Shown here: positions 1-64,000 of the stretch, piece by piece
How the letters are laid out: the number at the start of each line of letters is the position of its first letter
Position numbering within the stretch: position 1 is the stretch's first letter
Sequence record: PQ015379.1
Length of the DNA stretch: 64,000 bases
Reading direction: 5' to 3' (one strand)
Position numbers and translations under genes: made by a program
Notes under the pieces: generated by a model
What the model was told of the DNA's origin: nothing
The model's input: the letters and a program-made list of their open reading frames with translations, nothing else
Databases searched by the model: none

Positions 1-60
1 CGCTCCTAAAGTCCGCCTCGCCTAATACGTGAAGCGGCGCTCTAGGGCGTAGCAAAACGA

Positions 61-94
61 AACCCGTCTCTCTTTATTGGGAGGCGGGTTTTTT
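61..94 (+). terminator. Rho-independent terminator
   Basis: AACCCGTCTC...GAGGCGGGTT stem (one G-U) followed by a T run. Confidence 0.8.
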
Positions 95-107
95 GCGTTA
101 TGGACCA

Positions 108-114
108 TAATTTA
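108..114 (+). promoter_or_regulatory. TAATTTA putative late promoter motif
   Basis: Same heptamer recurs just upstream of several virion genes (4421, 26142, 40174, 40292, 47377, 60466). Confidence 0.55.
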
Positions 115-146
115 TTTGTATATCCTCCTATTCGGGTGTACAGGCA

Positions 147-1148
147 TTGCAAATACAATCCAAATACATCGATGACAACCCGAACATCATCGACCTTAAA
201 AACGCCCGAAACGCAAACGAAGTCGTAACGGTATTAACCCGAATCAATACGGCTACCGGCGTTTTGGTTTCCAAATTCAACCAAAAGAAGCTGCCATTCC
301 TGAAGGTTTCCGATGGTGTGGAAGCCCTCACGTTCTGCGTTGATTCGTTGGTCGAACTACGCTGTGCACGTTCTGTTGCGCAGGAATTCAGCGATTCCAA
401 ACGCGACCGCTGTTTCCAGATGATCAGCGCCCTGCAATCCAACATCCGTTCGTTCCAGAAAACGCTGTTGGATTTGATCGATGGTGTTTGCAGTTCCCGC
501 ATGGACAAACACCTCGATTACCTTTCGGATATCGTCTACAAAATCCTTTCGCGAATCAGCCACACCACGCAGCTGCACCTGCGCCTGCCTGAATATCAGA
601 TGATTTGCTTCCGCACTGATTCCGGCATTCAGGATAAAAACGGCTACGTTAGCGGCCCGATCACGGTGAAGCTCACGCTGCTGGGCGGTGTATATCGCAT
701 TTCGATCCCTGATTCGCCGTACGTGCTTTCCGGTGAAACCATCGTTGAATCGGCAAAGGATGTGCAAACGTACATCACGGGCAACCTTTCCGATTTCGAA
801 TACGTCGGCAAACCGGTGCCCAAGGACGACAAACTGCTGGCGTCCAAACTGGTGAAAAACATTGAGGTAACGGACGATACTTTGAACGTCGTTTTGAAAC
901 CCTTCGTGAAGCCAGAAGATATCAACAAGTTTTTGATGCGGGTTCTGCCGTATCTCAAGCGTGCGGTTAGCCTGCCCGACACTGATGTGATCCACCGCGT
1001 TTCGCAGTACGGGAACAATTTCATGATTTCTTTCATCGTGGGTAAACGGAAAATCTACGATGTGCAATCACTGAATAAACTGACGAAGCTGCTGAACGTC
1101 GGCAAGTCGGAAAAAGACAAACTCAACACAATCATGGAACAATCCTAA
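147..1148 (+). CDS. Hypothetical protein, probably virion-associated (333 aa, TTG start)
   Basis: Long ORF with typical codon usage, downstream of TAATTTA; no recognised motif. Confidence 0.7.
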   Translation: MQIQSKYIDDNPNIIDLKNARNANEVVTVLTRINTATGVLVSKFNQKKLPFLKVSDGVEALTFCVDSLVELRCARSVAQEFSDSKRDRCFQMISALQSNIRSFQKTLLDLIDGVCSSRMDKHLDYLSDIVYKILSRISHTTQLHLRLPEYQMICFRTDSGIQDKNGYVSGPITVKLTLLGGVYRISIPDSPYVLSGETIVESAKDVQTYITGNLSDFEYVGKPVPKDDKLLASKLVKNIEVTDDTLNVVLKPFVKPEDINKFLMRVLPYLKRAVSLPDTDVIHRVSQYGNNFMISFIVGKRKIYDVQSLNKLTKLLNVGKSEKDKLNTIMEQS

Positions 1149-2279
1149 ATGGCACAAGACCTCAGTTTCATCAAAAAGATGACGCCGGAACAGGCTGCGA
1201 AATACTACAAAAACCGGAAGAGCACCTATCGCCGGTTGCTGTCGAAATTCACCAGCCTGCTGCGTTTCTTCTTTGGCAAATCGTTCCGTTCGAACGTTGC
1301 CACCGCTTCCGAAGTGAAGGTGCGCGAAGTCCGTGATGGTTCTGGTGGTGGCGGTAGTTCCGCTGGCTATGGCCTGTCGGTTCAAAAGCTGAAAATTCCG
1401 GGCAAACGCCAACTGCAAAAGAACCTCGATGCCCTCGAAATGCGCGGCGCCATTGACGAACTCGATGCGATCATCGACCAGTGCAGCGCTACCGAAAACG
1501 CTGGCATGAAAGCGCTGGTTAAAGACATGATCGCCAACCGCAACGCGCTGGCCGAAGTCTACACCGAAGCCCTGCATGCCATGTCGGAAATGTCCGAGAA
1601 TTTCATTCCGGATGAAGTGGGCGATCTGTTCAAACGCATTCAGAAATACTTCGACAGCATGGAGAAAAACCATGTCGAAGCGCGTGGCGAAACCGACGAA
1701 AACGAAGACGAACTGGCCTACTACATCAACGTAGGCACCAAAGACGGCGGGATGGATTTCGTACTGAACTGCGATATCACCCACTGGCGCAACGTCACCG
1801 AAGGTTTCCACAAGGCGCTGTGCGTCGTGGTCACTGTTCGCGTTGAGCCGAACGAATCTGCATTCTCGTTCAAATCCTACGTGAACATTCTGGATCGCGT
1901 GGCCCTGCCGTACCTGTACAACCTCGGTTCGGAAATCACTGGCGAAAACACTTCCGCCGTCGCGAAAAACTTCGTGAAAAACATCGACCGCGAAATCGCT
2001 CGCCACAACGTGGTGCTGTTCGCCACCAAGGCCGATCTTAACCTCGATGCCACCGAAGTGCAGACCCGTCTGTCGAAAATCGAAGGCGTGTCGGGCGTCG
2101 TGGTGGAACCGAATGAAGTCGTTCTGGAATTCCCTGATGACAATCGCGAAATCCAAACCGAAGTTATGAAAGTGCTGGGCAACCTGCGTGAAGTAAAAGC
2201 GCTGGTGAAGAAAGGCTATACCCAGTCGCTGCGTAACATCGACCTCAACGTTCATTCCTACAGCCTCACTCTGAAGTAA
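1149..2279 (+). CDS. Hypothetical virion protein (376 aa)
   Basis: Abuts the previous ORF; contains NVATAS motif shared with head proteins. Confidence 0.75.
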   Translation: MAQDLSFIKKMTPEQAAKYYKNRKSTYRRLLSKFTSLLRFFFGKSFRSNVATASEVKVREVRDGSGGGGSSAGYGLSVQKLKIPGKRQLQKNLDALEMRGAIDELDAIIDQCSATENAGMKALVKDMIANRNALAEVYTEALHAMSEMSENFIPDEVGDLFKRIQKYFDSMEKNHVEARGETDENEDELAYYINVGTKDGGMDFVLNCDITHWRNVTEGFHKALCVVVTVRVEPNESAFSFKSYVNILDRVALPYLYNLGSEITGENTSAVAKNFVKNIDREIARHNVVLFATKADLNLDATEVQTRLSKIEGVSGVVVEPNEVVLEFPDDNREIQTEVMKVLGNLREVKALVKKGYTQSLRNIDLNVHSYSLTLK

Positions 2280-3184
2280 TGCACGATCACATTGTCATGC
2301 CGCTGGACTTTCGTCTGTCGGCATGGCCAAAAGGCGGCGATAACTACGTTACGACTTACAACACTGATCGCTACCTGATCGATCTGAAAATGGTCCTCGA
2401 TTATGTCGAAGAGTCCCTGAAGGGCACGCCGATGGCGTTCATTTTCAAAACGTCTTTCACGCTGGTGAACCTCTATACGATGTACACCGATCACAGCGTG
2501 GGATTGTGCGACAGTCCACCGAAAAATGTGATGCGAACTGGATTGGTTTTCACGTTCGCTCGCACGATTCGTCAATACGACAATACACAAAAAGCCGTTC
2601 ATTCCACGTGGATGCGCGGCTATACGTGCATTTGGGGGACTTCCGATAATCAATCCGCCGATTACATCAGCATTTCGATCCCGCTAAACATCCTGACCCG
2701 TGCGCGCATGCAGCAGATGATGGATCGTGATCAGCGGTTGTTTTACGAAATTGCAGGTGGCTACACGAAGGCGATTATCAGGCAGCAAATTGATTTCAGT
2801 GGTGGCGTTGACACGACTGCTGCGAAGCTGCTTTATCAGAACATTCCGCGTGCGATGTTTTACACGTCGATGAATGATTGGAAATACGTTCTGGATTTCT
2901 GGAAGCGTATGCCTGATCTGCTGCACGTGGACTGGTCGCCGAAATTCATCGAATATTACGTGCGGTTCATCGCACCTAATCTGCCGATGCGCCAGCGCAG
3001 CAAGTATTACGCACTGTATCGGGAACAAGCGCAGGATCAATTGCGTGAATTCCTGTTGCGTTATGTGCAGAACCAAATCGAACCCGAGGAAGCTGGTCTA
3101 GCCGCCCTGTTACCCTTGGAAGAAAACGCGCTACACGATATCGAGACGCTGGTTAGCCAGCTATCGCAAGGGGTTGTCCAATGA
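2279..3184 (+). CDS. Hypothetical protein (301 aa)
   Basis: TAATG stop/start overlap with the upstream ORF; no recognised motif. Confidence 0.7.
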   Translation: MHDHIVMPLDFRLSAWPKGGDNYVTTYNTDRYLIDLKMVLDYVEESLKGTPMAFIFKTSFTLVNLYTMYTDHSVGLCDSPPKNVMRTGLVFTFARTIRQYDNTQKAVHSTWMRGYTCIWGTSDNQSADYISISIPLNILTRARMQQMMDRDQRLFYEIAGGYTKAIIRQQIDFSGGVDTTAAKLLYQNIPRAMFYTSMNDWKYVLDFWKRMPDLLHVDWSPKFIEYYVRFIAPNLPMRQRSKYYALYREQAQDQLREFLLRYVQNQIEPEEAGLAALLPLEENALHDIETLVSQLSQGVVQ

Positions 3185-4398
3185 GTGTTTACGAAGGCAC
3201 TACTTGCACGATCACCGAAGAGTTTTTCGATGAATTCGACGACCCGGTAATTCCCACGGAAAACACCCCGGCCCCGTTCGTTCGATTATTCGATACCGAC
3301 AAATCGGTGATTGCCGAGGTTTACGCCAAGCCATACACCACCAAGCCCGGCCACTGGATTGCTGATCTGCCGATTCCGAATATGGATCTGCGCGATGCTG
3401 TGGAATTGGTCGCGAAGTGGAGTTTCGAATCGGACACGGGCCGCTATCAATCGACCACGAAAATTCTGGTTGAACCTGCGACCCTTGGCCGGGAATCCGA
3501 CATTGTGGTTATTTGCGGTCGTGATACGCGCATGCAGGTTACGGTGCCGATCACGTACAAACCGCCTGTGGCCCCGATCAAAGCCAATTTGGCCCGTGGT
3601 ATTGCGGCCAAAGAAGGTAAGCCCGGTGACAAGCTGACTGTTTCGCTTTTTGACAACAACAAAACAGTTTTCAACGACTGGGATGTTGAGGATCAGGCGA
3701 TCAAAGTCGAAAGCATGAAAAAGCGGACGGTTATCGATATGCCTGCAATCATGGGTACGCCGCAAATGGCGCCGCTCACGATGCTGGTTGACCACACCCC
3801 AAAAAGAAAGCTGGCGAAAACCACGCTGACTTACAAGGTGTGGGCGATTACCCCGCAAATCCTCATGGCTTCCCGCCAGCTTGAGGATTATATCAACCGG
3901 GCGCGGGTTGCGAACATCATTCCGGAACTGGAATACACGCAATCCGATATCATGGAATATTTGGCACGCGGCCTGTCGTTTTTCAACGGGTTGCAGCCGA
4001 ACATTACCAACTTCACCGGCACCAACATGCAAGGGCCGCTGATGGATGCATGGTTGACCTGTAGCTGCATTTACGCCCTCGGTTCACAGAACTTGGCTGA
4101 AGGCAGCTTAGCATTTGATTTCGGGGGTCAAACCGTTAGCTTGAACGTTGACCGTACCCCTGCCCTCGAATCGGCTTTGGGCCGGATCGATGCGCAAATA
4201 GAATCGCAAGTTAAACCGCTGAAAAAACTGTTGGGTCGTGCCGGTGTGTTGGGCGGTGACGGATCAGCAGGCGGATCGTTCATTGATTCCAGTCGTGCTT
4301 TCGGGATCTTGGGCATTTCGAATACCCCGATGACCCGTTTGCCGGGCTATGCGGGGCGTGGCCAGCAGGCTGGCGGATTCTTCCGCAATTTCTTCTAA
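3181..4398 (+). CDS. Putative neck/head-tail adaptor protein (405 aa)
   Basis: ORF is clear. C-terminal helical region followed by a short beta hairpin (GGQTVSLNVDRT..LESALGRI) resembles adaptor proteins; function is tentative. Confidence 0.4.
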   Translation: MSVYEGTTCTITEEFFDEFDDPVIPTENTPAPFVRLFDTDKSVIAEVYAKPYTTKPGHWIADLPIPNMDLRDAVELVAKWSFESDTGRYQSTTKILVEPATLGRESDIVVICGRDTRMQVTVPITYKPPVAPIKANLARGIAAKEGKPGDKLTVSLFDNNKTVFNDWDVEDQAIKVESMKKRTVIDMPAIMGTPQMAPLTMLVDHTPKRKLAKTTLTYKVWAITPQILMASRQLEDYINRARVANIIPELEYTQSDIMEYLARGLSFFNGLQPNITNFTGTNMQGPLMDAWLTCSCIYALGSQNLAEGSLAFDFGGQTVSLNVDRTPALESALGRIDAQIESQVKPLKKLLGRAGVLGGDGSAGGSFIDSSRAFGILGISNTPMTRLPGYAGRGQQAGGFFRNFF

Positions 4399-4420
4399 AC
4401 CAACGAATTCAAACAATTCG

Positions 4421-4427
4421 TAATTTA
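4421..4427 (+). promoter_or_regulatory. TAATTTA putative late promoter motif
   Basis: Intergenic, 30 nt before ATG 4458. Confidence 0.55.
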
Positions 4428-4457
4428 ATCAATACAACCCTCTGGAGATTCTCCCCA

Positions 4458-5309
4458 ATGGCATTCGATACTTCCAAGGCCAAAAGCGCGCTGGTTACTT
4501 CCGGCGAAACCGCCGCGACCAAAGTGCACATCCGTGAAGCCTTCCCAATCGACGACCGCTTCATGCGCGTTGTTGCCGTCGCTTCCGCTGGCGCCACCAA
4601 AGAACAAGTTTTCAACGGGATCAAAGCCCAATTCAAGGGCATTACCCCGATTCACGGTTCGTTCGTTTCGCTGGCCGCTGAACCGACCCTGCATCACTTC
4701 GAAGGCATCGTCGGCGTCGTTTCCGAACGCGTTGTGGTGAACGATGCGAACCGCGAAAACTTCAAAGCTGTCGCTGCCAACATGTACATGGACCAAAGCG
4801 AAAATCTTTGGACCCTGCGCAAAACCGCGACCGGTGAAGTAATGGTGAAATCGGTTTGCGCAGACGACACGCTGGTGATGCAGCAACTGCTGGCCTGCGC
4901 GACTCACGACCACAACGATTTCAACAATAAAAACCTGCACCTCGAATCTTCGGCGCACCGTGCCATGGTTCAAGGCGGCGATCTGATTGCCTACGTTTCG
5001 CAGCAATCCTGCGATCTGCAAATGGGCATCGCCTGCGCCAGCATCGACAACGAAGACGGTTCCCCGACTACCGACATTTACGTCACTCGCCCGAACGGCG
5101 CCAGCGAAACCGTTCACCGCGAAATGATCGTGGTTACTGCGGGCACCGTGGATCTGGAAGACGAAGAGGCCAAAGACGCCAACGAAATCGCCACCGCTTC
5201 GGCTGCCGACGTTGACCGCTTCGCTTCGTTCTACAGCCGCGTTTTCGCCCGTCGTCCTGCGTTCTTCGACGACTTCATGACTCGCGTTCGCAGCTACGTT
5301 TTCTTCTAA
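4458..5309 (+). CDS. Hypothetical head-associated protein (283 aa)
   Basis: GGAG RBS; AVAS and ATAS motifs; flanked by promoter motif and terminator. Confidence 0.75.
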   Translation: MAFDTSKAKSALVTSGETAATKVHIREAFPIDDRFMRVVAVASAGATKEQVFNGIKAQFKGITPIHGSFVSLAAEPTLHHFEGIVGVVSERVVVNDANRENFKAVAANMYMDQSENLWTLRKTATGEVMVKSVCADDTLVMQQLLACATHDHNDFNNKNLHLESSAHRAMVQGGDLIAYVSQQSCDLQMGIACASIDNEDGSPTTDIYVTRPNGASETVHREMIVVTAGTVDLEDEEAKDANEIATASAADVDRFASFYSRVFARRPAFFDDFMTRVRSYVFF

Positions 5310-5328
5310 GCAACTGCGGGAAATTCAG

Positions 5329-5352
5329 AAGGGGGCCATGCGCCCCCTTTTG
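5329..5352 (+). terminator. Rho-independent terminator
   Basis: AAGGGGGC-CATGC-GCCCCCTT plus TT. Confidence 0.7.
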
Positions 5353-5384
5353 TCGGTTTGGTGTGACATTAGGGGACGCTTTTC

Positions 5385-6176
5385 ATGGCAGTTAAAAAAG
5401 GTTCGGGTGTGAAGGTTCGCACCGTGCGCGGGGGCGACGATGACGACGGGATCGTGATCGACCGCAAAGGAAAACCACGCAATAGCAATCTTGACGAAGG
5501 GCGCGGCCCCGGCATCAAGAAAAAGAAGAAAATCAAACCGAAAGAACGCGAAGATTTGACGCCCGAGGACAACACGTTCAAGGTCGGCAAAGACCCGCTC
5601 AAAAAGAAGAAAAAGAAAGCGATTGAAGGCGATTATCTGCCCAAGGCATCGAACAGTAAAGAACTGGCGATGGTTAGCGCAGGCCCCGTGGCGCTGAAGA
5701 AAAAAGCCAAGGGCAAACAAGACGTGCTGCAAGCCGTCGAAGAGTACGTGCACCTGCCGCAACCCGTTGACGAATTCGACGCGGAAACCCGGCGCATTTT
5801 CGAACAGTTGGTCCGTACTGCTGGCCGACTGGAAGACCAGATGGAAGAGCGCATTTACAACAAAGACGTTTATGCACTGAACACCATCTATTCGCAGATT
5901 CGTGAAGTGATCGCGGACCTGCGTGCAACTCGCGATATTTCTGCACAGATTTCTGAACTGGAAGCCGTTGTGCTGAGGCCTTACCAGCAGATTGTGGCGC
6001 AAGGTTTTACCGACATGTATTTCCACATGATGGGCGCCATTACCAAGTTCGTGAAGGATGAAGACATTCGCGCCGAACTGGAAAAGAAAATGAAAAACAC
6101 ACTGGGCGAGGTTGCGGAAACCGTGACCGAAGAATATCCGAAAGCCCTTGATCGCATGCGGAAGGTACTGCTATGA
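5385..6176 (+). CDS. Hypothetical protein with Lys-rich N-terminus and helical C-terminal domain
   Basis: 263-aa ORF with poly-Lys tracts; overlaps the HNH gene start. Confidence 0.7.
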   Translation: MAVKKGSGVKVRTVRGGDDDDGIVIDRKGKPRNSNLDEGRGPGIKKKKKIKPKEREDLTPEDNTFKVGKDPLKKKKKKAIEGDYLPKASNSKELAMVSAGPVALKKKAKGKQDVLQAVEEYVHLPQPVDEFDAETRRIFEQLVRTAGRLEDQMEERIYNKDVYALNTIYSQIREVIADLRATRDISAQISELEAVVLRPYQQIVAQGFTDMYFHMMGAITKFVKDEDIRAELEKKMKNTLGEVAETVTEEYPKALDRMRKVLL

Positions 6177-6538
6177 GTTTGAGGCCGAAACGCGTTGCTC
6201 CCAAGAAAGTCAAAAGCGTTATTTCCGGACCCGGTAAAGCCAAAGTCGTGGCAAAGATCCGCCGCGATTCCAGCAAGGTCTACGGAAGTCGCACCGAATG
6301 GATGGCAATTCGTGAACGCGTGCTGCAACGCGACGGCTACAAGTGCACGAAATGCCCGAGCACCGAATACCTACAGGTAGACCACATTCGACCTGTGGCC
6401 CAAGGCGGGCAAACCGTGATGCAGAACTTGCGTACGCTGTGCGCAGATTGTCACGCTGCACAGCACAGTTCGCGCCACTCCAAACATTTGATCCTTTCGA
6501 AGAAGAAAAAAGATGCTGAAAATGCCAACCGACGTTGA
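6173..6538 (+). CDS. HNH endonuclease
   Basis: RDGYKCTKC..LQVDHIRPVAQGG..NLRTLCADCH: canonical HNH with Zn-binding cysteines. Confidence 0.92.
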   Translation: MSLRPKRVAPKKVKSVISGPGKAKVVAKIRRDSSKVYGSRTEWMAIRERVLQRDGYKCTKCPSTEYLQVDHIRPVAQGGQTVMQNLRTLCADCHAAQHSSRHSKHLILSKKKKDAENANRR

Positions 6539-7196
6539 TTCGGCTTATGCCGGATCGTGGGACGCGTTTTTGGAATTGCCCGAAACGAAAGGCCTTGACC
6601 AGAAGGTGATCGAGGAAGGTTTTCGAATCCTGCTACAGCAGGCCGGGACAAAGATCAGAACGCGATTTGCAACGAAAGATTTCTTTACTGTAAATAAACT
6701 GTATACCGAGTTCAGCCGTGCGCTGACTTCGAAGTTTTTGCTGACCCATTTGAAACCGTTACGCCACACGTTTGAAATCGTGTTGGATGCCGACCCGCTG
6801 GTCAATGTCGTGCACGGCTTCAAAGTTGTTGGACAAGCGAAACTGAAGCCGCAACGGTTCGACCTCAACTATTTGCTGAATCGAATGGTTCACGTAAAAG
6901 TGCTCAAGGAATTCCCCGAGGCACTGAAGTTGAGTTCGCGCAAAATGGTGCGCGACGGTAAGCAAGTGACCATCACCAAAGACCGGTGCCCCGCCAATAT
7001 CAGCCAGCTGAAACCGTGGCAGGAAGTAACGTTGGTCGTGAACCCGAAATTCAAAATCGTGATTGCCCGGCTGAAGGGTGATTATCTGGCGTTGAAATAT
7101 GAGGTTTATTTCCACACGGAAATGCCGCTTTACAAAGATACAGAAAAACAACTCAGTGCCTTATGGCGTGGGGCTTCTATTGGAGACTTGCAATGA
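6513..7196 (+). CDS. Hypothetical protein (start 6513 or 6522)
   Basis: 227-aa ORF, no recognised motif; contains an internal CTGTAAATA. Confidence 0.65.
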   Translation: MLKMPTDVDSAYAGSWDAFLELPETKGLDQKVIEEGFRILLQQAGTKIRTRFATKDFFTVNKLYTEFSRALTSKFLLTHLKPLRHTFEIVLDADPLVNVVHGFKVVGQAKLKPQRFDLNYLLNRMVHVKVLKEFPEALKLSSRKMVRDGKQVTITKDRCPANISQLKPWQEVTLVVNPKFKIVIARLKGDYLALKYEVYFHTEMPLYKDTEKQLSALWRGASIGDLQ

Positions 7197-7603
7197 GCAT
7201 CGTAAACGCGCTGGATGGTGTGAATTCCATTCTGGCCATCATCAAAAAGGGTGACGCAACACCCGAAAAGAAACTGGAAACCATTCTCGAAGTGGCGGAA
7301 GGTGTGCGCAACGATATTCAGGACGTGGCCGATAAAGCCTACGCCGATTACATCGACGAATTGCCGCCACCAACTTTCGACATGGAACAGGCAATCGCTG
7401 ACCTGTTGGAAAAATTCCGCAAGCAGGAATTCGCCAACCTGTTCTACCACTACGACAAGCAAGTTTTCGCCGATGAAGCCGACCCACACATTCGCCTTGC
7501 CATCGCCACCGCGTTGGTGAAATTCGCGATTGAGCAACAGAAGGCGCCGAGCGCCGTGTGGTCGTACATCATCCAAAACGAAGGCGTAATTTCCGAGGCC
7601 TAA
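7193..7603 (+). CDS. Hypothetical protein (136 aa)
   Basis: GGAG RBS, ATGA overlap with the upstream stop. Confidence 0.7.
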   Translation: MSIVNALDGVNSILAIIKKGDATPEKKLETILEVAEGVRNDIQDVADKAYADYIDELPPPTFDMEQAIADLLEKFRKQEFANLFYHYDKQVFADEADPHIRLAIATALVKFAIEQQKAPSAVWSYIIQNEGVISEA

Positions 7604-7605
7604 GC

Positions 7606-10600
7606 ATGAACCGTATCAACTGGAATAAAACTCCGTTGGCGCAGCAAATGCACCAGCGCCGTCAACAGCAGGAAGCGGCCATGGCCCTCGATGCGTACGC
7701 GGCCCTTGCCCGTGCCAATGCTGACGACGATGAAGACAGCGACGAAGTAGACGATAGCTCTTCCGAGTTCGTGAAATCCATTCGCACCATTTCTTTGGAA
7801 CCGGCGCGCAATCTGGAATACGAGTCTTTCTTCTACCCGAAAAGAGAACGTAACTTCCTCGTTCCGATCCTCGAATCGCTGTCCGACGTGACGGCCAACA
7901 TCAACATGTTTTTCCGTTTCATGCGGCTGATGATGGGCCGGGCCAATAGCCTGTCCAGTGCTTCGCCGGAACAAATCGAAAACATTGCCTCGCAAATTCA
8001 CGTGCAGGTTTTCCAATCGAAGCGTACCAAAGGTTCGATTGAGCAGGACACCGTGAATTTCATTCGTGCCTCGCGCCGTACGGCCCACACGTTCCACAAC
8101 GTGTACCGTTCCAAGCGCTACAACGAAGGCATCGATATCGTGCTGATGGGTGCCGGTGCTGACCCTGAAAAAGAAGGTCTGCCAGCCCCGTATTTCGGTG
8201 TGGAAGATTTCCAGCTGGGCCGTTCGGAATATCTGTTCGAACACAACGATCATCCGATGACCGAATCGCGTCGTCGCGGTGCGTGGCAATCGCCGGTCGG
8301 TGAGCGCATTCTGGCCGCCGCTCGCGAAATCCACATGTTCCTGTTTGGCACCCTCGCCAGTTCCGAACGCATGATTCACCGTGGCGTTCCGCTGAATACC
8401 AACTTCAGCGATATCGAACAAATTTGGGTGAAAAACACCGGCATCAAAATTCCAACCGCTGGCGAAATCGTCACCGATATGGTGGTGGCCAACCCGTTTG
8501 CTGACCAGTTCCTGCAAATCGAACTGATCAAGCAGCCGTCGCGCAAGGTCAAAGAAGTCGTCAAGAAAATTCGCGAAGATGCTGCACGTCCGGGTTATGG
8601 TCAAGAACCACTTAGCCCGAGCGCAGTAAACGCGAAAATCAACGAAGCGTTGAACGGTGAAAATCCGAAAGCAACTCCGGAATCGGAACTGCTGAACCTG
8701 ACGCTGCGTACCTCGATTCGTTTCACCCTCGAATCGGATATCGCGCACTTCGTGACGCAGACCCCGGACAACGAACGTCCAAACCTGACCCGTGCGAACA
8801 GCTGGTTCTCGCTGTACATTGCACAGGTTCTGCGTGCGAAAGTTTCTGGCACTGGCAAGGCCTACAAAATCTCCAACGCCGCCGCAATCAAAATGGAGCA
8901 CATCCCGCGCTATGCGACTTCGGCCACCACGCTGAAACGCATCCCGGCCCTGCGTGAACAACACGGCTACGTCGTGGAGCGCACCAAAGGCAACGCGGAA
9001 AACATGTACATTTTGCCAAACGGCACGATGGGTGTTCGTCCGTCGATTGACGCGCTGCAAAAAACCACGCTGGCCGAAGATTTCGAGAAAATTTCCGAAG
9101 AACTTCTGGAACTGTTGAGCCGTCACGAAATTCCACTGGCCGCATTCCAAGAAAACTCTGGCGCCGCCTACTGGCCGTGGGTCGAAGCTAACGATCTGGA
9201 ACGCATGCAGCAGCTGGTAAAAGAACTGCACAGTTTCGACGGTTGTTCGCTCGGTTTCGACTGGGACTTCGGGATCAACATTCAGGCCACCAGCACACCG
9301 GGCCGCACCGTTACCAGCACCTCGGTTGGTTCTGTAACTCCGGATTCGCTGGCCATCGCTGACTGGCTCGGTTTCAACCTTGCCAAAGAAGGCGAAAAAC
9401 CGATGAAGCGTTCTTTCGCGCAAGCGATGTACACGCTGAATCACCACGAACACACGGCCTACGCATATTCGCAGGCTGAAAAAGTTTACGGCGCTGCACC
9501 TGATCCTGTTGCGTTTGCGGATTCGTCCATGATCGGCAACCTGATCGATCTGTACATGCGTCTCGCGTACCTCGACAACAAGGCACCGAAATTCCCTGAA
9601 ATTCTGAGCAGCGCAATGCGCGCCCTGAATTACGAGAAACTGCCGAGCGAGCCGGGCTTCGATTACAGTTCCAAGTATTTCGAATCGGTCAAGCCTGACG
9701 GCACCCTGCCTGACAACCGCAAAGGTAACGTGCGCGGTATCATCCTGTCGCTGTTCAAGACCACGCTGGATCTGGCGTCGGGCGCGCAGGGCACGCACCT
9801 GTGGAACGAAGTTTTCGAAAGCCTGAAATCCGGTGACAACAATCCGCGCATGTCGGAAGTCAGTCTGGAACTGGAAAACAACGAAAACTATTTCAACAGT
9901 TCGATTTCGACCACTGCTGAATTCACCCGCCTGTACAAGTATTTCGGCGGTCAAGTGTTCAAGCAGATTCTGGACGCGATCAACTCGGTTGAAATCGAGC
10001 ACTTCGGTAATGCCCGCGCCGGTCAAGCACAGGTGCAGATGGGTGAAATTCCGGATTATCCGGGCCAGCAATTCACCGTCACGCTGGATCTGAAGCCGAA
10101 CGCCGTTCTGTACCGTGACGTTCTGCCGTTCGCCGTGATGCTGGGCAAATACGCACCGAACCACGAAACCATTTTCGCCGAAGCGCAGGAACAGGTCGAA
10201 TCCATTCAGCCTGATCCATCGTTCAGCGCCGAAGATATTCAGGTGCCGGGCCTTGTGTCGGAAGATCGTGCGATTTTCCCACACCAAGAATCGGTGCAAA
10301 GTTCGCTGCGTAAGAAAAATCCGCCGACCTTCGCAATTCTCGCACTGGCCCCCGGTGGTGGTAAAACCGGTCAAGGTGTGATTGACGTTGCGTGCCTGAT
10401 GAAAGACATGAAAGAGGCTGGCACCGTGGTTCGTCCGCTGGTGATTTGCCCTAACGGTCTGATCAACACGTGGTGCGAAGAACTGAAGTATTTCCAAGGC
10501 GCAAACTGGAACGCGTTTCCGATCAGTTCGGACGTGCTTTCGCGCTGGACAGGCAAGAACGCGCCGGGTGAAAAATTCCTGACCGATCTGGCCACCAACG

Positions 10601-13600
10601 CACCGCCGAACACCCTGTTCGTTAGTTCCATGACGTTCATTCAGGGCCGGAACACCCGCGTCTGCATTGGTAGCGCGCAGGTAAACTTCTCGCAAAACCT
10701 CGAAATGATTCGTCGCCTCGGTTGCAACTATGTGGCAATCGACGAATCGCACAACCTGAAGTCGTTCAAATCTGCACGTCACCGTGCGGTAAAAGTTCTG
10801 ACCTCTTCGACCACTGTGAAATGGCTGCGTCTGCTGACCGGTACGATCATGCCGGATCGCGCAAAAGACATTGAAGGGCAAATCGCGCTGAAAGCCCCGC
10901 ACGTTTTCCGTGCCGGTGATATCGCGAATATTCGCCCCGAAGAAGATCCGCAGGATAACGTGGTGAAAATCGGTGATCGTGTGATTACCACTTACACCCC
11001 GCTGAACGGCAAACGTGCTGTCGATAAACTGGGTCACTACATTTCGTTTATCGTCAAAGACAAAAAAGACTGGGCGTACATGCTGCCGTCCGCCATCGAA
11101 AGTTTCCACCCGGTTCCGATGGTTGACTACGACAGCGCAGACGGAACTTCCCCGGCTGAAATCGAGCAGCAAAAACTGCACGAACAGCTTTATCGTCTGG
11201 TCCTCGACCGCACGATGGAAGAACTGAAACCGCTGCTGGCGCAGAAAGAAAAAGCCGAACGCATGGCTGGCGCGGAATCTGATGAAGACGAATCGGAAGA
11301 CGACGGCGGATCGTCCGATAAATTCGTGGATAACGATTCGGACTTCGCAGGCGAAGCGATCAAGCAGGCTCTGTGGGAAAAGAACATCGCACGTTTCGAA
11401 CGTCTGATTATCTGCCCGCAGGAAGACGAAGCCTACAAAGAAGTTTTCGGTGATTTGGGCGAGGGTTTCATTTCGCGTAAAGCCAAATACATTGCTAACC
11501 TCGCGGCCCGTCACTTCAACCCGGTCAAATGGAAACGTGGCACTCGTTACATCGAACTCGACCTCGTTGATTTCGAAGGCCAGCTGTACGTGGCGCGCAA
11601 ATACAATCCGGGCGAAACCCGTGTTGCGCTGCCTGACAACATCCTGAGCAAAACCCCGGTCGAGGCCCCGGAATATTGGAAGCCTGAGCCGAAAGGCAAG
11701 CTGATCATCATCACGCGTTACAACGCGTCGGCACGTGCAATTTACGACGCGCTGCCGCCGACCTATCGCGGTATGGCCGTGAAATTCACGGGCGATGAAC
11801 CTGATCGCGTAAAAGCTTTCAACGATTTCAAAACCGATGATCGCGTGCAAATTCTGATCGCGAACGAACAAGGCATGTCCGAAGGCCACAACCTTCAGCT
11901 GGCATCCCGAATGATTCGTGCGGAAGCCCCATGGGGGCCGGGTGCACTGTCGCAAACTTCGGCGCGGGTATGGCGTCCGGATGCGAAAGGCGCTATCGCT
12001 GCTGCCAAGGGCGAAGGCGGTCTGACCCGTGACGTGATTTATCTGGATTGGGTACTGGCAGATAACACCATGGAAGTGCCGAAACTGGCGCGTGTTATTT
12101 CCAAAACTTTCGGCATCACTCGAATTACCGAAGCAGGCAATCCGCTGTACAAAGATTTGCTGAGTTCGGTGGTTGTTCCGACCGAGAAAGACGATGCACG
12201 TCTGGCCCTGTCTATCGACATGCTGGCTTCGACTGCTGGTCTGGACGACGAACCATTCAACGAAATGGAAGATGCCTATCGCCGCCTCAACGCCGTGGAG
12301 TCGAAAGAATTCGCAGAAATGCGTGCGACTCTGAAAGCTGACATGTTGCCGATTGAGCGTGCACCGAACATCGAAGGTTCTGCTTCCATGGAACTGAAAC
12401 CGTTCGTTGCCAACCAGCCGATCCCCGACGAATACAATTGGGGCCTGCAAAACGTCGAAGTGCTGTTGCGTGACGCGGAAATTCTGAAAAACTTCCGTGA
12501 AACTCTGCGCACCAAACCGGTCGTCACCGAATGGGGCACCGGGCGTATTGTCGGTTTTAACACTCGCGGCGGCCAGCTGGCTAGTCTGATTGTTAACCTG
12601 AAAAATCCGCCTGCTGGTATGCCCAGCCGTGTGACGGTTCAGGTAAACATGGCTTACATCGCCAACAAAAATATCACCCCGGAACAAGAACAGCGTTTCT
12701 TCGACGTTAACTTGGCCGGTACTGCGACGGATGAAAAACGCGACGCCGCCCGCCAGAAACGTCTGGAGGAAGAGCAACGCCGTCAACAGGAACAGGAAGA
12801 GAAAGAAGAGCGCATTCGTAAGAAACAGGAAACTGATCGAATTCGCGTTATCAAGAAAGAAGATTCCGACGGGAAAAAACGGGAAGACAACGAGAAGAAA
12901 GGTCGTCCTCTCAACGAGGGTATCTACACAACCGATGGCAGCGTGAAAATCGGCGGCGGCAAGAAAATGCGCCCGACCGAGAATTCCAAAGTCGGTGTTA
13001 TCGTTGACGAAGAGGAAGAGGATTTCATGGAAGAGGACGCAGCGCCGTCCAAACCAGAACTCTCGCTCTACCCGATGTACTACCACGGTTTCGCAACCCT
13101 CGAAGCGTCGGTGGAAGAGGGCGAACCAAACCTGAAGAAATTCGGGTTCCAGTTCACCCCGGCTTACGCCTATATCAACATCAACAACAAAAAGAAATTC
13201 CACGCGGTTTACGACTGGTTCTACGACACCTTCGAGGTTGACCACAAGCAGAACGATTTGTTCATCGCGATGAACACCGCGTTCGACGAAGGTCAGAAGA
13301 ACAAGCACAAGCTGTGGTATCGCTTGGAATTGGCGCCGGTTTCTGAATTGCCTGCGTTCTTCACGATTCAGAAACGTATCAACAAAAACCGCAACGCCGT
13401 GCGTGTGTTCCCGATCTTCACCGAAGAGAACATCATGCTTTGCGTGGATATCCGCACCAACCCCGGCATCATTCCTTGGATTGGCAAAACCATTCCGGGT
13501 GCTGGCGTCAAGTGGATGAAAAACGACGGCGAATGGCTGTACTTCGGCAAGAACAAAACCGACTTGAAAGCGAAAATCGCCGAAGTTGCTCGCAGCGTGA

Positions 13601-13668
13601 CCGTGAGCAACAAAGACGAAGCGGTCAAGGAACTTGCCGATATCAACTTCAAGTACAAAACTCGCTGA
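7606..13668 (+). CDS. Giant SNF2/SWI2-family helicase-like ATPase (2020 aa)
   Basis: FPHQ (Q motif), LAPGGGKT (I), IDESH (II), LLTGT (III), KLIIITRY (IV), GMSEGHNLQ (V), QTSARVWR (VI). Confidence 0.9.
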   Translation: MNRINWNKTPLAQQMHQRRQQQEAAMALDAYAALARANADDDEDSDEVDDSSSEFVKSIRTISLEPARNLEYESFFYPKRERNFLVPILESLSDVTANINMFFRFMRLMMGRANSLSSASPEQIENIASQIHVQVFQSKRTKGSIEQDTVNFIRASRRTAHTFHNVYRSKRYNEGIDIVLMGAGADPEKEGLPAPYFGVEDFQLGRSEYLFEHNDHPMTESRRRGAWQSPVGERILAAAREIHMFLFGTLASSERMIHRGVPLNTNFSDIEQIWVKNTGIKIPTAGEIVTDMVVANPFADQFLQIELIKQPSRKVKEVVKKIREDAARPGYGQEPLSPSAVNAKINEALNGENPKATPESELLNLTLRTSIRFTLESDIAHFVTQTPDNERPNLTRANSWFSLYIAQVLRAKVSGTGKAYKISNAAAIKMEHIPRYATSATTLKRIPALREQHGYVVERTKGNAENMYILPNGTMGVRPSIDALQKTTLAEDFEKISEELLELLSRHEIPLAAFQENSGAAYWPWVEANDLERMQQLVKELHSFDGCSLGFDWDFGINIQATSTPGRTVTSTSVGSVTPDSLAIADWLGFNLAKEGEKPMKRSFAQAMYTLNHHEHTAYAYSQAEKVYGAAPDPVAFADSSMIGNLIDLYMRLAYLDNKAPKFPEILSSAMRALNYEKLPSEPGFDYSSKYFESVKPDGTLPDNRKGNVRGIILSLFKTTLDLASGAQGTHLWNEVFESLKSGDNNPRMSEVSLELENNENYFNSSISTTAEFTRLYKYFGGQVFKQILDAINSVEIEHFGNARAGQAQVQMGEIPDYPGQQFTVTLDLKPNAVLYRDVLPFAVMLGKYAPNHETIFAEAQEQVESIQPDPSFSAEDIQVPGLVSEDRAIFPHQESVQSSLRKKNPPTFAILALAPGGGKTGQGVIDVACLMKDMKEAGTVVRPLVICPNGLINTWCEELKYFQGANWNAFPISSDVLSRWTGKNAPGEKFLTDLATNAPPNTLFVSSMTFIQGRNTRVCIGSAQVNFSQNLEMIRRLGCNYVAIDESHNLKSFKSARHRAVKVLTSSTTVKWLRLLTGTIMPDRAKDIEGQIALKAPHVFRAGDIANIRPEEDPQDNVVKIGDRVITTYTPLNGKRAVDKLGHYISFIVKDKKDWAYMLPSAIESFHPVPMVDYDSADGTSPAEIEQQKLHEQLYRLVLDRTMEELKPLLAQKEKAERMAGAESDEDESEDDGGSSDKFVDNDSDFAGEAIKQALWEKNIARFERLIICPQEDEAYKEVFGDLGEGFISRKAKYIANLAARHFNPVKWKRGTRYIELDLVDFEGQLYVARKYNPGETRVALPDNILSKTPVEAPEYWKPEPKGKLIIITRYNASARAIYDALPPTYRGMAVKFTGDEPDRVKAFNDFKTDDRVQILIANEQGMSEGHNLQLASRMIRAEAPWGPGALSQTSARVWRPDAKGAIAAAKGEGGLTRDVIYLDWVLADNTMEVPKLARVISKTFGITRITEAGNPLYKDLLSSVVVPTEKDDARLALSIDMLASTAGLDDEPFNEMEDAYRRLNAVESKEFAEMRATLKADMLPIERAPNIEGSASMELKPFVANQPIPDEYNWGLQNVEVLLRDAEILKNFRETLRTKPVVTEWGTGRIVGFNTRGGQLASLIVNLKNPPAGMPSRVTVQVNMAYIANKNITPEQEQRFFDVNLAGTATDEKRDAARQKRLEEEQRRQQEQEEKEERIRKKQETDRIRVIKKEDSDGKKREDNEKKGRPLNEGIYTTDGSVKIGGGKKMRPTENSKVGVIVDEEEEDFMEEDAAPSKPELSLYPMYYHGFATLEASVEEGEPNLKKFGFQFTPAYAYININNKKKFHAVYDWFYDTFEVDHKQNDLFIAMNTAFDEGQKNKHKLWYRLELAPVSELPAFFTIQKRINKNRNAVRVFPIFTEENIMLCVDIRTNPGIIPWIGKTIPGAGVKWMKNDGEWLYFGKNKTDLKAKIAEVARSVTVSNKDEAVKELADINFKYKTR

Positions 13669-13713
13669 TGAACACGGGGCCATGGAAGGCCCCAATTAGC
13701 GTTTGGAGGATTT

Positions 13714-14079
13714 ATGCAAACCGGAAAAATGGAACTCATGTCGCAACAGGTTGTGCTGGCGTTCCTCGGCTATTACAGCGGGGCAATCGATGGCATTTGG
13801 TCTGATGCGAGCATGAAAGCAAAACGCGCTTTCGAGGCCGACGATTCCTACGTGCCGGGCATCCCAAGCTACGGCATGCCGTTCGCCCTGCTGGACAAAC
13901 TGCCACGCGGTCTGAAGTGGGAAAAGAAACTGCTGACCCACCGCGATCTGACGCCGGAAAAAGCGCAGGAAATTCTGCGCACTCGCACGCGTCCAACCAA
14001 ACCTGCACCCGTCGTCGAAGAACCTGTGGAAGAGGAATTCGACGAAGAGGAATTCGATCATGACGATGCACAAGAGTGA
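13714..14079 (+). CDS. Stand-alone peptidoglycan-binding domain protein with acidic tail
   Basis: QQVVLAFLGYYSGAIDGIWS..SMKAKRAFE matches the PG_binding_1 pattern; GGAGG RBS. Confidence 0.75.
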   Translation: MQTGKMELMSQQVVLAFLGYYSGAIDGIWSDASMKAKRAFEADDSYVPGIPSYGMPFALLDKLPRGLKWEKKLLTHRDLTPEKAQEILRTRTRPTKPAPVVEEPVEEEFDEEEFDHDDAQE

Positions 14080-14545
14080 CGTAGCGCTGCACTATGCGTA
14101 CCTCAAAGGCAACGACACGCACTATCGGATTTTGACCACGAACTTTCCGCAACTGACCGCAGGTCATGAAACGTCCGATATTTTCGGTTTCTTCGGCCTC
14201 GGCTCCGGTGAATACTGGGGACCGCGAATCGAAGGGTTGGAAGAGGGCGTGTCGGTCGTGGATCTGCCGGACACGGAAGGCGCGCTGATGATGTGGCGCG
14301 AAAGCCCGCGTTTCGTTGGTTTTATCGACGCGTATCCGCAGCACAAACCGCAAGTGATTTTGCGTGGCGGTGACAAATCGGTTTACGAATTGCCGATCAA
14401 CTGGGAAGTCTACACCCAGCTGGGCGACAAGGCGTTGGCTACCGACACGCTGCGTACCTTGAGTCGTCACTGGGCCTGCTACCCAACGCCCGAACAGTAC
14501 GACGCCCGGCTGTCGGATATCCTCCGAATGGTTAAGCTGTTTTGA
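14060..14545 (+). CDS. Hypothetical protein (161 aa)
   Basis: GAGG RBS 9 nt upstream; typical codon usage. Confidence 0.7.
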   Translation: MTMHKSDVALHYAYLKGNDTHYRILTTNFPQLTAGHETSDIFGFFGLGSGEYWGPRIEGLEEGVSVVDLPDTEGALMMWRESPRFVGFIDAYPQHKPQVILRGGDKSVYELPINWEVYTQLGDKALATDTLRTLSRHWACYPTPEQYDARLSDILRMVKLF

Positions 14546-14549
14546 ACTG

Positions 14550-14582
14550 GCCCCCATTTCCTTTTGGATTTGGGGGCTTTTT
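14550..14582 (+). terminator. Rho-independent terminator
   Basis: GCCCCCA...TGGGGGC plus TTTTT. Confidence 0.8.
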
Positions 14583-14597
14583 CATTGCTGGTGAAAA

Positions 14598-14606
14598 CTG
14601 TAAATA
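14598..14606 (+). promoter_or_regulatory. CTGTAAATA putative phage promoter motif
   Basis: Between a terminator and the polymerase start; exact 9-mer seen 7 times on +. Confidence 0.55.
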
Positions 14607-14642
14607 ACCGATAGGTATCACACCTAGGGCGGTCTACATCAT

Positions 14643-17603
14643 ATGAAATACGAGTATGTAGAATTTCCCTCCGCGTACAAATATGGCAAGGTGCTAAAGC
14701 AGTACGACATTTCTGGTTTCGATCAGGTCGAGCTTGCCAAGCACGTTACCAAAAAAGCGCGGGGAAAAATTCTCTTTGTTCTGGACTACATGCCGGGCGA
14801 GGCCATGCGGAAAAACCGCATCCTCGATGGGGCGACCGGTGATCTTCTGACCAACCTGTTTTGGGCGGCGGAAGAATACTACAAAGCACCGAACAAGCTG
14901 GACGATTACAACTGGCTGTGCGTGAGCTATCACAGTTTCAAAACCGTTGGCGCGGCGCCGGGGTTTATGGAAATCGCGCAGCAGGAATTCAAGAAACGCC
15001 TCGAATACATCATCACGACTTACAAGCCGGATACGGTCGTGACGTTCGGACCTGATCCGACCAAGGCAATCAGCGGCGAATTCATTTCGCAGCATGCTTC
15101 CGAACGCGGTGTGTTATGGCAGCATTTCTACGGGGTGCCGATCAACGCCAAGGCGACCCACAAAGGTAACACGCACAAATTCAAGCACGTCTCGACGCTT
15201 AGCCTTCGTTCGTTGCAGAAATCCGACGACACGATGGCAGCAGCCGGGTACGTTGCGCGGAACCTGACCACTTGCCTCAACGACGGCAAGCTGATGTACA
15301 AAGTGCCGAAGCTTGATTACAAGATCGAAATGGTCGATACGATCAAGAAATTCGACAAGATGCTGAAGGTGATCACCAACGCGGAAACGGTGGCAATCGA
15401 CACCGAGGCCCGATCCCTGAAGCGACGAAAAAACTACACGGTAACGTGGCAGTTCGCGACCGACACAGGCAAAGCGTACATCCTGCCATTCCTGCACAAG
15501 GACACGCCGTTCCTCCCGAAAGAAATTGCGTATATCAAAGAGAAGTTACGCGATTATTTCGAGCACACATCGAAGAACAAATACAACCTCTACGCCAACG
15601 CCGCGTTCGACCTGATCGCTGCGCGCCGTGACCTCGGGGTTCGTTACTTCAAGTGCAAACTGTGGTGCATTATCTCGGCGGAATTCGCCAAGGATGAAAA
15701 CCACAAAGCGATTCAGGGCATCAGTGGCCGGAACTATTATTCGCTACTGAATATCACGATGCAGTATGGCTGTCGCGCTTATTACGAATCCGACTTCGGT
15801 AAGGAACAGCGGGCATTCATCGCAGACATGGACCTCGAAGGGCCGGTACTCACGTACATGGCACTCGACGTAATCGTGCTGCTGCACATCCAGAAACTTC
15901 AGCTGAAACAAGCGAAAACAATCGGCTACAAAAAATATGAGTCGGTCGTTTCGGAACAGTTATCCGACCAGATTCATACGCTGTCGAACCTTGAGTTCAA
16001 CGGCTCCTATGTCGATATCGACTGGCTGTTCAAACTCAAGTCGAAAGACTCGCACATTGTGCGTGAGAAAAACCGAGTGCTTAAAGCGCTGTACGAATCC
16101 GAGGGGGTGCAGAAAGCTAACAAGCTTCTGGCCAAACGCTCGGGCGTCCCAACCATGGGACTATTCGGACGAACGCAAACGAAACTCTTCAAGATCAACA
16201 AGGAAGAGCACAAGCAGCTGCTGTTCTTTGAGGTGCTGAAACTCAAGCCGCTGACCCTGAACAAAAAGGGGTTGGGCAAGATCGACAAAGAGTTCCAGAA
16301 GCGTTACGAAGACGTGCCGGAAATTAAGCTGTTCACAGAGTTGACGAAAATCGAAAAACTCTACAACGCTTACGTGAAGAGCTTCATTAAGAAATGGGGC
16401 GAAGACGAAGACTTCCGTTACGACCGTTGCATGCGTCCGCGCTTCGGTTATCTCGACGTGGTGACAGGGCGAACGTCGGCGCGTGATCCTACGTTGCAGA
16501 CAATCCCGTCGCGTTCGGAAATGGGTAAGCTGATCAAGCGATTGTTTGTGGCGCCCAATGGCCGCATCATCATTAAAGTGGACTACTCGGCACACGAAGT
16601 GCGGTGCTGGTCGCTTATTTCTGGTGACAAGGGCGTGGCCGATGCGTTCCGCGTTGGCTTGGAATTGCGTGAGAAATTCAAACGCAAACCGACGTTGGAA
16701 CTTGCGAAAGAAATCGACCTCAAAGGTGACGTTCACAAAATCAACGCATCGTACTTCTTCCGGAAGCCGATTGAAGCCGTTGACAAGGTGATGCGTCAAT
16801 CTGTTAAGCAGGTTATTTTCGGTCTGATTTACCAGCAGGGTGCGAAGGGTACTGCGAAGTCGATTAACGCCACGGTTGAAATGGTTGAAAAGCTGACCGA
16901 AGAGTTCTTCGAACGATTCCCGGTTGGTGCCAAGTGGTTCGACAAAGCGAAGTCGCATGCGCGTAAACACCTGTTCGTTGAATCGCCTGTGGGCCGTCGC
17001 CGTAACCTGTGGGGCCTGATCACTCCAAGCAGCCACGAAGACGCGGGCAACATCACGTCGCGCTCCGAACGGCAATCTGTAAATAGTCCTGTACAGGGCA
17101 TGGGTTCTGACTTCATGATGACCGGTGCACGTTGCATCGAACGTCGCCGTTTCGAACACTTCCAAAAGACTGGCCATTATCCTGATTTCATTCAGGCTAA
17201 CTCGGTGCACGACTCCCTTGAGTTCAGCTGTGCATACGAAGATTTCTGGCTGGCGATTGGCATGATCGAACAGGGCCTGACGCACGACGTGGAAAAAGAA
17301 ATGATTGCACGTCACGGTTTCAACTTCGATATTCAGCTGGAAATCGACTTTGAATTTGGTTACTCGCTCGACAAGTGCGAAGGCTGGAACTACGCACTGA
17401 CCGGCGATTTCAAAACCAAGGACAAGGAAGCGCTGGATGATTTGTTGAAAGCCACGCTCAAAGGGCAGAAGGAAGTTCTCGGCTACGACTTCGATCCGAA
17501 AGCGGCTTACAAAACCATCATGGGCCGCATGAAAGAGGACGCCCCGGAATGGGTGATCAAACAGAGCAAATTCTGGAAGAAACAGGAGAAGAAAGCAGCG
17601 TAG
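14643..17603 (+). CDS. polA: Family A DNA polymerase with 3'-5' exonuclease and N-terminal uracil-DNA-glycosylase-like domain (986 aa)
   Basis: ExoI IDTE, ExoII NAAFDL, ExoIII YMALD; motif A DYSAHEVR, motif B RQSVKQVIFGLIY, motif C VHDS; N-terminal ILFVLDYMPG..KPDTVVTFG resembles the family 4 UDG fold. Confidence 0.92.
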   Translation: MKYEYVEFPSAYKYGKVLKQYDISGFDQVELAKHVTKKARGKILFVLDYMPGEAMRKNRILDGATGDLLTNLFWAAEEYYKAPNKLDDYNWLCVSYHSFKTVGAAPGFMEIAQQEFKKRLEYIITTYKPDTVVTFGPDPTKAISGEFISQHASERGVLWQHFYGVPINAKATHKGNTHKFKHVSTLSLRSLQKSDDTMAAAGYVARNLTTCLNDGKLMYKVPKLDYKIEMVDTIKKFDKMLKVITNAETVAIDTEARSLKRRKNYTVTWQFATDTGKAYILPFLHKDTPFLPKEIAYIKEKLRDYFEHTSKNKYNLYANAAFDLIAARRDLGVRYFKCKLWCIISAEFAKDENHKAIQGISGRNYYSLLNITMQYGCRAYYESDFGKEQRAFIADMDLEGPVLTYMALDVIVLLHIQKLQLKQAKTIGYKKYESVVSEQLSDQIHTLSNLEFNGSYVDIDWLFKLKSKDSHIVREKNRVLKALYESEGVQKANKLLAKRSGVPTMGLFGRTQTKLFKINKEEHKQLLFFEVLKLKPLTLNKKGLGKIDKEFQKRYEDVPEIKLFTELTKIEKLYNAYVKSFIKKWGEDEDFRYDRCMRPRFGYLDVVTGRTSARDPTLQTIPSRSEMGKLIKRLFVAPNGRIIIKVDYSAHEVRCWSLISGDKGVADAFRVGLELREKFKRKPTLELAKEIDLKGDVHKINASYFFRKPIEAVDKVMRQSVKQVIFGLIYQQGAKGTAKSINATVEMVEKLTEEFFERFPVGAKWFDKAKSHARKHLFVESPVGRRRNLWGLITPSSHEDAGNITSRSERQSVNSPVQGMGSDFMMTGARCIERRRFEHFQKTGHYPDFIQANSVHDSLEFSCAYEDFWLAIGMIEQGLTHDVEKEMIARHGFNFDIQLEIDFEFGYSLDKCEGWNYALTGDFKTKDKEALDDLLKATLKGQKEVLGYDFDPKAAYKTIMGRMKEDAPEWVIKQSKFWKKQEKKAA

Positions 17604-17932
17604 ATATTTCGACGTGGCGCGTTACTGATTTTGCGCTGACCGTGAACGGGGTAACTGCGGGTGATCCCCGGTTGTCCCAGTTCACGACGTTCGTGCAGCG
17701 ATTGGTGGCATCGGTAAACGACCGGGATTCGGAAATGGTCGTTTACCCCACGCGGGAATCCACGCTGAATTTTCTCGAAGTGTTGGAAACGCAAGTTCTC
17801 GACAAATACAAACTCGTTTTCATGTGGACGTGCGAGATTGAAGCGGTGGATATCGTCAACGAAGAATCGGCGATGCACATCCAGCTTTACCCGTACGACC
17901 ACGCGGAAATCTTTGGGTACAAACTGCAATGA
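17549..17932 (+). CDS. Hypothetical protein (127 aa)
   Basis: AGAGG RBS inside the polA end; 55-nt overlap. Confidence 0.6.
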   Translation: MGDQTEQILEETGEESSVDISTWRVTDFALTVNGVTAGDPRLSQFTTFVQRLVASVNDRDSEMVVYPTRESTLNFLEVLETQVLDKYKLVFMWTCEIEAVDIVNEESAMHIQLYPYDHAEIFGYKLQ

Positions 17933-19071
17933 AATTGATTGAAGGCAACGAACTTGAGTTCACCGCCGTAGGCAAAGACCTTGCGGCCCTGTTCGCAAAG
18001 ATCATCAACGTTACGACCTACATCCGGGCCGACGACGCGAAATTCATCATCGCCTGCCAGAAGGGCAAAGGCACTTACCTGATCGGCACCTCGACCGACG
18101 CGCTGGCGTGTGCAAAGCTGGAAGGCGAATGCACCAAAAGCGGCACCATCAAAATCGACGCGGCCACCATGATCGGCCTGCTGAAATCGCGTGGTGAATG
18201 CCGATTCAAAACCGGCAGTGGCAAAATCGCGTTCAAGGAAGTCAAAGGCAATTTCCAAGCGCAGCTGGACGTGACCGAATTCGACGCCGACGATATTCTG
18301 ATGCTTGAGCACCAGCTGGTCGGCAAGAAAACCGACGCGATGCCAAAGGAAATTGTTGGGGCCATGCTGGAAGCGGTCAAGCGTGTGCGTCTGACTGACT
18401 TTTACGCCGGTAACGAACTCGCAATCATCTTCGAAATCAACGACAAGATGATGCGCGTTTATTGCCACGACGAACACCACATTGCGCTGTTCAAAACCAA
18501 GGTGAAAAACGCTGTGCCACTGCGCACCGCGCTACCTGCCAAGGCATTCAGCGTGATTGAAAAATTCGTCGGCGCAGAAAAAATCAGTTTCTCGGTGAGC
18601 GGCGGGCGTTTCCGGGCAACCGGCGACAACTTCACGGTATCCATTCCGGAAGGCCAGTTGTTCTACGGTGAAATCGGTATGGCTGTCGAATTGAACAAAG
18701 AACTCGACAAGCAAAAACCGATGACTGCCATGACCTTCGACACCAAAGCGGTGGCCGTCGTTTCCAACATGGCGGTGCTCACTGACGGCACCACGAAAAT
18801 GGCGCTGCACCTTGAAAAAGGTTCGGCATCCATGAGCGTGCAGGGCAAGGGCGGTCGGGTATCCGACAAGTTCAAGGCCAACGTAACCGGGAAGCCTTTG
18901 GACATTCGTGTTGACCCGCGAATCTTCATGGACCTTTTCAATAAAATCTCCGGTGTTGAAATCGACATGAACTTCTACAAGATTCCGGGTGCCATGAGCG
19001 CCTATCGTCTTGCAACCAAGGTCGAAGGCGGCACCCTGACGCTGGTCGGCACCTATGATGAAGCGAAATAA
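17929..19071 (+). CDS. DNA sliding clamp, DnaN/beta-like (380 aa)
   Basis: Length, repeated beta-alpha-beta pattern, LIGTSTDALA and VYCHDEHHIALF resembling the ATDGHRLA motif, next to the polymerase. Confidence 0.6.
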   Translation: MKLIEGNELEFTAVGKDLAALFAKIINVTTYIRADDAKFIIACQKGKGTYLIGTSTDALACAKLEGECTKSGTIKIDAATMIGLLKSRGECRFKTGSGKIAFKEVKGNFQAQLDVTEFDADDILMLEHQLVGKKTDAMPKEIVGAMLEAVKRVRLTDFYAGNELAIIFEINDKMMRVYCHDEHHIALFKTKVKNAVPLRTALPAKAFSVIEKFVGAEKISFSVSGGRFRATGDNFTVSIPEGQLFYGEIGMAVELNKELDKQKPMTAMTFDTKAVAVVSNMAVLTDGTTKMALHLEKGSASMSVQGKGGRVSDKFKANVTGKPLDIRVDPRIFMDLFNKISGVEIDMNFYKIPGAMSAYRLATKVEGGTLTLVGTYDEAK

Positions 19072-19501
19072 CATCAGTCCGATTTTCAGTCTGGCCGATA
19101 CGTTCAAGCATACGGTGCAGGAAGTCGATACGTTCGAAGACTTCGGCACCGCACACGACGGCCACCACATCGGGCTGTTTTTCCGGAAGCTGGTCGATAC
19201 GTCGATCATCATCGATTACGAAAATCCGGAAGCGCTAAACCGCCACTGCAAAATGTATAACTTCGTCAATCAACGCGGTTCCATCTACGGCCACCTGTTC
19301 GTGGTTTCCGACGTGGATAAAGTCGAGTTGGCGCCGCATAAATTGATCGTGAAGTGCAACAAAAAGGAACTGCATGATTATGTGCAGCATCCGATCACGT
19401 CGTACAAACAAAAACTGTTAATATTCAAGAGTAGCACAGGCTCCGTGCTGGCCATCAGCGGTCACGCGGAATCCCCCTACCTTGTGACCGAGGCCGTTTG
19501 A
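19055..19501 (+). CDS. Hypothetical protein
   Basis: 148-aa ORF in operon context. Confidence 0.6.
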   Translation: MMKRNNISPIFSLADTFKHTVQEVDTFEDFGTAHDGHHIGLFFRKLVDTSIIIDYENPEALNRHCKMYNFVNQRGSIYGHLFVVSDVDKVELAPHKLIVKCNKKELHDYVQHPITSYKQKLLIFKSSTGSVLAISGHAESPYLVTEAV

Positions 19502-19815
19502 TGGACCGCATGACCGTAGAAGATATTGCACGCTTGCTGCGCGCTATCACGTTGGAAGCTCGCCAGCTTACGGGCCGGAAGTTTCCCAACCCGGTGGATA
19601 TGAATTCTAACAACGCGCTGAAACTCACGTACGTTCAAGCCGTCGAAGACCTCCGGTTGTTTCACGGAACGTCGTTGACTGTGGAATGCTGGTTCGGTCG
19701 CCACTGGCATGTTTTCCCGTTCGCATCCGATTGGGATTCGTTGAACATGGTAGAGCAGCGGTTCGTGGAATACTCCCACAAGCTTTGCCAAGAAATGACA
19801 ATTGTCCGGAACTAA
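19501..19815 (+). CDS. Hypothetical protein
   Basis: TGATG overlap with the upstream stop. Confidence 0.6.
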   Translation: MDRMTVEDIARLLRAITLEARQLTGRKFPNPVDMNSNNALKLTYVQAVEDLRLFHGTSLTVECWFGRHWHVFPFASDWDSLNMVEQRFVEYSHKLCQEMTIVRN

Positions 19816-19816
19816 A

Positions 19817-20197
19817 ATGAGCAAATATTTCGAAGAAAATGAATTGGCGGAAGTGGTCTGCGCCATGATCGCCACCTTCGCCCGCGTGTGCGGCATCCAG
19901 CATTACCCCACGTGGGAACAGCAGGTGTTCGCGGATCGCCAACGCTACGTCGAAGGGTTGGAAGAACTGCTGGATATGCTGGCGGATCACTTCGCCAATC
20001 AAGATGGCATGGAAGACCCCGAAACGTTCGACGTGTCGATCTGGTATCGCGACAACTGGCGTATTTTCCCGTGGGCAGAACCTGATTTCCCGAACCTGAC
20101 TCACATCAACCAAGCATTCGTTTTGCAGGTCGCGGAATTCGCTTCCGTTATGGCCGGGCATTACAGCACCGAAGTGACCGAGGGCCAGCATGAGTAG
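19817..20197 (+). CDS. Hypothetical protein
   Basis: ORF immediately after the upstream stop; typical codon usage. Confidence 0.65.
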   Translation: MSKYFEENELAEVVCAMIATFARVCGIQHYPTWEQQVFADRQRYVEGLEELLDMLADHFANQDGMEDPETFDVSIWYRDNWRIFPWAEPDFPNLTHINQAFVLQVAEFASVMAGHYSTEVTEGQHE

Positions 20198-20735
20198 TCG
20201 TGAAGAACTGAAGGCGATTCGCAAGAAAATTCGACAGGATGATCGTTTCCAACAATTCCTGAAAAACTTCCGTGGCAACCCGGCCTACCAAATCCCGTTC
20301 GATAGCCACCACGAAGAATTGCAGCGTCTTCACACCACACGACTGACCCGCGAACTCAAACGCAAGAAAACGCGTTCGTTCCCTGAAAAAGCGCTGGACG
20401 CCATGCTGCAAGATCAGGCCACGCGTTCGCGTTGTGCGGAAATCCTCGGTGAATGTTCGAAGATCAGCAGCGCCATGGATCGCACGCTTTCCAAGTTGCG
20501 CGATTACCTGCTGTCCGAATATGCCGGTTACATGAAAGTCGTGGGCACCGTTGCAGAACGAAAAGCTTTCATCGAAGCCATGATGCGCGACTTCTACGAC
20601 TTCTTCGACGAAGTGAAGACGCTGGAAAAATCTGCTGGAATCGTTATTGAAGATATCGACAAAGCCAACTACATGTTCAAGAACCTTGTTGAACTTATCA
20701 AAGTCCTTTCCCGACCAGAACAGGTAATGCTATGA
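20190..20735 (+). CDS. Helical protein, possibly UvsY-like recombination mediator
   Basis: All-helical; C-terminal IEDIDKANYMFKNLVELIK resembles the UvsY C-terminus; next to an SF2 helicase. Confidence 0.35.
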   Translation: MSSREELKAIRKKIRQDDRFQQFLKNFRGNPAYQIPFDSHHEELQRLHTTRLTRELKRKKTRSFPEKALDAMLQDQATRSRCAEILGECSKISSAMDRTLSKLRDYLLSEYAGYMKVVGTVAERKAFIEAMMRDFYDFFDEVKTLEKSAGIVIEDIDKANYMFKNLVELIKVLSRPEQVML

Positions 20736-21061
20736 AAACTGCATTCGTGTACGTTCCCGACTCCGTGCATCCAGACGACGTGCTGGACCACTACGGGAAT
20801 ACCCGCCTCCCTTCCTGTGCCAAAGCCGTGTTCTTCACGCCTGAAGCTGTGGGCGAGGCAACCGAACAGGATAAAGTTCGGGATTTTCGCGAAGAAATCG
20901 CGGCGTACACGAATGAACATGGCGAGCCAGTAATGGTCGGCATTTATTCGATGGACCTTACGCTTTTGCGTCGGGTTATTTTCGATTTGCTGGAGCATGG
21001 GCTGCCCGTTGTTTTCGAACTGGACGATCAGCAGCGTGACCTCATTGGGGCCTGCAAATGA
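20732..21061 (+). CDS. Hypothetical protein
   Basis: ATGA overlap, 109 aa. Confidence 0.65.
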   Translation: MKTAFVYVPDSVHPDDVLDHYGNTRLPSCAKAVFFTPEAVGEATEQDKVRDFREEIAAYTNEHGEPVMVGIYSMDLTLLRRVIFDLLEHGLPVVFELDDQQRDLIGACK

Positions 21062-21495
21062 AACTTGATCCCGACGCAATTCCAGACGGCAACCAAACGT
21101 TGGACCCACGCGGCTACACGCCGCCGCTGATCGCCATCAAAAGCGACAAGCAATCGTGGTTTTCCTACAACGAAAAAGGCCGGTTCGTGTGGGGCGAACA
21201 CATCGGCCTTCTCGCAGAAAACGACTACGCGTTCGACATTCTGTGGAAGATGGGCCATCGCCCGATTGTCGTGTGTGAATTCGCGAACGCCGAGCAGCTG
21301 CACATGCACATCGTGCGTACCATCGAATCTGTAAATAATCCGTGGGGTGCCGTGAACGTGTACCCGCGTGGCTGGACTTCGAAAGAGGTTGTAGATTTCG
21401 TGGGCATTGTCAAGCGCCACAAGATCCCGGCAAGCCTGCAATTGAGCAGCGAATTTTGTTTGACCGAAGAATACCGCCATCTTTATCCGAGGTAA
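21058..21495 (+). CDS. Hypothetical protein
   Basis: ATGA overlap, 145 aa; internal CTGTAAATA at 21329. Confidence 0.65.
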   Translation: MKLDPDAIPDGNQTLDPRGYTPPLIAIKSDKQSWFSYNEKGRFVWGEHIGLLAENDYAFDILWKMGHRPIVVCEFANAEQLHMHIVRTIESVNNPWGAVNVYPRGWTSKEVVDFVGIVKRHKIPASLQLSSEFCLTEEYRHLYPR

Positions 21496-21528
21496 GTGAT
21501 GCACGAACAAGGAAGCCCCGGCTAGACC

Positions 21529-23205
21529 ATGGGCAAAATCATCGTATCGGACAAGATGTACATTCCCCGGATCGACCTGTCGGAAAAGCGAGTCAAGAAA
21601 GCATATTTTCACGACTTCTTTTCCGACCAAGGTTGCCGGAACTGTGAGCTACGGCCAGAACGCCCGGTGCAGGCCTGCAAAGGCTGCGAGAACTTCAACG
21701 GTTCGTATCGGCTGGCCAAAGCGCGCATCATTGGGAATACTGAGTACATCGGCCTGCCCTTGGGCGACCGAGACAATTTTGAAGAGAAAATGCGCATCGA
21801 CCTCGACGATTACAAAATCGTTGATAAGCGCACTCGTACCCCGTTTGATTACAAAGTAAAAATCGACCTCGGTGAGGATCGCGACTGGTTCAGTTATCAG
21901 CTGAAAACAGTCAAGCGCATGAAAGAGGCCAAGTACGGCCTTTTCGTGCTTCCACCGCGTTCCGGTAAATCGTTGACGGCGCTGAAACTGGCAATCGAAC
22001 TGGGCTACAAAGTCCTGCTGATGGCCGACCAATACGACTTCCTCAATCAGTTTATCGGGGATATCGAAGAGTCAACGAACCTGCCTGCCTTGCAAGAAAA
22101 GACTGGCAAAAAGCTGTACGGTTTCATCAAGAAAAAAGAAGACCTCAAAGATATTCAGATTGGTATCATCACCTATCAGAGTTTCTTGAGTGAAAATGGT
22201 CGCAAACTGCTGAAGGCCTGCAACAAGGTTTTCGGCACCGTGATTGTGGACGAAGTACAATCCACGGGCGCCCCCGAATTCGCCAACGTGATGAACAGCA
22301 TCAAGGCCCGTTATCGCTTTGGCTGCACCGGTACATGGACCCGCAAGGACGGCAAACACATCATCACGGCGCTGGTGATGGGGCCGCCGAAGTCGGAAAT
22401 CAAACGTGCACAGCTGGTGGCAAAAATGCTGGCTGTCGATACCGGCATGAAATCCAAAGGCGTGTTCAAAGGCAAACCGGGGTTCGTGAAACTTGGCAAG
22501 TCGTTGGCCGGAAACAAGAAACGAAACGACTTCATTATTTCGTGGATCTTGAAAGACCTTGAGGCCGGGCATTCCATCGTGGTGCCTTGCCATTTCAAGG
22601 ATCACATTTTCGAAATCGTCAAACGCGTGAACGCCGCTGTCGGTTACGAAGTGGCTGCTGCCTTCGTTGGTGGCGGTGGCAAGAAAAACAAAGAGGATCG
22701 CGACCGTATCAAACGGCTGGCCAGCGAACGGAAAATTCGGGTCGTTGTCGGTATCCGCAAACTGCTGCAACGCGGTATCAACATCAAGCCGTGGTCGTGC
22801 CTGTACTACGTCATGCCCATGAATAACCCGGAAAACTGGAAACAGGAATCGTCGCGTATTCTGACGCCGGACCCGAGCAAGCGCACGCCCATTATTCGTT
22901 TCTTCGTGGATACCGGGGCGCAGGCCTCGCTGAAATACTGCGCGAACACATGGCGGCAGGCGTTGGAATTCAACCACACGCCGACCGAAGTAGCCGAAGA
23001 GCGCATGCGCCAGTGGCTGCGAAATGTGAAGCGTGATATTTCCGAAGATTTCGACCCCGAACAGGAAGTCGAAGTATCCACCGTGGCGAAAACTGCCGGG
23101 GGCATGTTCGGCGGGATGTTTAGTCAGATTGGTGCACGCATTAAACAGCGTGGCAACGAACAAAAAGCAGAGAGAAAAGCACAATGGAAGAAAAAGAATC
23201 GGTAG
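21529..23205 (+). CDS. Superfamily 2 DNA helicase (UvsW/XPB-like) with N-terminal Zn-binding motif
   Basis: LPPRSGKS (I), IVDEVQ (II), GCTGT (III), LLQRGINIK (V), QESSRI (VI); CRNC...CKGC. Confidence 0.88.
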   Translation: MGKIIVSDKMYIPRIDLSEKRVKKAYFHDFFSDQGCRNCELRPERPVQACKGCENFNGSYRLAKARIIGNTEYIGLPLGDRDNFEEKMRIDLDDYKIVDKRTRTPFDYKVKIDLGEDRDWFSYQLKTVKRMKEAKYGLFVLPPRSGKSLTALKLAIELGYKVLLMADQYDFLNQFIGDIEESTNLPALQEKTGKKLYGFIKKKEDLKDIQIGIITYQSFLSENGRKLLKACNKVFGTVIVDEVQSTGAPEFANVMNSIKARYRFGCTGTWTRKDGKHIITALVMGPPKSEIKRAQLVAKMLAVDTGMKSKGVFKGKPGFVKLGKSLAGNKKRNDFIISWILKDLEAGHSIVVPCHFKDHIFEIVKRVNAAVGYEVAAAFVGGGGKKNKEDRDRIKRLASERKIRVVVGIRKLLQRGINIKPWSCLYYVMPMNNPENWKQESSRILTPDPSKRTPIIRFFVDTGAQASLKYCANTWRQALEFNHTPTEVAEERMRQWLRNVKRDISEDFDPEQEVEVSTVAKTAGGMFGGMFSQIGARIKQRGNEQKAERKAQWKKKNR

Positions 23206-23417
23206 CACAAGTAGCTGAACAGATGGGGCAGGAAGAGGCGAAGCAGAAGCTGGCCGAGGCTCTGAAAGAAATGGCCAAACGTGATCCGAAGCAGTACAAA
23301 AAGATCATGGCCGAAATGTTCCCCAACACCGTTTTGCTGGATGAACTGCATCGGCCTCGCCTGAAAGCGAACCGCAAGCAGCGCCGCATGATGAAAGCGC
23401 GGGGTCTGGTCAAATGA
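23184..23417 (+). CDS. Hypothetical protein (77 aa)
   Basis: Short helical ORF, AGAG RBS. Confidence 0.55.
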   Translation: MEEKESVAQVAEQMGQEEAKQKLAEALKEMAKRDPKQYKKIMAEMFPNTVLLDELHRPRLKANRKQRRMMKARGLVK

Positions 23418-23737
23418 AATCACGGCGACTGCGTTTCTTTACGTGGTTGAAACATTGGGCAGCAAAGAAAGAACGCGAAGCAGTACGGCACGGCCTGCAC
23501 ATGTGGGGCGATTTGAAATGCCCACACTGTAACACGTGGGGTTTCAATATGCCGAATCACCAGTGGGCAGACAAAGAGGCCAATACGCCGACCCTCAATC
23601 ATGACCGCTACAAATGCGGGCAGTGTGGCCAGTGGTCAACGTGGATGGATTTCGGCCCCCTGTTACAACTGGACGACCCAGCATTTCCTGATCAGCGGGT
23701 GCGTGATGTGAAAGGGAATCTTGCGTATGATTCTTGA
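23414..23737 (+). CDS. Zn-ribbon protein
   Basis: CPHC...CGQC. Confidence 0.6.
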   Translation: MKSRRLRFFTWLKHWAAKKEREAVRHGLHMWGDLKCPHCNTWGFNMPNHQWADKEANTPTLNHDRYKCGQCGQWSTWMDFGPLLQLDDPAFPDQRVRDVKGNLAYDS

Positions 23738-24008
23738 ATTTTTTCGCAAGCTTTTCGGTATGCGCAACTACGAAGAAGATTTTCAGGCGGGCGTTGCGTA
23801 CGCACAGGAACAATTGCGCCTGTACCGTGGCAACCTTTTGGATTATCACCGGCTGTGGGCTGAGTGCGATTCTGGTGGCGTGGAGCCTAGCGGTTTCGAC
23901 GCAGGTATGCGCCAAGTTTTGAGCATGCAAAACATCCCGCATCCGTTGGACCCACCGGAGAAGAACAATGCAGCATTTCATGACTGTTTATGTGGACGGA
24001 AAGCCTGA
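23727..24008 (+). CDS. Hypothetical protein
   Basis: AAAGGG RBS; short ORF in operon. Confidence 0.55.
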   Translation: MILEFFRKLFGMRNYEEDFQAGVAYAQEQLRLYRGNLLDYHRLWAECDSGGVEPSGFDAGMRQVLSMQNIPHPLDPPEKNNAAFHDCLCGRKA

Positions 24009-24282
24009 GCAGCGCGAACTGGATCATGTGGAAGTTGTGCCGCGTGGCAAGCTTCCGCGTCTGGTGCCGAAACTGCGCGAAGACGAAGAAATGCGCCGCA
24101 CCAGCGACGGTAAGGTGATCGTGTTCAAAACGCAAAAAACTGAGCGTTTTCTGACTTCGGTTATTGCCGATTGGAACGGCGGTGAGCATCAAACGTACAC
24201 CGCTGAATATTCCGATGGTTCGACCGAGCAGTGGACCGCCGATCAGTTCTACGCATGGAAGGCTGCCGAACGTGAATGGTAA
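23968..24282 (+). CDS. Hypothetical protein
   Basis: GGAG RBS 7 nt upstream. Confidence 0.6.
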   Translation: MQHFMTVYVDGKPEQRELDHVEVVPRGKLPRLVPKLREDEEMRRTSDGKVIVFKTQKTERFLTSVIADWNGGEHQTYTAEYSDGSTEQWTADQFYAWKAAEREW

Positions 24283-24622
24283 ACCACACATCAACGTCGG
24301 CACCGTGGGCCACATCGACTGGGGCTTGCATCCGCTGGCACAGGCGTTAGATCGTGTTCGTGCCTGCATTAAGATCCCGTGCGATCTGCATCCCAACGTA
24401 GCCGCCACCGAGTTTTCTGTAAAAACTCGCAAAGAATTGCAGCAGGCGATCTACAAGATGCTGTACGCGCCGACAGCCCACGATACTGTAAATAACACAT
24501 ACACCAACAAATTCACTAACGGACCCAATCCATATGGCCAAAGAAGTGAAGACCGTAAAAGCGGTCAGCAGTCTGCTGAAGCCACGGAAAAAGGCAGTAG
24601 TGGAGAAAGTCGCCGGGATTAA
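24272..24622 (+). CDS. 116-aa protein with EF-Tu-like N-terminal segment (GTG start)
   Basis: GGAAGG RBS; KPHINVGTVGHIDWG vs E. coli EF-Tu [15 protein letters not shown]. Confidence 0.7.
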   Translation: MNGKPHINVGTVGHIDWGLHPLAQALDRVRACIKIPCDLHPNVAATEFSVKTRKELQQAIYKMLYAPTAHDTVNNTYTNKFTNGPNPYGQRSEDRKSGQQSAEATEKGSSGESRRD

Positions 24623-25307
24623 AAAACCGAAGGGGACCGTGAGCGCCCCTTCGCGTATGCCTGCGCCAACCCTGCAATTCAAGTTCGATACGGCACGTGT
24701 AAAACTGCTGAAATCGCAAGGCGTATGCGGCACTGCATTGCAGGTCATGCGCCAACCGTTCTTGCTTGACGATGCGCTAGTCTCCATTACTCCGATGGTG
24801 CCTAAATGGCTACCAGAAGATTACGTGATTCCTAAAACCAGCGTGCGCCGCCAAATCGACGCGTGCTATCGCTTGTTGAACAACCCGTTGCACGGTTCCC
24901 CGATTATCGGTATTGGCTCGATGGTTACGGATGAACGCGCAAAATTCATGGCAATGAGCATCATGAATGCGGCAATTGATCAGCAGCGTTCCGGTTCGCA
25001 GAAAGGCAAAATGCTGCCGGTCTACCACCGGGTAATGAGCGGGTTCTATGATGAACTTCTGGCCGAGAAAACCCGCCGCAATATTTCCATGTTGATCATC
25101 GCCAACATTGGCCTTGATAACTCACAAATCAAACTCGATAAGGTCCGCGATCTTCTCGAAAAGTATGACAACATTCCGCGAATCGTAGTCGTCAATGGCT
25201 GCGACCCCGTTTCGTTCTTCGCGGAAAAAATGCGAATGCCCATGCAGTTTGCCTTGATGCTGAATAGCAAACGCAGTGACAAAGCCGATCTTATGGATAT
25301 GCTATGA
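24534..25307 (+). CDS. Degenerate DnaC/IstB-like AAA+ protein
   Basis: IIGIGSMVTDERAKFMAMSI (Walker A position), MLIIANIG (Walker B position), IPRIVVVN (sensor-1 strand), catalytic residues absent. Confidence 0.45.
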   Translation: MAKEVKTVKAVSSLLKPRKKAVVEKVAGIKKPKGTVSAPSRMPAPTLQFKFDTARVKLLKSQGVCGTALQVMRQPFLLDDALVSITPMVPKWLPEDYVIPKTSVRRQIDACYRLLNNPLHGSPIIGIGSMVTDERAKFMAMSIMNAAIDQQRSGSQKGKMLPVYHRVMSGFYDELLAEKTRRNISMLIIANIGLDNSQIKLDKVRDLLEKYDNIPRIVVVNGCDPVSFFAEKMRMPMQFALMLNSKRSDKADLMDML

Positions 25308-26080
25308 CAATCTCACGCGCCAAACTCGACGAAATCGAACAAGACGAAGAAAACCTCAATCGTTTTATCGAACTGCTGGAACGGGGTTACACCTACCTGT
25401 CCGCCAAATGCCAATACGCAATGGGCGGCATTCAGGATCAGGAACCCGATGATGACGAAGAGGAAGAATCCGAAGCGGAATTCGATATCGAAAAAGACAT
25501 GTCGTCAAAGGAACTGATGATCCTGAAACAGGAAGTCTTGGCCGATTTCGACCGCACCAATTTTGCAATGGACGACAACGAGTATTTCGAGGATTCGAAC
25601 GTTGAACAGGGGATCGACCCGGACAACGAAAACGAACCCAAGAAACGGCGCGAAAAGGTTGAGATTCAAATCAAAGAACTGTATCGCATGATCAAACAGC
25701 TGTCCCACCCGGATAAGCTCATGCGATACAGTGCCGAAGCGAAACAAAAGATCATTGCCATTTTCCACGAATCAACCGAATTCATGGATGATGACAATTT
25801 GGAGGCACTGGTATTCTGCTATGTGAAACTCCGAATCGCCCGCAATGAACCGCACAAGATTCCAGAATACATCGAGCATTACGTGCGTGAGCGCCACCGG
25901 CAAATCCTGCGGCATATGGGTTTCCTGCGTGAAAAGCCTTTCACCGAAGCAATCCTCGAATGGCATCATGGCAATGAGGAATGGGCCATCATTCTTTTCC
26001 GGCAATATCTGCGCGATAAGAAACGGCAGGATGAAATGGAAAAACAGGCAGCAGCCGACGACGATGAATTCTTTAGCTGA
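25304..26080 (+). CDS. J-domain (DnaJ-like) protein with acidic N-terminal region
   Basis: IKELYRMIKQLSHPDK followed by a helix-III-like segment. Confidence 0.65.
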   Translation: MTISRAKLDEIEQDEENLNRFIELLERGYTYLSAKCQYAMGGIQDQEPDDDEEEESEAEFDIEKDMSSKELMILKQEVLADFDRTNFAMDDNEYFEDSNVEQGIDPDNENEPKKRREKVEIQIKELYRMIKQLSHPDKLMRYSAEAKQKIIAIFHESTEFMDDDNLEALVFCYVKLRIARNEPHKIPEYIEHYVRERHRQILRHMGFLREKPFTEAILEWHHGNEEWAIILFRQYLRDKKRQDEMEKQAAADDDEFFS

Positions 26081-26095
26081 AAAGCTATTCCTTTC

Positions 26096-26119
26096 AAGGG
26101 GCCATTAGGCCCCTTTTTT
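26096..26119 (+). terminator. Rho-independent terminator
   Basis: AAGGGGCC-ATTA-GGCCCCTT plus TTTT. Confidence 0.85.
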
Positions 26120-26141
26120 ATTGCCCAAATTCCCCTTTGCG

Positions 26142-26148
26142 TAATTTA
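26142..26148 (+). promoter_or_regulatory. TAATTTA putative late promoter motif
   Basis: After a terminator, upstream of sheath gene 1. Confidence 0.55.
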
Positions 26149-26219
26149 AATACAGGAATCGCGCCTTTATTGGCGTTTCTTGGTTTCCCGTATTCCAACC
26201 ATATAAGGGGTTTTCATCC

Positions 26220-27860
26220 ATGGCTTTTACCAACACCAGCGCCGGTGTTTATGATCAGGATCGCGACGTAAGTCAGCGCGGTTCGCCGGTCGTAAGCTCC
26301 ATCGCGTCGGCAGTAATTGAATCGCCTCGCGGTTCGTCCACCGAATGGGTTTACGTGACCGACAAGCAGGATTTGCTTGAAAAATTCGGCACCAAAAACT
26401 ATTCCAAATACGGCTACGGCATGCACTGCGCCGAACACGTTCTGGTGCAAACCGCAATGTGGATCAAACGCGCCGTCAACGCCGCTACCGCCCGCACCGC
26501 TGGCGCCTATCTGTCGGTTGATGACCTCAACGCTGCGGAACCAGTGCTGAAACTGGTTAACTGGGACAACGGCACCAACAAACCGCAAGGTGTTTTGGGC
26601 GATCCCCTGACCACCCTCGGTTTTACCGCCGCTGATGCCGGTGTAAAAAACGCGCTGCTTTACGTTTGCGCGAATTCCGCTGGCGAATGGGCGAAAGCCA
26701 TCAGCGTTCGGATTCGCCCGGCAAACCCGGAAGGCACCGAGGTTGGCGAATTCAACGACCCGTACCATTTCTATCTCGATGTTTTCGTGAACTACACCGG
26801 TTCGTCGAGCATCCCGGTTGAATCGTACTTCTGTTCGCGTAAATACGAACTGGATGGCGAAGGCAACCAAATGTTCGTCGAGTCGCGGGTAAACGCGGCG
26901 TCGAAATACATCAAGGTAAAAAACAACAGTTTCTGCCCTGATGTTCAGATTCGCACCACGGCTTTCGAGTACCTCGACGGCGGCGACGATGGCGCCCGTG
27001 CAACCACCGCTGAAATCAACGCGGCGTGGGATGGCATCGACGACACCGACCAATACGCGGTGCAAATGCTGGTTGCCTGCGGTTACGAAAACGAACAAGT
27101 TGTTCGCCGCATGAACGCCGTGGCTGCTGCCCGTGGTGACGCCATTGCGATCAACGATCTGCCGTTCGAAATGCAGGAAGTTTCCCGCGCCGTAAACTGG
27201 CGTCGTAACACCCTCAACCTTTCCAGCAGCTATTCGGCGCTGTATGGCCCACGTGGTCAAATCACCGATGACGTTTCGGGCAAGAAATTCTGGTGCCCGA
27301 TTTCTGGTTTGGTTGCTGCGCAGTATGCGTACACCGACCGCGTGCGTGCCTACTACTGGGCGCCTGCTGGTTTGAATCGTGGCCAAGTAAAAGTCACGGA
27401 TCTTTCCAAGAAATACTCGCTGCGTGAGCGTAACGCGCTGGAACAAGCGCAAATCAACTACGTGCGCCGGATTCCGGGCCGTGGTTTCGTGATCATGGAA
27501 CAAATGACGCTGCAAAACTTCGCTTCTGGTTTCCAGAACGTGAACGTGCGTCGTTTGGTAAACGGTATCAAGGCAATGATTCGCAAAGCGTTCCTGCCTT
27601 CCGTTTTCAACCCGGCTGATGATTTCGAACGCAAACAGCTGAAAAACATCGTGGACGCCGAGGCTCGTTCGGTGAAGCAAGGTCGCGGCCTGTACGATTG
27701 GGAAACCATTTGTGACAGCCGGAACAACACCCCGGCGGATATCGCGAACAACGATATCAATCTGGATTTCGTGATCGATCCGAGCATCCCGGCGAAACGT
27801 GCTTCCCTGACCGCCGACATTCGCAATTTCGGCTCTTCCATCGAATTCCAAGAGAACTGA
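26220..27860 (+). CDS. Tail sheath protein 1 (546 aa)
   Basis: AGVY N-terminus, YWAPAGLNRG, RNALEQAQINYVRR, NVRRL, ICDSRNNTPADIANNDINLDF. Confidence 0.92.
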   Translation: MAFTNTSAGVYDQDRDVSQRGSPVVSSIASAVIESPRGSSTEWVYVTDKQDLLEKFGTKNYSKYGYGMHCAEHVLVQTAMWIKRAVNAATARTAGAYLSVDDLNAAEPVLKLVNWDNGTNKPQGVLGDPLTTLGFTAADAGVKNALLYVCANSAGEWAKAISVRIRPANPEGTEVGEFNDPYHFYLDVFVNYTGSSSIPVESYFCSRKYELDGEGNQMFVESRVNAASKYIKVKNNSFCPDVQIRTTAFEYLDGGDDGARATTAEINAAWDGIDDTDQYAVQMLVACGYENEQVVRRMNAVAAARGDAIAINDLPFEMQEVSRAVNWRRNTLNLSSSYSALYGPRGQITDDVSGKKFWCPISGLVAAQYAYTDRVRAYYWAPAGLNRGQVKVTDLSKKYSLRERNALEQAQINYVRRIPGRGFVIMEQMTLQNFASGFQNVNVRRLVNGIKAMIRKAFLPSVFNPADDFERKQLKNIVDAEARSVKQGRGLYDWETICDSRNNTPADIANNDINLDFVIDPSIPAKRASLTADIRNFGSSIEFQEN

Positions 27861-27864
27861 TCAA

Positions 27865-28506
27865 ATGGAAAAACAACTCGTTGAAATCCGTGACGCGTAC
27901 CGCGTTCTGTCGGATATCCAAAACCTCGACGAAACCAACCCGATCCCGATCCGCGTGCAGAACTCGACCGTTCGCAAAGTCCACACCACCGTGTGCGCCC
28001 TGCGTGAACCGTATAACGAAATTCTGCCGCTGAACGTGGTGTGGTTCGATTTCAACCCGCAATCGGTGTATTACAACACCGCACGTCGTCGTGTTTCGAA
28101 ACAGCCTGATACTTCGGCTGGCACGAACCACACGTGGGAAGTGATCGACACCATGGCCCAGTATGACGAAGATCAGTATTACGACGCTGAAGATTCGGAA
28201 ATTCTGGCGCAAAACGATCCGATTCCACCGGCCAGCAAAACCCAGCTGGGCATCGCGAAACTTTCGGTTGCTCCCGGCAACGGTGCGGCCCCGGTTGCCG
28301 TTGGTGAAGGCGACAAACGCCTGACCGACGCACGCAAACCGCTGGACCACACCCACGAAGAGCGCCCGGCCACCATGCTGAAAACCAAAAGCTCCTACGT
28401 GAAAATCGGTGACAGCGCGACCCCCGTGGTCGGCGCTACTCTGATCGTCGGGGCCAACGGTGTTGCAGGCTGGCGCCAGCTGACTTCGACCGATATCCAG
28501 AAATAA
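27865..28506 (+). CDS. Tail-fibre/appendage N-terminal-type protein (213 aa)
   Basis: PPASKTQLGIAKLS tail-fibre-type repeat, DHTH motif; paralog of the frameshifted 28520 product. Confidence 0.6.
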   Translation: MEKQLVEIRDAYRVLSDIQNLDETNPIPIRVQNSTVRKVHTTVCALREPYNEILPLNVVWFDFNPQSVYYNTARRRVSKQPDTSAGTNHTWEVIDTMAQYDEDQYYDAEDSEILAQNDPIPPASKTQLGIAKLSVAPGNGAAPVAVGEGDKRLTDARKPLDHTHEERPATMLKTKSSYVKIGDSATPVVGATLIVGANGVAGWRQLTSTDIQK

Positions 28507-28519
28507 AAAGGGAAAATCA

Positions 28520-28936
28520 ATGGCCACACTGACCGAGTTTATCGACGATAAAATCGCGATTGCTTTGAACTATCGCGGTCTGTCGAAATTCAACCCGGTC
28601 GAGATTATTGTCGAGGGCAACGGAAAGAAATTCGTTGTCCTCGTTTCTCTTCTCGAACCGGATACCCTGACCGTTCCGTACAACGTGACGTGGATCAACG
28701 CTGATCCCAACCACGAAGACTACAAAGTCCTGATGCGCCGCGTCGATGCTGAAAAGTACGACGACAAGGATTATCGTGGTTCGTGGTCGGTTCTTTCCAG
28801 CGTCGAAGAAATCTTCACCGAGGAACAATATTTCAAGAAGAAGCGGACCCGATTCTCGGTGCCGTTCCTGATTTCCGCCCGCCGCTGGCTTCTAACCTGC
28901 GCCTTGGCGGTTTCCGTCTTTCTGAAACTTCGGTGA
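28520..28936 (+). CDS. Fibre protein, short (0-frame) product, 138 aa
   Basis: GGGA RBS; similarity to the 27865 protein stops at EEQYF. Confidence 0.7.
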   Translation: MATLTEFIDDKIAIALNYRGLSKFNPVEIIVEGNGKKFVVLVSLLEPDTLTVPYNVTWINADPNHEDYKVLMRRVDAEKYDDKDYRGSWSVLSSVEEIFTEEQYFKKKRTRFSVPFLISARRWLLTCALAVSVFLKLR

Positions 28937-30849
28937 TTACCGACGAAGACGAACCGGTTGTGGTTTCGACCGACGATCCACGTATGAGCGACCCGCGTGT
29001 GCCAACCCCGCACAGCCACCCGGACGTTCCACGCACCATGATTTCCGCTGGTGATGGTTCGGATAAATATGTGCTGATTCCTAGCACTGATCCGGTTGCC
29101 GGTTGCCTGCTGTTCATCACGGAAGAAACCGAAGACGGAAACTTCATCGCTGAATGGTTGCCACCAACCACCGAATTTGCGTACATCGGCCCGCGCCCTG
29201 CGTCGATTGCTGTTGTCGGCCCCGCTGAAAAAGTGCGTGGCGATACCAATCATGTTTTGCGCGCTGACGTGACCATGGACGACAACACCAAGTTCTATAG
29301 CGTGCAGGCCCAATGGTCTGTCGTGAACAACGGTGATTTCGGAACCATCAACGCAAATACCGGTGTTTTCCACGCCGGTTTGGTTGCGGTTGACACCCCC
29401 GTAACGGTACGCGCCAGCTGGACCCATGCAGAATCCGGCGACACGGTTTTTGTTGATTTCATCATCACCATCATCGGCGATCCGACGTTGGTTCTGCTGG
29501 ATCACATCACCATTGTTGGCCCTGCACAATTCCTGAAATCGCAGACCGGTACTTACACGGTCGAAGCGACGTTCTCGGATGGTTCGAAACTGACCGTTAC
29601 GCCAAATGCGTTCATTTCGAGCAATACGAACGCGGGCACCTTCAGCAACGGCGTTCTGACCCCGCGTGCGAACCAAATTCGCGACGTGAGCACCAAACTG
29701 ACCGCTACCTATGCGAGCGGCGGCGTAACGCGCACTGCGACCCTCGACGTGGTTATCAAAGACCCGGCTGTTTACCCGAACACGATTGCAATCGTTGGGG
29801 CGAATACCGTGGATCAGGATTCGTTCATCGATCTGAAAGCGCACGTCGTTTTCTCCGATGCAACCGAAGCCGACGTAAACGCGCTGTGGACCCTGAGCGC
29901 CACCACGTATGCGACCATCGACCAAAACGGTCGCTTGACCGCAAAACCGCTGACTGTTCCGGGCAGCAAATCCGTAACGGTAAACGTTTCGTACACGCAA
30001 AACGGCGTGACCATCACCGCGACGAAAGTTGTGGCGATTGCGGATACGAAAAACTGGCCGGTTTCGGCTGAAATCACTGGCCCCGCAACTCTGGCCCCTG
30101 CTGGCACCGGTCAATACGTTTACGTCGTGACCTACGGTGACGGTTCGACCGCCGAGAAAATTCCGGGCACGTGGAGCACTTCGAATACTTCCATCGCAAC
30201 CATTGACGCCGAAGGTGTTGCAACCGGCGTTGCTGAAGGCGATGTGAATATTCGTGCGAACTACAGCGAAGACGGTGTGAACCTCAACGCCACCAAAGCG
30301 GTTACGGTCGCGACTGGCAGCGTAGAAATTCCGCCACTGCGTTACGGCGTAGCGATGTTCTCCAACAAGCAATTTACTGGCGGCCCGATTGCCAGCGAAA
30401 TTACTCAAGAAGAACGCGATTATGGCGTGACCGAAGAAACTTCGCCGTCCGGCAAACAGTACACGCACTGGACTGGCCTCGACGATTTCGTGTCGAAAGT
30501 CATGACCAATACGCTGGCACTGCAACCGGGTGAAACCGAGAAAAACATCGAAACCACTATCACCGTTGACGAATACGTTTACCTGATGTGGGATGCTCGC
30601 GCTGGCGACACGTTCATCGTTGACCTGCAAAACTCGTTCAACGTTACTTTTGACGGCATCAATTATCGCAATGATGTGTTGGGTAACGAAGAGGGTCTGC
30701 CGGGCTATGATCCGAACCTGCCGAAACAGCTGACCGTGCAGTTCGATGACGGCACCGGCGTTCGTCCGTGGATTATTGTTCGTAGCGAGGCAACGACTCT
30801 TCCTGAGTTCAGCCCACGCACCAACCAATACTCCATTAAATACGTGTAA
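28520..30849 (+). CDS. Ig-like-domain fibre protein, 776 aa, requiring a -1 frameshift near 28831-28834
   Basis: The -1 frame continues the alignment to the 27865 paralog, then gives about 4 Ig-like (BIG2-type) repeats and a distinct C-terminal domain. Confidence 0.7.
28831..28865 (+). other. Candidate -1 frameshift signal (T_TTC plus hairpin)
   Basis: TAT TTC, 8-nt spacer, GCGGACCCGA-TTC-TCGGTGCCGT hairpin. Confidence 0.55.
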
Positions 30850-30854
30850 GTGTG

Positions 30855-30888
30855 AAAGCGGGGAAGCACGTTTTGTTCCCCGCTTTTT
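30855..30888 (+). terminator. Rho-independent terminator
   Basis: AAAGCGGGGAA...TTCCCCGCTTT plus TT. Confidence 0.8.
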
Positions 30889-30914
30889 CCGTTAATTATG
30901 GAGAATGTTTTCTC

Positions 30915-32582
30915 ATGGCCGATACTAGCTTTGAGGAACTGGTGCCCGTCCAATTGGATTTGATTGGCCCCAGTGCTCCAATTGCGGAGCGTTCGACTTT
31001 CCAAATGCGCGCTGTCGCCACGTTTGACGATGGATCGCAACACGAAGTCGAAGCCGAATGGTCGTTAACTTCCGAACAGTACGGCACAATTACTTTGCGC
31101 GGTTTGTTTACCGCTGGTTCGGTGCAAACTGGATCGCGGCCCGTGCAGGTGCATTGTCGGTATTACCATGAGGCATCGCAGTCCACTCTGACCGGTTTGA
31201 TCGTGATTTATGTTCGCGACGTTGATACGCCGCCTGCATTGGTTTCGATTGCCATTGAAGGCAAAACCGAAGTGGAGAAAAACACGGTTGAATCCTACGT
31301 CGTGCACGCCACGTACGATAACGGTTCTTCCAAAGCTGTGGTCCCTACCACATTCGTTTCCAGCCGCCCGAGTGTCGCCACAATCGACGCCACGGGAATT
31401 GCCCATTTCCAAAAGATTCGCGGCTCGGCTATGGTTCGTTTTACGGCCTCCTACACGGAGAACGGTGTAACGCGCCAATCTGTGACCGATGTTTTGGTTG
31501 TCGATTCGTCGATTTATCCAATCAAAGCATTCGTGATCGGCCCGTCCATTGTCCTCGAAAAAGGCCGTGCACAATTTGGCCTCGACGTGCTTTTTGACAA
31601 TGGTAAAAACAACGAAGTGATCGCCACGTGGATCAGCACCAACCCTCACGCGGGAACCATCGGGCCAACCGGTGCATTCATCGCAAGTGCGGTCGAAGGT
31701 GTGGAAACAACCACGATTATTGGCACCTACGAATATGAGGGAATCGTCACCAGCGCATCAATCGAATTGAGCGTTGTGGATTTGACGGTACGCCCTGAAT
31801 CTCTGGTGATTGAAGGCCCGGCCAAAGTGCGGGAAGGCCTTGTGGTGCAGTATTACACCACGCTCATTTTCAGCAACGGCACGCGGAAAGCTGTGCATGC
31901 AAAAATTCACACGCTGACCAGTGTCGGTTCCATGGACGACGGCAACCAGTTCCACGCTGGACCGAAAGTCGAAATGGAAACCCCGGTGAATTTGATGGCC
32001 TCTTACGAAAACCTGACGGCCTACAAAAACATCGAAGTTGTGCCCACCAATTCGCCGCCTGTTCGGTCGTATATCGAACTGCGTTCACCGATGTACGTGG
32101 GCGAATATCAATCGCTGAAATTCCACGTGGTTTATGAAGACGGGACGGACATTGTTCTGCCTGCCAAGTGGGAACTTTCCAATAACCATATCGCGAACAT
32201 TTCCAGTGCTGGGGTTTTGCACGCGGTGCAGGTAATGGAAACGGCAGAACTGACGGTTTACGCTTCGACTTCCATCAGCGGTGTTGATCTGCAATCGAGC
32301 TTGCCCGTAACCATCATCGACAATCGCACGTACCCAACCGACGCCCGTATCGAAGGCCCGCAAACACTGCGTACCGGGGTGCCGACACAGTTCAATGCGA
32401 TGGTTAAATTCAGCGATGGTTCCGAACGCAAAGCGAGCGCCCTTTGGTTCTGTTCTGACGACAACGTTTTGATCAACCTTGGGATCGTTACCGCAAAAGT
32501 GCCGGGCACTTATTTGCTGCAAGTTTCCTACGCACTTCAACACGAAACAGTGACCGCAACAAAAGAGATAATCGTGACATGA
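30915..32582 (+). CDS. Ig-like (BIG2-type) repeat virion protein (555 aa)
   Basis: GGAG RBS; about six ~95-aa repeats with (L/I)xGP..V.E..(F/Y)DDGS..V.A.W pattern. Confidence 0.8.
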   Translation: MADTSFEELVPVQLDLIGPSAPIAERSTFQMRAVATFDDGSQHEVEAEWSLTSEQYGTITLRGLFTAGSVQTGSRPVQVHCRYYHEASQSTLTGLIVIYVRDVDTPPALVSIAIEGKTEVEKNTVESYVVHATYDNGSSKAVVPTTFVSSRPSVATIDATGIAHFQKIRGSAMVRFTASYTENGVTRQSVTDVLVVDSSIYPIKAFVIGPSIVLEKGRAQFGLDVLFDNGKNNEVIATWISTNPHAGTIGPTGAFIASAVEGVETTTIIGTYEYEGIVTSASIELSVVDLTVRPESLVIEGPAKVREGLVVQYYTTLIFSNGTRKAVHAKIHTLTSVGSMDDGNQFHAGPKVEMETPVNLMASYENLTAYKNIEVVPTNSPPVRSYIELRSPMYVGEYQSLKFHVVYEDGTDIVLPAKWELSNNHIANISSAGVLHAVQVMETAELTVYASTSISGVDLQSSLPVTIIDNRTYPTDARIEGPQTLRTGVPTQFNAMVKFSDGSERKASALWFCSDDNVLINLGIVTAKVPGTYLLQVSYALQHETVTATKEIIVT

Positions 32583-33871
32583 ATATTGCCCTAGCCGCAT
32601 CGCCTGCGGATTTCAAGCAGTTCGAATGGATGTACAACGCGGGTAAAGCTTTCAAGCTGCGGCTGGACGATACCCCTGTCACAGTCGAGCCTGATGATTT
32701 GGTTGGTTTCCGCAAAGCAACGCGGGGACCGACTGCTGGCGCATATCAGGTTGTATTGGCCAAGTACCCGCAAAAGATTTACCGCTCGATCAAACAGGAA
32801 CAAATCGAAGTTTTCATCGACCAGTTCAAAGAGTACAAAGGGATTCCAGCGGCACCCAGCAAGAACGGCGCCCGGCATTCCTACATGCGCAAGAATCAGC
32901 TGCAAAATGATCGGCAGGAATCGCAGTTTTATGTGAGTCCGAATAAACCGAAAGAAACCGAGCACTACGACCGCAACGATTACCAGTGGCGCAAGGTGAT
33001 GCACACCACCAGCGTGACCACCAAGCACTACGGGACCACGCGGGCTTCCCTGAAACAGGGTGACGTGATTGGTTTGCGTTACCTGCGCAAATCGCATGGT
33101 GGCTATATCATCATGCCGAACGGCGAACGGGTGCTGATCGCCCACGACCTGTACGAACAAATCACCAACAATACCGACATTCTGCCGCGTGGCCAGCAAC
33201 TCACGGGCCTTGTAAATTTCGGTGAATTGGAACAGACGTTGCCGAAGCGCCCGGCTGCGCGCCGTATCAAAATCCCGATCAAACCGAAAAACCGTGATGA
33301 ACAGCGGAAGACCGGCGAATCGGAAACGGCGAAGCACGCCAAGCGTAACGCCCCATTGGTCACGCAGTTCGACTACAAAGATATCGACGCCGACTTCGAC
33401 TTCGAGCCGGAAGAAGAGGAAGAAATTCTGAATCCGATTGATCCGGATGAAGATTTCATCGATGAAGATACTGTAAATAATGGGGAACAACCGTCGATCA
33501 CCGATCTGGAAGACGAAGACTTTGAGGAAGAGGAAGACCCTGAAATGGACTTCCACAAAGACCAAGAAGTTGACGATGATGGCGAAGAAATCGAAGACGA
33601 AGAAGCAGTGTTGGCCGAGGAAGGTTTGACCCTGATTTCTCGCGATAATTCGAAGTGGATTATCGTATCGATTGAAGAGCAAGGCATGTCGGATTCGCTT
33701 GTGCTGTACAACCCCGACGCCAACAGCCTGCGCCATTACAAGATCCATGCCGGTGAAGACCTTCGCAACGTCAAATCCGTGACCGTTGGTGAGAAGCTGG
33801 AAGGCCCGGCGCTCGACAAGATCATGGAAAAGGCGGCTGACCTTGAAATGACCCCCGGAAAACGTCTATGA
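32579..33871 (+). CDS. Hypothetical virion/internal protein with long acidic region (430 aa)
   Basis: N-terminal MNIALAASP; D/E-rich segment; internal CTGTAAATA at 33471. Confidence 0.7.
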   Translation: MNIALAASPADFKQFEWMYNAGKAFKLRLDDTPVTVEPDDLVGFRKATRGPTAGAYQVVLAKYPQKIYRSIKQEQIEVFIDQFKEYKGIPAAPSKNGARHSYMRKNQLQNDRQESQFYVSPNKPKETEHYDRNDYQWRKVMHTTSVTTKHYGTTRASLKQGDVIGLRYLRKSHGGYIIMPNGERVLIAHDLYEQITNNTDILPRGQQLTGLVNFGELEQTLPKRPAARRIKIPIKPKNRDEQRKTGESETAKHAKRNAPLVTQFDYKDIDADFDFEPEEEEEILNPIDPDEDFIDEDTVNNGEQPSITDLEDEDFEEEEDPEMDFHKDQEVDDDGEEIEDEEAVLAEEGLTLISRDNSKWIIVSIEEQGMSDSLVLYNPDANSLRHYKIHAGEDLRNVKSVTVGEKLEGPALDKIMEKAADLEMTPGKRL

Positions 33872-35811
33872 AATTTACCCTTGAGCAAAAGCGTGCAATG
33901 CGGGCCAATCCACTCGGTTACGCAAAGTCGCTTACGCCCAAACAACTAGATGCCGTGTTAACTGAGTTGGACGACCGGTATCGCGACGGGAAAGAAGTTT
34001 TGACCGATGACCAGTTCGATATCATGGATGATTATCGTTGGTCGCAGAAGAAAACCAAGAAAACCAGCAAGAGTGTCGGCGGCGTAAAAAACGCCGACAT
34101 TAAACTGGAAGTGCCGATGGCTTCGTTGGAGAAATTCAACACTCTTTCCGAAGCCAAACGCATGCAGTTCATGAAGCACACCAGCTACACCCTGTCGGAC
34201 AAAGAAGACGGCATTTCGCTGGCACTCACGTACGACGGCGGTGTACCTGTGCTGCTGACCACTCGCGGCAAAGAAGGTGTGGTCGGTAAGGATATTTCGA
34301 AGGCGATTCCACTTCTGAAAATCCCGAAAAAGATTCCGTACAAAGGCCGGTTCTCGGTGCGTGCGGAATTCACGGCTGACAAAACCGTGTTCCAAAAATA
34401 CTTTGCCAAGGATTACAAGACCAGCCGCAACATGGGCGCGGGCTTGTTGAATCGTAACGAAGCGCAGGAATCCATGAAACGGTTCCGTGTGATCTGCTAC
34501 GAAATCCTGCTGGGCAAAGGTGCGGGTATTGCGTTGAACGAACAGCTGGCCATTTTGGAACGCTACAAGTTCGACGTGGTGCCGCACATCGTGGTGAAGA
34601 AAATCACCCAAGAATCGCTCGAAAAATATCACGATCAGCGCAAGAAAGAATCTGGCCGGGATATCGACGGCGTGGTGGCTACGCAGAACAAACCCTACAA
34701 GGTGACTGCCGGATATCCGACGCATAGCTACGCCGTCAAATTTAACAGCCTCGCGAATTCGGTTGTGATTCCTGTGGTCGATGTGGTGTTCGAAGAATCC
34801 CGCCTCGGTAAACTCACGCAGGTGATCAAGATCGACCCAACGATTATCGGTGGCGTTTCCGTGACCAGTTTCACGGCCCACAACTACGAATATATCGAGA
34901 AGGGTTACAGCGATGCTGAAGTAAAACGAAACGGCGGCAAACCTCCGTATTCCCCACGTCCGATTAACGTTGGTGCCGAAATCCGCGCTGTGCGCTCGGG
35001 TGACGTGATTCCGTACATCATGGAAGTGGTGAAAGGCGCGAAAAAGCCAGCGAAACCGGAACAGGCCTACGAACGTAAAGGCAAGTTTCTGTATGCGGTG
35101 CACGATGAAAAATCCGATCTGCGCACCATCAAAGAACTGACCCATTTCTTCACTGTGCTGGAAGTTGACGGCGTTAAGCAGGGTGTGATTACCAAGCTGG
35201 TTGACGCTGGTTACGACACGGTGAAGAAAATCCTCGATATGGATTTGGCGGCTATTCGACAGCTGCCCGGCTATGCTGATCAGTCGGCTAACAAGTTGCA
35301 GAAAAACCTGAAATCCACCAAGTCGAAAATGAATTTCCTCACGGTCGCAGAAGGCAGCGCCGCATTCGGCGAAGGCATCGGCGGCAAACGTCTACAGCTG
35401 ATTTACGATTCGATCCCTGACCTGCTGGATAAGCAGTGGGACGACCGCCAGCTGGAACAGCGTGTGCGGGAAATCAAAGGCTTCGACAAGTTGGCTACGC
35501 AAATTGCTGGCAACCTGAAAACTTTCATCAAATTCTGCAAACGCAACGGCATCAAATTGGTGGCGGCGCAAAAGGTGGAGGTTTCCGGTTCCAAGATGGC
35601 GGGACAGTCCGTGCTGTTCACATCCGTCCGCGATGCAGAAGCGGAAAAATGGATCATTGCAAACGGTGGTAAGATCGCCTCGACGGTTAAGCAGGCGACA
35701 CTGCTGATCGTTAAGGATGAATCGGCCTCGAATAAGAAAACCGCCGAAGCAGATTCCTTGAAAATCCCAATCCAAACGATCAACACTTTTCGCAAAAAAC
35801 ACGGAATTTAA
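33868..35811 (+). CDS. ligA: NAD-dependent DNA ligase (647 aa)
   Basis: Domain Ia (LDDRY..TDDQFD), KEDG adenylation motif, SRNMGAG, DIDGVV, TAHN, RSGDVIP, HhH region, C-terminal BRCT. Confidence 0.92.
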   Translation: MKFTLEQKRAMRANPLGYAKSLTPKQLDAVLTELDDRYRDGKEVLTDDQFDIMDDYRWSQKKTKKTSKSVGGVKNADIKLEVPMASLEKFNTLSEAKRMQFMKHTSYTLSDKEDGISLALTYDGGVPVLLTTRGKEGVVGKDISKAIPLLKIPKKIPYKGRFSVRAEFTADKTVFQKYFAKDYKTSRNMGAGLLNRNEAQESMKRFRVICYEILLGKGAGIALNEQLAILERYKFDVVPHIVVKKITQESLEKYHDQRKKESGRDIDGVVATQNKPYKVTAGYPTHSYAVKFNSLANSVVIPVVDVVFEESRLGKLTQVIKIDPTIIGGVSVTSFTAHNYEYIEKGYSDAEVKRNGGKPPYSPRPINVGAEIRAVRSGDVIPYIMEVVKGAKKPAKPEQAYERKGKFLYAVHDEKSDLRTIKELTHFFTVLEVDGVKQGVITKLVDAGYDTVKKILDMDLAAIRQLPGYADQSANKLQKNLKSTKSKMNFLTVAEGSAAFGEGIGGKRLQLIYDSIPDLLDKQWDDRQLEQRVREIKGFDKLATQIAGNLKTFIKFCKRNGIKLVAAQKVEVSGSKMAGQSVLFTSVRDAEAEKWIIANGGKIASTVKQATLLIVKDESASNKKTAEADSLKIPIQTINTFRKKHGI

Positions 35812-35814
35812 TCA

Positions 35815-36132
35815 ATGAACACTGTAACTCTTGTCCAGTCTATGCTGGCCCGTGATTACTCGTACGACGTAAAAATCGTGGAGCATCACGAAAAAGTGGG
35901 GATGCCGCCACGCCTGAGCCTCATGGTGTACGGCGAACACAACGGACTCGCAGTTCTGACCCTCGAACGTTCGGAAGCATGGGGCATTTCGGACGTGAAA
36001 ACCAACAATCCCTATCGGAATGTGAATTGGCCACTCGCCAGCAAAACTACCCCTGATGAATCCGGGGCCGTGGATCTGGTAAAAGCCATCATGGAATCCA
36101 TTTCGACCTATGATCAAAAGCGGGCCAAGTAA
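35815..36132 (+). CDS. Hypothetical protein (105 aa)
   Basis: ORF in operon context. Confidence 0.6.
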   Translation: MNTVTLVQSMLARDYSYDVKIVEHHEKVGMPPRLSLMVYGEHNGLAVLTLERSEAWGISDVKTNNPYRNVNWPLASKTTPDESGAVDLVKAIMESISTYDQKRAK

Positions 36133-37239
36133 ATGAAAATTGCCGTGTACGCAATTGCAAAGAGTGAACAACACAACGTAAAAGATTGGCTGGAAAATGT
36201 GAAGGATGCAGACGGCATCTTTGTGCTGGATACCGGCAGCAAAGATCAGACCATAGGCCTGCTGGAAGCGGGCGGCGCCGTAGTGAACCAAATGCACACC
36301 GGTAAAACTTTCCGGTTCGATCACGCCCGCAACGAGGCTATGTCGCTGGTTCCGGAAGACTACGACGTTTGCATTTCTCTCGATTTCGATGAACGTTTGT
36401 CCCCCGATTGGCGGGAAGTAGTCGAAACTCAATTCACAGAAGAAATGACGGCAGCCAATTACACGTTGGTGTACGCGCACGACGATCAAGGGAACATCAC
36501 ACTTTCCTATCCGCGCCTCGCTATTCACCGCCGCAATTGCGCTACATGGCAATACCCGGTTCACGAAATTCTGGTTGCACACGATGCAGGTCAAAAGCCG
36601 ACGCTGCCAATCATGGCCGTACACTATGGCCAAGAAAAGGAAGCCGGGCATTACCTCGATTTGCTGCAACTCGCGTTGTCGGAAAACCCGAACGACGCAC
36701 GCAACATCCAATATCTGGCGCGTGAATATTATGCGCTGGGCAATTACCAGATGGCGACCACGCTGTACCAACAGCACGTCGATATCGAAACTTCGGCGCC
36801 TTTCCGTGCCGAAAGCTGCATGCGTATTGCGCGCATGAGCCAAGAATTCTCTACCGCCGAATGGTGGTATCGCCACGCGATTCAACACTGCAACAACATC
36901 CGCGAACCGTACTGCCATTTGGCCCAGTTCTATTTCGGCCACAAGCGTTACGAACATGCGATTGCTTCGATCAAAAGCGCGCTCGATTTCGATAAACCTG
37001 ACTACGACATGATCTACGAAGATATGTATTATTCGGGGCCGTGGATCGATCACATGCTGATGGCCTGCTACCAACAAACCGGGCAATTCCGCAAAGCCGG
37101 GGTGCATCGTGATAATTTGTTAAGTATGTACGCCAATGGCAGCATTCCGGTCGATATTGCACGTGACGTTGTGCAGTTGAACCGCTCTATTCAGGAACTT
37201 TTCTATGATTATTGCACTAGCGTGGGCGTTCAAGGATGA
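36133..37239 (+). CDS. GT2-family glycosyltransferase with C-terminal TPR repeats (368 aa)
   Basis: IAKSE..VLDTGSKDQT..FDHARN..SLDFDE (DxD); YLAREYYALGNYQMA-type TPR helices. Confidence 0.88.
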   Translation: MKIAVYAIAKSEQHNVKDWLENVKDADGIFVLDTGSKDQTIGLLEAGGAVVNQMHTGKTFRFDHARNEAMSLVPEDYDVCISLDFDERLSPDWREVVETQFTEEMTAANYTLVYAHDDQGNITLSYPRLAIHRRNCATWQYPVHEILVAHDAGQKPTLPIMAVHYGQEKEAGHYLDLLQLALSENPNDARNIQYLAREYYALGNYQMATTLYQQHVDIETSAPFRAESCMRIARMSQEFSTAEWWYRHAIQHCNNIREPYCHLAQFYFGHKRYEHAIASIKSALDFDKPDYDMIYEDMYYSGPWIDHMLMACYQQTGQFRKAGVHRDNLLSMYANGSIPVDIARDVVQLNRSIQELFYDYCTSVGVQG

Positions 37240-38428
37240 CGATCATGTGCAGGAAATGGCGACGTGGCAAAAACGCCTGAGCAAAGCTGATTTTCTCAAG
37301 CTGTCGAAAAGCCAACGCGAACGTTACATCAAGTTGTACCCGCATTCGTCGCACCGTTTCCTGATGGGCAAAGGCGATCCCGACAACGTAGAAGGCGGCC
37401 AGCAGATGAAAAAAGCTGCGCCTGTCGGTCGTGATCGTTTCATGTCTGAAGATGAAATTCAGGAAAAACGCCGCAAGCGCGCCGAACACCTCGACACGCG
37501 GAAAGAGATTGCCGATTTCAATAAATCCAACGTTGCGGTAATCAACCCGCAATCGTTGCAAGCGCTCGATCACGTGAAAGATAGCCACCTGCGTGAAGCG
37601 TCGGACGGTATCCAAAAGAACAAAACCGAAATCGCGAAAGCCGTACAGCAACAGCAAAAGAAACTGCCGAAAATGTACGGCAAAGGGCTGCAAGCTACCC
37701 GCGACCTCGTTTCCGGGGAAACGCACCCGGATGATATGAGCACCACGCAGAAACACGCGATGCACCGTGTACTGGGCGGTATTGCAACCATGGCCCTTTT
37801 GGGGGCCGGTGTGATGGCGTGTGGTATGGCTGCTGCGCCGCTCGGTGTGTTGATGGGTGCCACGTTGTTCAACATGTGGGCCGGTTCGAAGCATGGCAAA
37901 AACCTGCGTGACGATATCGACGAATTGCGCCAAGCGCGTGAAAAACGTCGTCGTGAAGAACGCAAGTTGCAAAATCAGGCAGTTGCCAGCAACGATCAAG
38001 ACGGTGATTTGTTCACGCCGCACGAAGACGAATCCATGTCTGATGCAGATACTATCAACCTGATTCTGGATCACGTAACCGACCTGCTGAAATACCATTC
38101 AGTGAAGGATTTCCAAGAACACCGCGACGAAATGTTTGCCTCTGCATCGAATGCCCCGGATTTCCGCGATCTGGAATACATTCTGCGCTTCGCAAATTGT
38201 GCGAATTTCCAAGCGCTGGGCAAGGGTATCGCATTCGAATGTGCAGGCGGCCAACCATCGCTCGAAAAGCTTTTCCGTCGTATGGGTTATATGGTTAGCG
38301 CCAGCGAACAGGGCGAACAACGTGCCCTGCATTTCGACAACGGGAAAGGCCGTGCAACACTCGGCAATTGCGACAAAGGATTTTATATCCGCTACGACGG
38401 TGATTTCGATTACCGTACCGTTCTGTAA
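37205..38428 (+). CDS. Hypothetical virion protein with hydrophobic helical hairpin (407 aa)
   Basis: VLGGIATMALLGAGVMACGMAAAPLGVLMGATLFNMW hydrophobic stretch; MIIALA N-terminus. Confidence 0.65.
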   Translation: MIIALAWAFKDDDHVQEMATWQKRLSKADFLKLSKSQRERYIKLYPHSSHRFLMGKGDPDNVEGGQQMKKAAPVGRDRFMSEDEIQEKRRKRAEHLDTRKEIADFNKSNVAVINPQSLQALDHVKDSHLREASDGIQKNKTEIAKAVQQQQKKLPKMYGKGLQATRDLVSGETHPDDMSTTQKHAMHRVLGGIATMALLGAGVMACGMAAAPLGVLMGATLFNMWAGSKHGKNLRDDIDELRQAREKRRREERKLQNQAVASNDQDGDLFTPHEDESMSDADTINLILDHVTDLLKYHSVKDFQEHRDEMFASASNAPDFRDLEYILRFANCANFQALGKGIAFECAGGQPSLEKLFRRMGYMVSASEQGEQRALHFDNGKGRATLGNCDKGFYIRYDGDFDYRTVL

Positions 38429-38440
38429 AGGAGGCGAAAA

Positions 38441-38776
38441 ATGCTCACTTTTCTGAGTGATCCTGAAGAACGGCATTTGCCGATGCACGAACGTAAAACG
38501 GTATGGGTTTGTGATGGCGATAAACGCATTGCAACCCTTGCCGCCGTTCCAGACGAAAGCAAAAACCGTTCACACACCACTGCAATGTGGACCGCGAAAC
38601 TGCACCACAAACAGTTTGATCCATTCGACCACGATCACGAATTCGACGAAGAAAATCCGAACGTTCATGTCGCGCAATCGGAAGAGGGTCTGCTGTCGCT
38701 GAATAACCCGAATAAAATGGCAATTGCTGACGCTCGCCAGTGGGTCCGCGATCATTACACTGGAGGTAAGCAATAA
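38441..38776 (+). CDS. Hypothetical protein (111 aa)
   Basis: Strong AGGAGG RBS. Confidence 0.7.
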   Translation: MLTFLSDPEERHLPMHERKTVWVCDGDKRIATLAAVPDESKNRSHTTAMWTAKLHHKQFDPFDHDHEFDEENPNVHVAQSEEGLLSLNNPNKMAIADARQWVRDHYTGGKQ

Positions 38777-39666
38777 TGCTCGTTGACATTCGTGGTAATT
38801 CGCTGAAAAAAGAATTGCAACCGGGCCGCAATCAAATCGCTATCGCATCGGCTGGTGTGCCGTACGAAAAGCAATTCGACGAAATGGCGCTCGGTTTCAG
38901 CATGGGCACCCCGCTGGCCACCACGGAACTGCACGGCGCACGGCTCAATGAGGCCGGGGAATTGCCGATCAGTGCACAGATTTCCGGAACTGGTTTTGCT
39001 GAAACGTTGGAAGCTAACGTGTGGTTGGGTCGTGCTGCTGAATATCACGGCCTTTCCAAAAACATCAGCGACTACATTCTGGTTTCGGTTCCTGCGATGG
39101 TTACGCGGTTGCCGAATACCAACGGCGATTCGGTGGATTTGAAACAATTCACCGCGTGGAATGAACCGTGTGCACGCCTTGCCTACAAAACGTGGGAAGG
39201 CCGCCCGATGTATATCGAACACCAGCACCAACCTGAATGGGTTCGCGGTTTGATTCTCGGCACGTTCATGCGCCCGACGAAGTTCAAGAACATCGAAAAA
39301 CTGGTGATGCTGGCAGCCCTCGACCGCACCCGCGATCCGCGCCGTTGCCAACGTGTTTTGAGTCGCGAATTGAACACCTATTCCATGGGCATGATGTATT
39401 CGGCTTATGCGTGTTCGATTTGTGGGCATATTGCCGGGCGCGGTATTGGTTCGCCGTGCAGCCACACCAAACCACGTAAACCAACTTACCAATACCCTGA
39501 TGGTCGTTTGGCCTATCGTCGCTGCATGAACATTACCGGCTTCGAATTGTCGTTGCTGGAAAACGTCGGCGGGCGTTCCGGTATGGACGGTTACAAACAG
39601 GGTTACGGTGATCCATCGTACGTTTCTGCAATCGGGGATATTATCCTTGATCCCAAATCCGTCTGA
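38776..39666 (+). CDS. Prohead maturation protease (HK97/assemblin-like fold)
   Basis: NGDS..YKTWEGRPMYIEH..RGLI..YSMG..CSICG pattern; upstream of scaffold and capsid genes. Confidence 0.8.
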   Translation: MLVDIRGNSLKKELQPGRNQIAIASAGVPYEKQFDEMALGFSMGTPLATTELHGARLNEAGELPISAQISGTGFAETLEANVWLGRAAEYHGLSKNISDYILVSVPAMVTRLPNTNGDSVDLKQFTAWNEPCARLAYKTWEGRPMYIEHQHQPEWVRGLILGTFMRPTKFKNIEKLVMLAALDRTRDPRRCQRVLSRELNTYSMGMMYSAYACSICGHIAGRGIGSPCSHTKPRKPTYQYPDGRLAYRRCMNITGFELSLLENVGGRSGMDGYKQGYGDPSYVSAIGDIILDPKSV

Positions 39667-39679
39667 TCGAGAACACAAA

Positions 39680-39802
39680 ATGGCCGAAGTTTTGATCAAC
39701 TACCGCAAAGCCAAACTGGCCCGCGAACGCGCTGAAAAAGCTGGTATCAAACCGGGCGTGGGTGTGATTGTTACACCAAAAGACGTACGCCCCGATATTT
39801 AA
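39680..39802 (+). CDS. Small basic hypothetical protein (40 aa)
   Basis: GAGA RBS; typical codon usage. Confidence 0.5.
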   Translation: MAEVLINYRKAKLARERAEKAGIKPGVGVIVTPKDVRPDI

Positions 39803-39845
39803 AAGGTGCCACATGAATGACGAACGTCCTGACATTTAACCAAAA

Positions 39846-39896
39846 GTTCTACATGCGATAGCCCGTTCCACACCGGGGCGGGCGCACATGTAGAGC
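39846..39896 (+). promoter_or_regulatory. Long leader hairpin overlapping the RBS of the 39904 ORF
   Basis: GTTCTACATG/CATGTAGAGC outer stem, GCCCG/CGGGC inner stem. Confidence 0.5.
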
Positions 39897-39903
39897 ACAC
39901 CAA

Positions 39904-40164
39904 ATGTCCGCAAACAAACTGGCCAAACAGCAACGCCTTTCCAACCGTGATCGTGTGATTCAAAAGCACGTGAAAGATTGGAACAATTACCCGCACGCCG
40001 CTGACCGTATTAAGCCCTCTAACAAATGGGCGAAACGTAATGCTTTTAATTGCGGGAATTCGCGTTGCTTTTTGTGCTGCAATCCACGTCGTACCCAAAG
40101 CCAATTGACCGTCGCTGAATACGCGGCCAATGAATCGTTTGATTATGAATTGAAGCACCTGTAA
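39904..40164 (+). CDS. Small basic Cys-rich protein (86 aa)
   Basis: CGNSRCFLCCNPRR putative Zn-binding motif. Confidence 0.65.
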   Translation: MSANKLAKQQRLSNRDRVIQKHVKDWNNYPHAADRIKPSNKWAKRNAFNCGNSRCFLCCNPRRTQSQLTVAEYAANESFDYELKHL

Positions 40165-40184
40165 AAGAGTCGCTAATTTATTCA

Positions 40185-40270
40185 TAGTCTACGAGGGTAG
40201 GCTTGTTGTACCTCTTTATGTCACAGCATTTAAGCCCACACTGGTCCCCCGCCGGTGTGGGCTTTTTTTT
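40185..40270 (+). ncRNA. Candidate small RNA
   Basis: TAATTTA at 40174, no RBS-led ORF, ends in a strong terminator; 5' end approximate. Confidence 0.35.
40232..40270 (+). terminator. Rho-independent terminator
   Basis: AAGCCCACACTGG...CCGGTGTGGGCTT plus long T run. Confidence 0.9.
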
Positions 40271-40291
40271 GCCCGAAATTTCTGTTTGCCC

Positions 40292-40298
40292 TAATTTA
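40292..40298 (+). promoter_or_regulatory. TAATTTA putative late promoter motif
   Basis: After a terminator, 25 nt before ATG 40324. Confidence 0.55.
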
Positions 40299-40323
40299 TA
40301 CATGTAGCACCAAGGAGACTGCT

Positions 40324-40686
40324 ATGGAAATGATGATCGCTTTAGCAGCCTCGCCATTGACTGATATGCACCAGCCTAAAAGCTTTGACATTCGCAGCTT
40401 GAAACACCAATTGCTCAATATCCAAGAGATTCGAAAGGGTTTGATCAAATGTGATATCAAGTACGACCATCAGGGCGACGGCAAACCGCATCACAGCGCT
40501 CGCGTCGATTTGGTTTCTGATATGGGTTCGGGTTATATCGAATTCGCCCTTGAAGAATCGAATTGGTGGTACAAGGGCGAAACGAATATTAATGGCGAAT
40601 CCACGAATTACGAAGGTTATACGGCACACCATTCGGTGCAAGCCATTTGCCGGAAGGTCCGTGGGCTGCTGCTGAAACTGCTGTAG
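40324..40686 (+). CDS. Hypothetical protein (120 aa)
   Basis: AAGGAG RBS; N-terminal MIALAASP shared with the 32579 protein. Confidence 0.7.
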   Translation: MEMMIALAASPLTDMHQPKSFDIRSLKHQLLNIQEIRKGLIKCDIKYDHQGDGKPHHSARVDLVSDMGSGYIEFALEESNWWYKGETNINGESTNYEGYTAHHSVQAICRKVRGLLLKLL

Positions 40687-40748
40687 TTTTTGATCTTTGT
40701 AATTTTTAAATGTGAGGTGAAAGCCCACAACTCTTAATGGAGTGAACC

Positions 40749-41717
40749 ATGTCGAAACGAAACTCGCGCCTGCGCGGCATCGTCGTTATGGCTGACAACC
40801 AAGAGCAAGCAGTGGAGCATTTCAGTGCTGTCGCTTCCGGCGAATATCGCGTATTGGAAAGTAAAGATGGCAAATACGCCATTGCTACCGCCAACACCGA
40901 TACGCCCCTGTTGAATCCCCTTGACGGGGAAGAAATGGTGGCCGTTCCGGAAGAGGAAAAGCATGAAATGGTCGCGACCGCATCCGCCGAAGGCGATATG
41001 GACGCGTTCTATCAAGCCTGTTCCAGCGGTTGCGGCGCACACGTTATCACGGACAGTGAAGAACTTCTGGATAAATGCCCGGCTTGCGCTTCCGACCTCC
41101 CAAAAATGGAAGACGCGAACTTGAAAAACAAACCACAACCGAAAGAAATGCTGGTTGCTGTTGCTGCCACTCGCGCCGAAGCCATCGAAGCTTTCCGTGC
41201 GCTGGCCAGCGGTAACTGCGAGACTTTCGCGGCTCAATGCGTCGATAACATGGTGCTGTCTAACCAGCCTGTGAATTTCGACATTTTCAAAGCCACCGCC
41301 GCCGAACAGGTTGCTGACTACGTGCCTCAACTGGCCGTTGCTTCCGCAATCGAAAACGGCAAAATGAAAGTGCACTATCTGGTGACTGCCTCCGATGACG
41401 GCCCGGAAATGCACATCGTCTCCAACAGCGACAAAGCGATTTTCTGCCCGGTAACTTCGATGGGTCTGGTAGACCCGGAAGTCGAATTCACCGACGAACA
41501 GAAAGCCACCGCTGCCGCCGAATTCGCCGCTACCGCTTCGGATGATGAAGACGAAGAGGAAGAGGAAGAAGAGGAATTCGAGGACGACGAAGAGGAAGAA
41601 GAGGAAGAAGAGGAAGAGGAAGACGACGGCGAAGAAGAGGAAGAAGAGGAAGACGACGACGATCTGTCTTTGGGCCTCGCTGCTGCCGGTGACAAACCAG
41701 CGAAAAAGGCGGCGTAA
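40749..41717 (+). CDS. Putative scaffold/core head protein with Zn-ribbon and poly-acidic tail (322 aa)
   Basis: CSSGCG..CPAC; ~40-residue E/D tract; AVAS and ATAS motifs; between protease and MCP. Confidence 0.55.
   Translation: MSKRNSRLRGIVVMADNQEQAVEHFSAVASGEYRVLESKDGKYAIATANTDTPLLNPLDGEEMVAVPEEEKHEMVATASAEGDMDAFYQACSSGCGAHVITDSEELLDKCPACASDLPKMEDANLKNKPQPKEMLVAVAATRAEAIEAFRALASGNCETFAAQCVDNMVLSNQPVNFDIFKATAAEQVADYVPQLAVASAIENGKMKVHYLVTASDDGPEMHIVSNSDKAIFCPVTSMGLVDPEVEFTDEQKATAAAEFAATASDDEDEEEEEEEEFEDDEEEEEEEEEEEDDGEEEEEEEDDDDLSLGLAAAGDKPAKKAA
41543..41661 (+). repeat. GAA/GAG/GAC low-complexity tract encoding poly-Glu/Asp
   Basis: Direct reading of the sequence. Confidence 0.85.
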
Positions 41718-41737
41718 AACGCAAGGTAAAACCGACC

Positions 41738-42724
41738 ATGGCTACCGCAAGTACCCAGCCGGAAACCGGCGCTGCCGCTGCTGGCACCGAGCAAATTGCT
41801 CAAACCGAACAAACCAACGTTGAACAGACCGGCGAAACCGCGACTGCCAACGCTGAAACCGCACAAACCGGTGAACAGGCTTCTGCCGTTACTACCGAAA
41901 ACGTGCAAACTGAAGAAACCCCGGTAGAAGTTTCCGCTTCGTTCGTTTCCATCGCGTCGAACGAAATGAAGGAAAATTCTGTGGATGTTAATTATGTAGG
42001 TAGCGTGCAGAACGAACCTACGTGGGTAGCTTTCCACAACGGTGTTCCTTTCGCGAAAGCTGTTGCTTCCGCCGCCGAAAACAAAGCGACTTTCGCTGAT
42101 CCATCTTTCGGTCGTGCTTTCAAAGCAATCGCCGCCGAACAAGGTGTGCAGGCTGCCATCGAGCAGCTGCGTTTCGAAGAAATCAAACCTGTTGTGCAAA
42201 TCGCGCAGGTTGTGGCCGAACAAATCCAGACCCAAGTGTCCGAACAGGGCGCCGTTCTGGCTGAAGCTTCCGCCAAAGATCAATCGGAACTCGCTGAGCG
42301 TTTCCGTGGCGCACTCGCCACCGCTGCGCACGGTATCAACACCGGTTATTTCCGTGACACTTCGAACCCGATCCTGACCGCGCTGGCTTCGACCCTCGAA
42401 TCCATCGGCCTCGAAGGCGCCGAAGATTTGCTGCAACGTGCATTCCTCGATCACTCGCCGGAATACCACGCAGCCATTTTGGCCAAAGCTGGCGAAATCA
42501 TGAAATATGATGCCGTCGTGCAAAACCAGATGGCGACTGCTGTCACCCAAATCGAACCGAAAAATGTGGTTGCGACCGCATCTTCTTCGCTGTCGATGGG
42601 CCGCCCGGTTCAACGTCCGGTGCAAGTGCAAAAACAGGAAAGCGAACTCGCTACCGCTTCGGCACAGCAGTCGCAGCCTTCCAACTTCAAATCCAAGCTG
42701 ACCGGCTTGAAACTGTTCCGCTAA
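41738..42724 (+). CDS. Putative capsid scaffolding protein (328 aa)
   Basis: Low-complexity A/T/E/Q N-terminus, helical body, three ATAS motifs; upstream of MCP. Confidence 0.55.
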   Translation: MATASTQPETGAAAAGTEQIAQTEQTNVEQTGETATANAETAQTGEQASAVTTENVQTEETPVEVSASFVSIASNEMKENSVDVNYVGSVQNEPTWVAFHNGVPFAKAVASAAENKATFADPSFGRAFKAIAAEQGVQAAIEQLRFEEIKPVVQIAQVVAEQIQTQVSEQGAVLAEASAKDQSELAERFRGALATAAHGINTGYFRDTSNPILTALASTLESIGLEGAEDLLQRAFLDHSPEYHAAILAKAGEIMKYDAVVQNQMATAVTQIEPKNVVATASSSLSMGRPVQRPVQVQKQESELATASAQQSQPSNFKSKLTGLKLFR

Positions 42725-42739
42725 TCGGAGAAATTCCAA

Positions 42740-43483
42740 ATGATCGTTGACAAATACACTCGCACTTTCAACACCGAATTCCGCGATGTTGAACCGGGTC
42801 TGGACCTGCAAGAAGACGGCCAAGCGCTGGTTTTCTCGAAAGTTCAAGGCCGCACCTACGTTCGTCCGTCGCAGGGCGTTTCTGGTGAAATCTTCGCCGG
42901 TATCTCGGTGAACCGTAACACCCCGCCGAAATTCCTGCCGAAAATCGTTGCTGGCGTCGTCGTTCCTGAAAGCGGCGTGGTTGACCTCGGTCGCCTGCCA
43001 ATCAACGGCCAAATGCTGGTGAAAGTTGACGGCGATGTTCTCGACATTTCCGCCAGCGCCCCGGTTGCGGGCAAAGTGCAAAGCGTCGGCACCAAGCTGT
43101 ATTTCTTCGCCGGTACTCCGGAATCCGCACCGGGCGCAGGCGATGCCGTTGCCGGTGATCAGGGCAAAGAACTGTTCGTGCAATTCATGTACGAACCGCT
43201 GGTTTCCGAAGCTGTGACCGTTCGTGGTGACGCGCCAATCGGCGGCCTGTCGAGCACCGAGCGTGGCCGTATCGCCGTTCTGACCCGCGCCGAACAAGTC
43301 GCCACCACCTTCTACGACGCCGCTTCCGACTGGTCCACCGCCCTGCGTCCGAAACTGGGCGTTGACGGCAAATTCACCATGTCCGGTCCGGGCGAAACCG
43401 TGAACACCGTTCTGGTTCTGCAAACCCCTGTCGAAGATGCTGCTTCGTACGGCCCGCTGGTCGTCAAAATCACCAACGCCTAA
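42740..43483 (+). CDS. Putative capsid decoration/stabilising protein (247 aa)
   Basis: Beta-rich, highly biased codons, strong GGAG RBS, directly upstream of MCP. Confidence 0.55.
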   Translation: MIVDKYTRTFNTEFRDVEPGLDLQEDGQALVFSKVQGRTYVRPSQGVSGEIFAGISVNRNTPPKFLPKIVAGVVVPESGVVDLGRLPINGQMLVKVDGDVLDISASAPVAGKVQSVGTKLYFFAGTPESAPGAGDAVAGDQGKELFVQFMYEPLVSEAVTVRGDAPIGGLSSTERGRIAVLTRAEQVATTFYDAASDWSTALRPKLGVDGKFTMSGPGETVNTVLVLQTPVEDAASYGPLVVKITNA

Positions 43484-43519
43484 GTCGGCGCCTTTCGAAA
43501 TTTTCTGGAGAAATAAAAC

Positions 43520-44626
43520 ATGTTGAACCAAATCAAAGGCGCCCGCATGGTCCTCGCTGGCACCGGTGCCCCGCTGGAAGAACTGCGCTACTCGAAAGGC
43601 GCTGAACTGGCCCTGAGTTCCGCGACCGGCGAATTCAACGCCTCTTCCACCAAGGATCTGGCGATCCAAATCGGTCGTCTGATGGACGCCGTAGGCAAAG
43701 GCATCGTCGTTCCTGAAAATCAAATCGCCACCGCTTCGAGCAAAGAGCAGCGCGAACACCGCCGCGAAATCATGCGCGAAGCCATGGCCAGCGATGACAA
43801 CTGGCAGGCACTGGGCGCCAACATCGCCCAGCAGGTTTACGAGCAGAGCGAGCGTGACGGTTTCCTGCGCAAACTTTCGCAAGGTAACACCCTGCGTCAA
43901 GGTGAAGTGCAGCGCGTTCCAATGCCTCCGCACGATTCGATGGCCGTTGTCGCCACCGGTCCTGCTGGCGTCGGCTACCAGAACATTCGCGCTCGCCAAT
44001 TCCTGCCAGCGGAATTCGAAATCATCGCGAACGTTCGCGTGAATGCGCTGGACATGGAACAGGTTTCCGGCGACCTGCTGGAGCACGCGTACAACGACGC
44101 GCTGCAATCCATCATGGTTCAGGAAGATCGCCTGTGGAAAATCGCTGCTGACGCCACCGTCGGCATGATGAACCCGCTGGAATACATCGCTGGCGAACTG
44201 ACCTCGAAAAACCTCGGTCGTCTGCGCACCGCCGTGACCGACTGGAACCTGCCAGCCACCACCGCGATCATCAGCAACGATTACTGGTCCGATATCATCG
44301 GTTCGAACGATTTCGCGACCATGCTCGATCCGATCACCAAGTACGATTTGGCCCTGAACGGTCAACTCGGTACTCTGGTTGGTCTGCAACTGCTGACCGA
44401 TGGTTTCCGTGCACCGAACCAGAAAGTTCTGGATCGTGGCGAAATCTACGTCGTGGCTGCCCCGGAATACCACGCTGCCTACTCGACCCGTGGCGGTATC
44501 CAATCCCGTCCGGTTGACTACGCGCACGAAGGTTCCACCGCCAAAGGCTGGATGCTGTCCGAAGCGTTCTCGTTCGTTCTGGCCAACAACCGCTCCGTCG
44601 TGAAAGGCAAGCGTCTGGTCCGTTAA
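43520..44626 (+). CDS. Major capsid protein (HK97 fold, 368 aa)
   Basis: Position after protease and scaffolds, extreme codon bias, HK97-type E-loop/P-domain pattern (FLRKL..EDRLW..GTLVGLQLLTD..EIYVV). Confidence 0.82.
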   Translation: MLNQIKGARMVLAGTGAPLEELRYSKGAELALSSATGEFNASSTKDLAIQIGRLMDAVGKGIVVPENQIATASSKEQREHRREIMREAMASDDNWQALGANIAQQVYEQSERDGFLRKLSQGNTLRQGEVQRVPMPPHDSMAVVATGPAGVGYQNIRARQFLPAEFEIIANVRVNALDMEQVSGDLLEHAYNDALQSIMVQEDRLWKIAADATVGMMNPLEYIAGELTSKNLGRLRTAVTDWNLPATTAIISNDYWSDIIGSNDFATMLDPITKYDLALNGQLGTLVGLQLLTDGFRAPNQKVLDRGEIYVVAAPEYHAAYSTRGGIQSRPVDYAHEGSTAKGWMLSEAFSFVLANNRSVVKGKRLVR

Positions 44627-44641
44627 TAAATCTCCGCACTT

Positions 44642-44675
44642 TCCGGATCGAAAGGAGCGCCCCTTTCGATCTGGA
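44642..44675 (+). other. Stable hairpin after MCP (no U tract)
   Basis: TCCGGATCGAAAGG...CTTTCGATCTGGA. Confidence 0.6.
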
Positions 44676-44704
44676 TTGTGTTAGAAACTTTTGGAGATTT
44701 AGCG

Positions 44705-45250
44705 ATGGATATTCAGGCACTGTTTTCGCTTGCGGCAATGTGTTGCAAAAACGGAAGAGACGAATTGGCTTTGCAGGTTCTGAAACAGGCTTGCGAATGC
44801 CCTGAATTCTCTTCGGTCCTGAACTGTTCGCTACAGCCCGCTTTGGATGCCGCCCCTGATTTCATGGGCGCTGTTCAAGGCGCGCCGGTTCCTTGCGCAG
44901 AAGGCGGCGCGGATGGGAAACTCGACGGCCTCGATTCGTTCGTGGATTATGTCGATAAACCTAGCCCCGACGTTGCCAAGTTTGGTACTGCCCCAAATTC
45001 GGAAAATTCCATCAGCCCTTCGCTGCATGGAAATGATGGTGTGGCCTTCCGGCAAATTGTCGGTGTGGCTTCCGCGATCTACGCACAAAAGCAGTATCTG
45101 GACGATGGTGAGCACATCATCCTCGATCCTCAACTATCGGCTATTGCTTCGGTCGATCTTGAACCATTTGACGACGAATCGTTGGTGGCGCGGGAATCCC
45201 CGAAAGCGAGTGAACCGCTCATTCCGGGCCGTATCAGGATCAAGCTGTAA
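44705..45250 (+). CDS. Hypothetical head-associated protein (181 aa)
   Basis: GGAG RBS; GVAS and AIAS motifs. Confidence 0.65.
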   Translation: MDIQALFSLAAMCCKNGRDELALQVLKQACECPEFSSVLNCSLQPALDAAPDFMGAVQGAPVPCAEGGADGKLDGLDSFVDYVDKPSPDVAKFGTAPNSENSISPSLHGNDGVAFRQIVGVASAIYAQKQYLDDGEHIILDPQLSAIASVDLEPFDDESLVARESPKASEPLIPGRIRIKL

Positions 45251-45252
45251 CG

Positions 45253-45288
45253 AAAAGGCCGCTGTGAGAAATCACCGTGGCCTTTTTT
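45253..45288 (+). terminator. Rho-independent terminator
   Basis: AAAAGGCC...GGCCTTTT plus TT. Confidence 0.75.
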
Positions 45289-45307
45289 GTTTTTGGAGAC
45301 GAAAAAC

Positions 45308-46030
45308 ATGACTGATACGCAGCAACGGGAAAAGATTCGGGACGCGATGAAGCGCCGGGATCTGTTGGGCAATCTCGACTTTTCACAGACGCACCTTTTT
45401 GCCAGCTTCGCAGGCATCCGGGCATCGTTCCGGAAGTTTTTCAGAATCAAAGAAATTCCGTTCGTGCACAACAACGACGTAAAGCAGATGATCCGGGCCA
45501 AGATGGAACCGAGTTATCCGTATTCTTACGTGAGCATGACCAGCATTGCAAAATCCGAAGCACACATGCTTAGCCCGACGCTGCGGCGCCGGGGCACTGG
45601 CCACGTGCTCGACGGATCGAACAGCACGCTAACGCGGCTGCACTATTTCCCCATTACGTTGCACTATGAATTTCATTATGTGACGAATGATTATTTCGAC
45701 GCGATTCGCTTTATCGGTGAAGCCTTGATCATGTTTGAATCCAAGGTTCTCAACGTGCAGGTTACAAGCGGGAACGTTACGTCGAAACTGACGATTAAAG
45801 CGGACAACCCCGAGATTCAAATTCCGCGTGCGGATAAAGAAAACGAGGCCGATCCTGAAGCGTTCGACCTTGTAATCACCTGCACATCCGAAACGTGGAC
45901 CGGCGTCGAGAAGAAAATCTCCAAGGTCAACAACGCGGGGGCCGTCACATTCCACGCTGTGGTCGTCAATCCAGACGGTGCAATTGTGGACGAAGAAACA
46001 TCGGTTCTCACAACGGCGGATGACGTATGA
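45308..46030 (+). CDS. Putative tail terminator/sheath stabiliser (T4 gp15-like)
   Basis: YPYSYVSMTSI..FPITLHYEFHYVT pattern; between head and sheath genes. Confidence 0.5.
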   Translation: MTDTQQREKIRDAMKRRDLLGNLDFSQTHLFASFAGIRASFRKFFRIKEIPFVHNNDVKQMIRAKMEPSYPYSYVSMTSIAKSEAHMLSPTLRRRGTGHVLDGSNSTLTRLHYFPITLHYEFHYVTNDYFDAIRFIGEALIMFESKVLNVQVTSGNVTSKLTIKADNPEIQIPRADKENEADPEAFDLVITCTSETWTGVEKKISKVNNAGAVTFHAVVVNPDGAIVDEETSVLTTADDV

Positions 46031-47379
46031 AACCAATCAACATTTACAAGCCACCAGCGCGCACCGTCGTGACCGAAATGCGCCAGTTTTTGGTGGACAA
46101 TACCCGGCGTCAAAACATCAATGCGTTCAGTGTTGCAACCAAGGTCACGGAAGCCACGCTGGAACAAAAAGACGTAACCATCGGCCCGGATAATCCGTAC
46201 ACGTTGAAAGACGTGCACAACGTCCTGTCGATTCAGTGTCCACACCCGATTAAAATCAAGCTGACTTCGTTCGGCGTGATCCCTGAACCGGAAGTGCGAA
46301 CCGAACAGGTTTATTTCGACGCGGAAATTGCGATTGGTGTGGCGAACGCCAGCCGTTTCGTTCCCGTGACCGTGGTAGACAAAGACATTTTCACGCTGGC
46401 CCCGATTTCCATCAATGTGCAGAATATGCGCACCGGGGAAACCGAAACCGTGCAGCTGGAACGTAACGGCCAAGGTGTTTATTCCGGTTTTCTGGTGACG
46501 CAAAACAATGACGCACAGGGCACCGATTTTGACGGCATGATGTTCTGCCGCAAAGACGACATTCTGCGCTTCATTTACGAAGAGCCTTACGGTGCTTCGG
46601 GCCTGTCGCAAACCGTGACAAAAGATCAGGTGGTAACGCTTGATTTTGAACCGACTGAAGTTGTGGCCCCGGCTACCGTGGCGTTCGGTTCGTTCTTGAA
46701 TTTCCGGGTGAAAAACGCAGTGGGCCAAACGGCTACTGTGACCAACATGCGTTCGGGTTCCACGAAACAAGTTGTGCTCGGCAATTTCGCACCGTTTGAA
46801 ATCACGTACGACGATGGCCCCAACAGCTTTGCTGCTGAAGACCTCGACGTGTTCCAAATCGTGACGCAAGGCAAAGACATTTACGGTCAAATCCAGAATG
46901 TCGTGGCTGAAATCACGGTCGGCAATTCGGTGCCAAGCATCGATGCGCAAACGCAGGTGGACGTAACGCAAGGTTTCGACATTGTTGTGGTCGATAACAA
47001 CATGCCGATGGCCCCGGTACTGCGCCTGAAAAACGATTTCACAGGCGTGGAATTCAATTACCCACTGGGTCAAAAAGACTTTGCGTATTCGGGTCGTTTT
47101 GTTGCCCATTTCGATTCGTTCTTTCATGTCGGTCTGCCGGGGCAACCCGTTACCATTTCCTATCAAGGCAATGGCAGCACCGTAACCAAGGTATTGGAAT
47201 TGGTGGCCCCTGCGCCAGCAGCACCAGAACCGCAACCTGAACCCGATCCAGAAGATTCGGTGCAAAGCGCACCAGTTTCCATGGTGGTAAATGGCCATTT
47301 CTTCCTGAATGGTTCTTTTGCCGGGACCATCGAGCTTTCGGCAGATACTGTCGTTCGCTGCACTTTGATTAAAGCGTAA
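46027..47379 (+). CDS. Virion structural protein with beta-sandwich domains (450 aa)
   Basis: Beta-rich; PEPQPEPDP linker near the C-terminus. Confidence 0.6.
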   Translation: MKPINIYKPPARTVVTEMRQFLVDNTRRQNINAFSVATKVTEATLEQKDVTIGPDNPYTLKDVHNVLSIQCPHPIKIKLTSFGVIPEPEVRTEQVYFDAEIAIGVANASRFVPVTVVDKDIFTLAPISINVQNMRTGETETVQLERNGQGVYSGFLVTQNNDAQGTDFDGMMFCRKDDILRFIYEEPYGASGLSQTVTKDQVVTLDFEPTEVVAPATVAFGSFLNFRVKNAVGQTATVTNMRSGSTKQVVLGNFAPFEITYDDGPNSFAAEDLDVFQIVTQGKDIYGQIQNVVAEITVGNSVPSIDAQTQVDVTQGFDIVVVDNNMPMAPVLRLKNDFTGVEFNYPLGQKDFAYSGRFVAHFDSFFHVGLPGQPVTISYQGNGSTVTKVLELVAPAPAAPEPQPEPDPEDSVQSAPVSMVVNGHFFLNGSFAGTIELSADTVVRCTLIKA

Positions 47380-47383
47380 TTTA
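47377..47383 (+). promoter_or_regulatory. TAATTTA putative late promoter motif
   Basis: Overlaps the upstream stop, precedes sheath gene 2. Confidence 0.55.
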
Positions 47384-47425
47384 ATAGTAATCCCGAAACC
47401 TTTTGGGAGATTACTGGAGAACACC

Positions 47426-49018
47426 ATGACCCTTCAAAACGGCAGTAATACGTCGGCGGGTGTGTATGGCGGTGAAGTCGATAACTCGCAATCGGCTTCC
47501 TCGACGTATCCAACCACGGGGGCCATCGTAAGTGAATCGAATCGCGGACGGGTTGGGGTGCCAACACTCGTTACCAGCGTCGGTGAATTCCGGGCCAAAT
47601 TCGGCCTGCGTGATGCTTCGCTTACCTTCGGTCACTTCTGCGCCGAACGCTTCCTGAAAAAAGCACAACGTTTGTGGATGTATCGTGTTGATACTGAAGC
47701 GAATTACGGTAACGCTTCGGTCGTATCGAAAGATGGTTTCGCGGTTGCCAAGGCAGCCACGCAAGGCTATCTGGCCCCGGACACCGAACACAACCAATTG
47801 CCTGACGAAATCGGTTTCATTTACGCGGCTGACCCCGGTACGTGGAACAACCAGCTGCGCGTGCTGATGTACCCTGATCAGTACGACGTGGAAAACGAGA
47901 TTTTCGTCCTGCAAGTTTTCGAAACCAACATGAGCGTTCCGGTCGAAACTTATCGCGGCACTTTGCGCGAAAAAGTCGATGGCCAACGCCGCCAGCTGAG
48001 CATTGCGTACCAGCTGGAAAACATGGAATCCCGCGTGCGTTTCATGGTGAACGAAAATCACCCTGAATACGTTGCGTCCCAAGGGGCCAAGCGCCTGATC
48101 AACGCGATTGTAGAAGTTGATCTGTCGTACGGTGACAACGGGCGCGTAGCTGACGCCGGGGATATCATCCAAGGCTGGGGCGAATTCGAGAACGAAGACG
48201 ATTTCGAAGTACGCCTTCTGATCAACGCCGGTTATTCCGATCCGGGCATTCAGCAGCAGATGATTCAGCTGGCTGAAACGCGCCGCGATTGTTTCGCAAT
48301 TCTCGACATTCCGTCCGATCAGCAGACCGTGACGCGTGCCGTGAATTATCGTCGGAATACTCTCAACGCTGAAACCAGTTTCGCCGCGCTTTATTGCTCG
48401 GATATTCTGGAAGTCACCGACGACAACCAAGAAGTCTACGTGCCTTGCTCGGGCGCCATCGCTGCTGTGTTCGCACAGTCGGACGAAATGCGCGATGTAT
48501 TCTGGGCACCGGCTGGTGTGATTCGTGGTGTGATCGAAGAAATCAACGGCGTGCGTCACAAGTACACGCTGAACGAACGCAACATTCTCGATCAGAACCA
48601 AATCAACATGATCCACAAGCAGGCCGGTTACGGTTACTGCGTGTGGGGCGCGCAGACCCTGCAATCGACCAAATCGGCGTTGCAGGATGTACCGGTTCGC
48701 CGTCTGATCAACCTGATCGAAACCACTGCGAAATACGATGTTCTGGTCGGCCTGTTCGATCCGAACGACGAATTCCTGTGGGCGCAGTTGCGGGGTGTTG
48801 TTGAACGGATTCTCGATCCGATCAAACGCGCACGCGGCCTGTATTTCTCGGCTGTGTACTGCGACAAAAACACCAACCCTCCGGCGCAGATTGCAAACGG
48901 TGACGTTGCACTGGTGTACGTGATCCAACCGACTCGCTATGCGAAGCGGATCAAGTTCACGACTACCGTTGCGGCCACCGGTCAACTGAGCACTGCCGTG
49001 GAACAAATCGCGGCGTAA
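47426..49018 (+). CDS. Tail sheath protein 2 (530 aa)
   Basis: AGVY N-terminus, FWAPAG, RNILDQNQIN, VWGAQTL, VPVRRL, CDKNTNPP. Confidence 0.93.
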   Translation: MTLQNGSNTSAGVYGGEVDNSQSASSTYPTTGAIVSESNRGRVGVPTLVTSVGEFRAKFGLRDASLTFGHFCAERFLKKAQRLWMYRVDTEANYGNASVVSKDGFAVAKAATQGYLAPDTEHNQLPDEIGFIYAADPGTWNNQLRVLMYPDQYDVENEIFVLQVFETNMSVPVETYRGTLREKVDGQRRQLSIAYQLENMESRVRFMVNENHPEYVASQGAKRLINAIVEVDLSYGDNGRVADAGDIIQGWGEFENEDDFEVRLLINAGYSDPGIQQQMIQLAETRRDCFAILDIPSDQQTVTRAVNYRRNTLNAETSFAALYCSDILEVTDDNQEVYVPCSGAIAAVFAQSDEMRDVFWAPAGVIRGVIEEINGVRHKYTLNERNILDQNQINMIHKQAGYGYCVWGAQTLQSTKSALQDVPVRRLINLIETTAKYDVLVGLFDPNDEFLWAQLRGVVERILDPIKRARGLYFSAVYCDKNTNPPAQIANGDVALVYVIQPTRYAKRIKFTTTVAATGQLSTAVEQIAA

Positions 49019-49043
49019 TCCAACAAAGGAAAAAAGGTGATTT

Positions 49044-49553
49044 ATGCCTAAAGTAACGTTGGACGAAGCGTACAGCCTGCTCGACCCGATGCTGAATGAC
49101 AACTTTGAACTTCTGTTCACTGACATTCCGGGCGGCGGTGACGGTCGTCAACTGCGGATTCAATGCTTGGGTGCTGCTTTGCCCGGCGCGTCTCTGCAAA
49201 CTGTGGAAGTCGAACTCTTCGGCCACAAACTGATTTTTGCTGCGCGTAAAACCTTCAGCCACTCGATGACTGTGGCGCTGCACGAAGTTTACGACGCTCG
49301 CACCTATCAGGCCCTGAAAGATTGGGCAGCCGTGGGTCGTGCGACTCAAACTCAAACCGGTGGCTTCCACGATGCGTACATGCGCACTGCGGAACTGACG
49401 GTCTTCGATCAGACTGGTGCGGATGCTGCGAAGTGGAACATTCACCGGATGTTCCCGACCGAAATTTCCGAATACCAGTTCGAGGGTTCCGGTGGCCAAG
49501 CGCTGCGTCAAGACGCAACGTTTGCCTACGGTTACGTCGAACGTACCCTCTAA
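49044..49553 (+). CDS. Tail tube protein (169 aa)
   Basis: Follows the sheath; gp19-like pattern ending in ATFAYGY. Confidence 0.8.
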   Translation: MPKVTLDEAYSLLDPMLNDNFELLFTDIPGGGDGRQLRIQCLGAALPGASLQTVEVELFGHKLIFAARKTFSHSMTVALHEVYDARTYQALKDWAAVGRATQTQTGGFHDAYMRTAELTVFDQTGADAAKWNIHRMFPTEISEYQFEGSGGQALRQDATFAYGYVERTL

Positions 49554-49564
49554 GGAAATGAAAG

Positions 49565-49598
49565 AAGCCCGGTGCAAGTTTTTGCATTGGGCTTTTTT
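49565..49598 (+). terminator. Rho-independent terminator
   Basis: AAGCCCGGTGCAA...TTGCATTGGGCTT plus TTTT. Confidence 0.8.
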
Positions 49599-49616
49599 CG
49601 CTTGTGTGGGGGCCTT

Positions 49617-50120
49617 ATGCCGATCCTAACGCTCGAAGAATTTGCAGAAAAACGCTCGGGCGACCGTAGTCCGATGCTGGATTTTTATTGGTATTGTGTC
49701 GAGCTTCCGTTCGACCTTGACCCGTCTTACGTGGAAACGGTAACGCTGCCGGTTCCATCCATCAACATGAAGCCCGTTTTCATGGGCGCTCGCTTCCGCC
49801 AGTATCCGGGGTTCCGTGAACTGAGCGCGTTTGACATTAGCTTTTACGAAGACGTTTCCATGCGTTCGTTCAAGTATGTCGAGGACTGGCGAAACCGTGT
49901 GATGGACGCCGAGACAGGAACGTATTTCCTGCCCGGTAATTACAAACGTTCCATGAAATTTGCGTTGACCGATGGACGTACCACCGACACGCCGATCATG
50001 ACCGTCAAACTGATTGACGTTTGGCCAACTGTGACCAGCCCGATTGAACTCACGAACAACGGCGGCCAAGCGATCAAGATCCGACAAAACTTTGCGATTG
50101 ACGATGTATCTTACGAATAA
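49617..50120 (+). CDS. Second tube-fold protein (gp19/gp54-like)
   Basis: Colinear similarity to the 49044 product (TLEE..DPML, ISFYED, VWPT). Confidence 0.65.
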   Translation: MPILTLEEFAEKRSGDRSPMLDFYWYCVELPFDLDPSYVETVTLPVPSINMKPVFMGARFRQYPGFRELSAFDISFYEDVSMRSFKYVEDWRNRVMDAETGTYFLPGNYKRSMKFALTDGRTTDTPIMTVKLIDVWPTVTSPIELTNNGGQAIKIRQNFAIDDVSYE

Positions 50121-50132
50121 AGGGGACCACCA

Positions 50133-50915
50133 ATGAAATTCGATAACACCAACCTGCCGTCGCGGCTGATCCCGTACGCCGTAAAAACCATCGAGGTGAA
50201 TCCGTTTCGCCCGTTGCACTTGCCGTATCTGTCGGAAGCGATTCTGACGAAAAACGATGCGCCGCTGATCGAAGCGGTTGGGCAAGTTATCGATTTCGAT
50301 GTGAACCAGCTTACCGATGGTGATTTTTATTGCATCCTGACGTGGCTGCGTTTCAATTCGCGTGACCTGCCGATCTACGCCGAGTGGGAATGTGAAGGTA
50401 TCGTGTTCCGTCGCGCTGGTGATGAATCCGGCAAGATTTACACGATGGAAGATATCGACCAAATGGCCGAGCAATACTTCGCGGCCAAGGGCACCGAAGC
50501 GGAAGCCCTGATGGAAGATCCGAGCAAGATCGAATGGCTCGAAGAAGACTGCGACCACTACAACAAACAGGATGTGAAGTTCGAAGATTTCGAACTGAAA
50601 TTCATGGACGAATCCGAACTGGACGAACGTCTGGATTATCCACGTGTGCGTGATCTGGTGGCCTACAAAGAACTCGGGTCCGACGTGCGCAACCAGAAAG
50701 TGATTGGCCCTGTGCGCTACCTGAAAGAGGGTAAGACGCTGCACGAACGCCTGCACTCCCTCGACAAAATCGAAATGGAATTGTTCGATAAAGCGGCCCG
50801 CGCCCACTTCACCATGGACCACGGGGTTCTGCAACGCGTGTACAAGAAATGCCCACGTTGCGGCACCGAACACCCGTTCAACGTTTCCATTGATGCGCAG
50901 TCGTTCTTCGTCTGA
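50133..50915 (+). CDS. Baseplate hub assembly/tail chaperone (T4 gp26-like), paralog 1
   Basis: QLTDGDF..LTWLRFNS; C-terminal CPRCG. Confidence 0.6.
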   Translation: MKFDNTNLPSRLIPYAVKTIEVNPFRPLHLPYLSEAILTKNDAPLIEAVGQVIDFDVNQLTDGDFYCILTWLRFNSRDLPIYAEWECEGIVFRRAGDESGKIYTMEDIDQMAEQYFAAKGTEAEALMEDPSKIEWLEEDCDHYNKQDVKFEDFELKFMDESELDERLDYPRVRDLVAYKELGSDVRNQKVIGPVRYLKEGKTLHERLHSLDKIEMELFDKAARAHFTMDHGVLQRVYKKCPRCGTEHPFNVSIDAQSFFV

Positions 50916-51886
50916 TGAAAGAAGTTTTGGATGCGTCGTTTATCGAGGTCGGGGACTTGCTGACTGGCAACCCCGGCAAAGATGATTTCTACGACTTCAA
51001 CCGAATTTATCTGCGGCAGTTTACCCTTCGGGAATTGCCGCTGCTGCACACCGGTATGACGGCAAAGACGCGGCCACACCAGCACATCATCCGTGCGGTG
51101 CAAATGTGCTGCAACGTCGATATCGACCAATTGACGGACGGCGATTTCATGTACCTGATGGCCCGTCTGCGCAAAAGTTCGTTCCCTGAATTTCCTGTTC
51201 GCGCCCAGTACACCTGTAACAACATGGTTTACGTCAACGCGAAAAACAATATCGGTTTCGGTGTGACGGCCAAAGATGCAAAACGGCTGGGCTTTACGTT
51301 GCAGCCGTGTGGCCACGCGCAGTCGGAAGTCGTGCCGCATACGCAGGTCATGACCCACACTTTGCCTGACCACAAAAACCGATTGATTCACCCGCGAATC
51401 TCGCTGCCTCGCGTGGGCACGCTAACCGACTATTACGAATACGTGGAAGATTTCCCACGTTTCAAATACGTCGGGGATATCGCACGCTGGGTCAAGCCGG
51501 GCAAAACGTTCAGGGCCAAGCTGAATTACCTCATGGCACAGCCGGACATGACGCTGTTCCAAGAAATCGAAAAAGTGAAGAACGATTGGTTCCATGGAAT
51601 CACTGAAAAAGTTCGTCTTCGCTGCGGGCAGTGCAACCACGTGATGTACCACGAATCCAGCCCGTCGATGCTCAATTTCTTTGCCGATAATTCCGACAAA
51701 GACATTTACAACATGGCCTATAACCTCATGTCGAAATTTGGCGTGAACGTCGATCTTGATATGCCTGTGCAATGGTTCCTCTATACGCACTCGGTGTTGG
51801 CTGCCGACGTTCGCGAACAGGAACAGAAAGCGAAGGCCGCACAGCACGGATCGGGCAACCGAGTTATGGGCACCCGTAGAAGGTAA
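50915..51886 (+). CDS. Baseplate hub assembly/tail chaperone, paralog 2
   Basis: QLTDGDF..MARLRKSS; C-terminal CGQC. Confidence 0.6.
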   Translation: MKEVLDASFIEVGDLLTGNPGKDDFYDFNRIYLRQFTLRELPLLHTGMTAKTRPHQHIIRAVQMCCNVDIDQLTDGDFMYLMARLRKSSFPEFPVRAQYTCNNMVYVNAKNNIGFGVTAKDAKRLGFTLQPCGHAQSEVVPHTQVMTHTLPDHKNRLIHPRISLPRVGTLTDYYEYVEDFPRFKYVGDIARWVKPGKTFRAKLNYLMAQPDMTLFQEIEKVKNDWFHGITEKVRLRCGQCNHVMYHESSPSMLNFFADNSDKDIYNMAYNLMSKFGVNVDLDMPVQWFLYTHSVLAADVREQEQKAKAAQHGSGNRVMGTRRR

Positions 51887-51891
51887 AAAGC

Positions 51892-54423
51892 ATGGCTGCA
51901 CTTGAGGCACTAAACGAAATTGTTGATAAGCACAGTTCTGACCAAGAAAAGAAAGAACCAGTGCAACGTCGCACGGCCCGTGAGTCGGCACCACGCCTCA
52001 TGCAGCATGCGCACGTGCCGCAAAATGACGGCGTAACTTTCACCGGCCAGCGGAAACATTCCTATGCGAAAACTGGCCCGCGCAATAACCAACAGCAGCA
52101 GAAATCCAACCTGCCTGCTGTGCGTACGCAAACCGGTGGCCAACACGACCGGCAGGCCGACGCAATCGAAGGGCAGACGCAGGTAATTCGTTCGCAGGCT
52201 ATGGCCTCGCAGAAACAATCGAATTTGCTGCAACAACAATCCGGTTTGATGCAAGATCAGTTGCAAGCTACGCAGGAAATGTCAGACGTGATGAATCGTC
52301 TGGCGACCTACATGCAGAAGCAAATGAACAAGCTTGAACCAAAAGTTCAACACACGGGTAACACCTACGAAGGTGAATTCACCCGGATCAACGACAAGCA
52401 AATGCAGGCGCAAGAACGCCGCATGACCGTGCTTGATGAAATTCGTGAAAAGCGCCGTGAAATGCAGCGTGCACGTGCCGCAAAACAGGAACGTGATCGC
52501 CTCGGTCGTTTCACCCGAAGCGCACCGCAAAAGATCGGCCCGAAAATGCAGCGCGTTGGTGGCATGGGTGGCCAACTCGGCGGCATGATGGAAGGCATGG
52601 GCGGGCGTGCTGCTGGTATGGCTGCGCGTGCTGCTGGGCCATTGCTTGCACTGGCAGCTGCCTACTACGGCACCAAAGCCCTGACTGCTGCGTCTGACAA
52701 TTACACGTTCGAAAAGAAAGATTCGAACATGGTCACGCGTGGCTGGCAAAACACCAAGGATTGGGTAGGCGATAAATTCCGTAGTGATCCGGGCGAATCG
52801 TTCCTTGATCAAGCGTCTGCGAAATCGGGGGCGAAACAGCAAGGCGAACTGATGGGTGAAACTGCCCGTCACAAAGATTTCGGTTCGATCAGCGCGGCGT
52901 TTGAATCTGGCGGCAAGGGAGTTGGCACCGTATCGACCGGCAAAGGCGATAACGGCGGCGTTTCCTACGGCAAACATCAGCTGTCGTCGAAAGCCGGGAC
53001 TATGACCGCGTTTCTGCGTTCGGAAGATGGCCAAAAATACTACAACGATTTTCGTGGTATGGCCCCCGGCTCGGAAGAGTTCAACAAGAAATACAAAGAG
53101 GTTGCAGAACGCGACGGCGAAGGTTTCGACAAAGCGCAACAGGCCTTCACCACAAAATCGCATTACAACCCGGTCGCCGCGTGGTTTGAAAAGCAATACG
53201 ATATCAAACTGGACGAACGCTCTCGCGCTCTGAAAGAAGCGATTTATTCGGTTGCTGTTCAATACGGTACGGGCACCGCCAAGTCTGTTTTGGGTGACGC
53301 ATTCGGCAACCGCGATATCACCAAAATGGGCGATGCGGAACTGATCGACCGCCTGCAAGAAACACGGGCCGCTACGGTTTCCACGCGTTTCCGTTCCAGC
53401 AGTCAAGACGTTCAAGATGGCGTTTACAAACGCGCAGGCACCGAAAAAGCTGCGCTGTTGAAAATGCTGAACGAAGAGCAAGGCGGCCCCGGTTCGGCTA
53501 AGGCTTCCGGTTCTGGAATCGGCTCACAATATTCACAACAAATGATTGGTGCTTATGGTGGGAAACCATCGGGTGCAAATCAATCGGGAACTGCGTCGAA
53601 TGGTACGGTCGGCGTTATGGCCATGCCTCAAGGTGGCGGCGGTAGTCCATCTGGTGCTGGTGACGAAGCCGGGGGCGGTACAGCGGCTGCTATGTTGTCC
53701 CCTGCTGACGGTGCACTTTATGCACTGGGTCAAAAGCACGTGCGCCCCAATGATACCTCGGTAAACATGTCCGGTTTGAACGACAAATTCAAGCAGGCAT
53801 TTTTCACCATGGTTGGCGACTGGGTGCAGAACCACTCGGGCACCATGGTAAACGTCGCGTCCGCTTTCCGTACGCGTGCTGAACAGGAAAAGCTGTGGAT
53901 CAAATACGGACGTAACACCAAACGCGTTGCACGTCCGGGCACCAGCCGTCACGAATCCGGTTTTGCAATCGACATTGATCGCAATTCTGCGAGCGCTATG
54001 GAAGGCGCAGGCCTGTTCAAGAAATACGGTTTCCATCGTCCACTTTCCAACGAGCCTTGGCACGTTGAAATGGTCGGTGCCGGTAAGGGCGGTGCAGGCG
54101 GCGGTCCACAAGTCGCGGCTGCAAATGCTAGCCCACAACTGATGCAGCAAGCCGCTTCGCAAGAAATGGATAAGGCGGCAGAAACCACGGTAAAACGTGC
54201 CGAGGAAAACACCAAGGGCGCAGAAAAAACGTGGTCGCAGAAACTCAACGAAAAAGGCGGAAAACCTCCTACCGATTCTGAAACTGGCGGCACCTCGAAA
54301 GCAGCTGAGGCCAATGGTGCAAAAGCCAAGGCTGGGCTTGAGGAAGAGGAAGAAGAGGAAGAGGTAGACGAAAAGAAGATGATATTGGTGAAAACGACAC
54401 CAAAATCATCAACAAAGAAGTGA
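51892..54423 (+). CDS. Tape-measure-like/tail lysin with lysozyme-like and M15 peptidase domains (843 aa, 0-frame product)
   Basis: SAAFESGG..GDNGGVSYGKHQLSS (VgrG3 C-terminal-like hydrolase); SAFRTRAEQ..GTSRHESGFAIDI..EPWHVE (M15/VanY-like Zn peptidase). Confidence 0.8.
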   Translation: MAALEALNEIVDKHSSDQEKKEPVQRRTARESAPRLMQHAHVPQNDGVTFTGQRKHSYAKTGPRNNQQQQKSNLPAVRTQTGGQHDRQADAIEGQTQVIRSQAMASQKQSNLLQQQSGLMQDQLQATQEMSDVMNRLATYMQKQMNKLEPKVQHTGNTYEGEFTRINDKQMQAQERRMTVLDEIREKRREMQRARAAKQERDRLGRFTRSAPQKIGPKMQRVGGMGGQLGGMMEGMGGRAAGMAARAAGPLLALAAAYYGTKALTAASDNYTFEKKDSNMVTRGWQNTKDWVGDKFRSDPGESFLDQASAKSGAKQQGELMGETARHKDFGSISAAFESGGKGVGTVSTGKGDNGGVSYGKHQLSSKAGTMTAFLRSEDGQKYYNDFRGMAPGSEEFNKKYKEVAERDGEGFDKAQQAFTTKSHYNPVAAWFEKQYDIKLDERSRALKEAIYSVAVQYGTGTAKSVLGDAFGNRDITKMGDAELIDRLQETRAATVSTRFRSSSQDVQDGVYKRAGTEKAALLKMLNEEQGGPGSAKASGSGIGSQYSQQMIGAYGGKPSGANQSGTASNGTVGVMAMPQGGGGSPSGAGDEAGGGTAAAMLSPADGALYALGQKHVRPNDTSVNMSGLNDKFKQAFFTMVGDWVQNHSGTMVNVASAFRTRAEQEKLWIKYGRNTKRVARPGTSRHESGFAIDIDRNSASAMEGAGLFKKYGFHRPLSNEPWHVEMVGAGKGGAGGGPQVAAANASPQLMQQAASQEMDKAAETTVKRAEENTKGAEKTWSQKLNEKGGKPPTDSETGGTSKAAEANGAKAKAGLEEEEEEEEVDEKKMILVKTTPKSSTKK
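54372..54410 (+). other. Candidate -1 frameshift signal (A_AAG plus 12-bp hairpin)
   Basis: GAC GAA AAG then GATGATATTGGTG-AAAACGA-CACCAAAATCATC. Confidence 0.55.
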
Positions 54424-55451
54424 TGCCTCCGACCGTTGACGTGATGGGTTCCGGCGAAACCACGCGCACCCCGGAAGAACAGGCGCTCTATGAGCAATAC
54501 CTGAAAAAAGCTGGCGGTGATCCACGCGGTGTTCCTGAATCGGTTTCGAATCCGGGTAAAAATCCGTTCGGAAATCCAGAATTGCAACGCACTAATCCGG
54601 GGGCGGGAACGCCTACGTGGTCGCAGCGCAATGCGGGCCGTGGTGGCAACGGTGTGCCGGGTGCTGGTGGCGGTTACACGTCTGGTCAATATGGGCAGCG
54701 TGCACGGCCATGGTCGCAAACGCAAACCGGGCGCGCAATTACTGGCGCAGCAACAAAAATCGGTAACGTGTATGGCTACGGTTCGTTCGGCACGATGGCA
54801 CCCGGTGTGTTTGGTGGCCTGCGAAAAGTTGACGGAAAAGTAAATGATGTTCTGAACAAAGTTCCGGGCCTTCGTGAGCTTTCCCGTTTGCCGGGTATTC
54901 CGCAGATTCCACGGCTGTCTAACGGCCTACCGAGTTTCGGAAATATCGTGACAGGCGTTGCGGACAAAGCCGCTGGTTTGTTCGGCGGGAACGATGCGCC
55001 GGTTACTGTGCCTGCCAATGAACGCCCGCGCATCATGAATGGCCAACGTGTGACTTACGACGGCCCGGCTGTTACATCGACCGATCAAATCGGCACCACT
55101 TCTGTGAATGCTCCGGTGGCTGCAATGTCGCCTGCATCGCCAACCTATTACAACAACGACGCCCCGGTCGTAACGCGCAGCGCTGGCGCCCCAGTCAACA
55201 CGATGGCCGCCACACAAGCGACTGCAATGCCCGTCACTGAAAAAGTCGAACGAAATACTTTCGACGGCGTGCAAAAAGTTGCGATCAGTTCGTCTGACGT
55301 TCCAATGGGCGGCGGTGAAGCTGCACCAGCAGCACCGGGGGCACCGGGCGCAGGATCTGGCGGTGCTAAAAACGACATGCCGTCTATCGATGATGTTCCG
55401 GCGATCATGGATGAATACGGACTTCTGTTTGTAAACTTTGGGATGGTTTAA
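54375..55451 (+). CDS. G/P/T-rich C-terminal extension of the 51892 protein via -1 shift (fusion 1186 aa), or a separate ORF from 54420
   Basis: -1 frame open from 54342 with typical codons (EDDIGENDTKIINKE); no strong RBS before 54420/54423. Confidence 0.65.
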   Translation, partial: EDDIGENDTKIINKEVMPPTVDVMGSGETTRTPEEQALYEQYLKKAGGDPRGVPESVSNPGKNPFGNPELQRTNPGAGTPTWSQRNAGRGGNGVPGAGGGYTSGQYGQRARPWSQTQTGRAITGAATKIGNVYGYGSFGTMAPGVFGGLRKVDGKVNDVLNKVPGLRELSRLPGIPQIPRLSNGLPSFGNIVTGVADKAAGLFGGNDAPVTVPANERPRIMNGQRVTYDGPAVTSTDQIGTTSVNAPVAAMSPASPTYYNNDAPVVTRSAGAPVNTMAATQATAMPVTEKVERNTFDGVQKVAISSSDVPMGGGEAAPAAPGAPGAGSGGAKNDMPSIDDVPAIMDEYGLLFVNFGMV

Positions 55452-55453
55452 TT

Positions 55454-56170
55454 ATGACGATTTATGCAAACGCTTTTACCCCGAAGTTGCCGTCCCCAAC
55501 TCGCTCCAAACCGGACATTTCCAGCATCTACACGATTCAAATGGATGTGCGCCGGGATGGGGCCAGTTACATGACGTTGGATACGCCGTTGCCTGAAAAC
55601 TTCGGCTTTTCCTTGGCATCTTCCTACGACCGTCCGTTCGCCAAACCGCTGTCGCAATCGGCTGGTGAAGGTGTTGGTTTAGGCGGTGTGGCTGGTTCGG
55701 CTGAAGACGTGTTGCGCGCTTCGACTGGCGTTACGTCGATCATGAAATATCTTTCGGGTGCAGTTTGGTCGTCTGGTTCCGCCATGACGATTTCTGTTCC
55801 GTTTGTGATCGTGGCCCACGATAACGCCTACCTCGAAGTAACCGACACAATCAAAAAACTGACGCAATTGGCGGCCCCTTCTGAATCGGCGGCGGGTACG
55901 TTGGTTGCGCCCGGTCCTCACGTCGGGAACGCGGGTGCGTTGCTGGCCGGTGATTTCTCTGGCGGGTTGCAACTGGGCGGCGATGAAATCATTTTGCGAA
56001 TCGGACGATTCCTGAAATTCACGCCGTGCATTATCAACTCGGTGCACACCACGTTCGACTCCCAGTTCGACGCCATGGGCAACCCGATTGCGGCAACAAT
56101 CAACGTTGAATTCGAAGCCTTCTGGACCACCACGAAAGAAGACCTCGATAAATTCTTTACCATGATTTAA
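55454..56170 (+). CDS. Baseplate/tube initiator protein (gp48/gp54-like)
   Basis: CIINSVHTTF..GNPIAATINVEFEA pattern; position after the tape-measure-like gene. Confidence 0.6.
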   Translation: MTIYANAFTPKLPSPTRSKPDISSIYTIQMDVRRDGASYMTLDTPLPENFGFSLASSYDRPFAKPLSQSAGEGVGLGGVAGSAEDVLRASTGVTSIMKYLSGAVWSSGSAMTISVPFVIVAHDNAYLEVTDTIKKLTQLAAPSESAAGTLVAPGPHVGNAGALLAGDFSGGLQLGGDEIILRIGRFLKFTPCIINSVHTTFDSQFDAMGNPIAATINVEFEAFWTTTKEDLDKFFTMI

Positions 56171-56180
56171 TGGGTGAGTT

Positions 56181-56510
56181 ATGCCAGTTTTTGATCAGCG
56201 TGAATTTGTGAGCGTGGATGAATTCGGGATCGATCCACTGTTGGACGATTCGTATGAGGCCATCGAAGGCACCACCAGCTACCGAACGCACACCGTCACC
56301 ACTTCGGAACAATTCAACCCCGGCCTGATCGCCTACAACACGTATCGCAACGTGAAGTGGTGGCGGGCCATCATGGTTTACAACGGTTTCATCGACATTT
56401 GGGAAATCACGGAGAATTCGAAAATCCGCATTCCCGATATCAACGAAATGACTACGCGGTTGCAGCGCGCTAAGACCGGGGCGGCGTCTGCCGTAACGAT
56501 CACGCTGTAA
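56181..56510 (+). CDS. Baseplate wedge protein, gp53/LysM-like
   Basis: IAYNTY..WWRAIMVYNG..IRIP. Confidence 0.7.
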   Translation: MPVFDQREFVSVDEFGIDPLLDDSYEAIEGTTSYRTHTVTTSEQFNPGLIAYNTYRNVKWWRAIMVYNGFIDIWEITENSKIRIPDINEMTTRLQRAKTGAASAVTITL

Positions 56511-56546
56511 ACTGTAAACTCTAGAAAACGAACAAGGAACCCACTC

Positions 56547-57818
56547 ATGGCTCAAGCGTCGCTCAACATCGAAGGAATGGCGTTTTGTACGCTGGACATT
56601 GCCGGAAGTTCCATGCCCCCTTCCATGAGCATGATCGAAAATATTCTGATCATGGAAGGTTTCGGCATGGGTTTGCCGACCATGCGCCTAAGTCTTTTTG
56701 ACGAAAAAGAAACCTTGAGCCGTGACCTCAACCTGAAGGAAGGTTCTACCATTTCTATTCGGTTGGGGAAGACGGCAGACTCGGCACCAGAATTCAAATT
56801 CCGCGTGTTCGGCTGGGGCCGTCACCGGAACTCAAGCGGTAAGGTTTTGAACGTGGTGTGCATCCTCGACGCCCCGAAGTTTGGGGCAGGCGCATTTGCA
56901 GAATCTTTCGAGGGAAGTTCTTCGAACGTTTTGCAGCAAATTGCAGAACGTTCTGGCCTGCGTTACGAAGGGCCGAAAGGCGACACCAAAGACACACAGG
57001 TTTGGCTCAACATAAACCACACTCGCCTGTCGTTTTCTGAAGACGTGGCGATGCGTGGCTACGTGAGCGATTCCAGCTGCATGGCACGCACCGTGCGCAT
57101 GGACGGCACACTGGTTTACAAAGACCTGATGGCCGTTCTGAAAGAGCAACCGAAAAACACCCTGATCCACAACAAGGACGGGGCGGGCGCCTCCGGTAAC
57201 GCGGTCGATGTGCGCGAAGCAAAAGACCGAAGCTATTCCGGATTGTTTTCGCATTTCGTGAACTACGGCCACAAGCTGTTCGGACACGACTTCGGTTCTG
57301 AGGAAGCATCGTTTTCAATTGAATCTATCGACGTTGACGCGCCTAGCAGCGCCGGGGTTCCGGTTAACGCGGAAGTGTTGGCCATGCTCAAGGATCGCGG
57401 GGCACGTGTTACCTACAGCGGCTTCGATCCCGGCACCGGTCCCGACGAAGGTTTCAACATTCACGAAAAATACGAACGCGCCTATTACCAAAATGTGCGC
57501 CTGCTTTCGATGTTCAGTGAGGGCGTGATTGCCCTTACGGATTCAGCAACGGAAGTGAAAACTTTCGAATCCATCGATTACCAACAGGGGGCCGGTGCGA
57601 AAGGGCCGGGCACCCCAGCACCAAACGATATTGCAGGGCGTTACATCGTGGGCGGCAAGACGATTCTGATCAAAGGCGGTAAGAAATATTCCGAACTCTT
57701 TTATCTGTATCGTCCGTTCCTCACTGAATCCGGTAATCCAACCGGCACCGATGCCCCTAAAAAGACCGTGAGCGCATCTAGCTCCGGCGTCAACACTAGC
57801 AGCCGAAACTTCAGCTAA
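56547..57818 (+). CDS. Baseplate hub protein (gp27/GpD-like, 423 aa)
   Basis: Position; SSSNVLQQIAERSGL; DTQVWL; DGTLVYK pattern. Confidence 0.55.
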   Translation: MAQASLNIEGMAFCTLDIAGSSMPPSMSMIENILIMEGFGMGLPTMRLSLFDEKETLSRDLNLKEGSTISIRLGKTADSAPEFKFRVFGWGRHRNSSGKVLNVVCILDAPKFGAGAFAESFEGSSSNVLQQIAERSGLRYEGPKGDTKDTQVWLNINHTRLSFSEDVAMRGYVSDSSCMARTVRMDGTLVYKDLMAVLKEQPKNTLIHNKDGAGASGNAVDVREAKDRSYSGLFSHFVNYGHKLFGHDFGSEEASFSIESIDVDAPSSAGVPVNAEVLAMLKDRGARVTYSGFDPGTGPDEGFNIHEKYERAYYQNVRLLSMFSEGVIALTDSATEVKTFESIDYQQGAGAKGPGTPAPNDIAGRYIVGGKTILIKGGKKYSELFYLYRPFLTESGNPTGTDAPKKTVSASSSGVNTSSRNFS

Positions 57819-58057
57819 TGATTGAAATCTATATCGACAATCGAGGCAATCCGGCCCGTGTGGAAGAAACTGTAAACACACTGGGTCTGGAAGTGATTGG
57901 ACTCGAACACGCCGACGAAGTTAGTTGCGTACAACTGCCTAACTCGCATGGCATTGAAAACCTTTACGTGTTGGATGTTATGTATGTCCGAACAGCAGAA
58001 AAAACTGAGTTGCATCGAAGAAGCGATAGAACAGGTCAAGATGATCAGTTCCATTAG
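57818..58057 (+). CDS. Hypothetical protein; may be the N-terminal half of an ACT-like protein
   Basis: TAATG overlap with the upstream gene; overlaps the next ORF by 74 nt. Confidence 0.45.
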   Translation: MIEIYIDNRGNPARVEETVNTLGLEVIGLEHADEVSCVQLPNSHGIENLYVLDVMYVRTAEKTELHRRSDRTGQDDQFH

Positions 58058-58295
58058 CATCATCAACCAGAATAATCTGGAATATGTGCCGCTGCCGCAC
58101 GTGCTCTACCAGCTGGAAGTTGCAGCCGAGCGCGACAAAGACTCGCGCCGTTTACAAATCACGAAAGTGCTTAACGACCTTTTGCAGGAAGTGCTGAAAC
58201 ACCGCTGTTCGTTTGACCGGGGCGACAAGCTCCACGCGGACGGCGTGATCAGCAAATTCGTGTCCAAAATTTCTGAAATTCAATCGGGGGACTAA
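57984..58295 (+). CDS. Hypothetical protein; may be the C-terminal half of the above
   Basis: Typical codon usage from ATG 57984; weak RBS. Confidence 0.5.
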   Translation: MSEQQKKLSCIEEAIEQVKMISSISIINQNNLEYVPLPHVLYQLEVAAERDKDSRRLQITKVLNDLLQEVLKHRCSFDRGDKLHADGVISKFVSKISEIQSGD

Positions 58296-58298
58296 GTA

Positions 58299-59042
58299 AT
58301 GCCGGGAATCATGTCGGATCGCTGGATCGACAGCATGTGCCAACCGCAACGCAAGGCGCTGTTTATCAATGGCGAATTCTACGCGTGGGCTAACACTCAC
58401 AAGGCCCGCAAAGCCCGTGAATTGCCGCCGTGTGGTGCGCGCCTGTTGAAAGAAAAGATCATCGACCAAACGCCGATGATTTCTCCGTATTCCGGCAAGC
58501 AAGTTTCGCAGGTCAAGTACAAGGCGCTGGGCGATGACGATGGCGAACGTTCGGTTCACAAAATCATTCCGTACGGCCTGAGCAGCTACGGCTACGACAT
58601 TCGCGTCGGCAACGAATTCAAGATTTTCACCAACCTGAATACCACGGTTGTTGATCCGAAGAATTTCACCGAAGACAATTTCGTCACCAAGAAAGTTCGT
58701 GACGGTCAAGCGGTGATCATTCCGCCGAACAGCTTTGCGCTGGCCAACACGCCCGAGCAATTCAAAATCGACCGGGATACGCTGGTTGTGTGCCTCGGAA
58801 AATCGACGTATGCCCGTTGCGGCATTATCGTAAACGTCACGCCGCTGGAACCCGAGTGGGAAGGTTCGCTGACCCTCGAATTCAGCAACACGACGCCGCT
58901 ACCTGCCATGATCTACGCGGGCGAAGGCTGTGCACAAATCCTGTTCCTTTCCGGCGACGACGACTGCGAAGTTTCGTACGCTGATCGCAAAGGCAAATAC
59001 ATGAATCAGTCGGCGGTTCCGACTGCGCCGAAAATGCTGTGA
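58299..59042 (+). CDS. dcd: dCTP deaminase
   Basis: [47 protein letters not shown]. Confidence 0.93.
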
Positions 59043-59049
59043 GGAACAA

Positions 59050-59397
59050 ATGAGCGACGATTTCGACGGACTTATCGAAGGCGTTGCGGAACTGCTGGGC
59101 GAACTGGTTTCGTTGGTTGATTTTTCCAGTTCGTCGAGTAGTGCAGTGGCCGGGGCTGCGCTGGCCCCAGCTGCTGAGGTGCCGCACCCGGATTACCCGG
59201 CTGGTTGTGAATTCCGCGTCAAGGAAAACGACTGGTGGGATGGCATCGACACTGGCGACGTTCTGACAGTGGTCAAAAGCTCGATGCACGACGTGTTGTT
59301 CGAATTGCCGAACGGAAGAAAGTTGAATGTTCCGATGGGTGTAATCGATGACTTCGAAAGGATTCCCGATGCAGCCAAAGGATCATCTGAAGAGTAA
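59050..59397 (+). CDS. Hypothetical protein with SH3-like beta-barrel segment
   Basis: GAGG RBS; YPAGCEFRV..IDTGDVLTVV..VLFE pattern. Confidence 0.6.
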   Translation: MSDDFDGLIEGVAELLGELVSLVDFSSSSSSAVAGAALAPAAEVPHPDYPAGCEFRVKENDWWDGIDTGDVLTVVKSSMHDVLFELPNGRKLNVPMGVIDDFERIPDAAKGSSEE

Positions 59398-59542
59398 GGC
59401 CCCGAAATACAAAACTCGCGTCCGACCGACTTCTCGCGGCGAGTTTATGGCCTACAGCTTTTTTGGTTACTACGTGGGGTACGGATCGTCGATTGAATCC
59501 GCCGTACTTCGCCACCGCAAAATTCTATGTGAGTTGACCTGA
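59369..59542 (+). CDS. Small hypothetical protein
   Basis: AAGGA RBS; fills the gap and ends in a TGATG overlap with the next ORF. Confidence 0.4.
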   Translation: MQPKDHLKSKAPKYKTRVRPTSRGEFMAYSFFGYYVGYGSSIESAVLRHRKILCELT

Positions 59543-59886
59543 TGAAAATCGAAATGAATCTGACTGTCCCGGCCAACAACGGCGTGCCTGCATGGCTGAA
59601 CTGGCTTCGTGTCTACTTCAAACTGTGGCACCCGGCCCTGATGTACACGCTGTTTATCTGGTATCTCTGCGGCACGGTTTTCGACGGTCCGAAAATTCTT
59701 TTCAGCAAAGTAATCGACGGGTACACCGTCACCATCATGGAATCCTCGCGCACTTGGGGTTCGTGGGATCATTTCCTGTTGGTCGTGCTAGGTGCCTGTA
59801 TATGGAGCTACACTAGCGCGACTTTCCCGCGCTGGTGGAAAACCATTCGCCGCCTGAATTACAACCGCGTTTCGCGGATCGGTTAA
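59542..59886 (+). CDS. Membrane protein (2 predicted TM helices)
   Basis: ALMYTLFIWYLCGTVF and FLLVVLGACIWSY. Confidence 0.6.
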   Translation: MKIEMNLTVPANNGVPAWLNWLRVYFKLWHPALMYTLFIWYLCGTVFDGPKILFSKVIDGYTVTIMESSRTWGSWDHFLLVVLGACIWSYTSATFPRWWKTIRRLNYNRVSRIG

Positions 59887-59953
59887 AAATGAACGGGATT
59901 TGCCTTGCGGTAGATCCCGTTTTTCGTATCTAAAAACTAAAAGGAATTGCCTG

Positions 59954-60214
59954 ATGCCTCGCGCCCTGTTTGTTTGGATTATTTGCGTTTCGATCACCGT
60001 GGTTGCTGTGTGCCTTTCACACATCGGCATTCTGACCTTCGGCATTTGGTCCCGCTATCAGGGCGTGATGCCGGAAATGTTTTGGTCGGTCGTGGCCGCT
60101 GCTGTGCTGCCTCTGTTCTTTTTGAGTTTCCTGCTGATTTGCTGCACCTGCCTTTTTGTTTGGTCGGTGAAGCGTCTCTTCCAACGTTCTGCAAACCTTC
60201 CGGATTTCATGTGA
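59954..60214 (+). CDS. Membrane protein (2 predicted TM helices)
   Basis: AAGGA RBS; two long hydrophobic stretches. Confidence 0.6.
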   Translation: MPRALFVWIICVSITVVAVCLSHIGILTFGIWSRYQGVMPEMFWSVVAAAVLPLFFLSFLLICCTCLFVWSVKRLFQRSANLPDFM

Positions 60215-60468
60215 TGAATCGTGTTGGCCTTTGGTTGATTGTCGTACTTATGCCAAGCTTGATGCTTGCGCTTTTGGGTTGTGCTGTGATGATTGTTAAA
60301 CTGGCATTGCAGCAGTTTACGTGGATGAATGAACACGCCATGAATTGGCATGCGCTAGGCTTTTCGGTGCTCGGTTTGTTCGGCGTATTCATTTCGATTT
60401 CGTTGCTTCGTGATGGCATTCTGCTTTCCAAAACAGCTTTCAACGACATTCGGGCATTAAAAGGGTAA
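60214..60468 (+). CDS. Membrane protein (2 predicted TM helices)
   Basis: TGATG overlap; two hydrophobic stretches. Confidence 0.6.
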   Translation: MNRVGLWLIVVLMPSLMLALLGCAVMIVKLALQQFTWMNEHAMNWHALGFSVLGLFGVFISISLLRDGILLSKTAFNDIRALKG

Positions 60469-60472
60469 TTTA
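60466..60472 (+). promoter_or_regulatory. TAATTTA putative late promoter motif
   Basis: Overlaps the upstream stop, precedes the 60525 gene. Confidence 0.55.
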
Positions 60473-60524
60473 ATGATAGGGTTCGCATTTATGCGTTCAT
60501 CTTTCAACCAAAAAAGGATCTTCT

Positions 60525-61454
60525 ATGAACGTCCAGAATTACACTGGCGTGCTGGCTGCGATCATTGCAGCCCAGCAGGAAGCCGGTGATCCCTCGGCGA
60601 TTCGTCGCATCACTGTCACCGAAGCTGAAATGGATGAAATCGTTAAATCTGGTGCGTTCCGGAAAACGACCAATACCCACTACGGCGGCTCGGATACTCC
60701 GGTGTTTTCCAACATCGAATCCGGCTCGGACGGCAAAGTCATTTCGCTGTACTTCCTCGGCACCCTGATTTGTCTTGGCCCGTGGGAACCGACCGGCGCC
60801 CTTGCCGGTGTTACCTATGGCCCGCTGACTGTTCAGCAAAAAGGCAAAACCGCGTTCGTGCGTAACGTCAACGGCACCGATTACATGCTGGTCGGCAAAG
60901 GCAATCCGGCTGATGATTTTGTGCTTGGTAAAAACGCAAATATCGAACTGGGGATCGCTGTTCGCAAGGTCAACGATTCCACCTACTACGGCGACGGCGC
61001 GGGCGGTTTCGAAATCGAGTTGGACGAAGCGCTGGGCGAGTCGTGGAACTTCGCGGTTACTGTTGGTTCGCTGAAAGCTGGCGTGACCGACGTAACGGAA
61101 ATGTACGACATTTCGTTGTTCCTCGACGTGGACGGGACCGGCGCAGAAAACGCGATCAAGTGGGATCTGCAATACACCCCGCGTCTCGAAGGCGGTGGCA
61201 AAAACTACGCGTGGTTCAATCAGGGCATTCGTGTAATCAACGACGCGACGACCAACCCTGAAGGCACCGTTTCGCAGATGATTCAGCGTTACGAATTCCC
61301 GTTCATTTCCCACGCGTTGCCTGCCTCGACCGAACGCACCAAACAAGGCGTTCCGCTCGGCCTCTACGGCATCAAACTGGTGGCCACGCCACGCCTGACT
61401 GCCGGTGACGCGGTAGAAGTCGAAGTGCTGGCGACCGTCGCAAAAAAGTCGTAA
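60525..61454 (+). CDS. Putative virion appendage protein, short product (309 aa)
   Basis: AAGGA RBS, biased codons, beta-rich; ends GCA AAA AAG TCG TAA. Confidence 0.75.
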   Translation: MNVQNYTGVLAAIIAAQQEAGDPSAIRRITVTEAEMDEIVKSGAFRKTTNTHYGGSDTPVFSNIESGSDGKVISLYFLGTLICLGPWEPTGALAGVTYGPLTVQQKGKTAFVRNVNGTDYMLVGKGNPADDFVLGKNANIELGIAVRKVNDSTYYGDGAGGFEIELDEALGESWNFAVTVGSLKAGVTDVTEMYDISLFLDVDGTGAENAIKWDLQYTPRLEGGGKNYAWFNQGIRVINDATTNPEGTVSQMIQRYEFPFISHALPASTERTKQGVPLGLYGIKLVATPRLTAGDAVEVEVLATVAKKS

Positions 61455-61495
61455 AACCTGTTCCGCGACGTTCGCTAGTTGTCGGTGGTTCAGGT
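61442..61495 (+). other. Programmed -1 frameshift signal (A_AAA_AAG plus hairpin)
   Basis: Canonical heptamer 61442-61448, 7-nt spacer, ACCTG..CCGCGAC/GTCG.TGG..CAGGT stem. Confidence 0.8.
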
Positions 61496-62254
61496 ACGGC
61501 CCAAGATGGAAACGGTTTATACGTTCAGTCTAACGGTTTCGTACCTGCGTCTGTTGCCGCGAATATTTCCGGTGTTGCTGCTGGCCTCGGTCGGTACATC
61601 GCTGTAGGTTCCGGGGTCTACGAATCGGTTGATAAAACCACGTGGACCGCAACGGATGTAAATCTCGCGTTTTCTCACATTGTTTTCGTCGATAAGTTTT
61701 ATGCGACGGTGGATGGTGTGGGGATTTACGCACTCGATCAAGACTGGACGCTTGTTCATGAGTTTGACGGCAATTTTGTGTGTGCACGGAACATTGGTGT
61801 TCCTGCATTCGGCACTGATCGGGGAACCGTGATTGCTGGCCCCGATTGGCAGGAAATTTCAGTCGGTGCCGGTCGCGTCTGGCTCACTGGGCAAGGTGCA
61901 GGATTCCGGGTGGCGCTACACAGCGGCGACCGCCTAGAAACTTTCGCAGGCACTGTGAATTCCCTTGTGTCCGAAGGCTGGTCAGAATTGAATGGGTTGA
62001 ACATCACCGGTTGTTGGTACGATTCGAAAAACAGTCGTACCGTGATCAGTGGTGTGTTCGACGATCAGCCAATTTTCGCCGTGTACAAAAACGGTTGGAC
62101 TTTCAACATCGTTGATCTTGAGGCCCCAGCTGTTTCGTTGGCAGACGGCTACGTGTTGACACACGATGCGGTCTACAGCACTACGGATTATTCGAAGTTC
62201 AACCTGCTACACAGGTTCGAAAACTTCGAGGCAAAAACCATGGTGTTAGTGTGA
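61448..62254 (+). CDS. 268-aa beta-propeller-like C-terminal extension reached by -1 frameshift (fusion 576 aa)
   Basis: -1 frame is open with no ATG/GTG/TTG for 87 codons before 61709; Asp-box-like YESVDKTTW and ~40-aa beta repeats. Confidence 0.75.
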   Translation, partial: VVKPVPRRSLVVGGSGTAQDGNGLYVQSNGFVPASVAANISGVAAGLGRYIAVGSGVYESVDKTTWTATDVNLAFSHIVFVDKFYATVDGVGIYALDQDWTLVHEFDGNFVCARNIGVPAFGTDRGTVIAGPDWQEISVGAGRVWLTGQGAGFRVALHSGDRLETFAGTVNSLVSEGWSELNGLNITGCWYDSKNSRTVISGVFDDQPIFAVYKNGWTFNIVDLEAPAVSLADGYVLTHDAVYSTTDYSKFNLLHRFENFEAKTMVLV

Positions 62255-62257
62255 GGC

Positions 62258-62291
62258 AAGCCCTCGGTTCCCAGTGGATCGAGGGCTTTTT
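62258..62291 (+). terminator. Rho-independent terminator
   Basis: AAGCCCTCG...CGAGGGCTT plus TTT. Confidence 0.85.
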
Positions 62292-62306
62292 CGTTTGCGG
62301 CATAAA

Positions 62307-62315
62307 CTGTAAATA
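62307..62315 (+). promoter_or_regulatory. CTGTAAATA putative phage promoter motif
   Basis: Between a terminator and the next gene, as at 14598. Confidence 0.55.
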
Positions 62316-62342
62316 CATGACATACAATCATGGAGTCCTGCC

Positions 62343-62831
62343 GTGAAAGACCATCTTGATATTTACCACGACATTGCTGGATCGCTGTTAGCCCCGGATG
62401 ACGTGGCGCCGCCCTACATTTTCTGCTGGGAAATTTTGGGCCATCCTACGGTGTGCGAAGTGCTGAACCGTCGCGAAATTCACGCCGGGTTAAACCCGCC
62501 GCCACTGATCCGCATGGAAATGGTGCTGCACGACCGGATCAGTTTCGAACCAATCCGCCTGCGTGTGCACACCGTGGATGATCTGGAAAATCGCCGCCCT
62601 GTTCCGATCTTCGGGCTGGTGATGGCGCTGCGTGTGAAAATGCAGGAAAGCATGACTGCGTGGGAGAAGTACCACGGTCCCGATCCAATGTACTGCATTC
62701 GGCCCTTGATGCACAGGTTGGATGGCCAGCTTTTCTACGTGCAAAGCTACGAAGAAATTTCGTTGAATAGCGAATTCGAATTCAACCTTTCCATCGTCCC
62801 TTACTTTGGTAAACTCGATGACCAATCTTAG
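62343..62831 (+). CDS. Hypothetical protein (162 aa, GTG start)
   Basis: GGAG RBS. Confidence 0.65.
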   Translation: MKDHLDIYHDIAGSLLAPDDVAPPYIFCWEILGHPTVCEVLNRREIHAGLNPPPLIRMEMVLHDRISFEPIRLRVHTVDDLENRRPVPIFGLVMALRVKMQESMTAWEKYHGPDPMYCIRPLMHRLDGQLFYVQSYEEISLNSEFEFNLSIVPYFGKLDDQS

Positions 62832-63450
62832 TTCCCGGTTGGCGGCCTACAAATACTACAAGTCCCTCGGAAAATTCACGGAGGATTTGCTGGATCTTTT
62901 CGGCACGCCGCGCACCAAGCCGCATTACATTCAACTCGACATGGGCGATTGTCGCCTGTGGATGCGCCCGCTGGGTGCCGAGCGTTATCACGAACGCCGC
63001 GTGGTGGAAATGGAAGCCTTCGGCAAATTCGTGAAGTTGCCCGGTGTGCCGGAACAGCCGCGTATCATTGCCAGTTTCGCCCTGCATGAAAAACACGAAG
63101 GGCGCATCGGTGCATTCAACAAAACGGTCAAGATTTGCGGCCATCCGTTCCATCCGCGCCACTTCCAAGTGCACCGTGGGCACGGCGGCGAAGAAAACAT
63201 CGTTGAGTTCGAATGGATTCAGGAAGGTTTCGGTTATTCGTCTCACGTTCAGCAGCGCGAAGAGTGCCGCCGAATCCAACACAACTTCCGGCCTCAAGCC
63301 GTGTTCGGTACTCCGGAATTCGAGTCCGAAAAATACAAATGGCAAGATCGACACAACTGGTCGCCGCGCAACCGCAAACGCCCGATCAAACTGAGTTACG
63401 AAGTCGATCTGCAATACGATTATGACTACGACGCAGACGAATACGAATAA
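62818..63450 (+). CDS. Hypothetical protein
   Basis: ORF with typical codon usage. Confidence 0.65.
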   Translation: MTNLSSRLAAYKYYKSLGKFTEDLLDLFGTPRTKPHYIQLDMGDCRLWMRPLGAERYHERRVVEMEAFGKFVKLPGVPEQPRIIASFALHEKHEGRIGAFNKTVKICGHPFHPRHFQVHRGHGGEENIVEFEWIQEGFGYSSHVQQREECRRIQHNFRPQAVFGTPEFESEKYKWQDRHNWSPRNRKRPIKLSYEVDLQYDYDYDADEYE

Positions 63451-63459
63451 GGAAACAGA

Positions 63460-63804
63460 ATGGAAATTCAAGAACAGCTGGAAGCTGTGCGGGCCTACAA
63501 AGGTACGGTGCGTATCTCGGTAGGGGCCAACACGGTGGACGCCAACGTTTGGAGCACGCAGCACGTGCCGGAAAACAAAGGCATTCCAGAACACATTAAC
63601 GCCGGTTTTCAACTGCTGGCAAAACCGGAACAACTGATCAGCATTCAGCAGGAAGTTATCGACGACCTTTTGATGCAAAACTTCTGTTCGATTTCCGTGC
63701 TGGCGCAGACGCGTAGCAGCTGGGATATTCGGGAATCGATGGAGCTTCTGAAAAACGAACACGGCGATTACCGCTGGCTGATCCATGCGAGGATTTTCCT
63801 GTGA
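63460..63804 (+). CDS. Hypothetical protein (114 aa)
   Basis: AAGGA RBS. Confidence 0.65.
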   Translation: MEIQEQLEAVRAYKGTVRISVGANTVDANVWSTQHVPENKGIPEHINAGFQLLAKPEQLISIQQEVIDDLLMQNFCSISVLAQTRSSWDIRESMELLKNEHGDYRWLIHARIFL

Positions 63805-64000
63805 GCAGCTTTACCACACCGCTGGTTGCGGAATTTGAAGACGACGGAATTCACTACGTCATTTGGCAAATCTTTGCCTACGCAATCGGCATGCTTGGCT
63901 CTGGCATCGTGGTCAGTGTCCCGGTCGGCTACCGCACCGATCTGGCGTCCGTGCCGTGGTGGATTCGCTGGCTGTTGCCGCCGAATGGGAAGTACGGGAA
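63801..64000 (+). CDS. DUF1353-like protein, truncated by the window end
   Basis: GTG start overlapping the upstream stop; VPVGYRTDLASVPW..LPPNGKYG. Confidence 0.7.
   Translation, partial: MSSFTTPLVAEFEDDGIHYVIWQIFAYAIGMLGSGIVVSVPVGYRTDLASVPWWIRWLLPPNGKYG

What the first reader, a model, noticed from the sequence alone, without database searches (positions are those of the whole stretch)
1149..45250. Recurrent A-x-A-S motif in head proteins: a herpesvirus-like maturation cleavage code?
Seen: ATAS in the 1149 (NVATASE), 4458 (EIATASA), 40749 (MVATASA; FAATASD right before the acidic tail), 41738 (MATAST, VVATASS, ELATASA) and MCP (QIATASS, residues 70-73) proteins. Related AVAS, AIAS and FNASS occur in these, in 44705 and in the protease itself (QIAIASAG). 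I saw no ATAS in the polymerase, helicase or ligase. Established: herpesvirus assemblin cleaves V/L-x-A|S and shares its fold with HK97-type prohead proteases, whereas T4 gp21 and phiKZ gp175 cleave after Glu. Inference: the 38776 protease cuts at A|S, removing about 72 residues from the MCP and fragmenting the scaffolds.
Basis: partly seen in the sequence, partly recalled or inferred. Interest (0 to 1): 0.7.

Follow-up and report, generated by a model that had tools for sequence, protein, structure and literature searches.

The report
Alanine cut-and-load code in jumbo-phage heads
A giant phage closely related to Pseudomonas phage Lu11 repeats a short Ala-x-Ala motif in its capsid scaffold, capsid leader and other head-region proteins, and a sister group of phages carries Ser-x-Ser at the same places; the motif likely marks where the phage's own head protease cuts and which proteins it loads, but no cut has been measured.

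Summary
The motif is real: ATAS occurs 8 times in 70 window proteins against 0.6 expected. The window is a Lu11-like jumbo phage. The "two scaffolds" 40749 and 41738 are one gene broken by a missing A. The core is A-x-A followed by a small residue. It fills the scaffold, sits at the capsid-protein hinge before the HK97 fold (12 of 13 close relatives), and at the portal's N-terminal junction in relatives. In the Dickeya/Erwinia clade it becomes S-x-S at the same places in scaffold, portal and an unlinked zinc-ribbon protein. It also ends a short N-terminal tag on many unrelated proteins, like T4's capsid-targeting sequence. The 38776 protein is a prohead serine protease, closest in fold to T4 gp21. 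PaBG's capsid protein loses about 20% of its mass on maturation (PMC7412058), which fits but cannot separate an Ala cut from a Glu cut. Best reading: T4/phiKZ-type head processing with small-residue specificity; herpes-like only at P1/P1'. No cut is measured. The scan reported this motif before on other DNA (e1-5377097); the lineage switch and the tag are added here.

The parts
38776..39666 (+). Prohead (capsid maturation) serine protease; invariant His149, Ser203, Glu257 (likely triad), Cys/His zinc-finger-like insertion at 213-230; AIAS at nt 38839-38850 in a poorly conserved N-terminal extension
   Evidence: PHROG 18299 head maturation protease; invariant columns in 43 sequences; model matches T4 gp21 Z 8.9, VZV protease Z 6.0, HCMV protease Z 4.8; Atlas neighbours S78/S77/S80 at 0.90-0.92; triad assignment inferred
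40749..42724 (+). One scaffold-like gene of about 658 codons, broken in this record by one missing A after 41702; 15 A-[TVI]-A-small sites in 650 aa; ATAS at nt 40974, 41529, 41741, 42572, 42650
   Evidence: frameshift; count; coordinates; both halves match one PHROG profile; its 'ATPase' label is unsupported: Walker A in 4 of 85 homologs; PaBG homolog gp82 is absent from the 14-protein virion table of PMC7412058. Scaffold role inferred
43520..44626 (+). Major capsid protein, HK97 fold, with an N-terminal leader of about 72 residues; ATAS (residues 70-73, nt 43727-43738) at the hinge
   Evidence: Residues 79-362 align to residues 7-278 of the 280-residue phage G gp27; Foldseek HK97-fold matches over about 270-300 columns; hinge pLDDT 61-63; A-x-A-small in 12 of 13 MCPs of 66% identity or more
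42740..43483 (+). Virion structural protein between scaffold and MCP (PaBG gp81 homolog); no ATAS, one weak site
   Evidence: PHROG 16710; PaBG gp81 has no such site although reported in several gel bands
44705..45250 (+). Unknown protein after the MCP; AIAS at nt 45140-45151, candidate substrate
   Evidence: A-x-A-S at the aligned place in 3 of 4 orthologs
1149..2279 (+). Unknown protein in the neck-gene cluster; ATAS at residue 51 (nt 1299-1310), candidate N-terminal propeptide
   Evidence: A-T-A-[SA] at the aligned place in 4 of 5 orthologs
4458..5309 (+). Conserved unknown protein; AVAS at nt 4575-4586 and ATAS at nt 5190-5201
   Evidence: C-terminal site is A-x-A in the four Lu11-group orthologs and S-V-S in JA11 and Y3
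32579..33871 (+). KMPT-N domain protein beginning with the short N-terminal tag ending A-L-A
   Evidence: Pfam PF20294; tag match; orthologs carry A-x-A, S-x-A or S-x-S
37205..38428 (+). Unknown protein beginning with the N-terminal tag; further internal sites at residues 259 (not conserved) and 312 (conserved)
40324..40686 (+). 120-aa unknown protein just before the scaffold, beginning with the N-terminal tag (start at 40324, after a GGAG site)
   Evidence: no Pfam family
7558..13668 (+). SNF2-type helicase of about 2,000 aa; homolog of PaBG gp202, which is in the virion; no ATAS, but homologs have an [AS]-x-[AS] site near the N-terminus; possible cargo

Best explanation
A-x-A followed by a small residue is likely the recognition site of the phage's own prohead protease (38776), which would cut after the second Ala (A-T-A|S) during head maturation. 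Shown: the motif's enrichment, its places, its conservation and its switch to S-x-S in a sister clade; the protease's fold and invariant residues. Inferred, by analogy with T4 and SPN3US/phiKZ: the protease is built into the prohead with the 650-residue scaffold; it would chop the scaffold at 10-15 sites, remove about 72 residues from the MCP (40.3 to 32.9 kDa), trim the portal's N-terminal arm, and clip a tag of about 7-9 residues from cargo proteins that the tag had brought into the prohead. P3 and P1 are the two small residues that are read (Ala/Ala here, Ser/Ser in the Dickeya/Erwinia clade, probably Val-or-Thr/Ala in the RSL1 group).
For: Window: 15 sites in 650 aa of scaffold, 3 in 1,316 aa of other head proteins, 2 in 4,998 aa of tail, 1 in 3,564 aa of non-virion proteins. 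A-x-A-S 10-15 times against 1.0-1.5 shuffled in 12 of 12 Lu11-group scaffolds, 0-2 times in 15 Dickeya/Erwinia-clade scaffolds, which have S-[EQDN]-S 7-10 times against 2.4-4.0 (60 scaffolds). Held-out test with head proteins chosen by function (MCP, portal, protease, gp81-like, neck): 13 sites in 7,856 aa against 6 in 42,133 aa of non-virion proteins in four Lu11-group genomes; the Ser form 6 in 3,816 against 3 in 21,450 in JA11 and Y3. Portal junction: A-x-A-small in 8 of 8 Ala-type phages, S-x-S-small in 11 of 11 Ser-type, background 2-3% of windows. An unlinked zinc-ribbon protein of 70-85 aa shows the same switch just before its cysteines. MCP hinge 12 of 13, against 4 of 13 for [ASG]-x-E and 0 of 13 for [IL]-x-E; the HK97 fold starts just after it. 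PaBG MCP drops by about 20% (PMC7412058); a cut at its aligned A-V-A|A removes 20.6%. N-terminal tags: 18, 26, 23, 17, 18, 16 and 12 matches in G001, Lu11, G002, G003, JA11, Y3 and NCTB against shuffled means of 3.9-5.8 (maxima 11-14), mostly A-x-A in the first three and S-x-S in the last three. PaBG virion proteins gp83 and gp202 have a site within their first 13 residues. P3-x-P1 spacing with the cut after P1 is the known rule for SPN3US (A-X-E, PMC5694885) and phiKZ (S/A/G-X-E, PMC13282480).
Against: No cleavage or N-terminus has been measured for any member I could read about. In PaBG a cut after the nearby A-R-E-E removes 20.0%, so the published mass loss does not exclude Glu, and among MCPs of 53-65% identity [ASG]-x-E is in 15 of 18 hinges, A-x-A-small in 10 of 18. 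PaBG gp81, gp191, gp213 and gp215 were each found in several gel bands, yet gp81 and gp191 have no site. Enrichment in function-chosen head proteins is weak in PaBG (2 in 1,492 aa against 7 in 10,789) and absent with these patterns in NCTB, RSL1 and Sauron; tags are not enriched in PaBG, RSL1 or Sauron. The Ser-type phages form one clade, so 11 of 11 is about one event; 3 of those 11 windows also match the Ala form. Some scaffold matches are structural (C-x-x-C-A-S, helix ends). The model draws residues 72-90 as helix, with only a short break at the site. The tag pattern was written after seeing hits and also catches signal-peptide-like starts. The protease's own S-x-S/A-x-A site before its first strand does not follow the scaffold type in six phages.
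Confidence: 0.75

Rival explanations
1. The motif is the protease's site but the bond cut is another one (after the Ser, or one residue further in Ala runs such as A-L-A-A).
For: Register comes only from analogy; Ala/Ser runs allow several registers; Ser is the commonest next residue (95 of 183).
Against: The two positions that switch together (A..A to S..S) have the P3/P1 spacing of T4, SPN3US and phiKZ; the residue after them varies (S, A, T, V, N in scaffolds; A, G, S, T, K, R, W in tags).
Confidence: 0.1
2. The motif is a binding signal for core assembly (docking on scaffold, MCP or protease) and is not cut; processing uses another site, for instance Glu as in T4 and phiKZ.
For: The tag looks like a short beta-strand docking element; PaBG's mass loss fits a Glu cut as well; Glu motifs are common in the hinge of mid-distance MCPs.
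Against: Glu motifs are not enriched in scaffolds; [IL]-x-E is depleted in Lu11-group scaffolds (0-5 against 4.8-8.2); the motif sits at leader/body junctions of MCP and portal, where cuts are expected.
Confidence: 0.09
3. A host peptidase with small-residue specificity makes the cuts (signal peptidase I also reads A-x-A; recalled), and the Ala/Ser switch follows the host, not the phage enzyme.
For: Ala-type isolates infect Pseudomonas, Ser-type isolates infect Dickeya/Erwinia (hosts); no protease activity has been shown.
Against: The phage keeps a prohead protease with invariant His, Ser and Glu beside scaffold and MCP; tags are far shorter than signal peptides and the substrates are cytoplasmic (general knowledge); the Ser-type clade has its own changes next to the catalytic Ser (Met204 to Lys, Met206 to Thr; one event).
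Confidence: 0.03
4. Compositional or structural coincidence in Ala/Ser-rich flexible linkers.
For: Linkers are Ala/Ser-rich; a few matches are helix ends or zinc-finger flanks.
Against: Per-protein shuffles keep composition and give a tenth of the count; the plain dipeptide [AS][AS] is hardly enriched; unrelated, unlinked proteins switch together.
Confidence: 0.03

Closest known systems
Phage T4 head maturation: gp21 protease (family S77), gp22 scaffold core, gp23 propeptide, internal proteins and Alt with the capsid-targeting sequence
   Same: Best fold match of the protease (5jbl, Z 8.9, 141 residues, rmsd 3.2); separate acidic scaffold with many sites; MCP leader of similar length (72 against 65 residues, PMC5694885); short N-terminal tags ending in the site on cargo, one of them an ADP-ribosyltransferase-domain protein.
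   Different: T4 cuts after Glu and leaves its portal whole (PMC5694885); here P1 is likely Ala or Ser and the portal has a site. Sequence identity 8%; no Pfam S77 match; zinc-finger-like insertion; HK97-size MCP related to phage G gp27.
SPN3US gp245 and phiKZ gp175 (family S80)
   Same: Small residue at P3 (A-X-E; S/A/G-X-E), Ser preferred at P1' in SPN3US (PMC10052503), portal and MCP propeptides, several sites per propeptide.
   Different: P1 is Glu; propeptides are mostly much longer; self-cleavage is C-terminal; unrelated phage group.
Herpesvirus assemblin (family S21)
   Same: Same fold at lower score (VZV Z 6.0, HCMV Z 4.8); Ala at P1 and Ser or Thr at P1' (PrV sites YLQA-T and VQA-S, predicted by alignment in PMC4498786); scaffold is the main substrate.
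   Different: P3 is Leu/Val in those sites, Ala here; triad Ser-His-His with an Arg oxyanion loop (PMC4498786) against likely Ser-His-Glu; herpes cuts the scaffold once near its end, here 10-15 sites plus MCP, portal and cargo.
HK97/D3 maturation protease (family S78)
   Same: Removes an N-terminal scaffold domain from an HK97-fold MCP (PMC12749128); E-x-S strand and Ser-His-Glu triad resemble this family (recalled); S78 clusters among Atlas neighbours.
   Different: HK97 has no separate scaffold and cuts after Lys (recalled); no Pfam or NCBIfam S78 match in 43 sequences.
Pseudomonas phages Lu11 and PaBG and the Dickeya/Erwinia jumbo phages (the 'Lupandier' group of PMC7412058)
   Same: Same gene order; MCP 85% to Lu11, 61% to PaBG; PaBG MCP reported processed by about 20%.
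   Different: No cleavage site or motif is given in the passages read.

Membership tests
Prohead protease / assemblin fold (clan SH) | Beta-barrel fold shared by T4 gp21 and herpes proteases | tested here: met
   VIA-align top three: 5jbl Z 8.9, 1vzv Z 6.0, 8j3s Z 4.8; Foldseek lists the same families but none at E <= 0.001; model pLDDT 72
Prohead protease / assemblin fold (clan SH) | Catalytic His ... Ser ... acid/His in that order | tested here: met
   His149, Ser203, Glu257 invariant in 43 sequences; spatial closeness could not be measured, model coordinates not available
Prohead protease / assemblin fold (clan SH) | Proteolytic activity on head proteins | not testable with these tools
   Indirect only: PaBG MCP processed (PMC7412058)
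Herpes assemblin S21 | Ser-His-His triad and Arg oxyanion loop | tested here: not met
   No invariant His or Arg-Arg after the zinc insertion; invariant Glu257 instead
Herpes assemblin S21 | Site [VL]-x-A|S | tested here: not met
   [VILT]-x-A-[SA] is hardly enriched in Lu11-group scaffolds (z -1 to 2), A-x-A-S strongly (z 8-14); it is enriched in RSL1 and Sauron scaffolds (z 5-6)
T4 gp21 S77 / phiKZ gp175 S80 | Profile match | tested here: inconclusive
   No Pfam or NCBIfam hit in 43 members; Atlas neighbours at 0.90-0.91 only
T4 gp21 S77 / phiKZ gp175 S80 | Cuts after Glu | tested here: inconclusive
   Glu motifs not enriched in scaffolds, 4 of 13 close MCP hinges; PaBG mass loss fits either
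HK97 gp4 S78 | Profile match; MCP-fused scaffold as only substrate | tested here: inconclusive
   No profile hit; one neighbour cluster has S78 on 11% of members, another on 82%; separate scaffold present here
T4-type capsid-targeting sequence | Shared short N-terminal sequence ending in the protease site on unrelated proteins | tested here: met
   enriched in 7 of 10 genomes; pattern written after seeing hits
T4-type capsid-targeting sequence | Tag is needed and sufficient for loading and is removed | not testable with these tools
   Only hint: PaBG gp83 and gp202 are in virions and have an N-terminal site; gp191 is in virions without one

The most novel reading that the evidence does not exclude
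This phage group uses one two-residue code for cutting and for loading: a tag of 7-9 residues ending A-x-A puts some 10-20 enzymes and effectors (ADP-ribosyltransferase-domain, acetyltransferase, topoisomerase-I-like, KMPT-N and SNF2 proteins) into the head for injection, and the whole code was rewritten from Ala-x-Ala to Ser-x-Ser across dozens of sites together with the protease's binding strand, while the deeper RSL1 branch keeps a Val-x-Ala form like that of herpesviruses.
Probability: 0.45. Interest if true: 0.72.

Novelty: new variant of a known kind. Interest (0 to 1): 0.52.

Why it matters
The giant-phage head proteases characterised in the papers read here cut after Glu. An Ala/Ser-specific one would show that the T4-type plan (protease, sacrificial scaffold, tagged cargo) carries over to an HK97-size capsid lineage with another specificity, and that Ala at P1 is not confined to herpesviruses. 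The natural Ala-to-Ser switch gives a ready pair of enzymes for finding what sets specificity in this fold. The tag predicts, from sequence alone, which unknown genes of these Pseudomonas, Dickeya and Erwinia phages are packaged and injected, and corrects the database label 'ATPase' on the likely scaffold. It is not a new kind of system, and the scan has met the same idea with other residues in other phages.

Tried and rejected
No whole genome is held for the window; relatives stood in for genes outside it (portal, tag cluster), so those sites are not shown for this phage itself. Pfam, NCBIfam and PDB sequence searches do not name the protease. A complex prediction of protease 45-290 with scaffold residues 270-315 gave no answer (score 0.17, mark 0.32); not used as evidence. 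S42 (N-A-S-S) rejected as a site. DNA repeat rejected. Programmed frameshift or true split of the scaffold rejected. 'ATPase' rejected. The 998-aa ORF at the scaffold position of Rctr197k holds the protease domain (E 1.5e-25), but a profile of the scaffold C-half did not match it, so a protease-scaffold fusion there is not confirmed. Genome-wide 4-mer ranking finds ATAS high in G001 but no single 4-mer in PaBG, Y3 or RSL1. A first head/tail/non-virion count included two proteins picked for having the motif; it was redone without them. In one search, 24 of 33 portals were scored; one mis-called ORF (L099) and eight outgroup portals were left out. No RNA holder listed for the region. A profile-based scan for the tag was not completed, so the tag counts rest on one pattern. 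Literature: searches gave no paper naming a cleavage site for this phage group. The two RSL1 papers (PubMed 20034649, 23394943) are not held, the Y3 paper was seen only as a reference, and the PaBG supplement could not be read; any of these may hold N-terminal data.


Full report
What the window is. Almost all genes lie on the + strand. The MCP at 43520 is 85% identical to that of Pseudomonas phage Lu11, 61% to PaBG, 45-50% to the Dickeya and Erwinia jumbo phages and 33% to RSL1; uncultured relatives at 91-95% have contigs of up to 314 kb. The order protease, scaffold-like gene, structural protein, MCP is shared across the group. The host is inferred from this likeness only.

The observation. 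Codons vary, so the signal is at protein level. The record has single-base losses in A runs: 4 of 4 runs have an extra A after 41702 and 3 runs after 28837. The first joins 40749 and 41738 into one gene, as in 11 of 11 related loci printed. Its database label 'ATPase' has no support (Walker A in 4 of 85); it is acidic, has C-x-x-C pairs, and its PaBG homolog is not among the 14 virion proteins of PMC7412058. I read it as the scaffold (inference).

The protease. His149, Ser203 and Glu257 are invariant in 43 sequences, with a Cys/His insertion between the last two. The model (pLDDT 72) matches T4 gp21 best (Z 8.9), then VZV (6.0) and HCMV (4.8) proteases; Foldseek lists these families without significance; language-model neighbours carry S78, S77 and S80. 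It is a member of the prohead protease fold but could not be filed under one named family, and it lacks the herpes Ser-His-His triad (PMC4498786, passages). The likeness of the triad to HK97 gp4 is recalled, not tested.

The MCP. Residues 79-362 align with residues 7-278 of phage G gp27, and HK97-fold structures cover about 270-300 columns, so about 72 residues are an extra leader. ATAS sits at the hinge (pLDDT 61-63; the model draws helix from residue 72 on). The hinge varies in length, yet 12 of 13 MCPs at 66% identity or more keep A-x-A-small (1.7% of windows in the core do); Glu motifs are in 4 of 13 and 0 of 13. At 53-65% identity the picture is mixed (10 of 18 against 15 of 18). PMC7412058 (section 3.2 and Table 1 read) states that PaBG's MCP loses about 20% of its mass; its 40.1 kDa MCP is listed below bands of 35 kDa. 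A cut at the aligned A-V-A|A gives 20.6%, a cut after the neighbouring Glu 20.0%: processing at about this place is shown for a relative, the residue is not. For the window the predicted loss is 18.4%.

The code follows the lineage. In 60 scaffolds, the 12 closest have A-x-A-S 10-15 times against about 1; the 15 of the Dickeya/Erwinia clade have it 0-2 times and have S-[EQDN]-S 7-10 times; PaBG-like and NCTB-like ones are mixed; RSL1 and Sauron favour [VILT]-x-A-[SA] (z 5-6). Aligned scaffold sites change from A-T-A-S to S-E-S-S or S-Q-S-S, while a few matches are structural. Proteins not used to define the patterns follow: the portal has A-x-A-small just before its conserved body in 8 of 8 Ala-type phages and S-x-S-small in 11 of 11 Ser-type (3 of which also match the Ala form), with 2 Ala and 3 Ser among 5 intermediates, against 2-3% background; an unlinked zinc-ribbon protein of 70-85 aa and the 4458 orthologs switch likewise. 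Head proteins chosen by function carry 1.65 sites per 1000 aa against 0.14 in non-virion and 0.42 in tail proteins in four Lu11-group genomes, and the Ser form 1.57 against 0.14 in JA11 and Y3; PaBG is weak and NCTB, RSL1 and Sauron show nothing with these two patterns. The Ser-type isolates are one clade, so this is one clear switch plus a few mixed lineages on an unresolved base, not many independent events. That clade also changed two residues next to the catalytic Ser, again one event.

The N-terminal tag. In relatives a cluster of genes near the portal gene, and scattered others, begin with Met, two to four mostly aliphatic residues, then A-[LVIT]-A or S-[LVI]-S. Matches number 18, 26, 23, 17, 18, 16 and 12 in G001, Lu11, G002, G003, JA11, Y3 and NCTB against shuffled means of 3.9-5.8 and maxima of 11-14; PaBG, RSL1 and Sauron have 5, 5 and 3, no more than chance. 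A-x-A to S-x-S counts are 11:0, 17:3 and 13:5 in the first three and 2:12, 2:9 and 4:8 in JA11, Y3 and NCTB. The window has 4 matches against 0.9; three are true starts (32579, 37205, 40324). The pattern was written after seeing hits and includes some signal-peptide-like starts. Tagged proteins include ART-PolyVal, GNAT, integrase/topoisomerase-I-like and KMPT-N domains; 20 of the 27 proteins scanned had no family at its curated cut-off. T4 loads internal proteins and Alt with a 10-20 residue N-terminal tag that gp21 removes (PMC5694885, passages). PaBG's virion table holds gp83 and the SNF2 helicase gp202, both with a site in their first 13 residues, but also gp191 without one. Notes of the scan on tag-plus-site codes in other phages were read before this test and may have prompted it; they are not evidence.

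Mechanism and register. The two positions that are fixed and switch together are spaced like P3 and P1 of SPN3US (A-X-E) and phiKZ (S/A/G-X-E), where the cut follows P1 (PMC5694885, PMC13282480), and the next residue varies (Ser in 95 of 183 scaffold sites). The likely cut is therefore A-x-A|small. That agrees with herpes at P1/P1' only; the architecture is T4-like. Convergence on Ala is as plausible as shared descent, and nothing here tests that. Shown: motif, places, conservation, switch, fold. Inferred: scaffold role, catalytic triad, cleavage, register, loading.

Papers: passages only were read of PMC7412058, PMC5694885, PMC10052503, PMC4498786, PMC12749128, PMC13282480, PMC5512222 and the Matilda preprint (10.64898/2026.10.21.760668). 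Ten searches found no cleavage site for this group; the RSL1 and Y3 papers and the PaBG supplement were not seen and may bear on this. The scan noted the same A-x-A-S reading on another genome (e1-5377097).

Verdict. Real feature; new variant of T4/phiKZ-type head processing with likely Ala (or Ser) specificity and a likely loading tag; confidence 0.75; interest 0.52.

Noticed in passing
window 28837, 41702, and near 54420: Single-base losses in the record split genes: tail-fibre gene 28520/28783 (extra A in 3 runs), scaffold, and tape-measure-like gene 51892/54420, which is one ORF in G001 (not checked against reads). ORFs at 59542-60468 may be affected too.
   Followed up: partly
window 7558-13668: SNF2-type helicase of about 2,000 aa whose PaBG homolog gp202 is a virion protein (PMC7412058 Table 1): a packaged chromatin-remodeller-like ATPase.
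   Followed up: partly
L036:10554 to L037:4895 (G001 118554-130895): Cluster of about ten tagged genes near the portal gene, with ART-PolyVal, GNAT and topoisomerase-I-like domains and two paralogs of 642 and 913 aa of no known family.
   Followed up: partly
L035:12322-12561 (G001): 79-aa zinc-ribbon protein with two ATAS and an N-terminal F-x-N-P-L element that resembles elements in the scaffold; labelled 'DNA ligase' in PHROG; lies next to the portal gene in Y3 and NCTB.
   Followed up: partly
window 38875-38905 (protease residues about 36-44): Before the protease's first conserved Phe, homologs have A-x-A or S-x-S (A-L-G in the window); possible self-cut or self-blocking site, but it does not follow the scaffold type in six phages.
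   Followed up: partly
L029:2234-5230 (Rctr197k): 998-aa ORF at the scaffold position begins with the protease domain; its MCP has a long Gln-rich leader.
   Followed up: partly
window 26220-27860 and 47426-49018; 49044-50120: Two tail-sheath paralogs and two tail-tube paralogs, as annotated in relatives.
   Followed up: no
window 51892-54423: Tape-measure-like protein with VgrG3-like C-terminal (lysozyme-type) and VanY peptidase domains.
   Followed up: no
L259 (G004 239307-240881): Portal gene of G004 has an internal TGA in the match; error or real not examined.
   Followed up: no

Follow-up and report, generated by a model that had tools for sequence, protein, structure and literature searches.

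EF-Tu stands at the centre of several conflicts between bacteria and their phages. The Lit protease, acting with the T4 Gol peptide, cleaves EF-Tu at G59-I60, a caspase-like protease of type IV Thoeris cleaves it after R45 and R59, and Avs7 has EF-Tu built in. In the literature that we searched, no description was found of phage proteins built on the N-terminal segment of EF-Tu. Phage Lu11, the nearest isolated relative of the phage examined here, has an annotated gene of 72 codons, gp085 (YP_006382615.1), that is followed by an annotated middle/late promoter and then by the homologue of a 257-codon gene. We describe a gene in the same slot of Pseudomonas phage HRDY3 (PQ015379.1), a pond-water jumbo phage with a genome of 313,683 bp; the product of this gene is best read as a putative phage accessory protein with a host-derived module. 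The window, i.e., the whole stretch of DNA that was analysed, is 64,000 nt long, and positions given below are window positions (position in PQ015379.1 minus 186,000).

A gene missing from the HRDY3 annotation

The annotation of PQ015379.1 leaves a gap of 252 nt between XDJ15218.1 (23968-24282) and XDJ15219.1 (24534-25307), and the small ORF at 24272-24622 is unannotated. The features of the locus are as follows.

23968-24282, + strand: gene of 104 codons just upstream (XDJ15218.1), also conserved in relatives, with a stop that overlaps the start of the small gene
24257-24262, + strand: Shine-Dalgarno-like GGAAGG, with a 9-nt spacer to the GTG, within the last codons of the upstream gene
24272-24622, + strand: small gene, 116 codons plus stop, the HRDY3 version of the Lu11 gp085-type gene (by synteny, codon usage, and sequence identity)
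24281-24364, + strand: EF-Tu-like module, residues 4-31 (strand 24281-24319, degenerate P-loop 24320-24331, helix 24329-24364)
24368-24469, + strand: linker and conserved helix, residues 33-66 (helix, residues 53-65, at 24428-24466), common to the nearest orthologues
24485-24494, + strand: ACTGTAAATA, core of a Lu11-type middle/late promoter, located toward the 3' end of the small gene, with the next gene beginning 40 nt downstream
24534-24622, + strand: overlap (89 nt, different frame) of the low-complexity tail of the small gene with the start of the 257-codon gene
24534-25307, + strand: downstream neighbour, 257 codons (XDJ15219.1), annotated as "DNA polymerase," the first gene past the late promoter

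A preliminary description of this DNA had proposed a GTG start with a GGAAGG ribosome-binding site, and both were confirmed (GTG at 24272-24274, with the stop at 24620-24622); the translation that it quoted is exact over the 116 codons. As it also pointed out, the ORF track masks this start, which lies within a longer ORF of 152 codons beginning at a TTG at 24164. The TAA of the upstream gene (24280-24282) falls inside the new frame, where the two genes overlap. In alignments with the L013 and L118 orthologues, GGAAGG lines up with an identical hexamer at the same distance from the start codon, and the start codons (ATG in both relatives) line up as well; the position of the start is therefore homologous. 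Codon-usage log-odds were trained on the long ORFs of the window, real genes scoring 0.46 +/- 0.23 per 32-codon window; in its own frame the small gene scored +0.32 bits/codon over codons 1-32 and +0.45 over codons 33-71, compared to -0.4 to -1.1 bits/codon in the other two frames, the +0.32 standing against -0.7 and -1.0. Comparison of codons 33-66 with L009 gave a synonymous difference of 0.90 and a non-synonymous difference of 0.285, a sign of purifying selection, and the conserved helix (residues 53-65) gave a dN of 0.12 and a dS of 1.2 against L118. Residues 33-116 are 38-48% identical to their counterparts in L009-L011 and L013, and the orthologous gene was called in L118 and is annotated in Lu11. 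Considering the synteny, the homologous start and Shine-Dalgarno sequence, the codon usage, and the substitution pattern, we conclude on comparative grounds that ORF 24272-24622 is a real accessory gene beginning at 24272. An RNA element was also considered for this locus and was rejected (fold z-score of -1.0 and no Rfam matches).

In Lu11-like jumbo phages, the slot of the small gene is flanked by the replication-helicase block and the tail-sheath operon's late promoter. The arrangement, in which the small gene is flanked by the 104-codon and 257-codon genes upstream of the tail-sheath gene, is syntenic in 11 relatives, and all 10 IMG/VR loci that were retrieved via the 257-codon protein have a small ORF in this slot. 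The slot's small gene is fast-evolving and is present in every Lu11-like phage that we fetched. The ACTGTAAATA motif at 24485-24494 is unchanged in 6 of 6 aligned relatives and coincides with the annotated Lu11 promoter. Five copies occur in the window (6687, 14597, 24485, 33470, and 62306), all on the + strand, where 0.05 would be expected; 11 more are found in the other pieces of the HRDY3 genome (8 on the + and 3 on the - strand), mostly along the local gene direction. The 3' third of the small gene holds the start signals of the late operon and, because the promoter core lies within that third, the small gene would be part of the upstream transcription unit. Overlap into the 257-codon gene is also seen in L009-L011 and most other relatives, while the small genes of L013, L118, and Lu11 end earlier. 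As for the downstream neighbour itself, XDJ15219.1 had no Pfam matches at E <= 10, and its annotation as a "DNA polymerase" appears unsupported. Its PaBG homologue is annotated as a "DNA exonuclease," and homologues were found in 80 phage records (Lu11, PaBG, and many Erwinia, Dickeya, Burkholderia, Xanthomonas, and Ralstonia jumbo phages).

An EF-Tu-like module with a degenerate loop

When the HRDY3 protein was compared to PDB chains with phmmer, its residues 3-32 aligned without gaps to EF-Tu residues 8-37, with E-values of 4e-4 for a 37-residue EF-Tu chain (2hcj_A), 3e-3 for Thermus EF-Tu, and 1.3e-2 for E. coli EF-Tu. Over the module proper (residues 4-31 against EF-Tu 9-36), 15 of 28 residues are identical, in keeping with the gapless alignment and the GKT-to-GLH replacement that had been described before. 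The loop reads G-H-I-D-W-G-L-H, so that the Walker lysine and threonine are replaced by L and H; the G-x4-G-K-[ST] pattern is lost, and the length of the loop and both glycines are retained. Similarity to EF-Tu stops at residue 32, which agrees with the earlier view that the remainder of the protein has no relation to it, and motifs G2-G5 as well as domains II and III are absent from the small protein. With a full-length EF-Tu from a fetched viral contig as query, tblastn against the whole HRDY3 genome (in pieces) returned one match, at 24281-24358 (E of 8e-4), and no second EF-Tu-like piece, paralogue of the module, or partner with the rest of the G domain was found in that genome.

The HRDY3 small protein had no Pfam matches at E <= 10 and thus did not reach the gathering threshold of GTP_EFTU (PF00009; 26.5 bits), and a relative that also carries the segment, P0008, scored 12.9 bits against PF00009, likewise below that threshold. 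The preliminary description had held that the protein cannot be a GTPase, and this was borne out: the Walker residues are gone, the other G motifs are absent, and the Pfam score falls short. Since three defining features of PF00009 GTPases were tested and failed, the protein is not a member of that family; as judged from these residues, it is not a GTPase, and its module cannot bind GTP. The segment of P0008 alone matched EF-Tu with an E-value of 4e-7, and a profile of 11 segments matched bacterial and mitochondrial EF-Tu with E-values of 4e-10 to 1e-8, the next family being eIF2-gamma (8e-3). These two results put the resemblance beyond chance and, at the level of sequence, confirm a segment derived from EF-Tu (strand 1, P-loop, and helix 1). 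A likeness to the Ig-binding domains of staphylococcal protein A over residues 50-100 (24419-24571) was rejected, since its summed E-value of 2.5e-6 is made up of five stretches of E 14-300 each; the match is very probably noise from repeats. A single-sequence search of a large protein database with the HRDY3 protein gave no matches.

A mosaic gene in two phage lineages

By its position and by part of its sequence, we assign the HRDY3 protein to the Lu11 gp085-type family. A database of 5.8 billion proteins returned eight family proteins. The EF-Tu-like segment is absent from seven of these (P0001-P0007) and from 10 of the 11 orthologous loci, all of which begin with another N-terminal motif containing six invariant columns (alignment A4). 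This family motif is in turn absent from the HRDY3 protein. Comparison of the EF-Tu-like module to the family motif with hhalign gave no match, and this result, together with the presence of both elements in P0008, ruled out that the N-terminus of HRDY3 is a diverged form of the family motif. P0008 is a protein of 93 aa encoded at a fully syntenic locus (L118) on a contig of 320,190 bp (ERZ27245998 k119_167911), and its parts are arranged in the order family motif, EF-Tu-like segment (residues 30-57), and shared helix. The modules of HRDY3 and L118 are identical at 58 of 84 nt and 19 of 28 aa, with a dN of 0.26 and a dS of 1.13 (dN/dS of ~0.23, at a dS that is saturated). The strand and helix are conserved between them, and all three loop residues differ, including the second glycine.

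The exact gene architecture with the module was found in two phages only, HRDY3 and the phage of P0008/L118. Conservation of the motif in homologues, on which the preliminary description had made its proposal depend, therefore has two sides: the motif is missing from 10 of 11 orthologous loci, and it shows purifying selection where it is shared. The module is N-terminal in HRDY3 because the family's own N-terminal motif is missing there, a loss that may be a sign of decay. The earlier idea of an N-terminal mimic does not hold as such, since the module occupies residues 30-57 in P0008 and is also internal in Wellington-type proteins. Instead, the comparison indicates that the segment is an inserted module, common to two lineages of a mosaic gene and having no need of a free N-terminus. 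At locus L013 (2637-2978), the small gene is longer and the conserved helix apparently occurs twice, one more sign that this slot evolves by the shuffling of short modules.

The module in other phages and in bacteria

A degenerate DNA pattern for an 11-residue core, with W at the position of an EF-Tu histidine, was found in 8 viral contigs (mostly 230-280 kb) and 8 metagenome contigs, and the exact pattern had 0 matches among 185,579 species genomes. The view that the W-variant is restricted to phages was nevertheless withdrawn, as near-variants occur on chromosomes of CPR bacteria. The carriers of the W-core are mutually unrelated and comprise the Wellington gp216 family (85-109 aa), 257-aa and 96-aa proteins, a 129-aa family, and a protein of about 320 aa in which the module is located at the C-terminus; for the L019 and L020 proteins, relatives were not found in isolated phages. 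In an alignment of 11 segments from unrelated proteins, eight columns are invariant, including N, G, T, G, and H, and the underlying DNA varies synonymously. Allowing any residue at the W position gave 91 viral loci. Full-length EF-Tu-like ORFs account for 32 of these, 10 are cut by contig ends, and 4 are tuf fragments; the other 45 are short or otherwise unrelated ORFs without further EF-Tu similarity, 25 of which have no lysine at the Walker position.

When 1.84 billion representatives were searched with a profile, only 11 clusters were recovered at E <= 1e-10, three of which (P0131-P0133) consist of two tandem EF-Tu N-termini, while the rest are the module families named above and P0008. 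Among the PHROGs, phrog_27465 (59 residues) matched HRDY3 residues 4-30 with an E-value of 1e-4, and in phrog_12626 residues 2-20 only were aligned (E of 0.08). Other phage proteins that carry only this segment, for which the preliminary description had suggested a search, thus exist in the 45 viral loci and these two PHROG families. In the Wellington-type proteins, the module is internal, and its 24 columns are their sole similarity to the HRDY3 family (probability of 95%). The 129-aa family resides on CPR-bacterial chromosomes between dnaB and cysS, and its loop ranges from W-G-R to H-G-K or is partly deleted. Together, these sequence comparisons indicate that the module is recurrent and selected and is not confined to phages; its occurrence on CPR chromosomes argues that it is not specifically an anti-host device.

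Two routes by which the module might have been acquired were rejected. Recent DNA transfer from other phages does not fit, because the sequence around the module shows only random identity and its core differs at synonymous positions, and neither does capture of tufB beside tRNA genes, as there are no tRNA genes in the window or in 14 segment-bearing loci.

Several further observations were made in the course of these searches. The IMG/VR loci L038-L117 include 32 viral contigs, many of 200-600 kb, that encode full-length EF-Tu-like ORFs. Jumbo-phage contigs of ~225-233 kb carry a separate family of 200-270 residues that begins with the segment (L036, L042, L052, L060, L111, L019, and L026) and has R at the lysine position and H or W before the glycine. 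In PaBG (L073; 258,139 bp), a distant relative of HRDY3 whose genome paper makes no mention of EF-Tu, an ORF on the - strand has the segment (8290-8321) ~80 residues before its end, with the lysine kept. The "small EF-Tu" entries P0032, P0041, P0053, P0057, P0104, and P0111 appear to be out-of-frame continuations of ordinary tuf genes; they are probably assembly or sequencing errors and should not be counted as mini-proteins. The CPR protein (Ca. Yonathbacteria; P0013, P0017, P0129, and P0130) has 126-129 residues, a degenerate loop, and a very basic tail, and its loci (L120:6001-6390 in GCA_001823575.1, L121, and L122) always fall in the dnaB/cysS interval among ribosomal-protein genes. In Wellington (L003; gp214-gp221), gp216 is found among small early-type genes, adjoining two acetyltransferases and with a macro-domain (Appr-1-p processing) protein nearby, a neighbourhood typical of host-takeover or counter-defence genes.

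Possible role and alternative explanations

Conservation of the module across its carriers extends to the strand, the loop's first half, and the hydrophobic helix face; variation is tolerated at the phosphate-binding positions. Comparison of the sequences shows selection that retains the strand and helix of the module and not its phosphate-binding residues. Such a pattern would be expected of a unit that still has to match something with a shape made for this part of EF-Tu; it is unlike that of a nucleotide binder or of a generic strand. AlphaFold did not yield a confident fold for either protein (pLDDT of 57 for HRDY3 and 60 for P0008); the HRDY3 model has two helices (residues 21-32 and 53-65), and in both models the strand and loop of the module have no structure, and because of this and the low pLDDT, docking of the module is a conjecture. 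Searches with the PADLOC models gave no matches for the HRDY3 protein, for P0008, P0011, and P0013, or for the adjacent gene on either side; a weak PDC-M07A match (E of 0.006) came from 25304-26077, the second gene downstream.

The explanation that we favour overall, at a probability of roughly one half, is that a host-derived module has been kept in this protein for binding a partner. An in-frame piece of EF-Tu of ~28 codons would have entered the small gene in the lineage to which HRDY3 and a 320-kb relative belong. In HRDY3, which is without the family motif, a GTG start coupled to the upstream gene would then have placed the EF-Tu piece at the N-terminus. The protein may be a small, largely flexible adaptor, whose EF-Tu-like strand and helix could dock onto some partner that, in the normal course, packs against this part of EF-Tu or recognises it. 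Candidate partners are EF-Tu from which a defence protease has removed the N-terminal piece, or a protein that handles EF-Tu, and the outcome would be competition or mimicry during infection. What is known of Lit, type IV Thoeris, and Avs7 makes a role in EF-Tu-centred conflicts plausible, by inference only. The first option of the preliminary description, a decoy or competitor, is putative: the PADLOC and tblastn searches gave no signal of defence or of a partner, and the AlphaFold models were uninformative. Its second option, a captured fragment that was repurposed, fits the anatomy of the protein. A broader proposal, in which phages and some CPR bacteria share a class of mini-proteins built as molecular mimics around EF-Tu strand 1, a dead P-loop, and helix 1, is speculative and rather doubtful; such a mimic could slot into protease-severed EF-Tu or titrate a factor that recognises the segment.

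Among the alternatives, the one that deserves most attention is that the tuf fragment was captured as raw material and now serves as an ordinary strand-helix block, functionally unconnected to EF-Tu and its partners. That the module is found in five or more unrelated proteins, among them the product of a CPR gene in a housekeeping region, would suit this explanation, as would the freedom of the loop to vary and the fact that neither PADLOC nor tblastn of the HRDY3 genome revealed an EF-Tu-related partner or defence signal. A generic strand, however, needs no fixed polar and glycine positions of EF-Tu, yet eight columns are invariant in the 11 segments, and the profile is specific to EF-Tu as opposed to other GTPases. 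We consider such exaptation possible, at odds well short of even. That the HRDY3 copy is instead a decaying or untranslated remnant, having lost the motif and original start and retaining EF-Tu-like letters as a relic in an unexpressed ORF, is unlikely. It is true that the gene is unannotated in GenBank, that the only widely conserved motif of the family is missing, that the start is GTG, and that the tail extends 89 nt into the next gene. Nevertheless, 116 codons are open with gene-typical codon usage in the module and in the rest, the Shine-Dalgarno sequence and start are positionally homologous to those of relatives, the module has a dN/dS of ~0.23 (at saturated dS), and an overlapping tail is normal in this family.

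The retention of loop length and both glycines in HRDY3 might also point to a minimal phosphate- or nucleic-acid-binding peptide, with an anion-binding loop that dispenses with the lysine, comparable to engineered minimal P-loop proteins, and several other short phage versions do combine an intact G-K-[ST] with basic tails. This is very improbable considering that the nearest relative alters all three loop residues, second glycine included, that part of the loop is deleted in one CPR member, and that the HRDY3 tail is acidic/polar rather than basic. Least probable of all, to the point of being negligible, is a chance resemblance to EF-Tu: the single-sequence E-values are modest (4e-4 to 1e-2) and Pfam is without a match, but the P0008 segment reached 4e-7 and the segment profile 4e-10, and the matches are to EF-Tu only, without gaps across 28-30 residues.

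The locus adds a missing gene to the HRDY3 annotation and shows a phage accessory gene assembled from modules, one of them derived from one of the best-conserved host proteins. Recurrence of the EF-Tu piece with relaxed nucleotide-binding residues, in 45 viral loci, two PHROG families, and a CPR family, points to a function of which the literature that we searched gave no description. Since several defence systems cut EF-Tu or make use of it, a selected look-alike would be a concrete, if hypothetical, candidate for a new phage-host interaction, and were it to act as a mimic, it might modulate translation shut-off immunity.

Comparison with described systems

The HRDY3 protein keeps the strand and the hydrophobic helix face of the EF-Tu G domain (PF00009); it has 116 residues in place of ~394, however, and is without the Walker lysine and threonine, the other G motifs, and the other domains. 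It shares with Lu11 gp085 its slot, its coupling to the upstream gene, and a 3' end lying across the late-promoter motif, and with the nearest members of the gp085-type family it also shares the linker and helix. Unlike gp085, to which it has no BLASTP similarity, it carries the module and is without the N-terminal motif. P0008 is the only protein found that likewise combines the helix of this family with an EF-Tu-like module, but it keeps the N-terminal motif, has the module internally and with other loop residues, and stops before the next gene.

Outside the gp085-type family, the proteins of phrog_27465 (Aaphi23 ORF27 type) and phrog_12626 are similar in being small phage proteins whose sole recognisable part is the N-terminal segment of EF-Tu. 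Most of their members, in contrast to HRDY3, retain G-K-T and exceed the Pfam GTP_EFTU threshold, and their tails are unrelated to that of HRDY3. The Wellington gp216 and CPR 129-aa (P0013, P0017) families share the 11-residue core, carry W where EF-Tu has histidine, and lack the Walker lysine; their matches to the window are 56% over 25 aa and 67% over 24 aa. Beyond the module, however, their sequence is unrelated to that of HRDY3. Finally, as context and not as evidence, two of the EF-Tu-centred conflicts involve cutting of EF-Tu just past the segment that is copied in HRDY3.

Follow-up and report, generated by a model that had tools for sequence, protein, structure and literature searches.

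A conserved gene with a predicted programmed -1 frameshift in the giant Pseudomonas phage HRDY3, and single-base gene splits peculiar to its sequence record

The stretch of DNA considered here (the window, 64,000 nucleotides) corresponds to positions 186001-250000 of the record of the giant Pseudomonas phage HRDY3 (PQ015379.1). A literature search for HRDY3 returned no mention of this phage in any paper, a search on frameshifting in jumbo phages returned no paper, and no proteome or ribosome profiling data on HRDY3 or its relative Lu11 were found. A preliminary description of the window had proposed that three virion genes are translated through -1 frameshifts. Three pairs of overlapping open reading frames whose downstream frame lies at -1 are indeed present on the plus strand at the places it named. 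They belong to a tail-region gene with Ig-like domains, a tail lysin gene and a gene for a probable surface or decoration protein, and a fourth gene, of the head region, has the same appearance (Table 1).

Table 1. Genes and elements of the window with a -1-type change of frame, in window coordinates
Feature	Coordinates	Strand	Basis
Tail-region Ig-like (Big_2) gene, PHROG 13325 family, one -1-type break	28520..30849	+	relatives, PHROG profile
Head-region 'ATPase' gene (PHROG 20988), fourth split in the window, -1-type	40749..42724	+	PHROG, relatives
Tail lysin gene at the tape-measure position, one -1-type break	51892..55451	+	domains, relatives
Gene with predicted programmed -1 frameshift	60525..62254	+	ORF layout, relatives, -1-frame constraint
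Overlap of two frames containing a slippery heptamer	61409..61454	+	in-phase A_AAA_AAG type
Near-invariant stretch, candidate frameshift stimulator	61455..61500	+	conservation, predicted hairpin

In the Ig-like gene, the ORF 28520..28936 overlaps the open frame 28753..30849. The two pieces align to positions 1-110 and 103-776 of a single 776-position PHROG profile, the upstream one being an N-terminal domain of about 110 residues and the downstream one about 85% of the protein. In the lysin gene, the ORF 51892..54423 overlaps 54342..55451; its product has a VgrG3-like_C lysozyme-like domain, a VanY peptidase domain and a C-terminal third rich in G, P and T. The 'ATPase' gene sits between the prohead protease and major head protein genes, and its pieces align with a single PHROG of 652 positions, one at 1-334 and the other at 370-649. 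The tube genes are found at 49044..50120, and the third gene named by the preliminary description lies about 5 kb past the lysin gene, beyond baseplate-like and nucleotide-metabolism genes. Two further signals were rejected. The frame change suggested at ORF 44518..44802 and by many antisense ORFs is due to shadow ORFs of conserved genes, and the tandem 50133..50915 and 50915..51886, considered as a tail-chaperone G/GT pair, consists of full-length paralogues of each other.

The gene 60525..62254 differs from the others in what its relatives look like. Its zero-frame ORF (60525..61454) encodes 309 residues and is followed by a -1 open frame of 281 codons (61409..62254) whose earliest possible start codon is located 100 codons into the frame. 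The sequence A_AAA_AAG stands in phase one codon ahead of the zero-frame stop in HRDY3. The heptamer is invariant and lies in phase 0-3 nt ahead of the zero-frame stop in 11 of 13 genomes. The two-frame layout is shared by 10 of 12 relatives (Lu11 and nine metagenomic genomes), at protein identities down to 41%, and two distant relatives carry the upstream gene without the frameshift cassette. Across the genomes the -1 frame measures 232-282 codons and is devoid of start codons for its first 34-101 codons, and homology of the -1 product begins immediately past the upstream stop. In the 44 ungapped codon columns that precede any start codon, variation is biased towards the third position of the -1 frame (33 columns vary at the third codon position, 16 at the first and 15 at the second). 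A_AAA_AAG is one of the -1 motifs that shift most efficiently in Escherichia coli (PMC4066793). With 18 occurrences of AAAAAAG in the window for 21 expected, the motif alone is not special. Of the 19 in-phase heptamers of the window, this one alone is followed by a -1 extension of any length (268 codons); those of the others reach 65 codons at most, with a median of 11. An exact-pattern search for the cassette in IMG/VR yielded no contigs beyond the five already known. Judged on comparative evidence, the prediction that this gene undergoes a conserved programmed -1 frameshift is convincing.

The nucleotides downstream of the heptamer are conserved beyond their surroundings. In the first 60 nt counted from the heptamer, 26 of 30 and then 24 of 30 columns are invariant, against 10-14 of 30 elsewhere. 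This peak suggests a functional element, and the almost invariant 50-60 nt past the heptamer probably act as a stimulator of frameshifting, possibly through a predicted stem-loop that opens 7 nt past the heptamer. The folding energy of this hairpin is no better than that of shuffled sequences (z -0.5). No covariation was detected in the stem, a test that is uninformative here, since the sequence does not vary and the single divergent relative fails to align. An Rfam search gave no match to a frameshift element and no Shine-Dalgarno-like element was seen upstream of the heptamer.

The two products were compared with known proteins. The AlphaFold2 (AF2) model of the 309-residue upstream piece consists of beta-sandwich domains (pLDDT 87). 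It matches phage proteins in BFVD with E-values of 1e-9 to 1e-16, one of which is named 'possible surface protein/cell adhesion'; a fold search of the PDB with the same model gave no match at E 0.001 or better. The upstream family profile has a weak PDB match (E 2.6e-4, 23 bits) to 8fwg_f1, the capsid-decorating Ig-type protein gp16 of phage Milano LP1. The upstream domain thus seems to resemble Ig-type capsid-decorating or adhesion-like phage proteins, by a weak similarity that is both structural and profile-based. The AF2 model of the downstream module is poor (pLDDT 46) and bears out the 'beta-propeller' of the preliminary description no further than all-beta, and a PDB profile search with this module gave E-values above 0.01 only. 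Searches of Pfam and PHROG gave no match to either piece of the gene. One distant relative has a module of unrelated sequence behind this cassette, and the unrelated extension in L059 likewise had no match in Pfam or PHROG. The likely outcome of the frameshift would be a short and a long form of a virion surface protein, the virion location being suggested by the weak similarity just described.

The arrangement can be compared with well-described frameshifting systems. It shares with E. coli dnaX and the IS3/IS911 cassettes the in-phase A_AAA_AAG, a spacer of about 7 nt before a stem-loop (the stem being predicted in the phage) and a high conservation around the site. It differs from them by the lack of a visible upstream Shine-Dalgarno-like element and by a stimulator that is a candidate, and also by its product, a probable structural protein with a long C-terminal extension, whereas the dnaX product is truncated and IS3/IS911 make a fused transposase. 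Phage structural proteins lengthened by frameshifting include the T7 capsid protein 10A/10B, capsid and tail proteins bearing Ig-like domains and the tail chaperone G/GT. As in these proteins, the short form here ends just past the slip site and the long one would be a minor isoform in which a probable virion surface protein gains a further module at its C-terminus; contrary to the known cases, no family could be detected for the added module. The preliminary description rightly set all three sites apart from G/GT, as none occupies the chaperone position between tube and tape-measure genes, and the heptamer-containing gene is not of the G/GT kind because it lies outside that position. The 309-residue product, modelled as beta-sandwiches, shows a weak likeness to Ig-type decoration proteins (Milano LP1 gp16, T4 Hoc-like), and no frameshift is reported for LP1.

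The other split genes present a different picture in relatives. The Ig-like gene is a single ORF of 777-804 codons in Lu11 (Lu11_0079) and 14 metagenomic relatives (15 of 15 loci unsplit), an intact 776-residue homologue with 91% identity is encoded on a 320-kb ENA contig, and the HRDY3 sequence is exactly one base shorter than its relatives. The lysin homologue Lu11_0056 is a single ORF of 1168 residues and the gene is one open frame of 1114-1232 codons at all 13 relative loci; the HRDY3 gene is one base shorter, within an A/G-rich tract, and its downstream ATG is an ancestral internal Met codon. The 'ATPase' gene is unsplit in Lu11 (Lu11_0067), a single frame of 643-659 codons in 11 of 11 relatives and split in none of 12; its one-base loss falls in a homopolymer that is a run of six identical bases in relatives. 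Beyond the window, both type II topoisomerase subunit genes and one baseplate-region gene are split in HRDY3, the topoisomerase genes being intact in 34 of 34 and 33 of 34 relatives. These six splits were found by comparison with Lu11 over 47-253 kb of the HRDY3 record (about 206 kb), regions of small genes falling outside the comparison; for one scan the Lu11 side was two adjoining record pieces (78 kb) placed end to end, and for the sixth gene Lu11 is the sole comparator. All six are of -1 type with none of +1 type, and no gene was found broken in Lu11 and intact in HRDY3. The Ig-like and lysin genes are unsplit even in relatives with 85-93% protein identity, and the shortened products of the split genes stand as singletons in a set of about 15 billion proteins.

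Several properties ascribed to these sites in the preliminary description did not hold. A hairpin was said to follow each of them; the fold downstream of the Ig-like split is no better than shuffles (z +0.5) and that downstream of the lysin split is marginal (z -2.0, 7 of 200 shuffles), its core being also found in relatives with an unsplit gene, so that no hairpin specific to the split genes was found in these two. Nor does every shift add a distal module, since the downstream piece of the first gene is the main body of a 776-residue protein. The shifts were thought to be confined to virion genes and indel error to be low, and both views are contradicted by the topoisomerase splits and by the total of four additional splits, one overlooked within the window and three outside it. 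A proposed response to tRNA-Lys/Phe supply finds no support, and the window contains no tRNA gene. The idea of short and long isoforms made by frameshifting is supported for 60525..62254 and unsupported for the Ig-like and lysin genes, which are read in one frame in all relatives.

The six losses specific to HRDY3 concern tail, head, baseplate-region and topoisomerase genes. They resemble single-base assembly artefacts in being restricted to one record, one base long, all of the deletion direction and independent of gene function. Two of the five gaps examined lie in 6-base homopolymers as such artefacts do; the three others differ from homopolymer artefacts in lying in runs of 1-3 bases. Gaps in such short runs are less typical of homopolymer error. 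On comparative grounds, deletion-type errors of assembly or base calling are the most likely cause and very recent mutations a less likely one. As the preliminary description had envisaged for its own failure, the sites at 28.8 and 54.4 kb essentially come down to one-base losses, most likely errors and less probably real mutations, and one frameshift is left. There is consequently no recoding programme of three shifts, because two of the three sites are one-base losses seen in HRDY3 only, with four similar ones elsewhere, in genes that every relative reads in a single frame.

The reading that best accounts for these observations, to which we assign a probability of about 0.8, combines a real programmed -1 frameshift in 60525..62254 with single-base losses in the HRDY3 record, unrelated to recoding, at the other splits. 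Most ribosomes would stop one codon past the in-phase heptamer and release the 309-residue beta-sandwich protein, and a minority would move back by one base at the pair of Lys codons and read about 265 further codons, so that the long isoform would end in an additional all-beta module. The Ig-like, lysin and 'ATPase' genes, with three or more genes beyond the window, would be the ordinary single-frame genes that they are in relatives. The losses might instead be genuine recent mutations, the genes working as two polypeptides by restart of translation or not being needed in the laboratory host. At two sites the upstream stop overlaps a start codon, the lysin and 'ATPase' genes are split within linkers of low complexity and poor conservation that separate conserved halves, and three of the five gaps are outside long homopolymers, all of which would fit. 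This explanation is nevertheless unlikely, as it requires six simultaneous frameshifts, all deletions and none common to any relative, in conserved genes (both topoisomerase subunit, lysin and baseplate-region genes among them) of an isolate that is viable, and the codons available for restart are ancestral internal Met codons rather than adaptations.

That the heptamer-containing gene is in fact two genes, the second with a non-canonical start codon or translated by termination-reinitiation, would agree with the two CDSs annotated in the GenBank records of both HRDY3 and Lu11 and with the upstream gene standing without an extension in two distant relatives. We find it improbable: the annotated starts are 48-100 codons inside a conserved, third-position-biased frame, the homology of the extension begins immediately past the stop, and reinitiation predicts neither an invariant heptamer by the stop nor a peak of conservation. 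Harder still to sustain is the view that all six losses are real and that the affected genes, topoisomerases included, are expressed through non-canonical -1 slippage, making the lineage reliant on genome-wide recoding. The original proposal of a lineage-specific slippage programme, lengthening several proteins at non-canonical sites including A_AAG, is the least credible. A_AAG is a slippery motif, and it stands in phase in three of the overlap zones with a chance probability of 0.03-0.20 for each; two HRDY3-only junctions coincide with such tetramers, and low-level slippage there is possible because of them. Every frame change is -1 and the lysin site has its marginal hairpin. On the other hand, the splits are conserved in no relative however close, no canonical in-phase heptamer was found in the five HRDY3-only overlap zones examined, homology places the junction of the Ig-like gene elsewhere than at its tetramer, A_AAG is absent from the topoisomerase sites, the lysin hairpin is not particular to the split gene, splits reach beyond virion genes and the 'added module' of the Ig-like gene is most of the protein.

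The frameshift gene itself is new and unannotated, although frameshift-extended structural proteins of phages are already known. The records of HRDY3 and Lu11 both miss it, a shortened downstream CDS being called in its place. With at least six split genes, the HRDY3 record needs a check against reads before reuse, and several frame changes in one genome are no sign of a programme before relatives are compared. Much better supported than genome-wide recoding is the view that the cassette 61409..61500 serves as a fixed 'adaptor' behind which a clade of jumbo phages would swap unrelated distal modules. The cassette would provide Lu11-like jumbo phages with a short and a long form of a probable surface-decoration protein, and the different module appended in one relative would show frameshifting used in nature to display modules.

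The preliminary description had read three -1 frame switches in virion genes of Pseudomonas phage HRDY3 as a recoding programme. All three are present as -1 overlaps of open reading frame pairs (see table); recoding is borne out at site 3, as a conserved programmed event, whereas the shifts at sites 1 and 2 are found in the HRDY3 record only. The window is identical (100%) to positions 186001-250000, + strand, of the 313,683-bp record PQ015379.1. Among deposited phages, the jumbo phage Lu11 is the sole relative (DNA identity about 72%, mean identity of best protein matches 62%). Further relatives came from IMG/VR and metagenome assemblies, in contigs about 300-320 kb long; the nearest ones share 85-93% protein identity.

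Coordinates of the overlapping frames and of regions with further interrupted genes
Feature	Upstream frame or region	Downstream frame	Strand	Downstream frame relative to upstream
Site 1	28520..28936	28753..30849	+	-1
Site 2	51892..54423	54342..55451	+	-1
Site 3	60525..61454	61409..62254	+	-1
Further split, L051 (HRDY3 record)	152079..156049			
Further split, L104 (HRDY3 record)	83966..87114			

Judged from sequence comparison, the gene at site 3 (60525..62254) carries a conserved programmed -1 frameshift. Its two-frame layout is shared by Lu11, whose record has two separate CDSs there (Lu11_0042 and Lu11_0041), and by nine metagenomic genomes with upstream-protein identities of 41-89%. Three features recur in 11 of 13 genomes: an A_AAA_AAG in phase with the zero frame is placed 0-3 nt ahead of the stop of that frame, the -1 frame continues without a stop for 232-282 codons past the site, and its first 34-101 codons are devoid of ATG, GTG and TTG. 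The match to the HRDY3 extension, i.e. the -1 frame product, begins at the first residue past the stop in all ten genomes sharing this module. Over 44 ungapped codon columns, all ahead of any possible start, the -1 frame varied at the third codon position in 33 columns, at the first in 16 and at the second in 15, a third-position bias that is a signature of translation in that frame. Nucleotide conservation peaks exactly at the site, as expected for a slippery sequence and its stimulator: over the 60 nt that begin with the heptamer, 26/30 and 24/30 columns are invariant, whereas other parts of the gene reach 10-14/30. The extension and the frameshift cassette are both missing from two distant relatives (45-48% identity).

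In Escherichia coli, A_AAA_AAG is one of the -1 motifs with the highest efficiency (PMC4066793). The heptamer is not over-represented in the window (18 found vs 21 expected), and site 3 has the only long -1 extension among the 19 in-phase canonical heptamers of the window's long ORFs, with 268 codons compared with at most 65 (median 11) for the others. Folding predicts a stem-loop 7 nt past the heptamer, with an energy no better than that of shuffled sequences (z -0.5) and, the stretch being invariant, no covariation to test; a candidate stimulator may lie downstream of the heptamer. Site 3 is an ordinary, previously unannotated -1 frameshift conserved across the Lu11-like clade.

At sites 1 and 2, DNA alignments showed that HRDY3 lacks exactly one base present in every relative, the gaps sitting in otherwise near-identical A/G-rich sequence. 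Neither overlap contains a canonical in-phase heptamer, and the start codons overlapping the upstream stops derive from ancestral codons inside the gene. One PHROG profile of 776 positions covers both pieces of the site 1 gene (28520..30849), the first at positions 1-110 and the second at 103-776, and what had been described as an added module makes up about 85% of the protein. The gene is a single 782-aa ORF in Lu11 (Lu11_0079) and one open frame of 777-787 codons in 14/14 IMG/VR relatives, and a 320-kb ENA contig encodes an intact 776-aa protein with 91% identity; the fold downstream of the site is no better than shuffles. The site 2 gene (51892..55451), in the tape-measure position, carries a VgrG3-like C-terminal domain (VgrG3-like_C, lysozyme-like) and a VanY-type peptidase domain, and probably encodes a tail-borne cell-wall-degrading protein. 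Its Lu11 counterpart is a single 1168-aa ORF (Lu11_0056), the gene is in one open frame at 13/13 loci, and the downstream hairpin is marginal (z -2.0), its core also occurring in relatives without the split.

As in Lu11, there are two tail-sheath genes (26220..27860 and 47426..49018) and two tail-tube genes (49044..49553 and 49617..50120); a two-component sheath is reported for the related phage PaBG in a paper cited by PMC7412058. The first sheath gene is followed by three adjoining genes (27865..28506, 28520..30849 and 30852..32582), tandem paralogues that form a family with Big_2 Ig-like repeats and have an N-terminal domain in common (PHROG 13325 / 14098). The interval from the tube genes to the lysin gene at the tape-measure position, the usual place of tail chaperones, is occupied by tandem full-length paralogues of PHROG 13792 (50133..50915 and 50915..51886), in which no frameshift signal was seen.

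Lu11 ORFs were compared by tblastn with the window and then with positions 47-253 kb of the record. Within the window, this revealed an HRDY3-only -1 split overlooked by the preliminary description, in gene 40749..42724. This gene, entered in the record as two CDSs named 'ATPase', lies between those for the prohead protease and the major head protein; both halves match one PHROG, and the gene is one ORF in Lu11 and intact in 11/11 metagenomic relatives. Three more splits were found outside the window, in the record regions 152079..156049 and 83966..87114. Two of them interrupt the genes for the two subunits of type II topoisomerase, which 34/34 and 33/34 relatives carry intact, and the third a baseplate-region homologue of Lu11_0227, one ORF in Lu11. 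The HRDY3-only frameshifts thus number six, one per gene, all of the one-base-loss (-1) type; no +1 splits were found, nor any splits in the reverse comparison. Two of five gaps examined coincide with six-base homopolymers of the relatives, the others with runs of 1-3, and the truncated products are singletons among about 15 billion proteins. Since the topoisomerase genes are also interrupted, the splits are, contrary to the preliminary description, not confined to virion genes. With about one split per 34 kb, a 6-kb gene would be expected to stay intact, and the SNF2 and polA genes, previously taken as a sign of low indel error, therefore carry little weight. For six deletion-type frameshifts that affect conserved genes in a viable phage, occur in one record only and are independent of gene function, the best explanation is errors of assembly or base calling; they are possibly real recent mutations, and a recoding programme in HRDY3 is very unlikely. 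Several product names in the record also look over-transferred, including 'portal protein' on a 196-aa product (record 165203..165793), 'tail sheath' on a 109-aa ORF (window 56181..56510) and 'ATPase' on the head-region gene.

Neither piece of the site 3 gene has a match in Pfam or PHROGs. The upstream piece was confidently modelled as beta-sandwich domains (pLDDT 87); a PDB fold search with this model returned no match at E 0.001 or better, and its BFVD matches are jumbo-phage proteins (E 1e-9 to 1e-16), one of which is labelled as a possible surface/cell-adhesion protein. The family profile matches gp16 of phage Milano LP1 (E 2.6e-4), a protein that decorates the capsid and contains an Ig-type domain (PMC10491603). 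The extension, which the preliminary description had called a beta-propeller, is predicted to be all-beta, with a poor model (pLDDT 46). A virion surface role thus appears plausible, and the frameshift lengthens a probable decoration protein. A tail chaperone pair was rejected as the identity of the gene, the tube genes lying at 49044..50120 and the tape-measure-position gene starting at 51892. A distant relative with 41% identity (3382..4080 of ENA contig NODE_6_length_27013, L059) has the same slippery heptamer beside the stop, followed by a -1 extension of 232 codons without detectable similarity to the HRDY3 module. The same cassette followed by an unrelated extension suggests that modules are exchanged behind a fixed frameshift cassette, and of the leads obtained this modular swap, observed in a single relative, is the most interesting.
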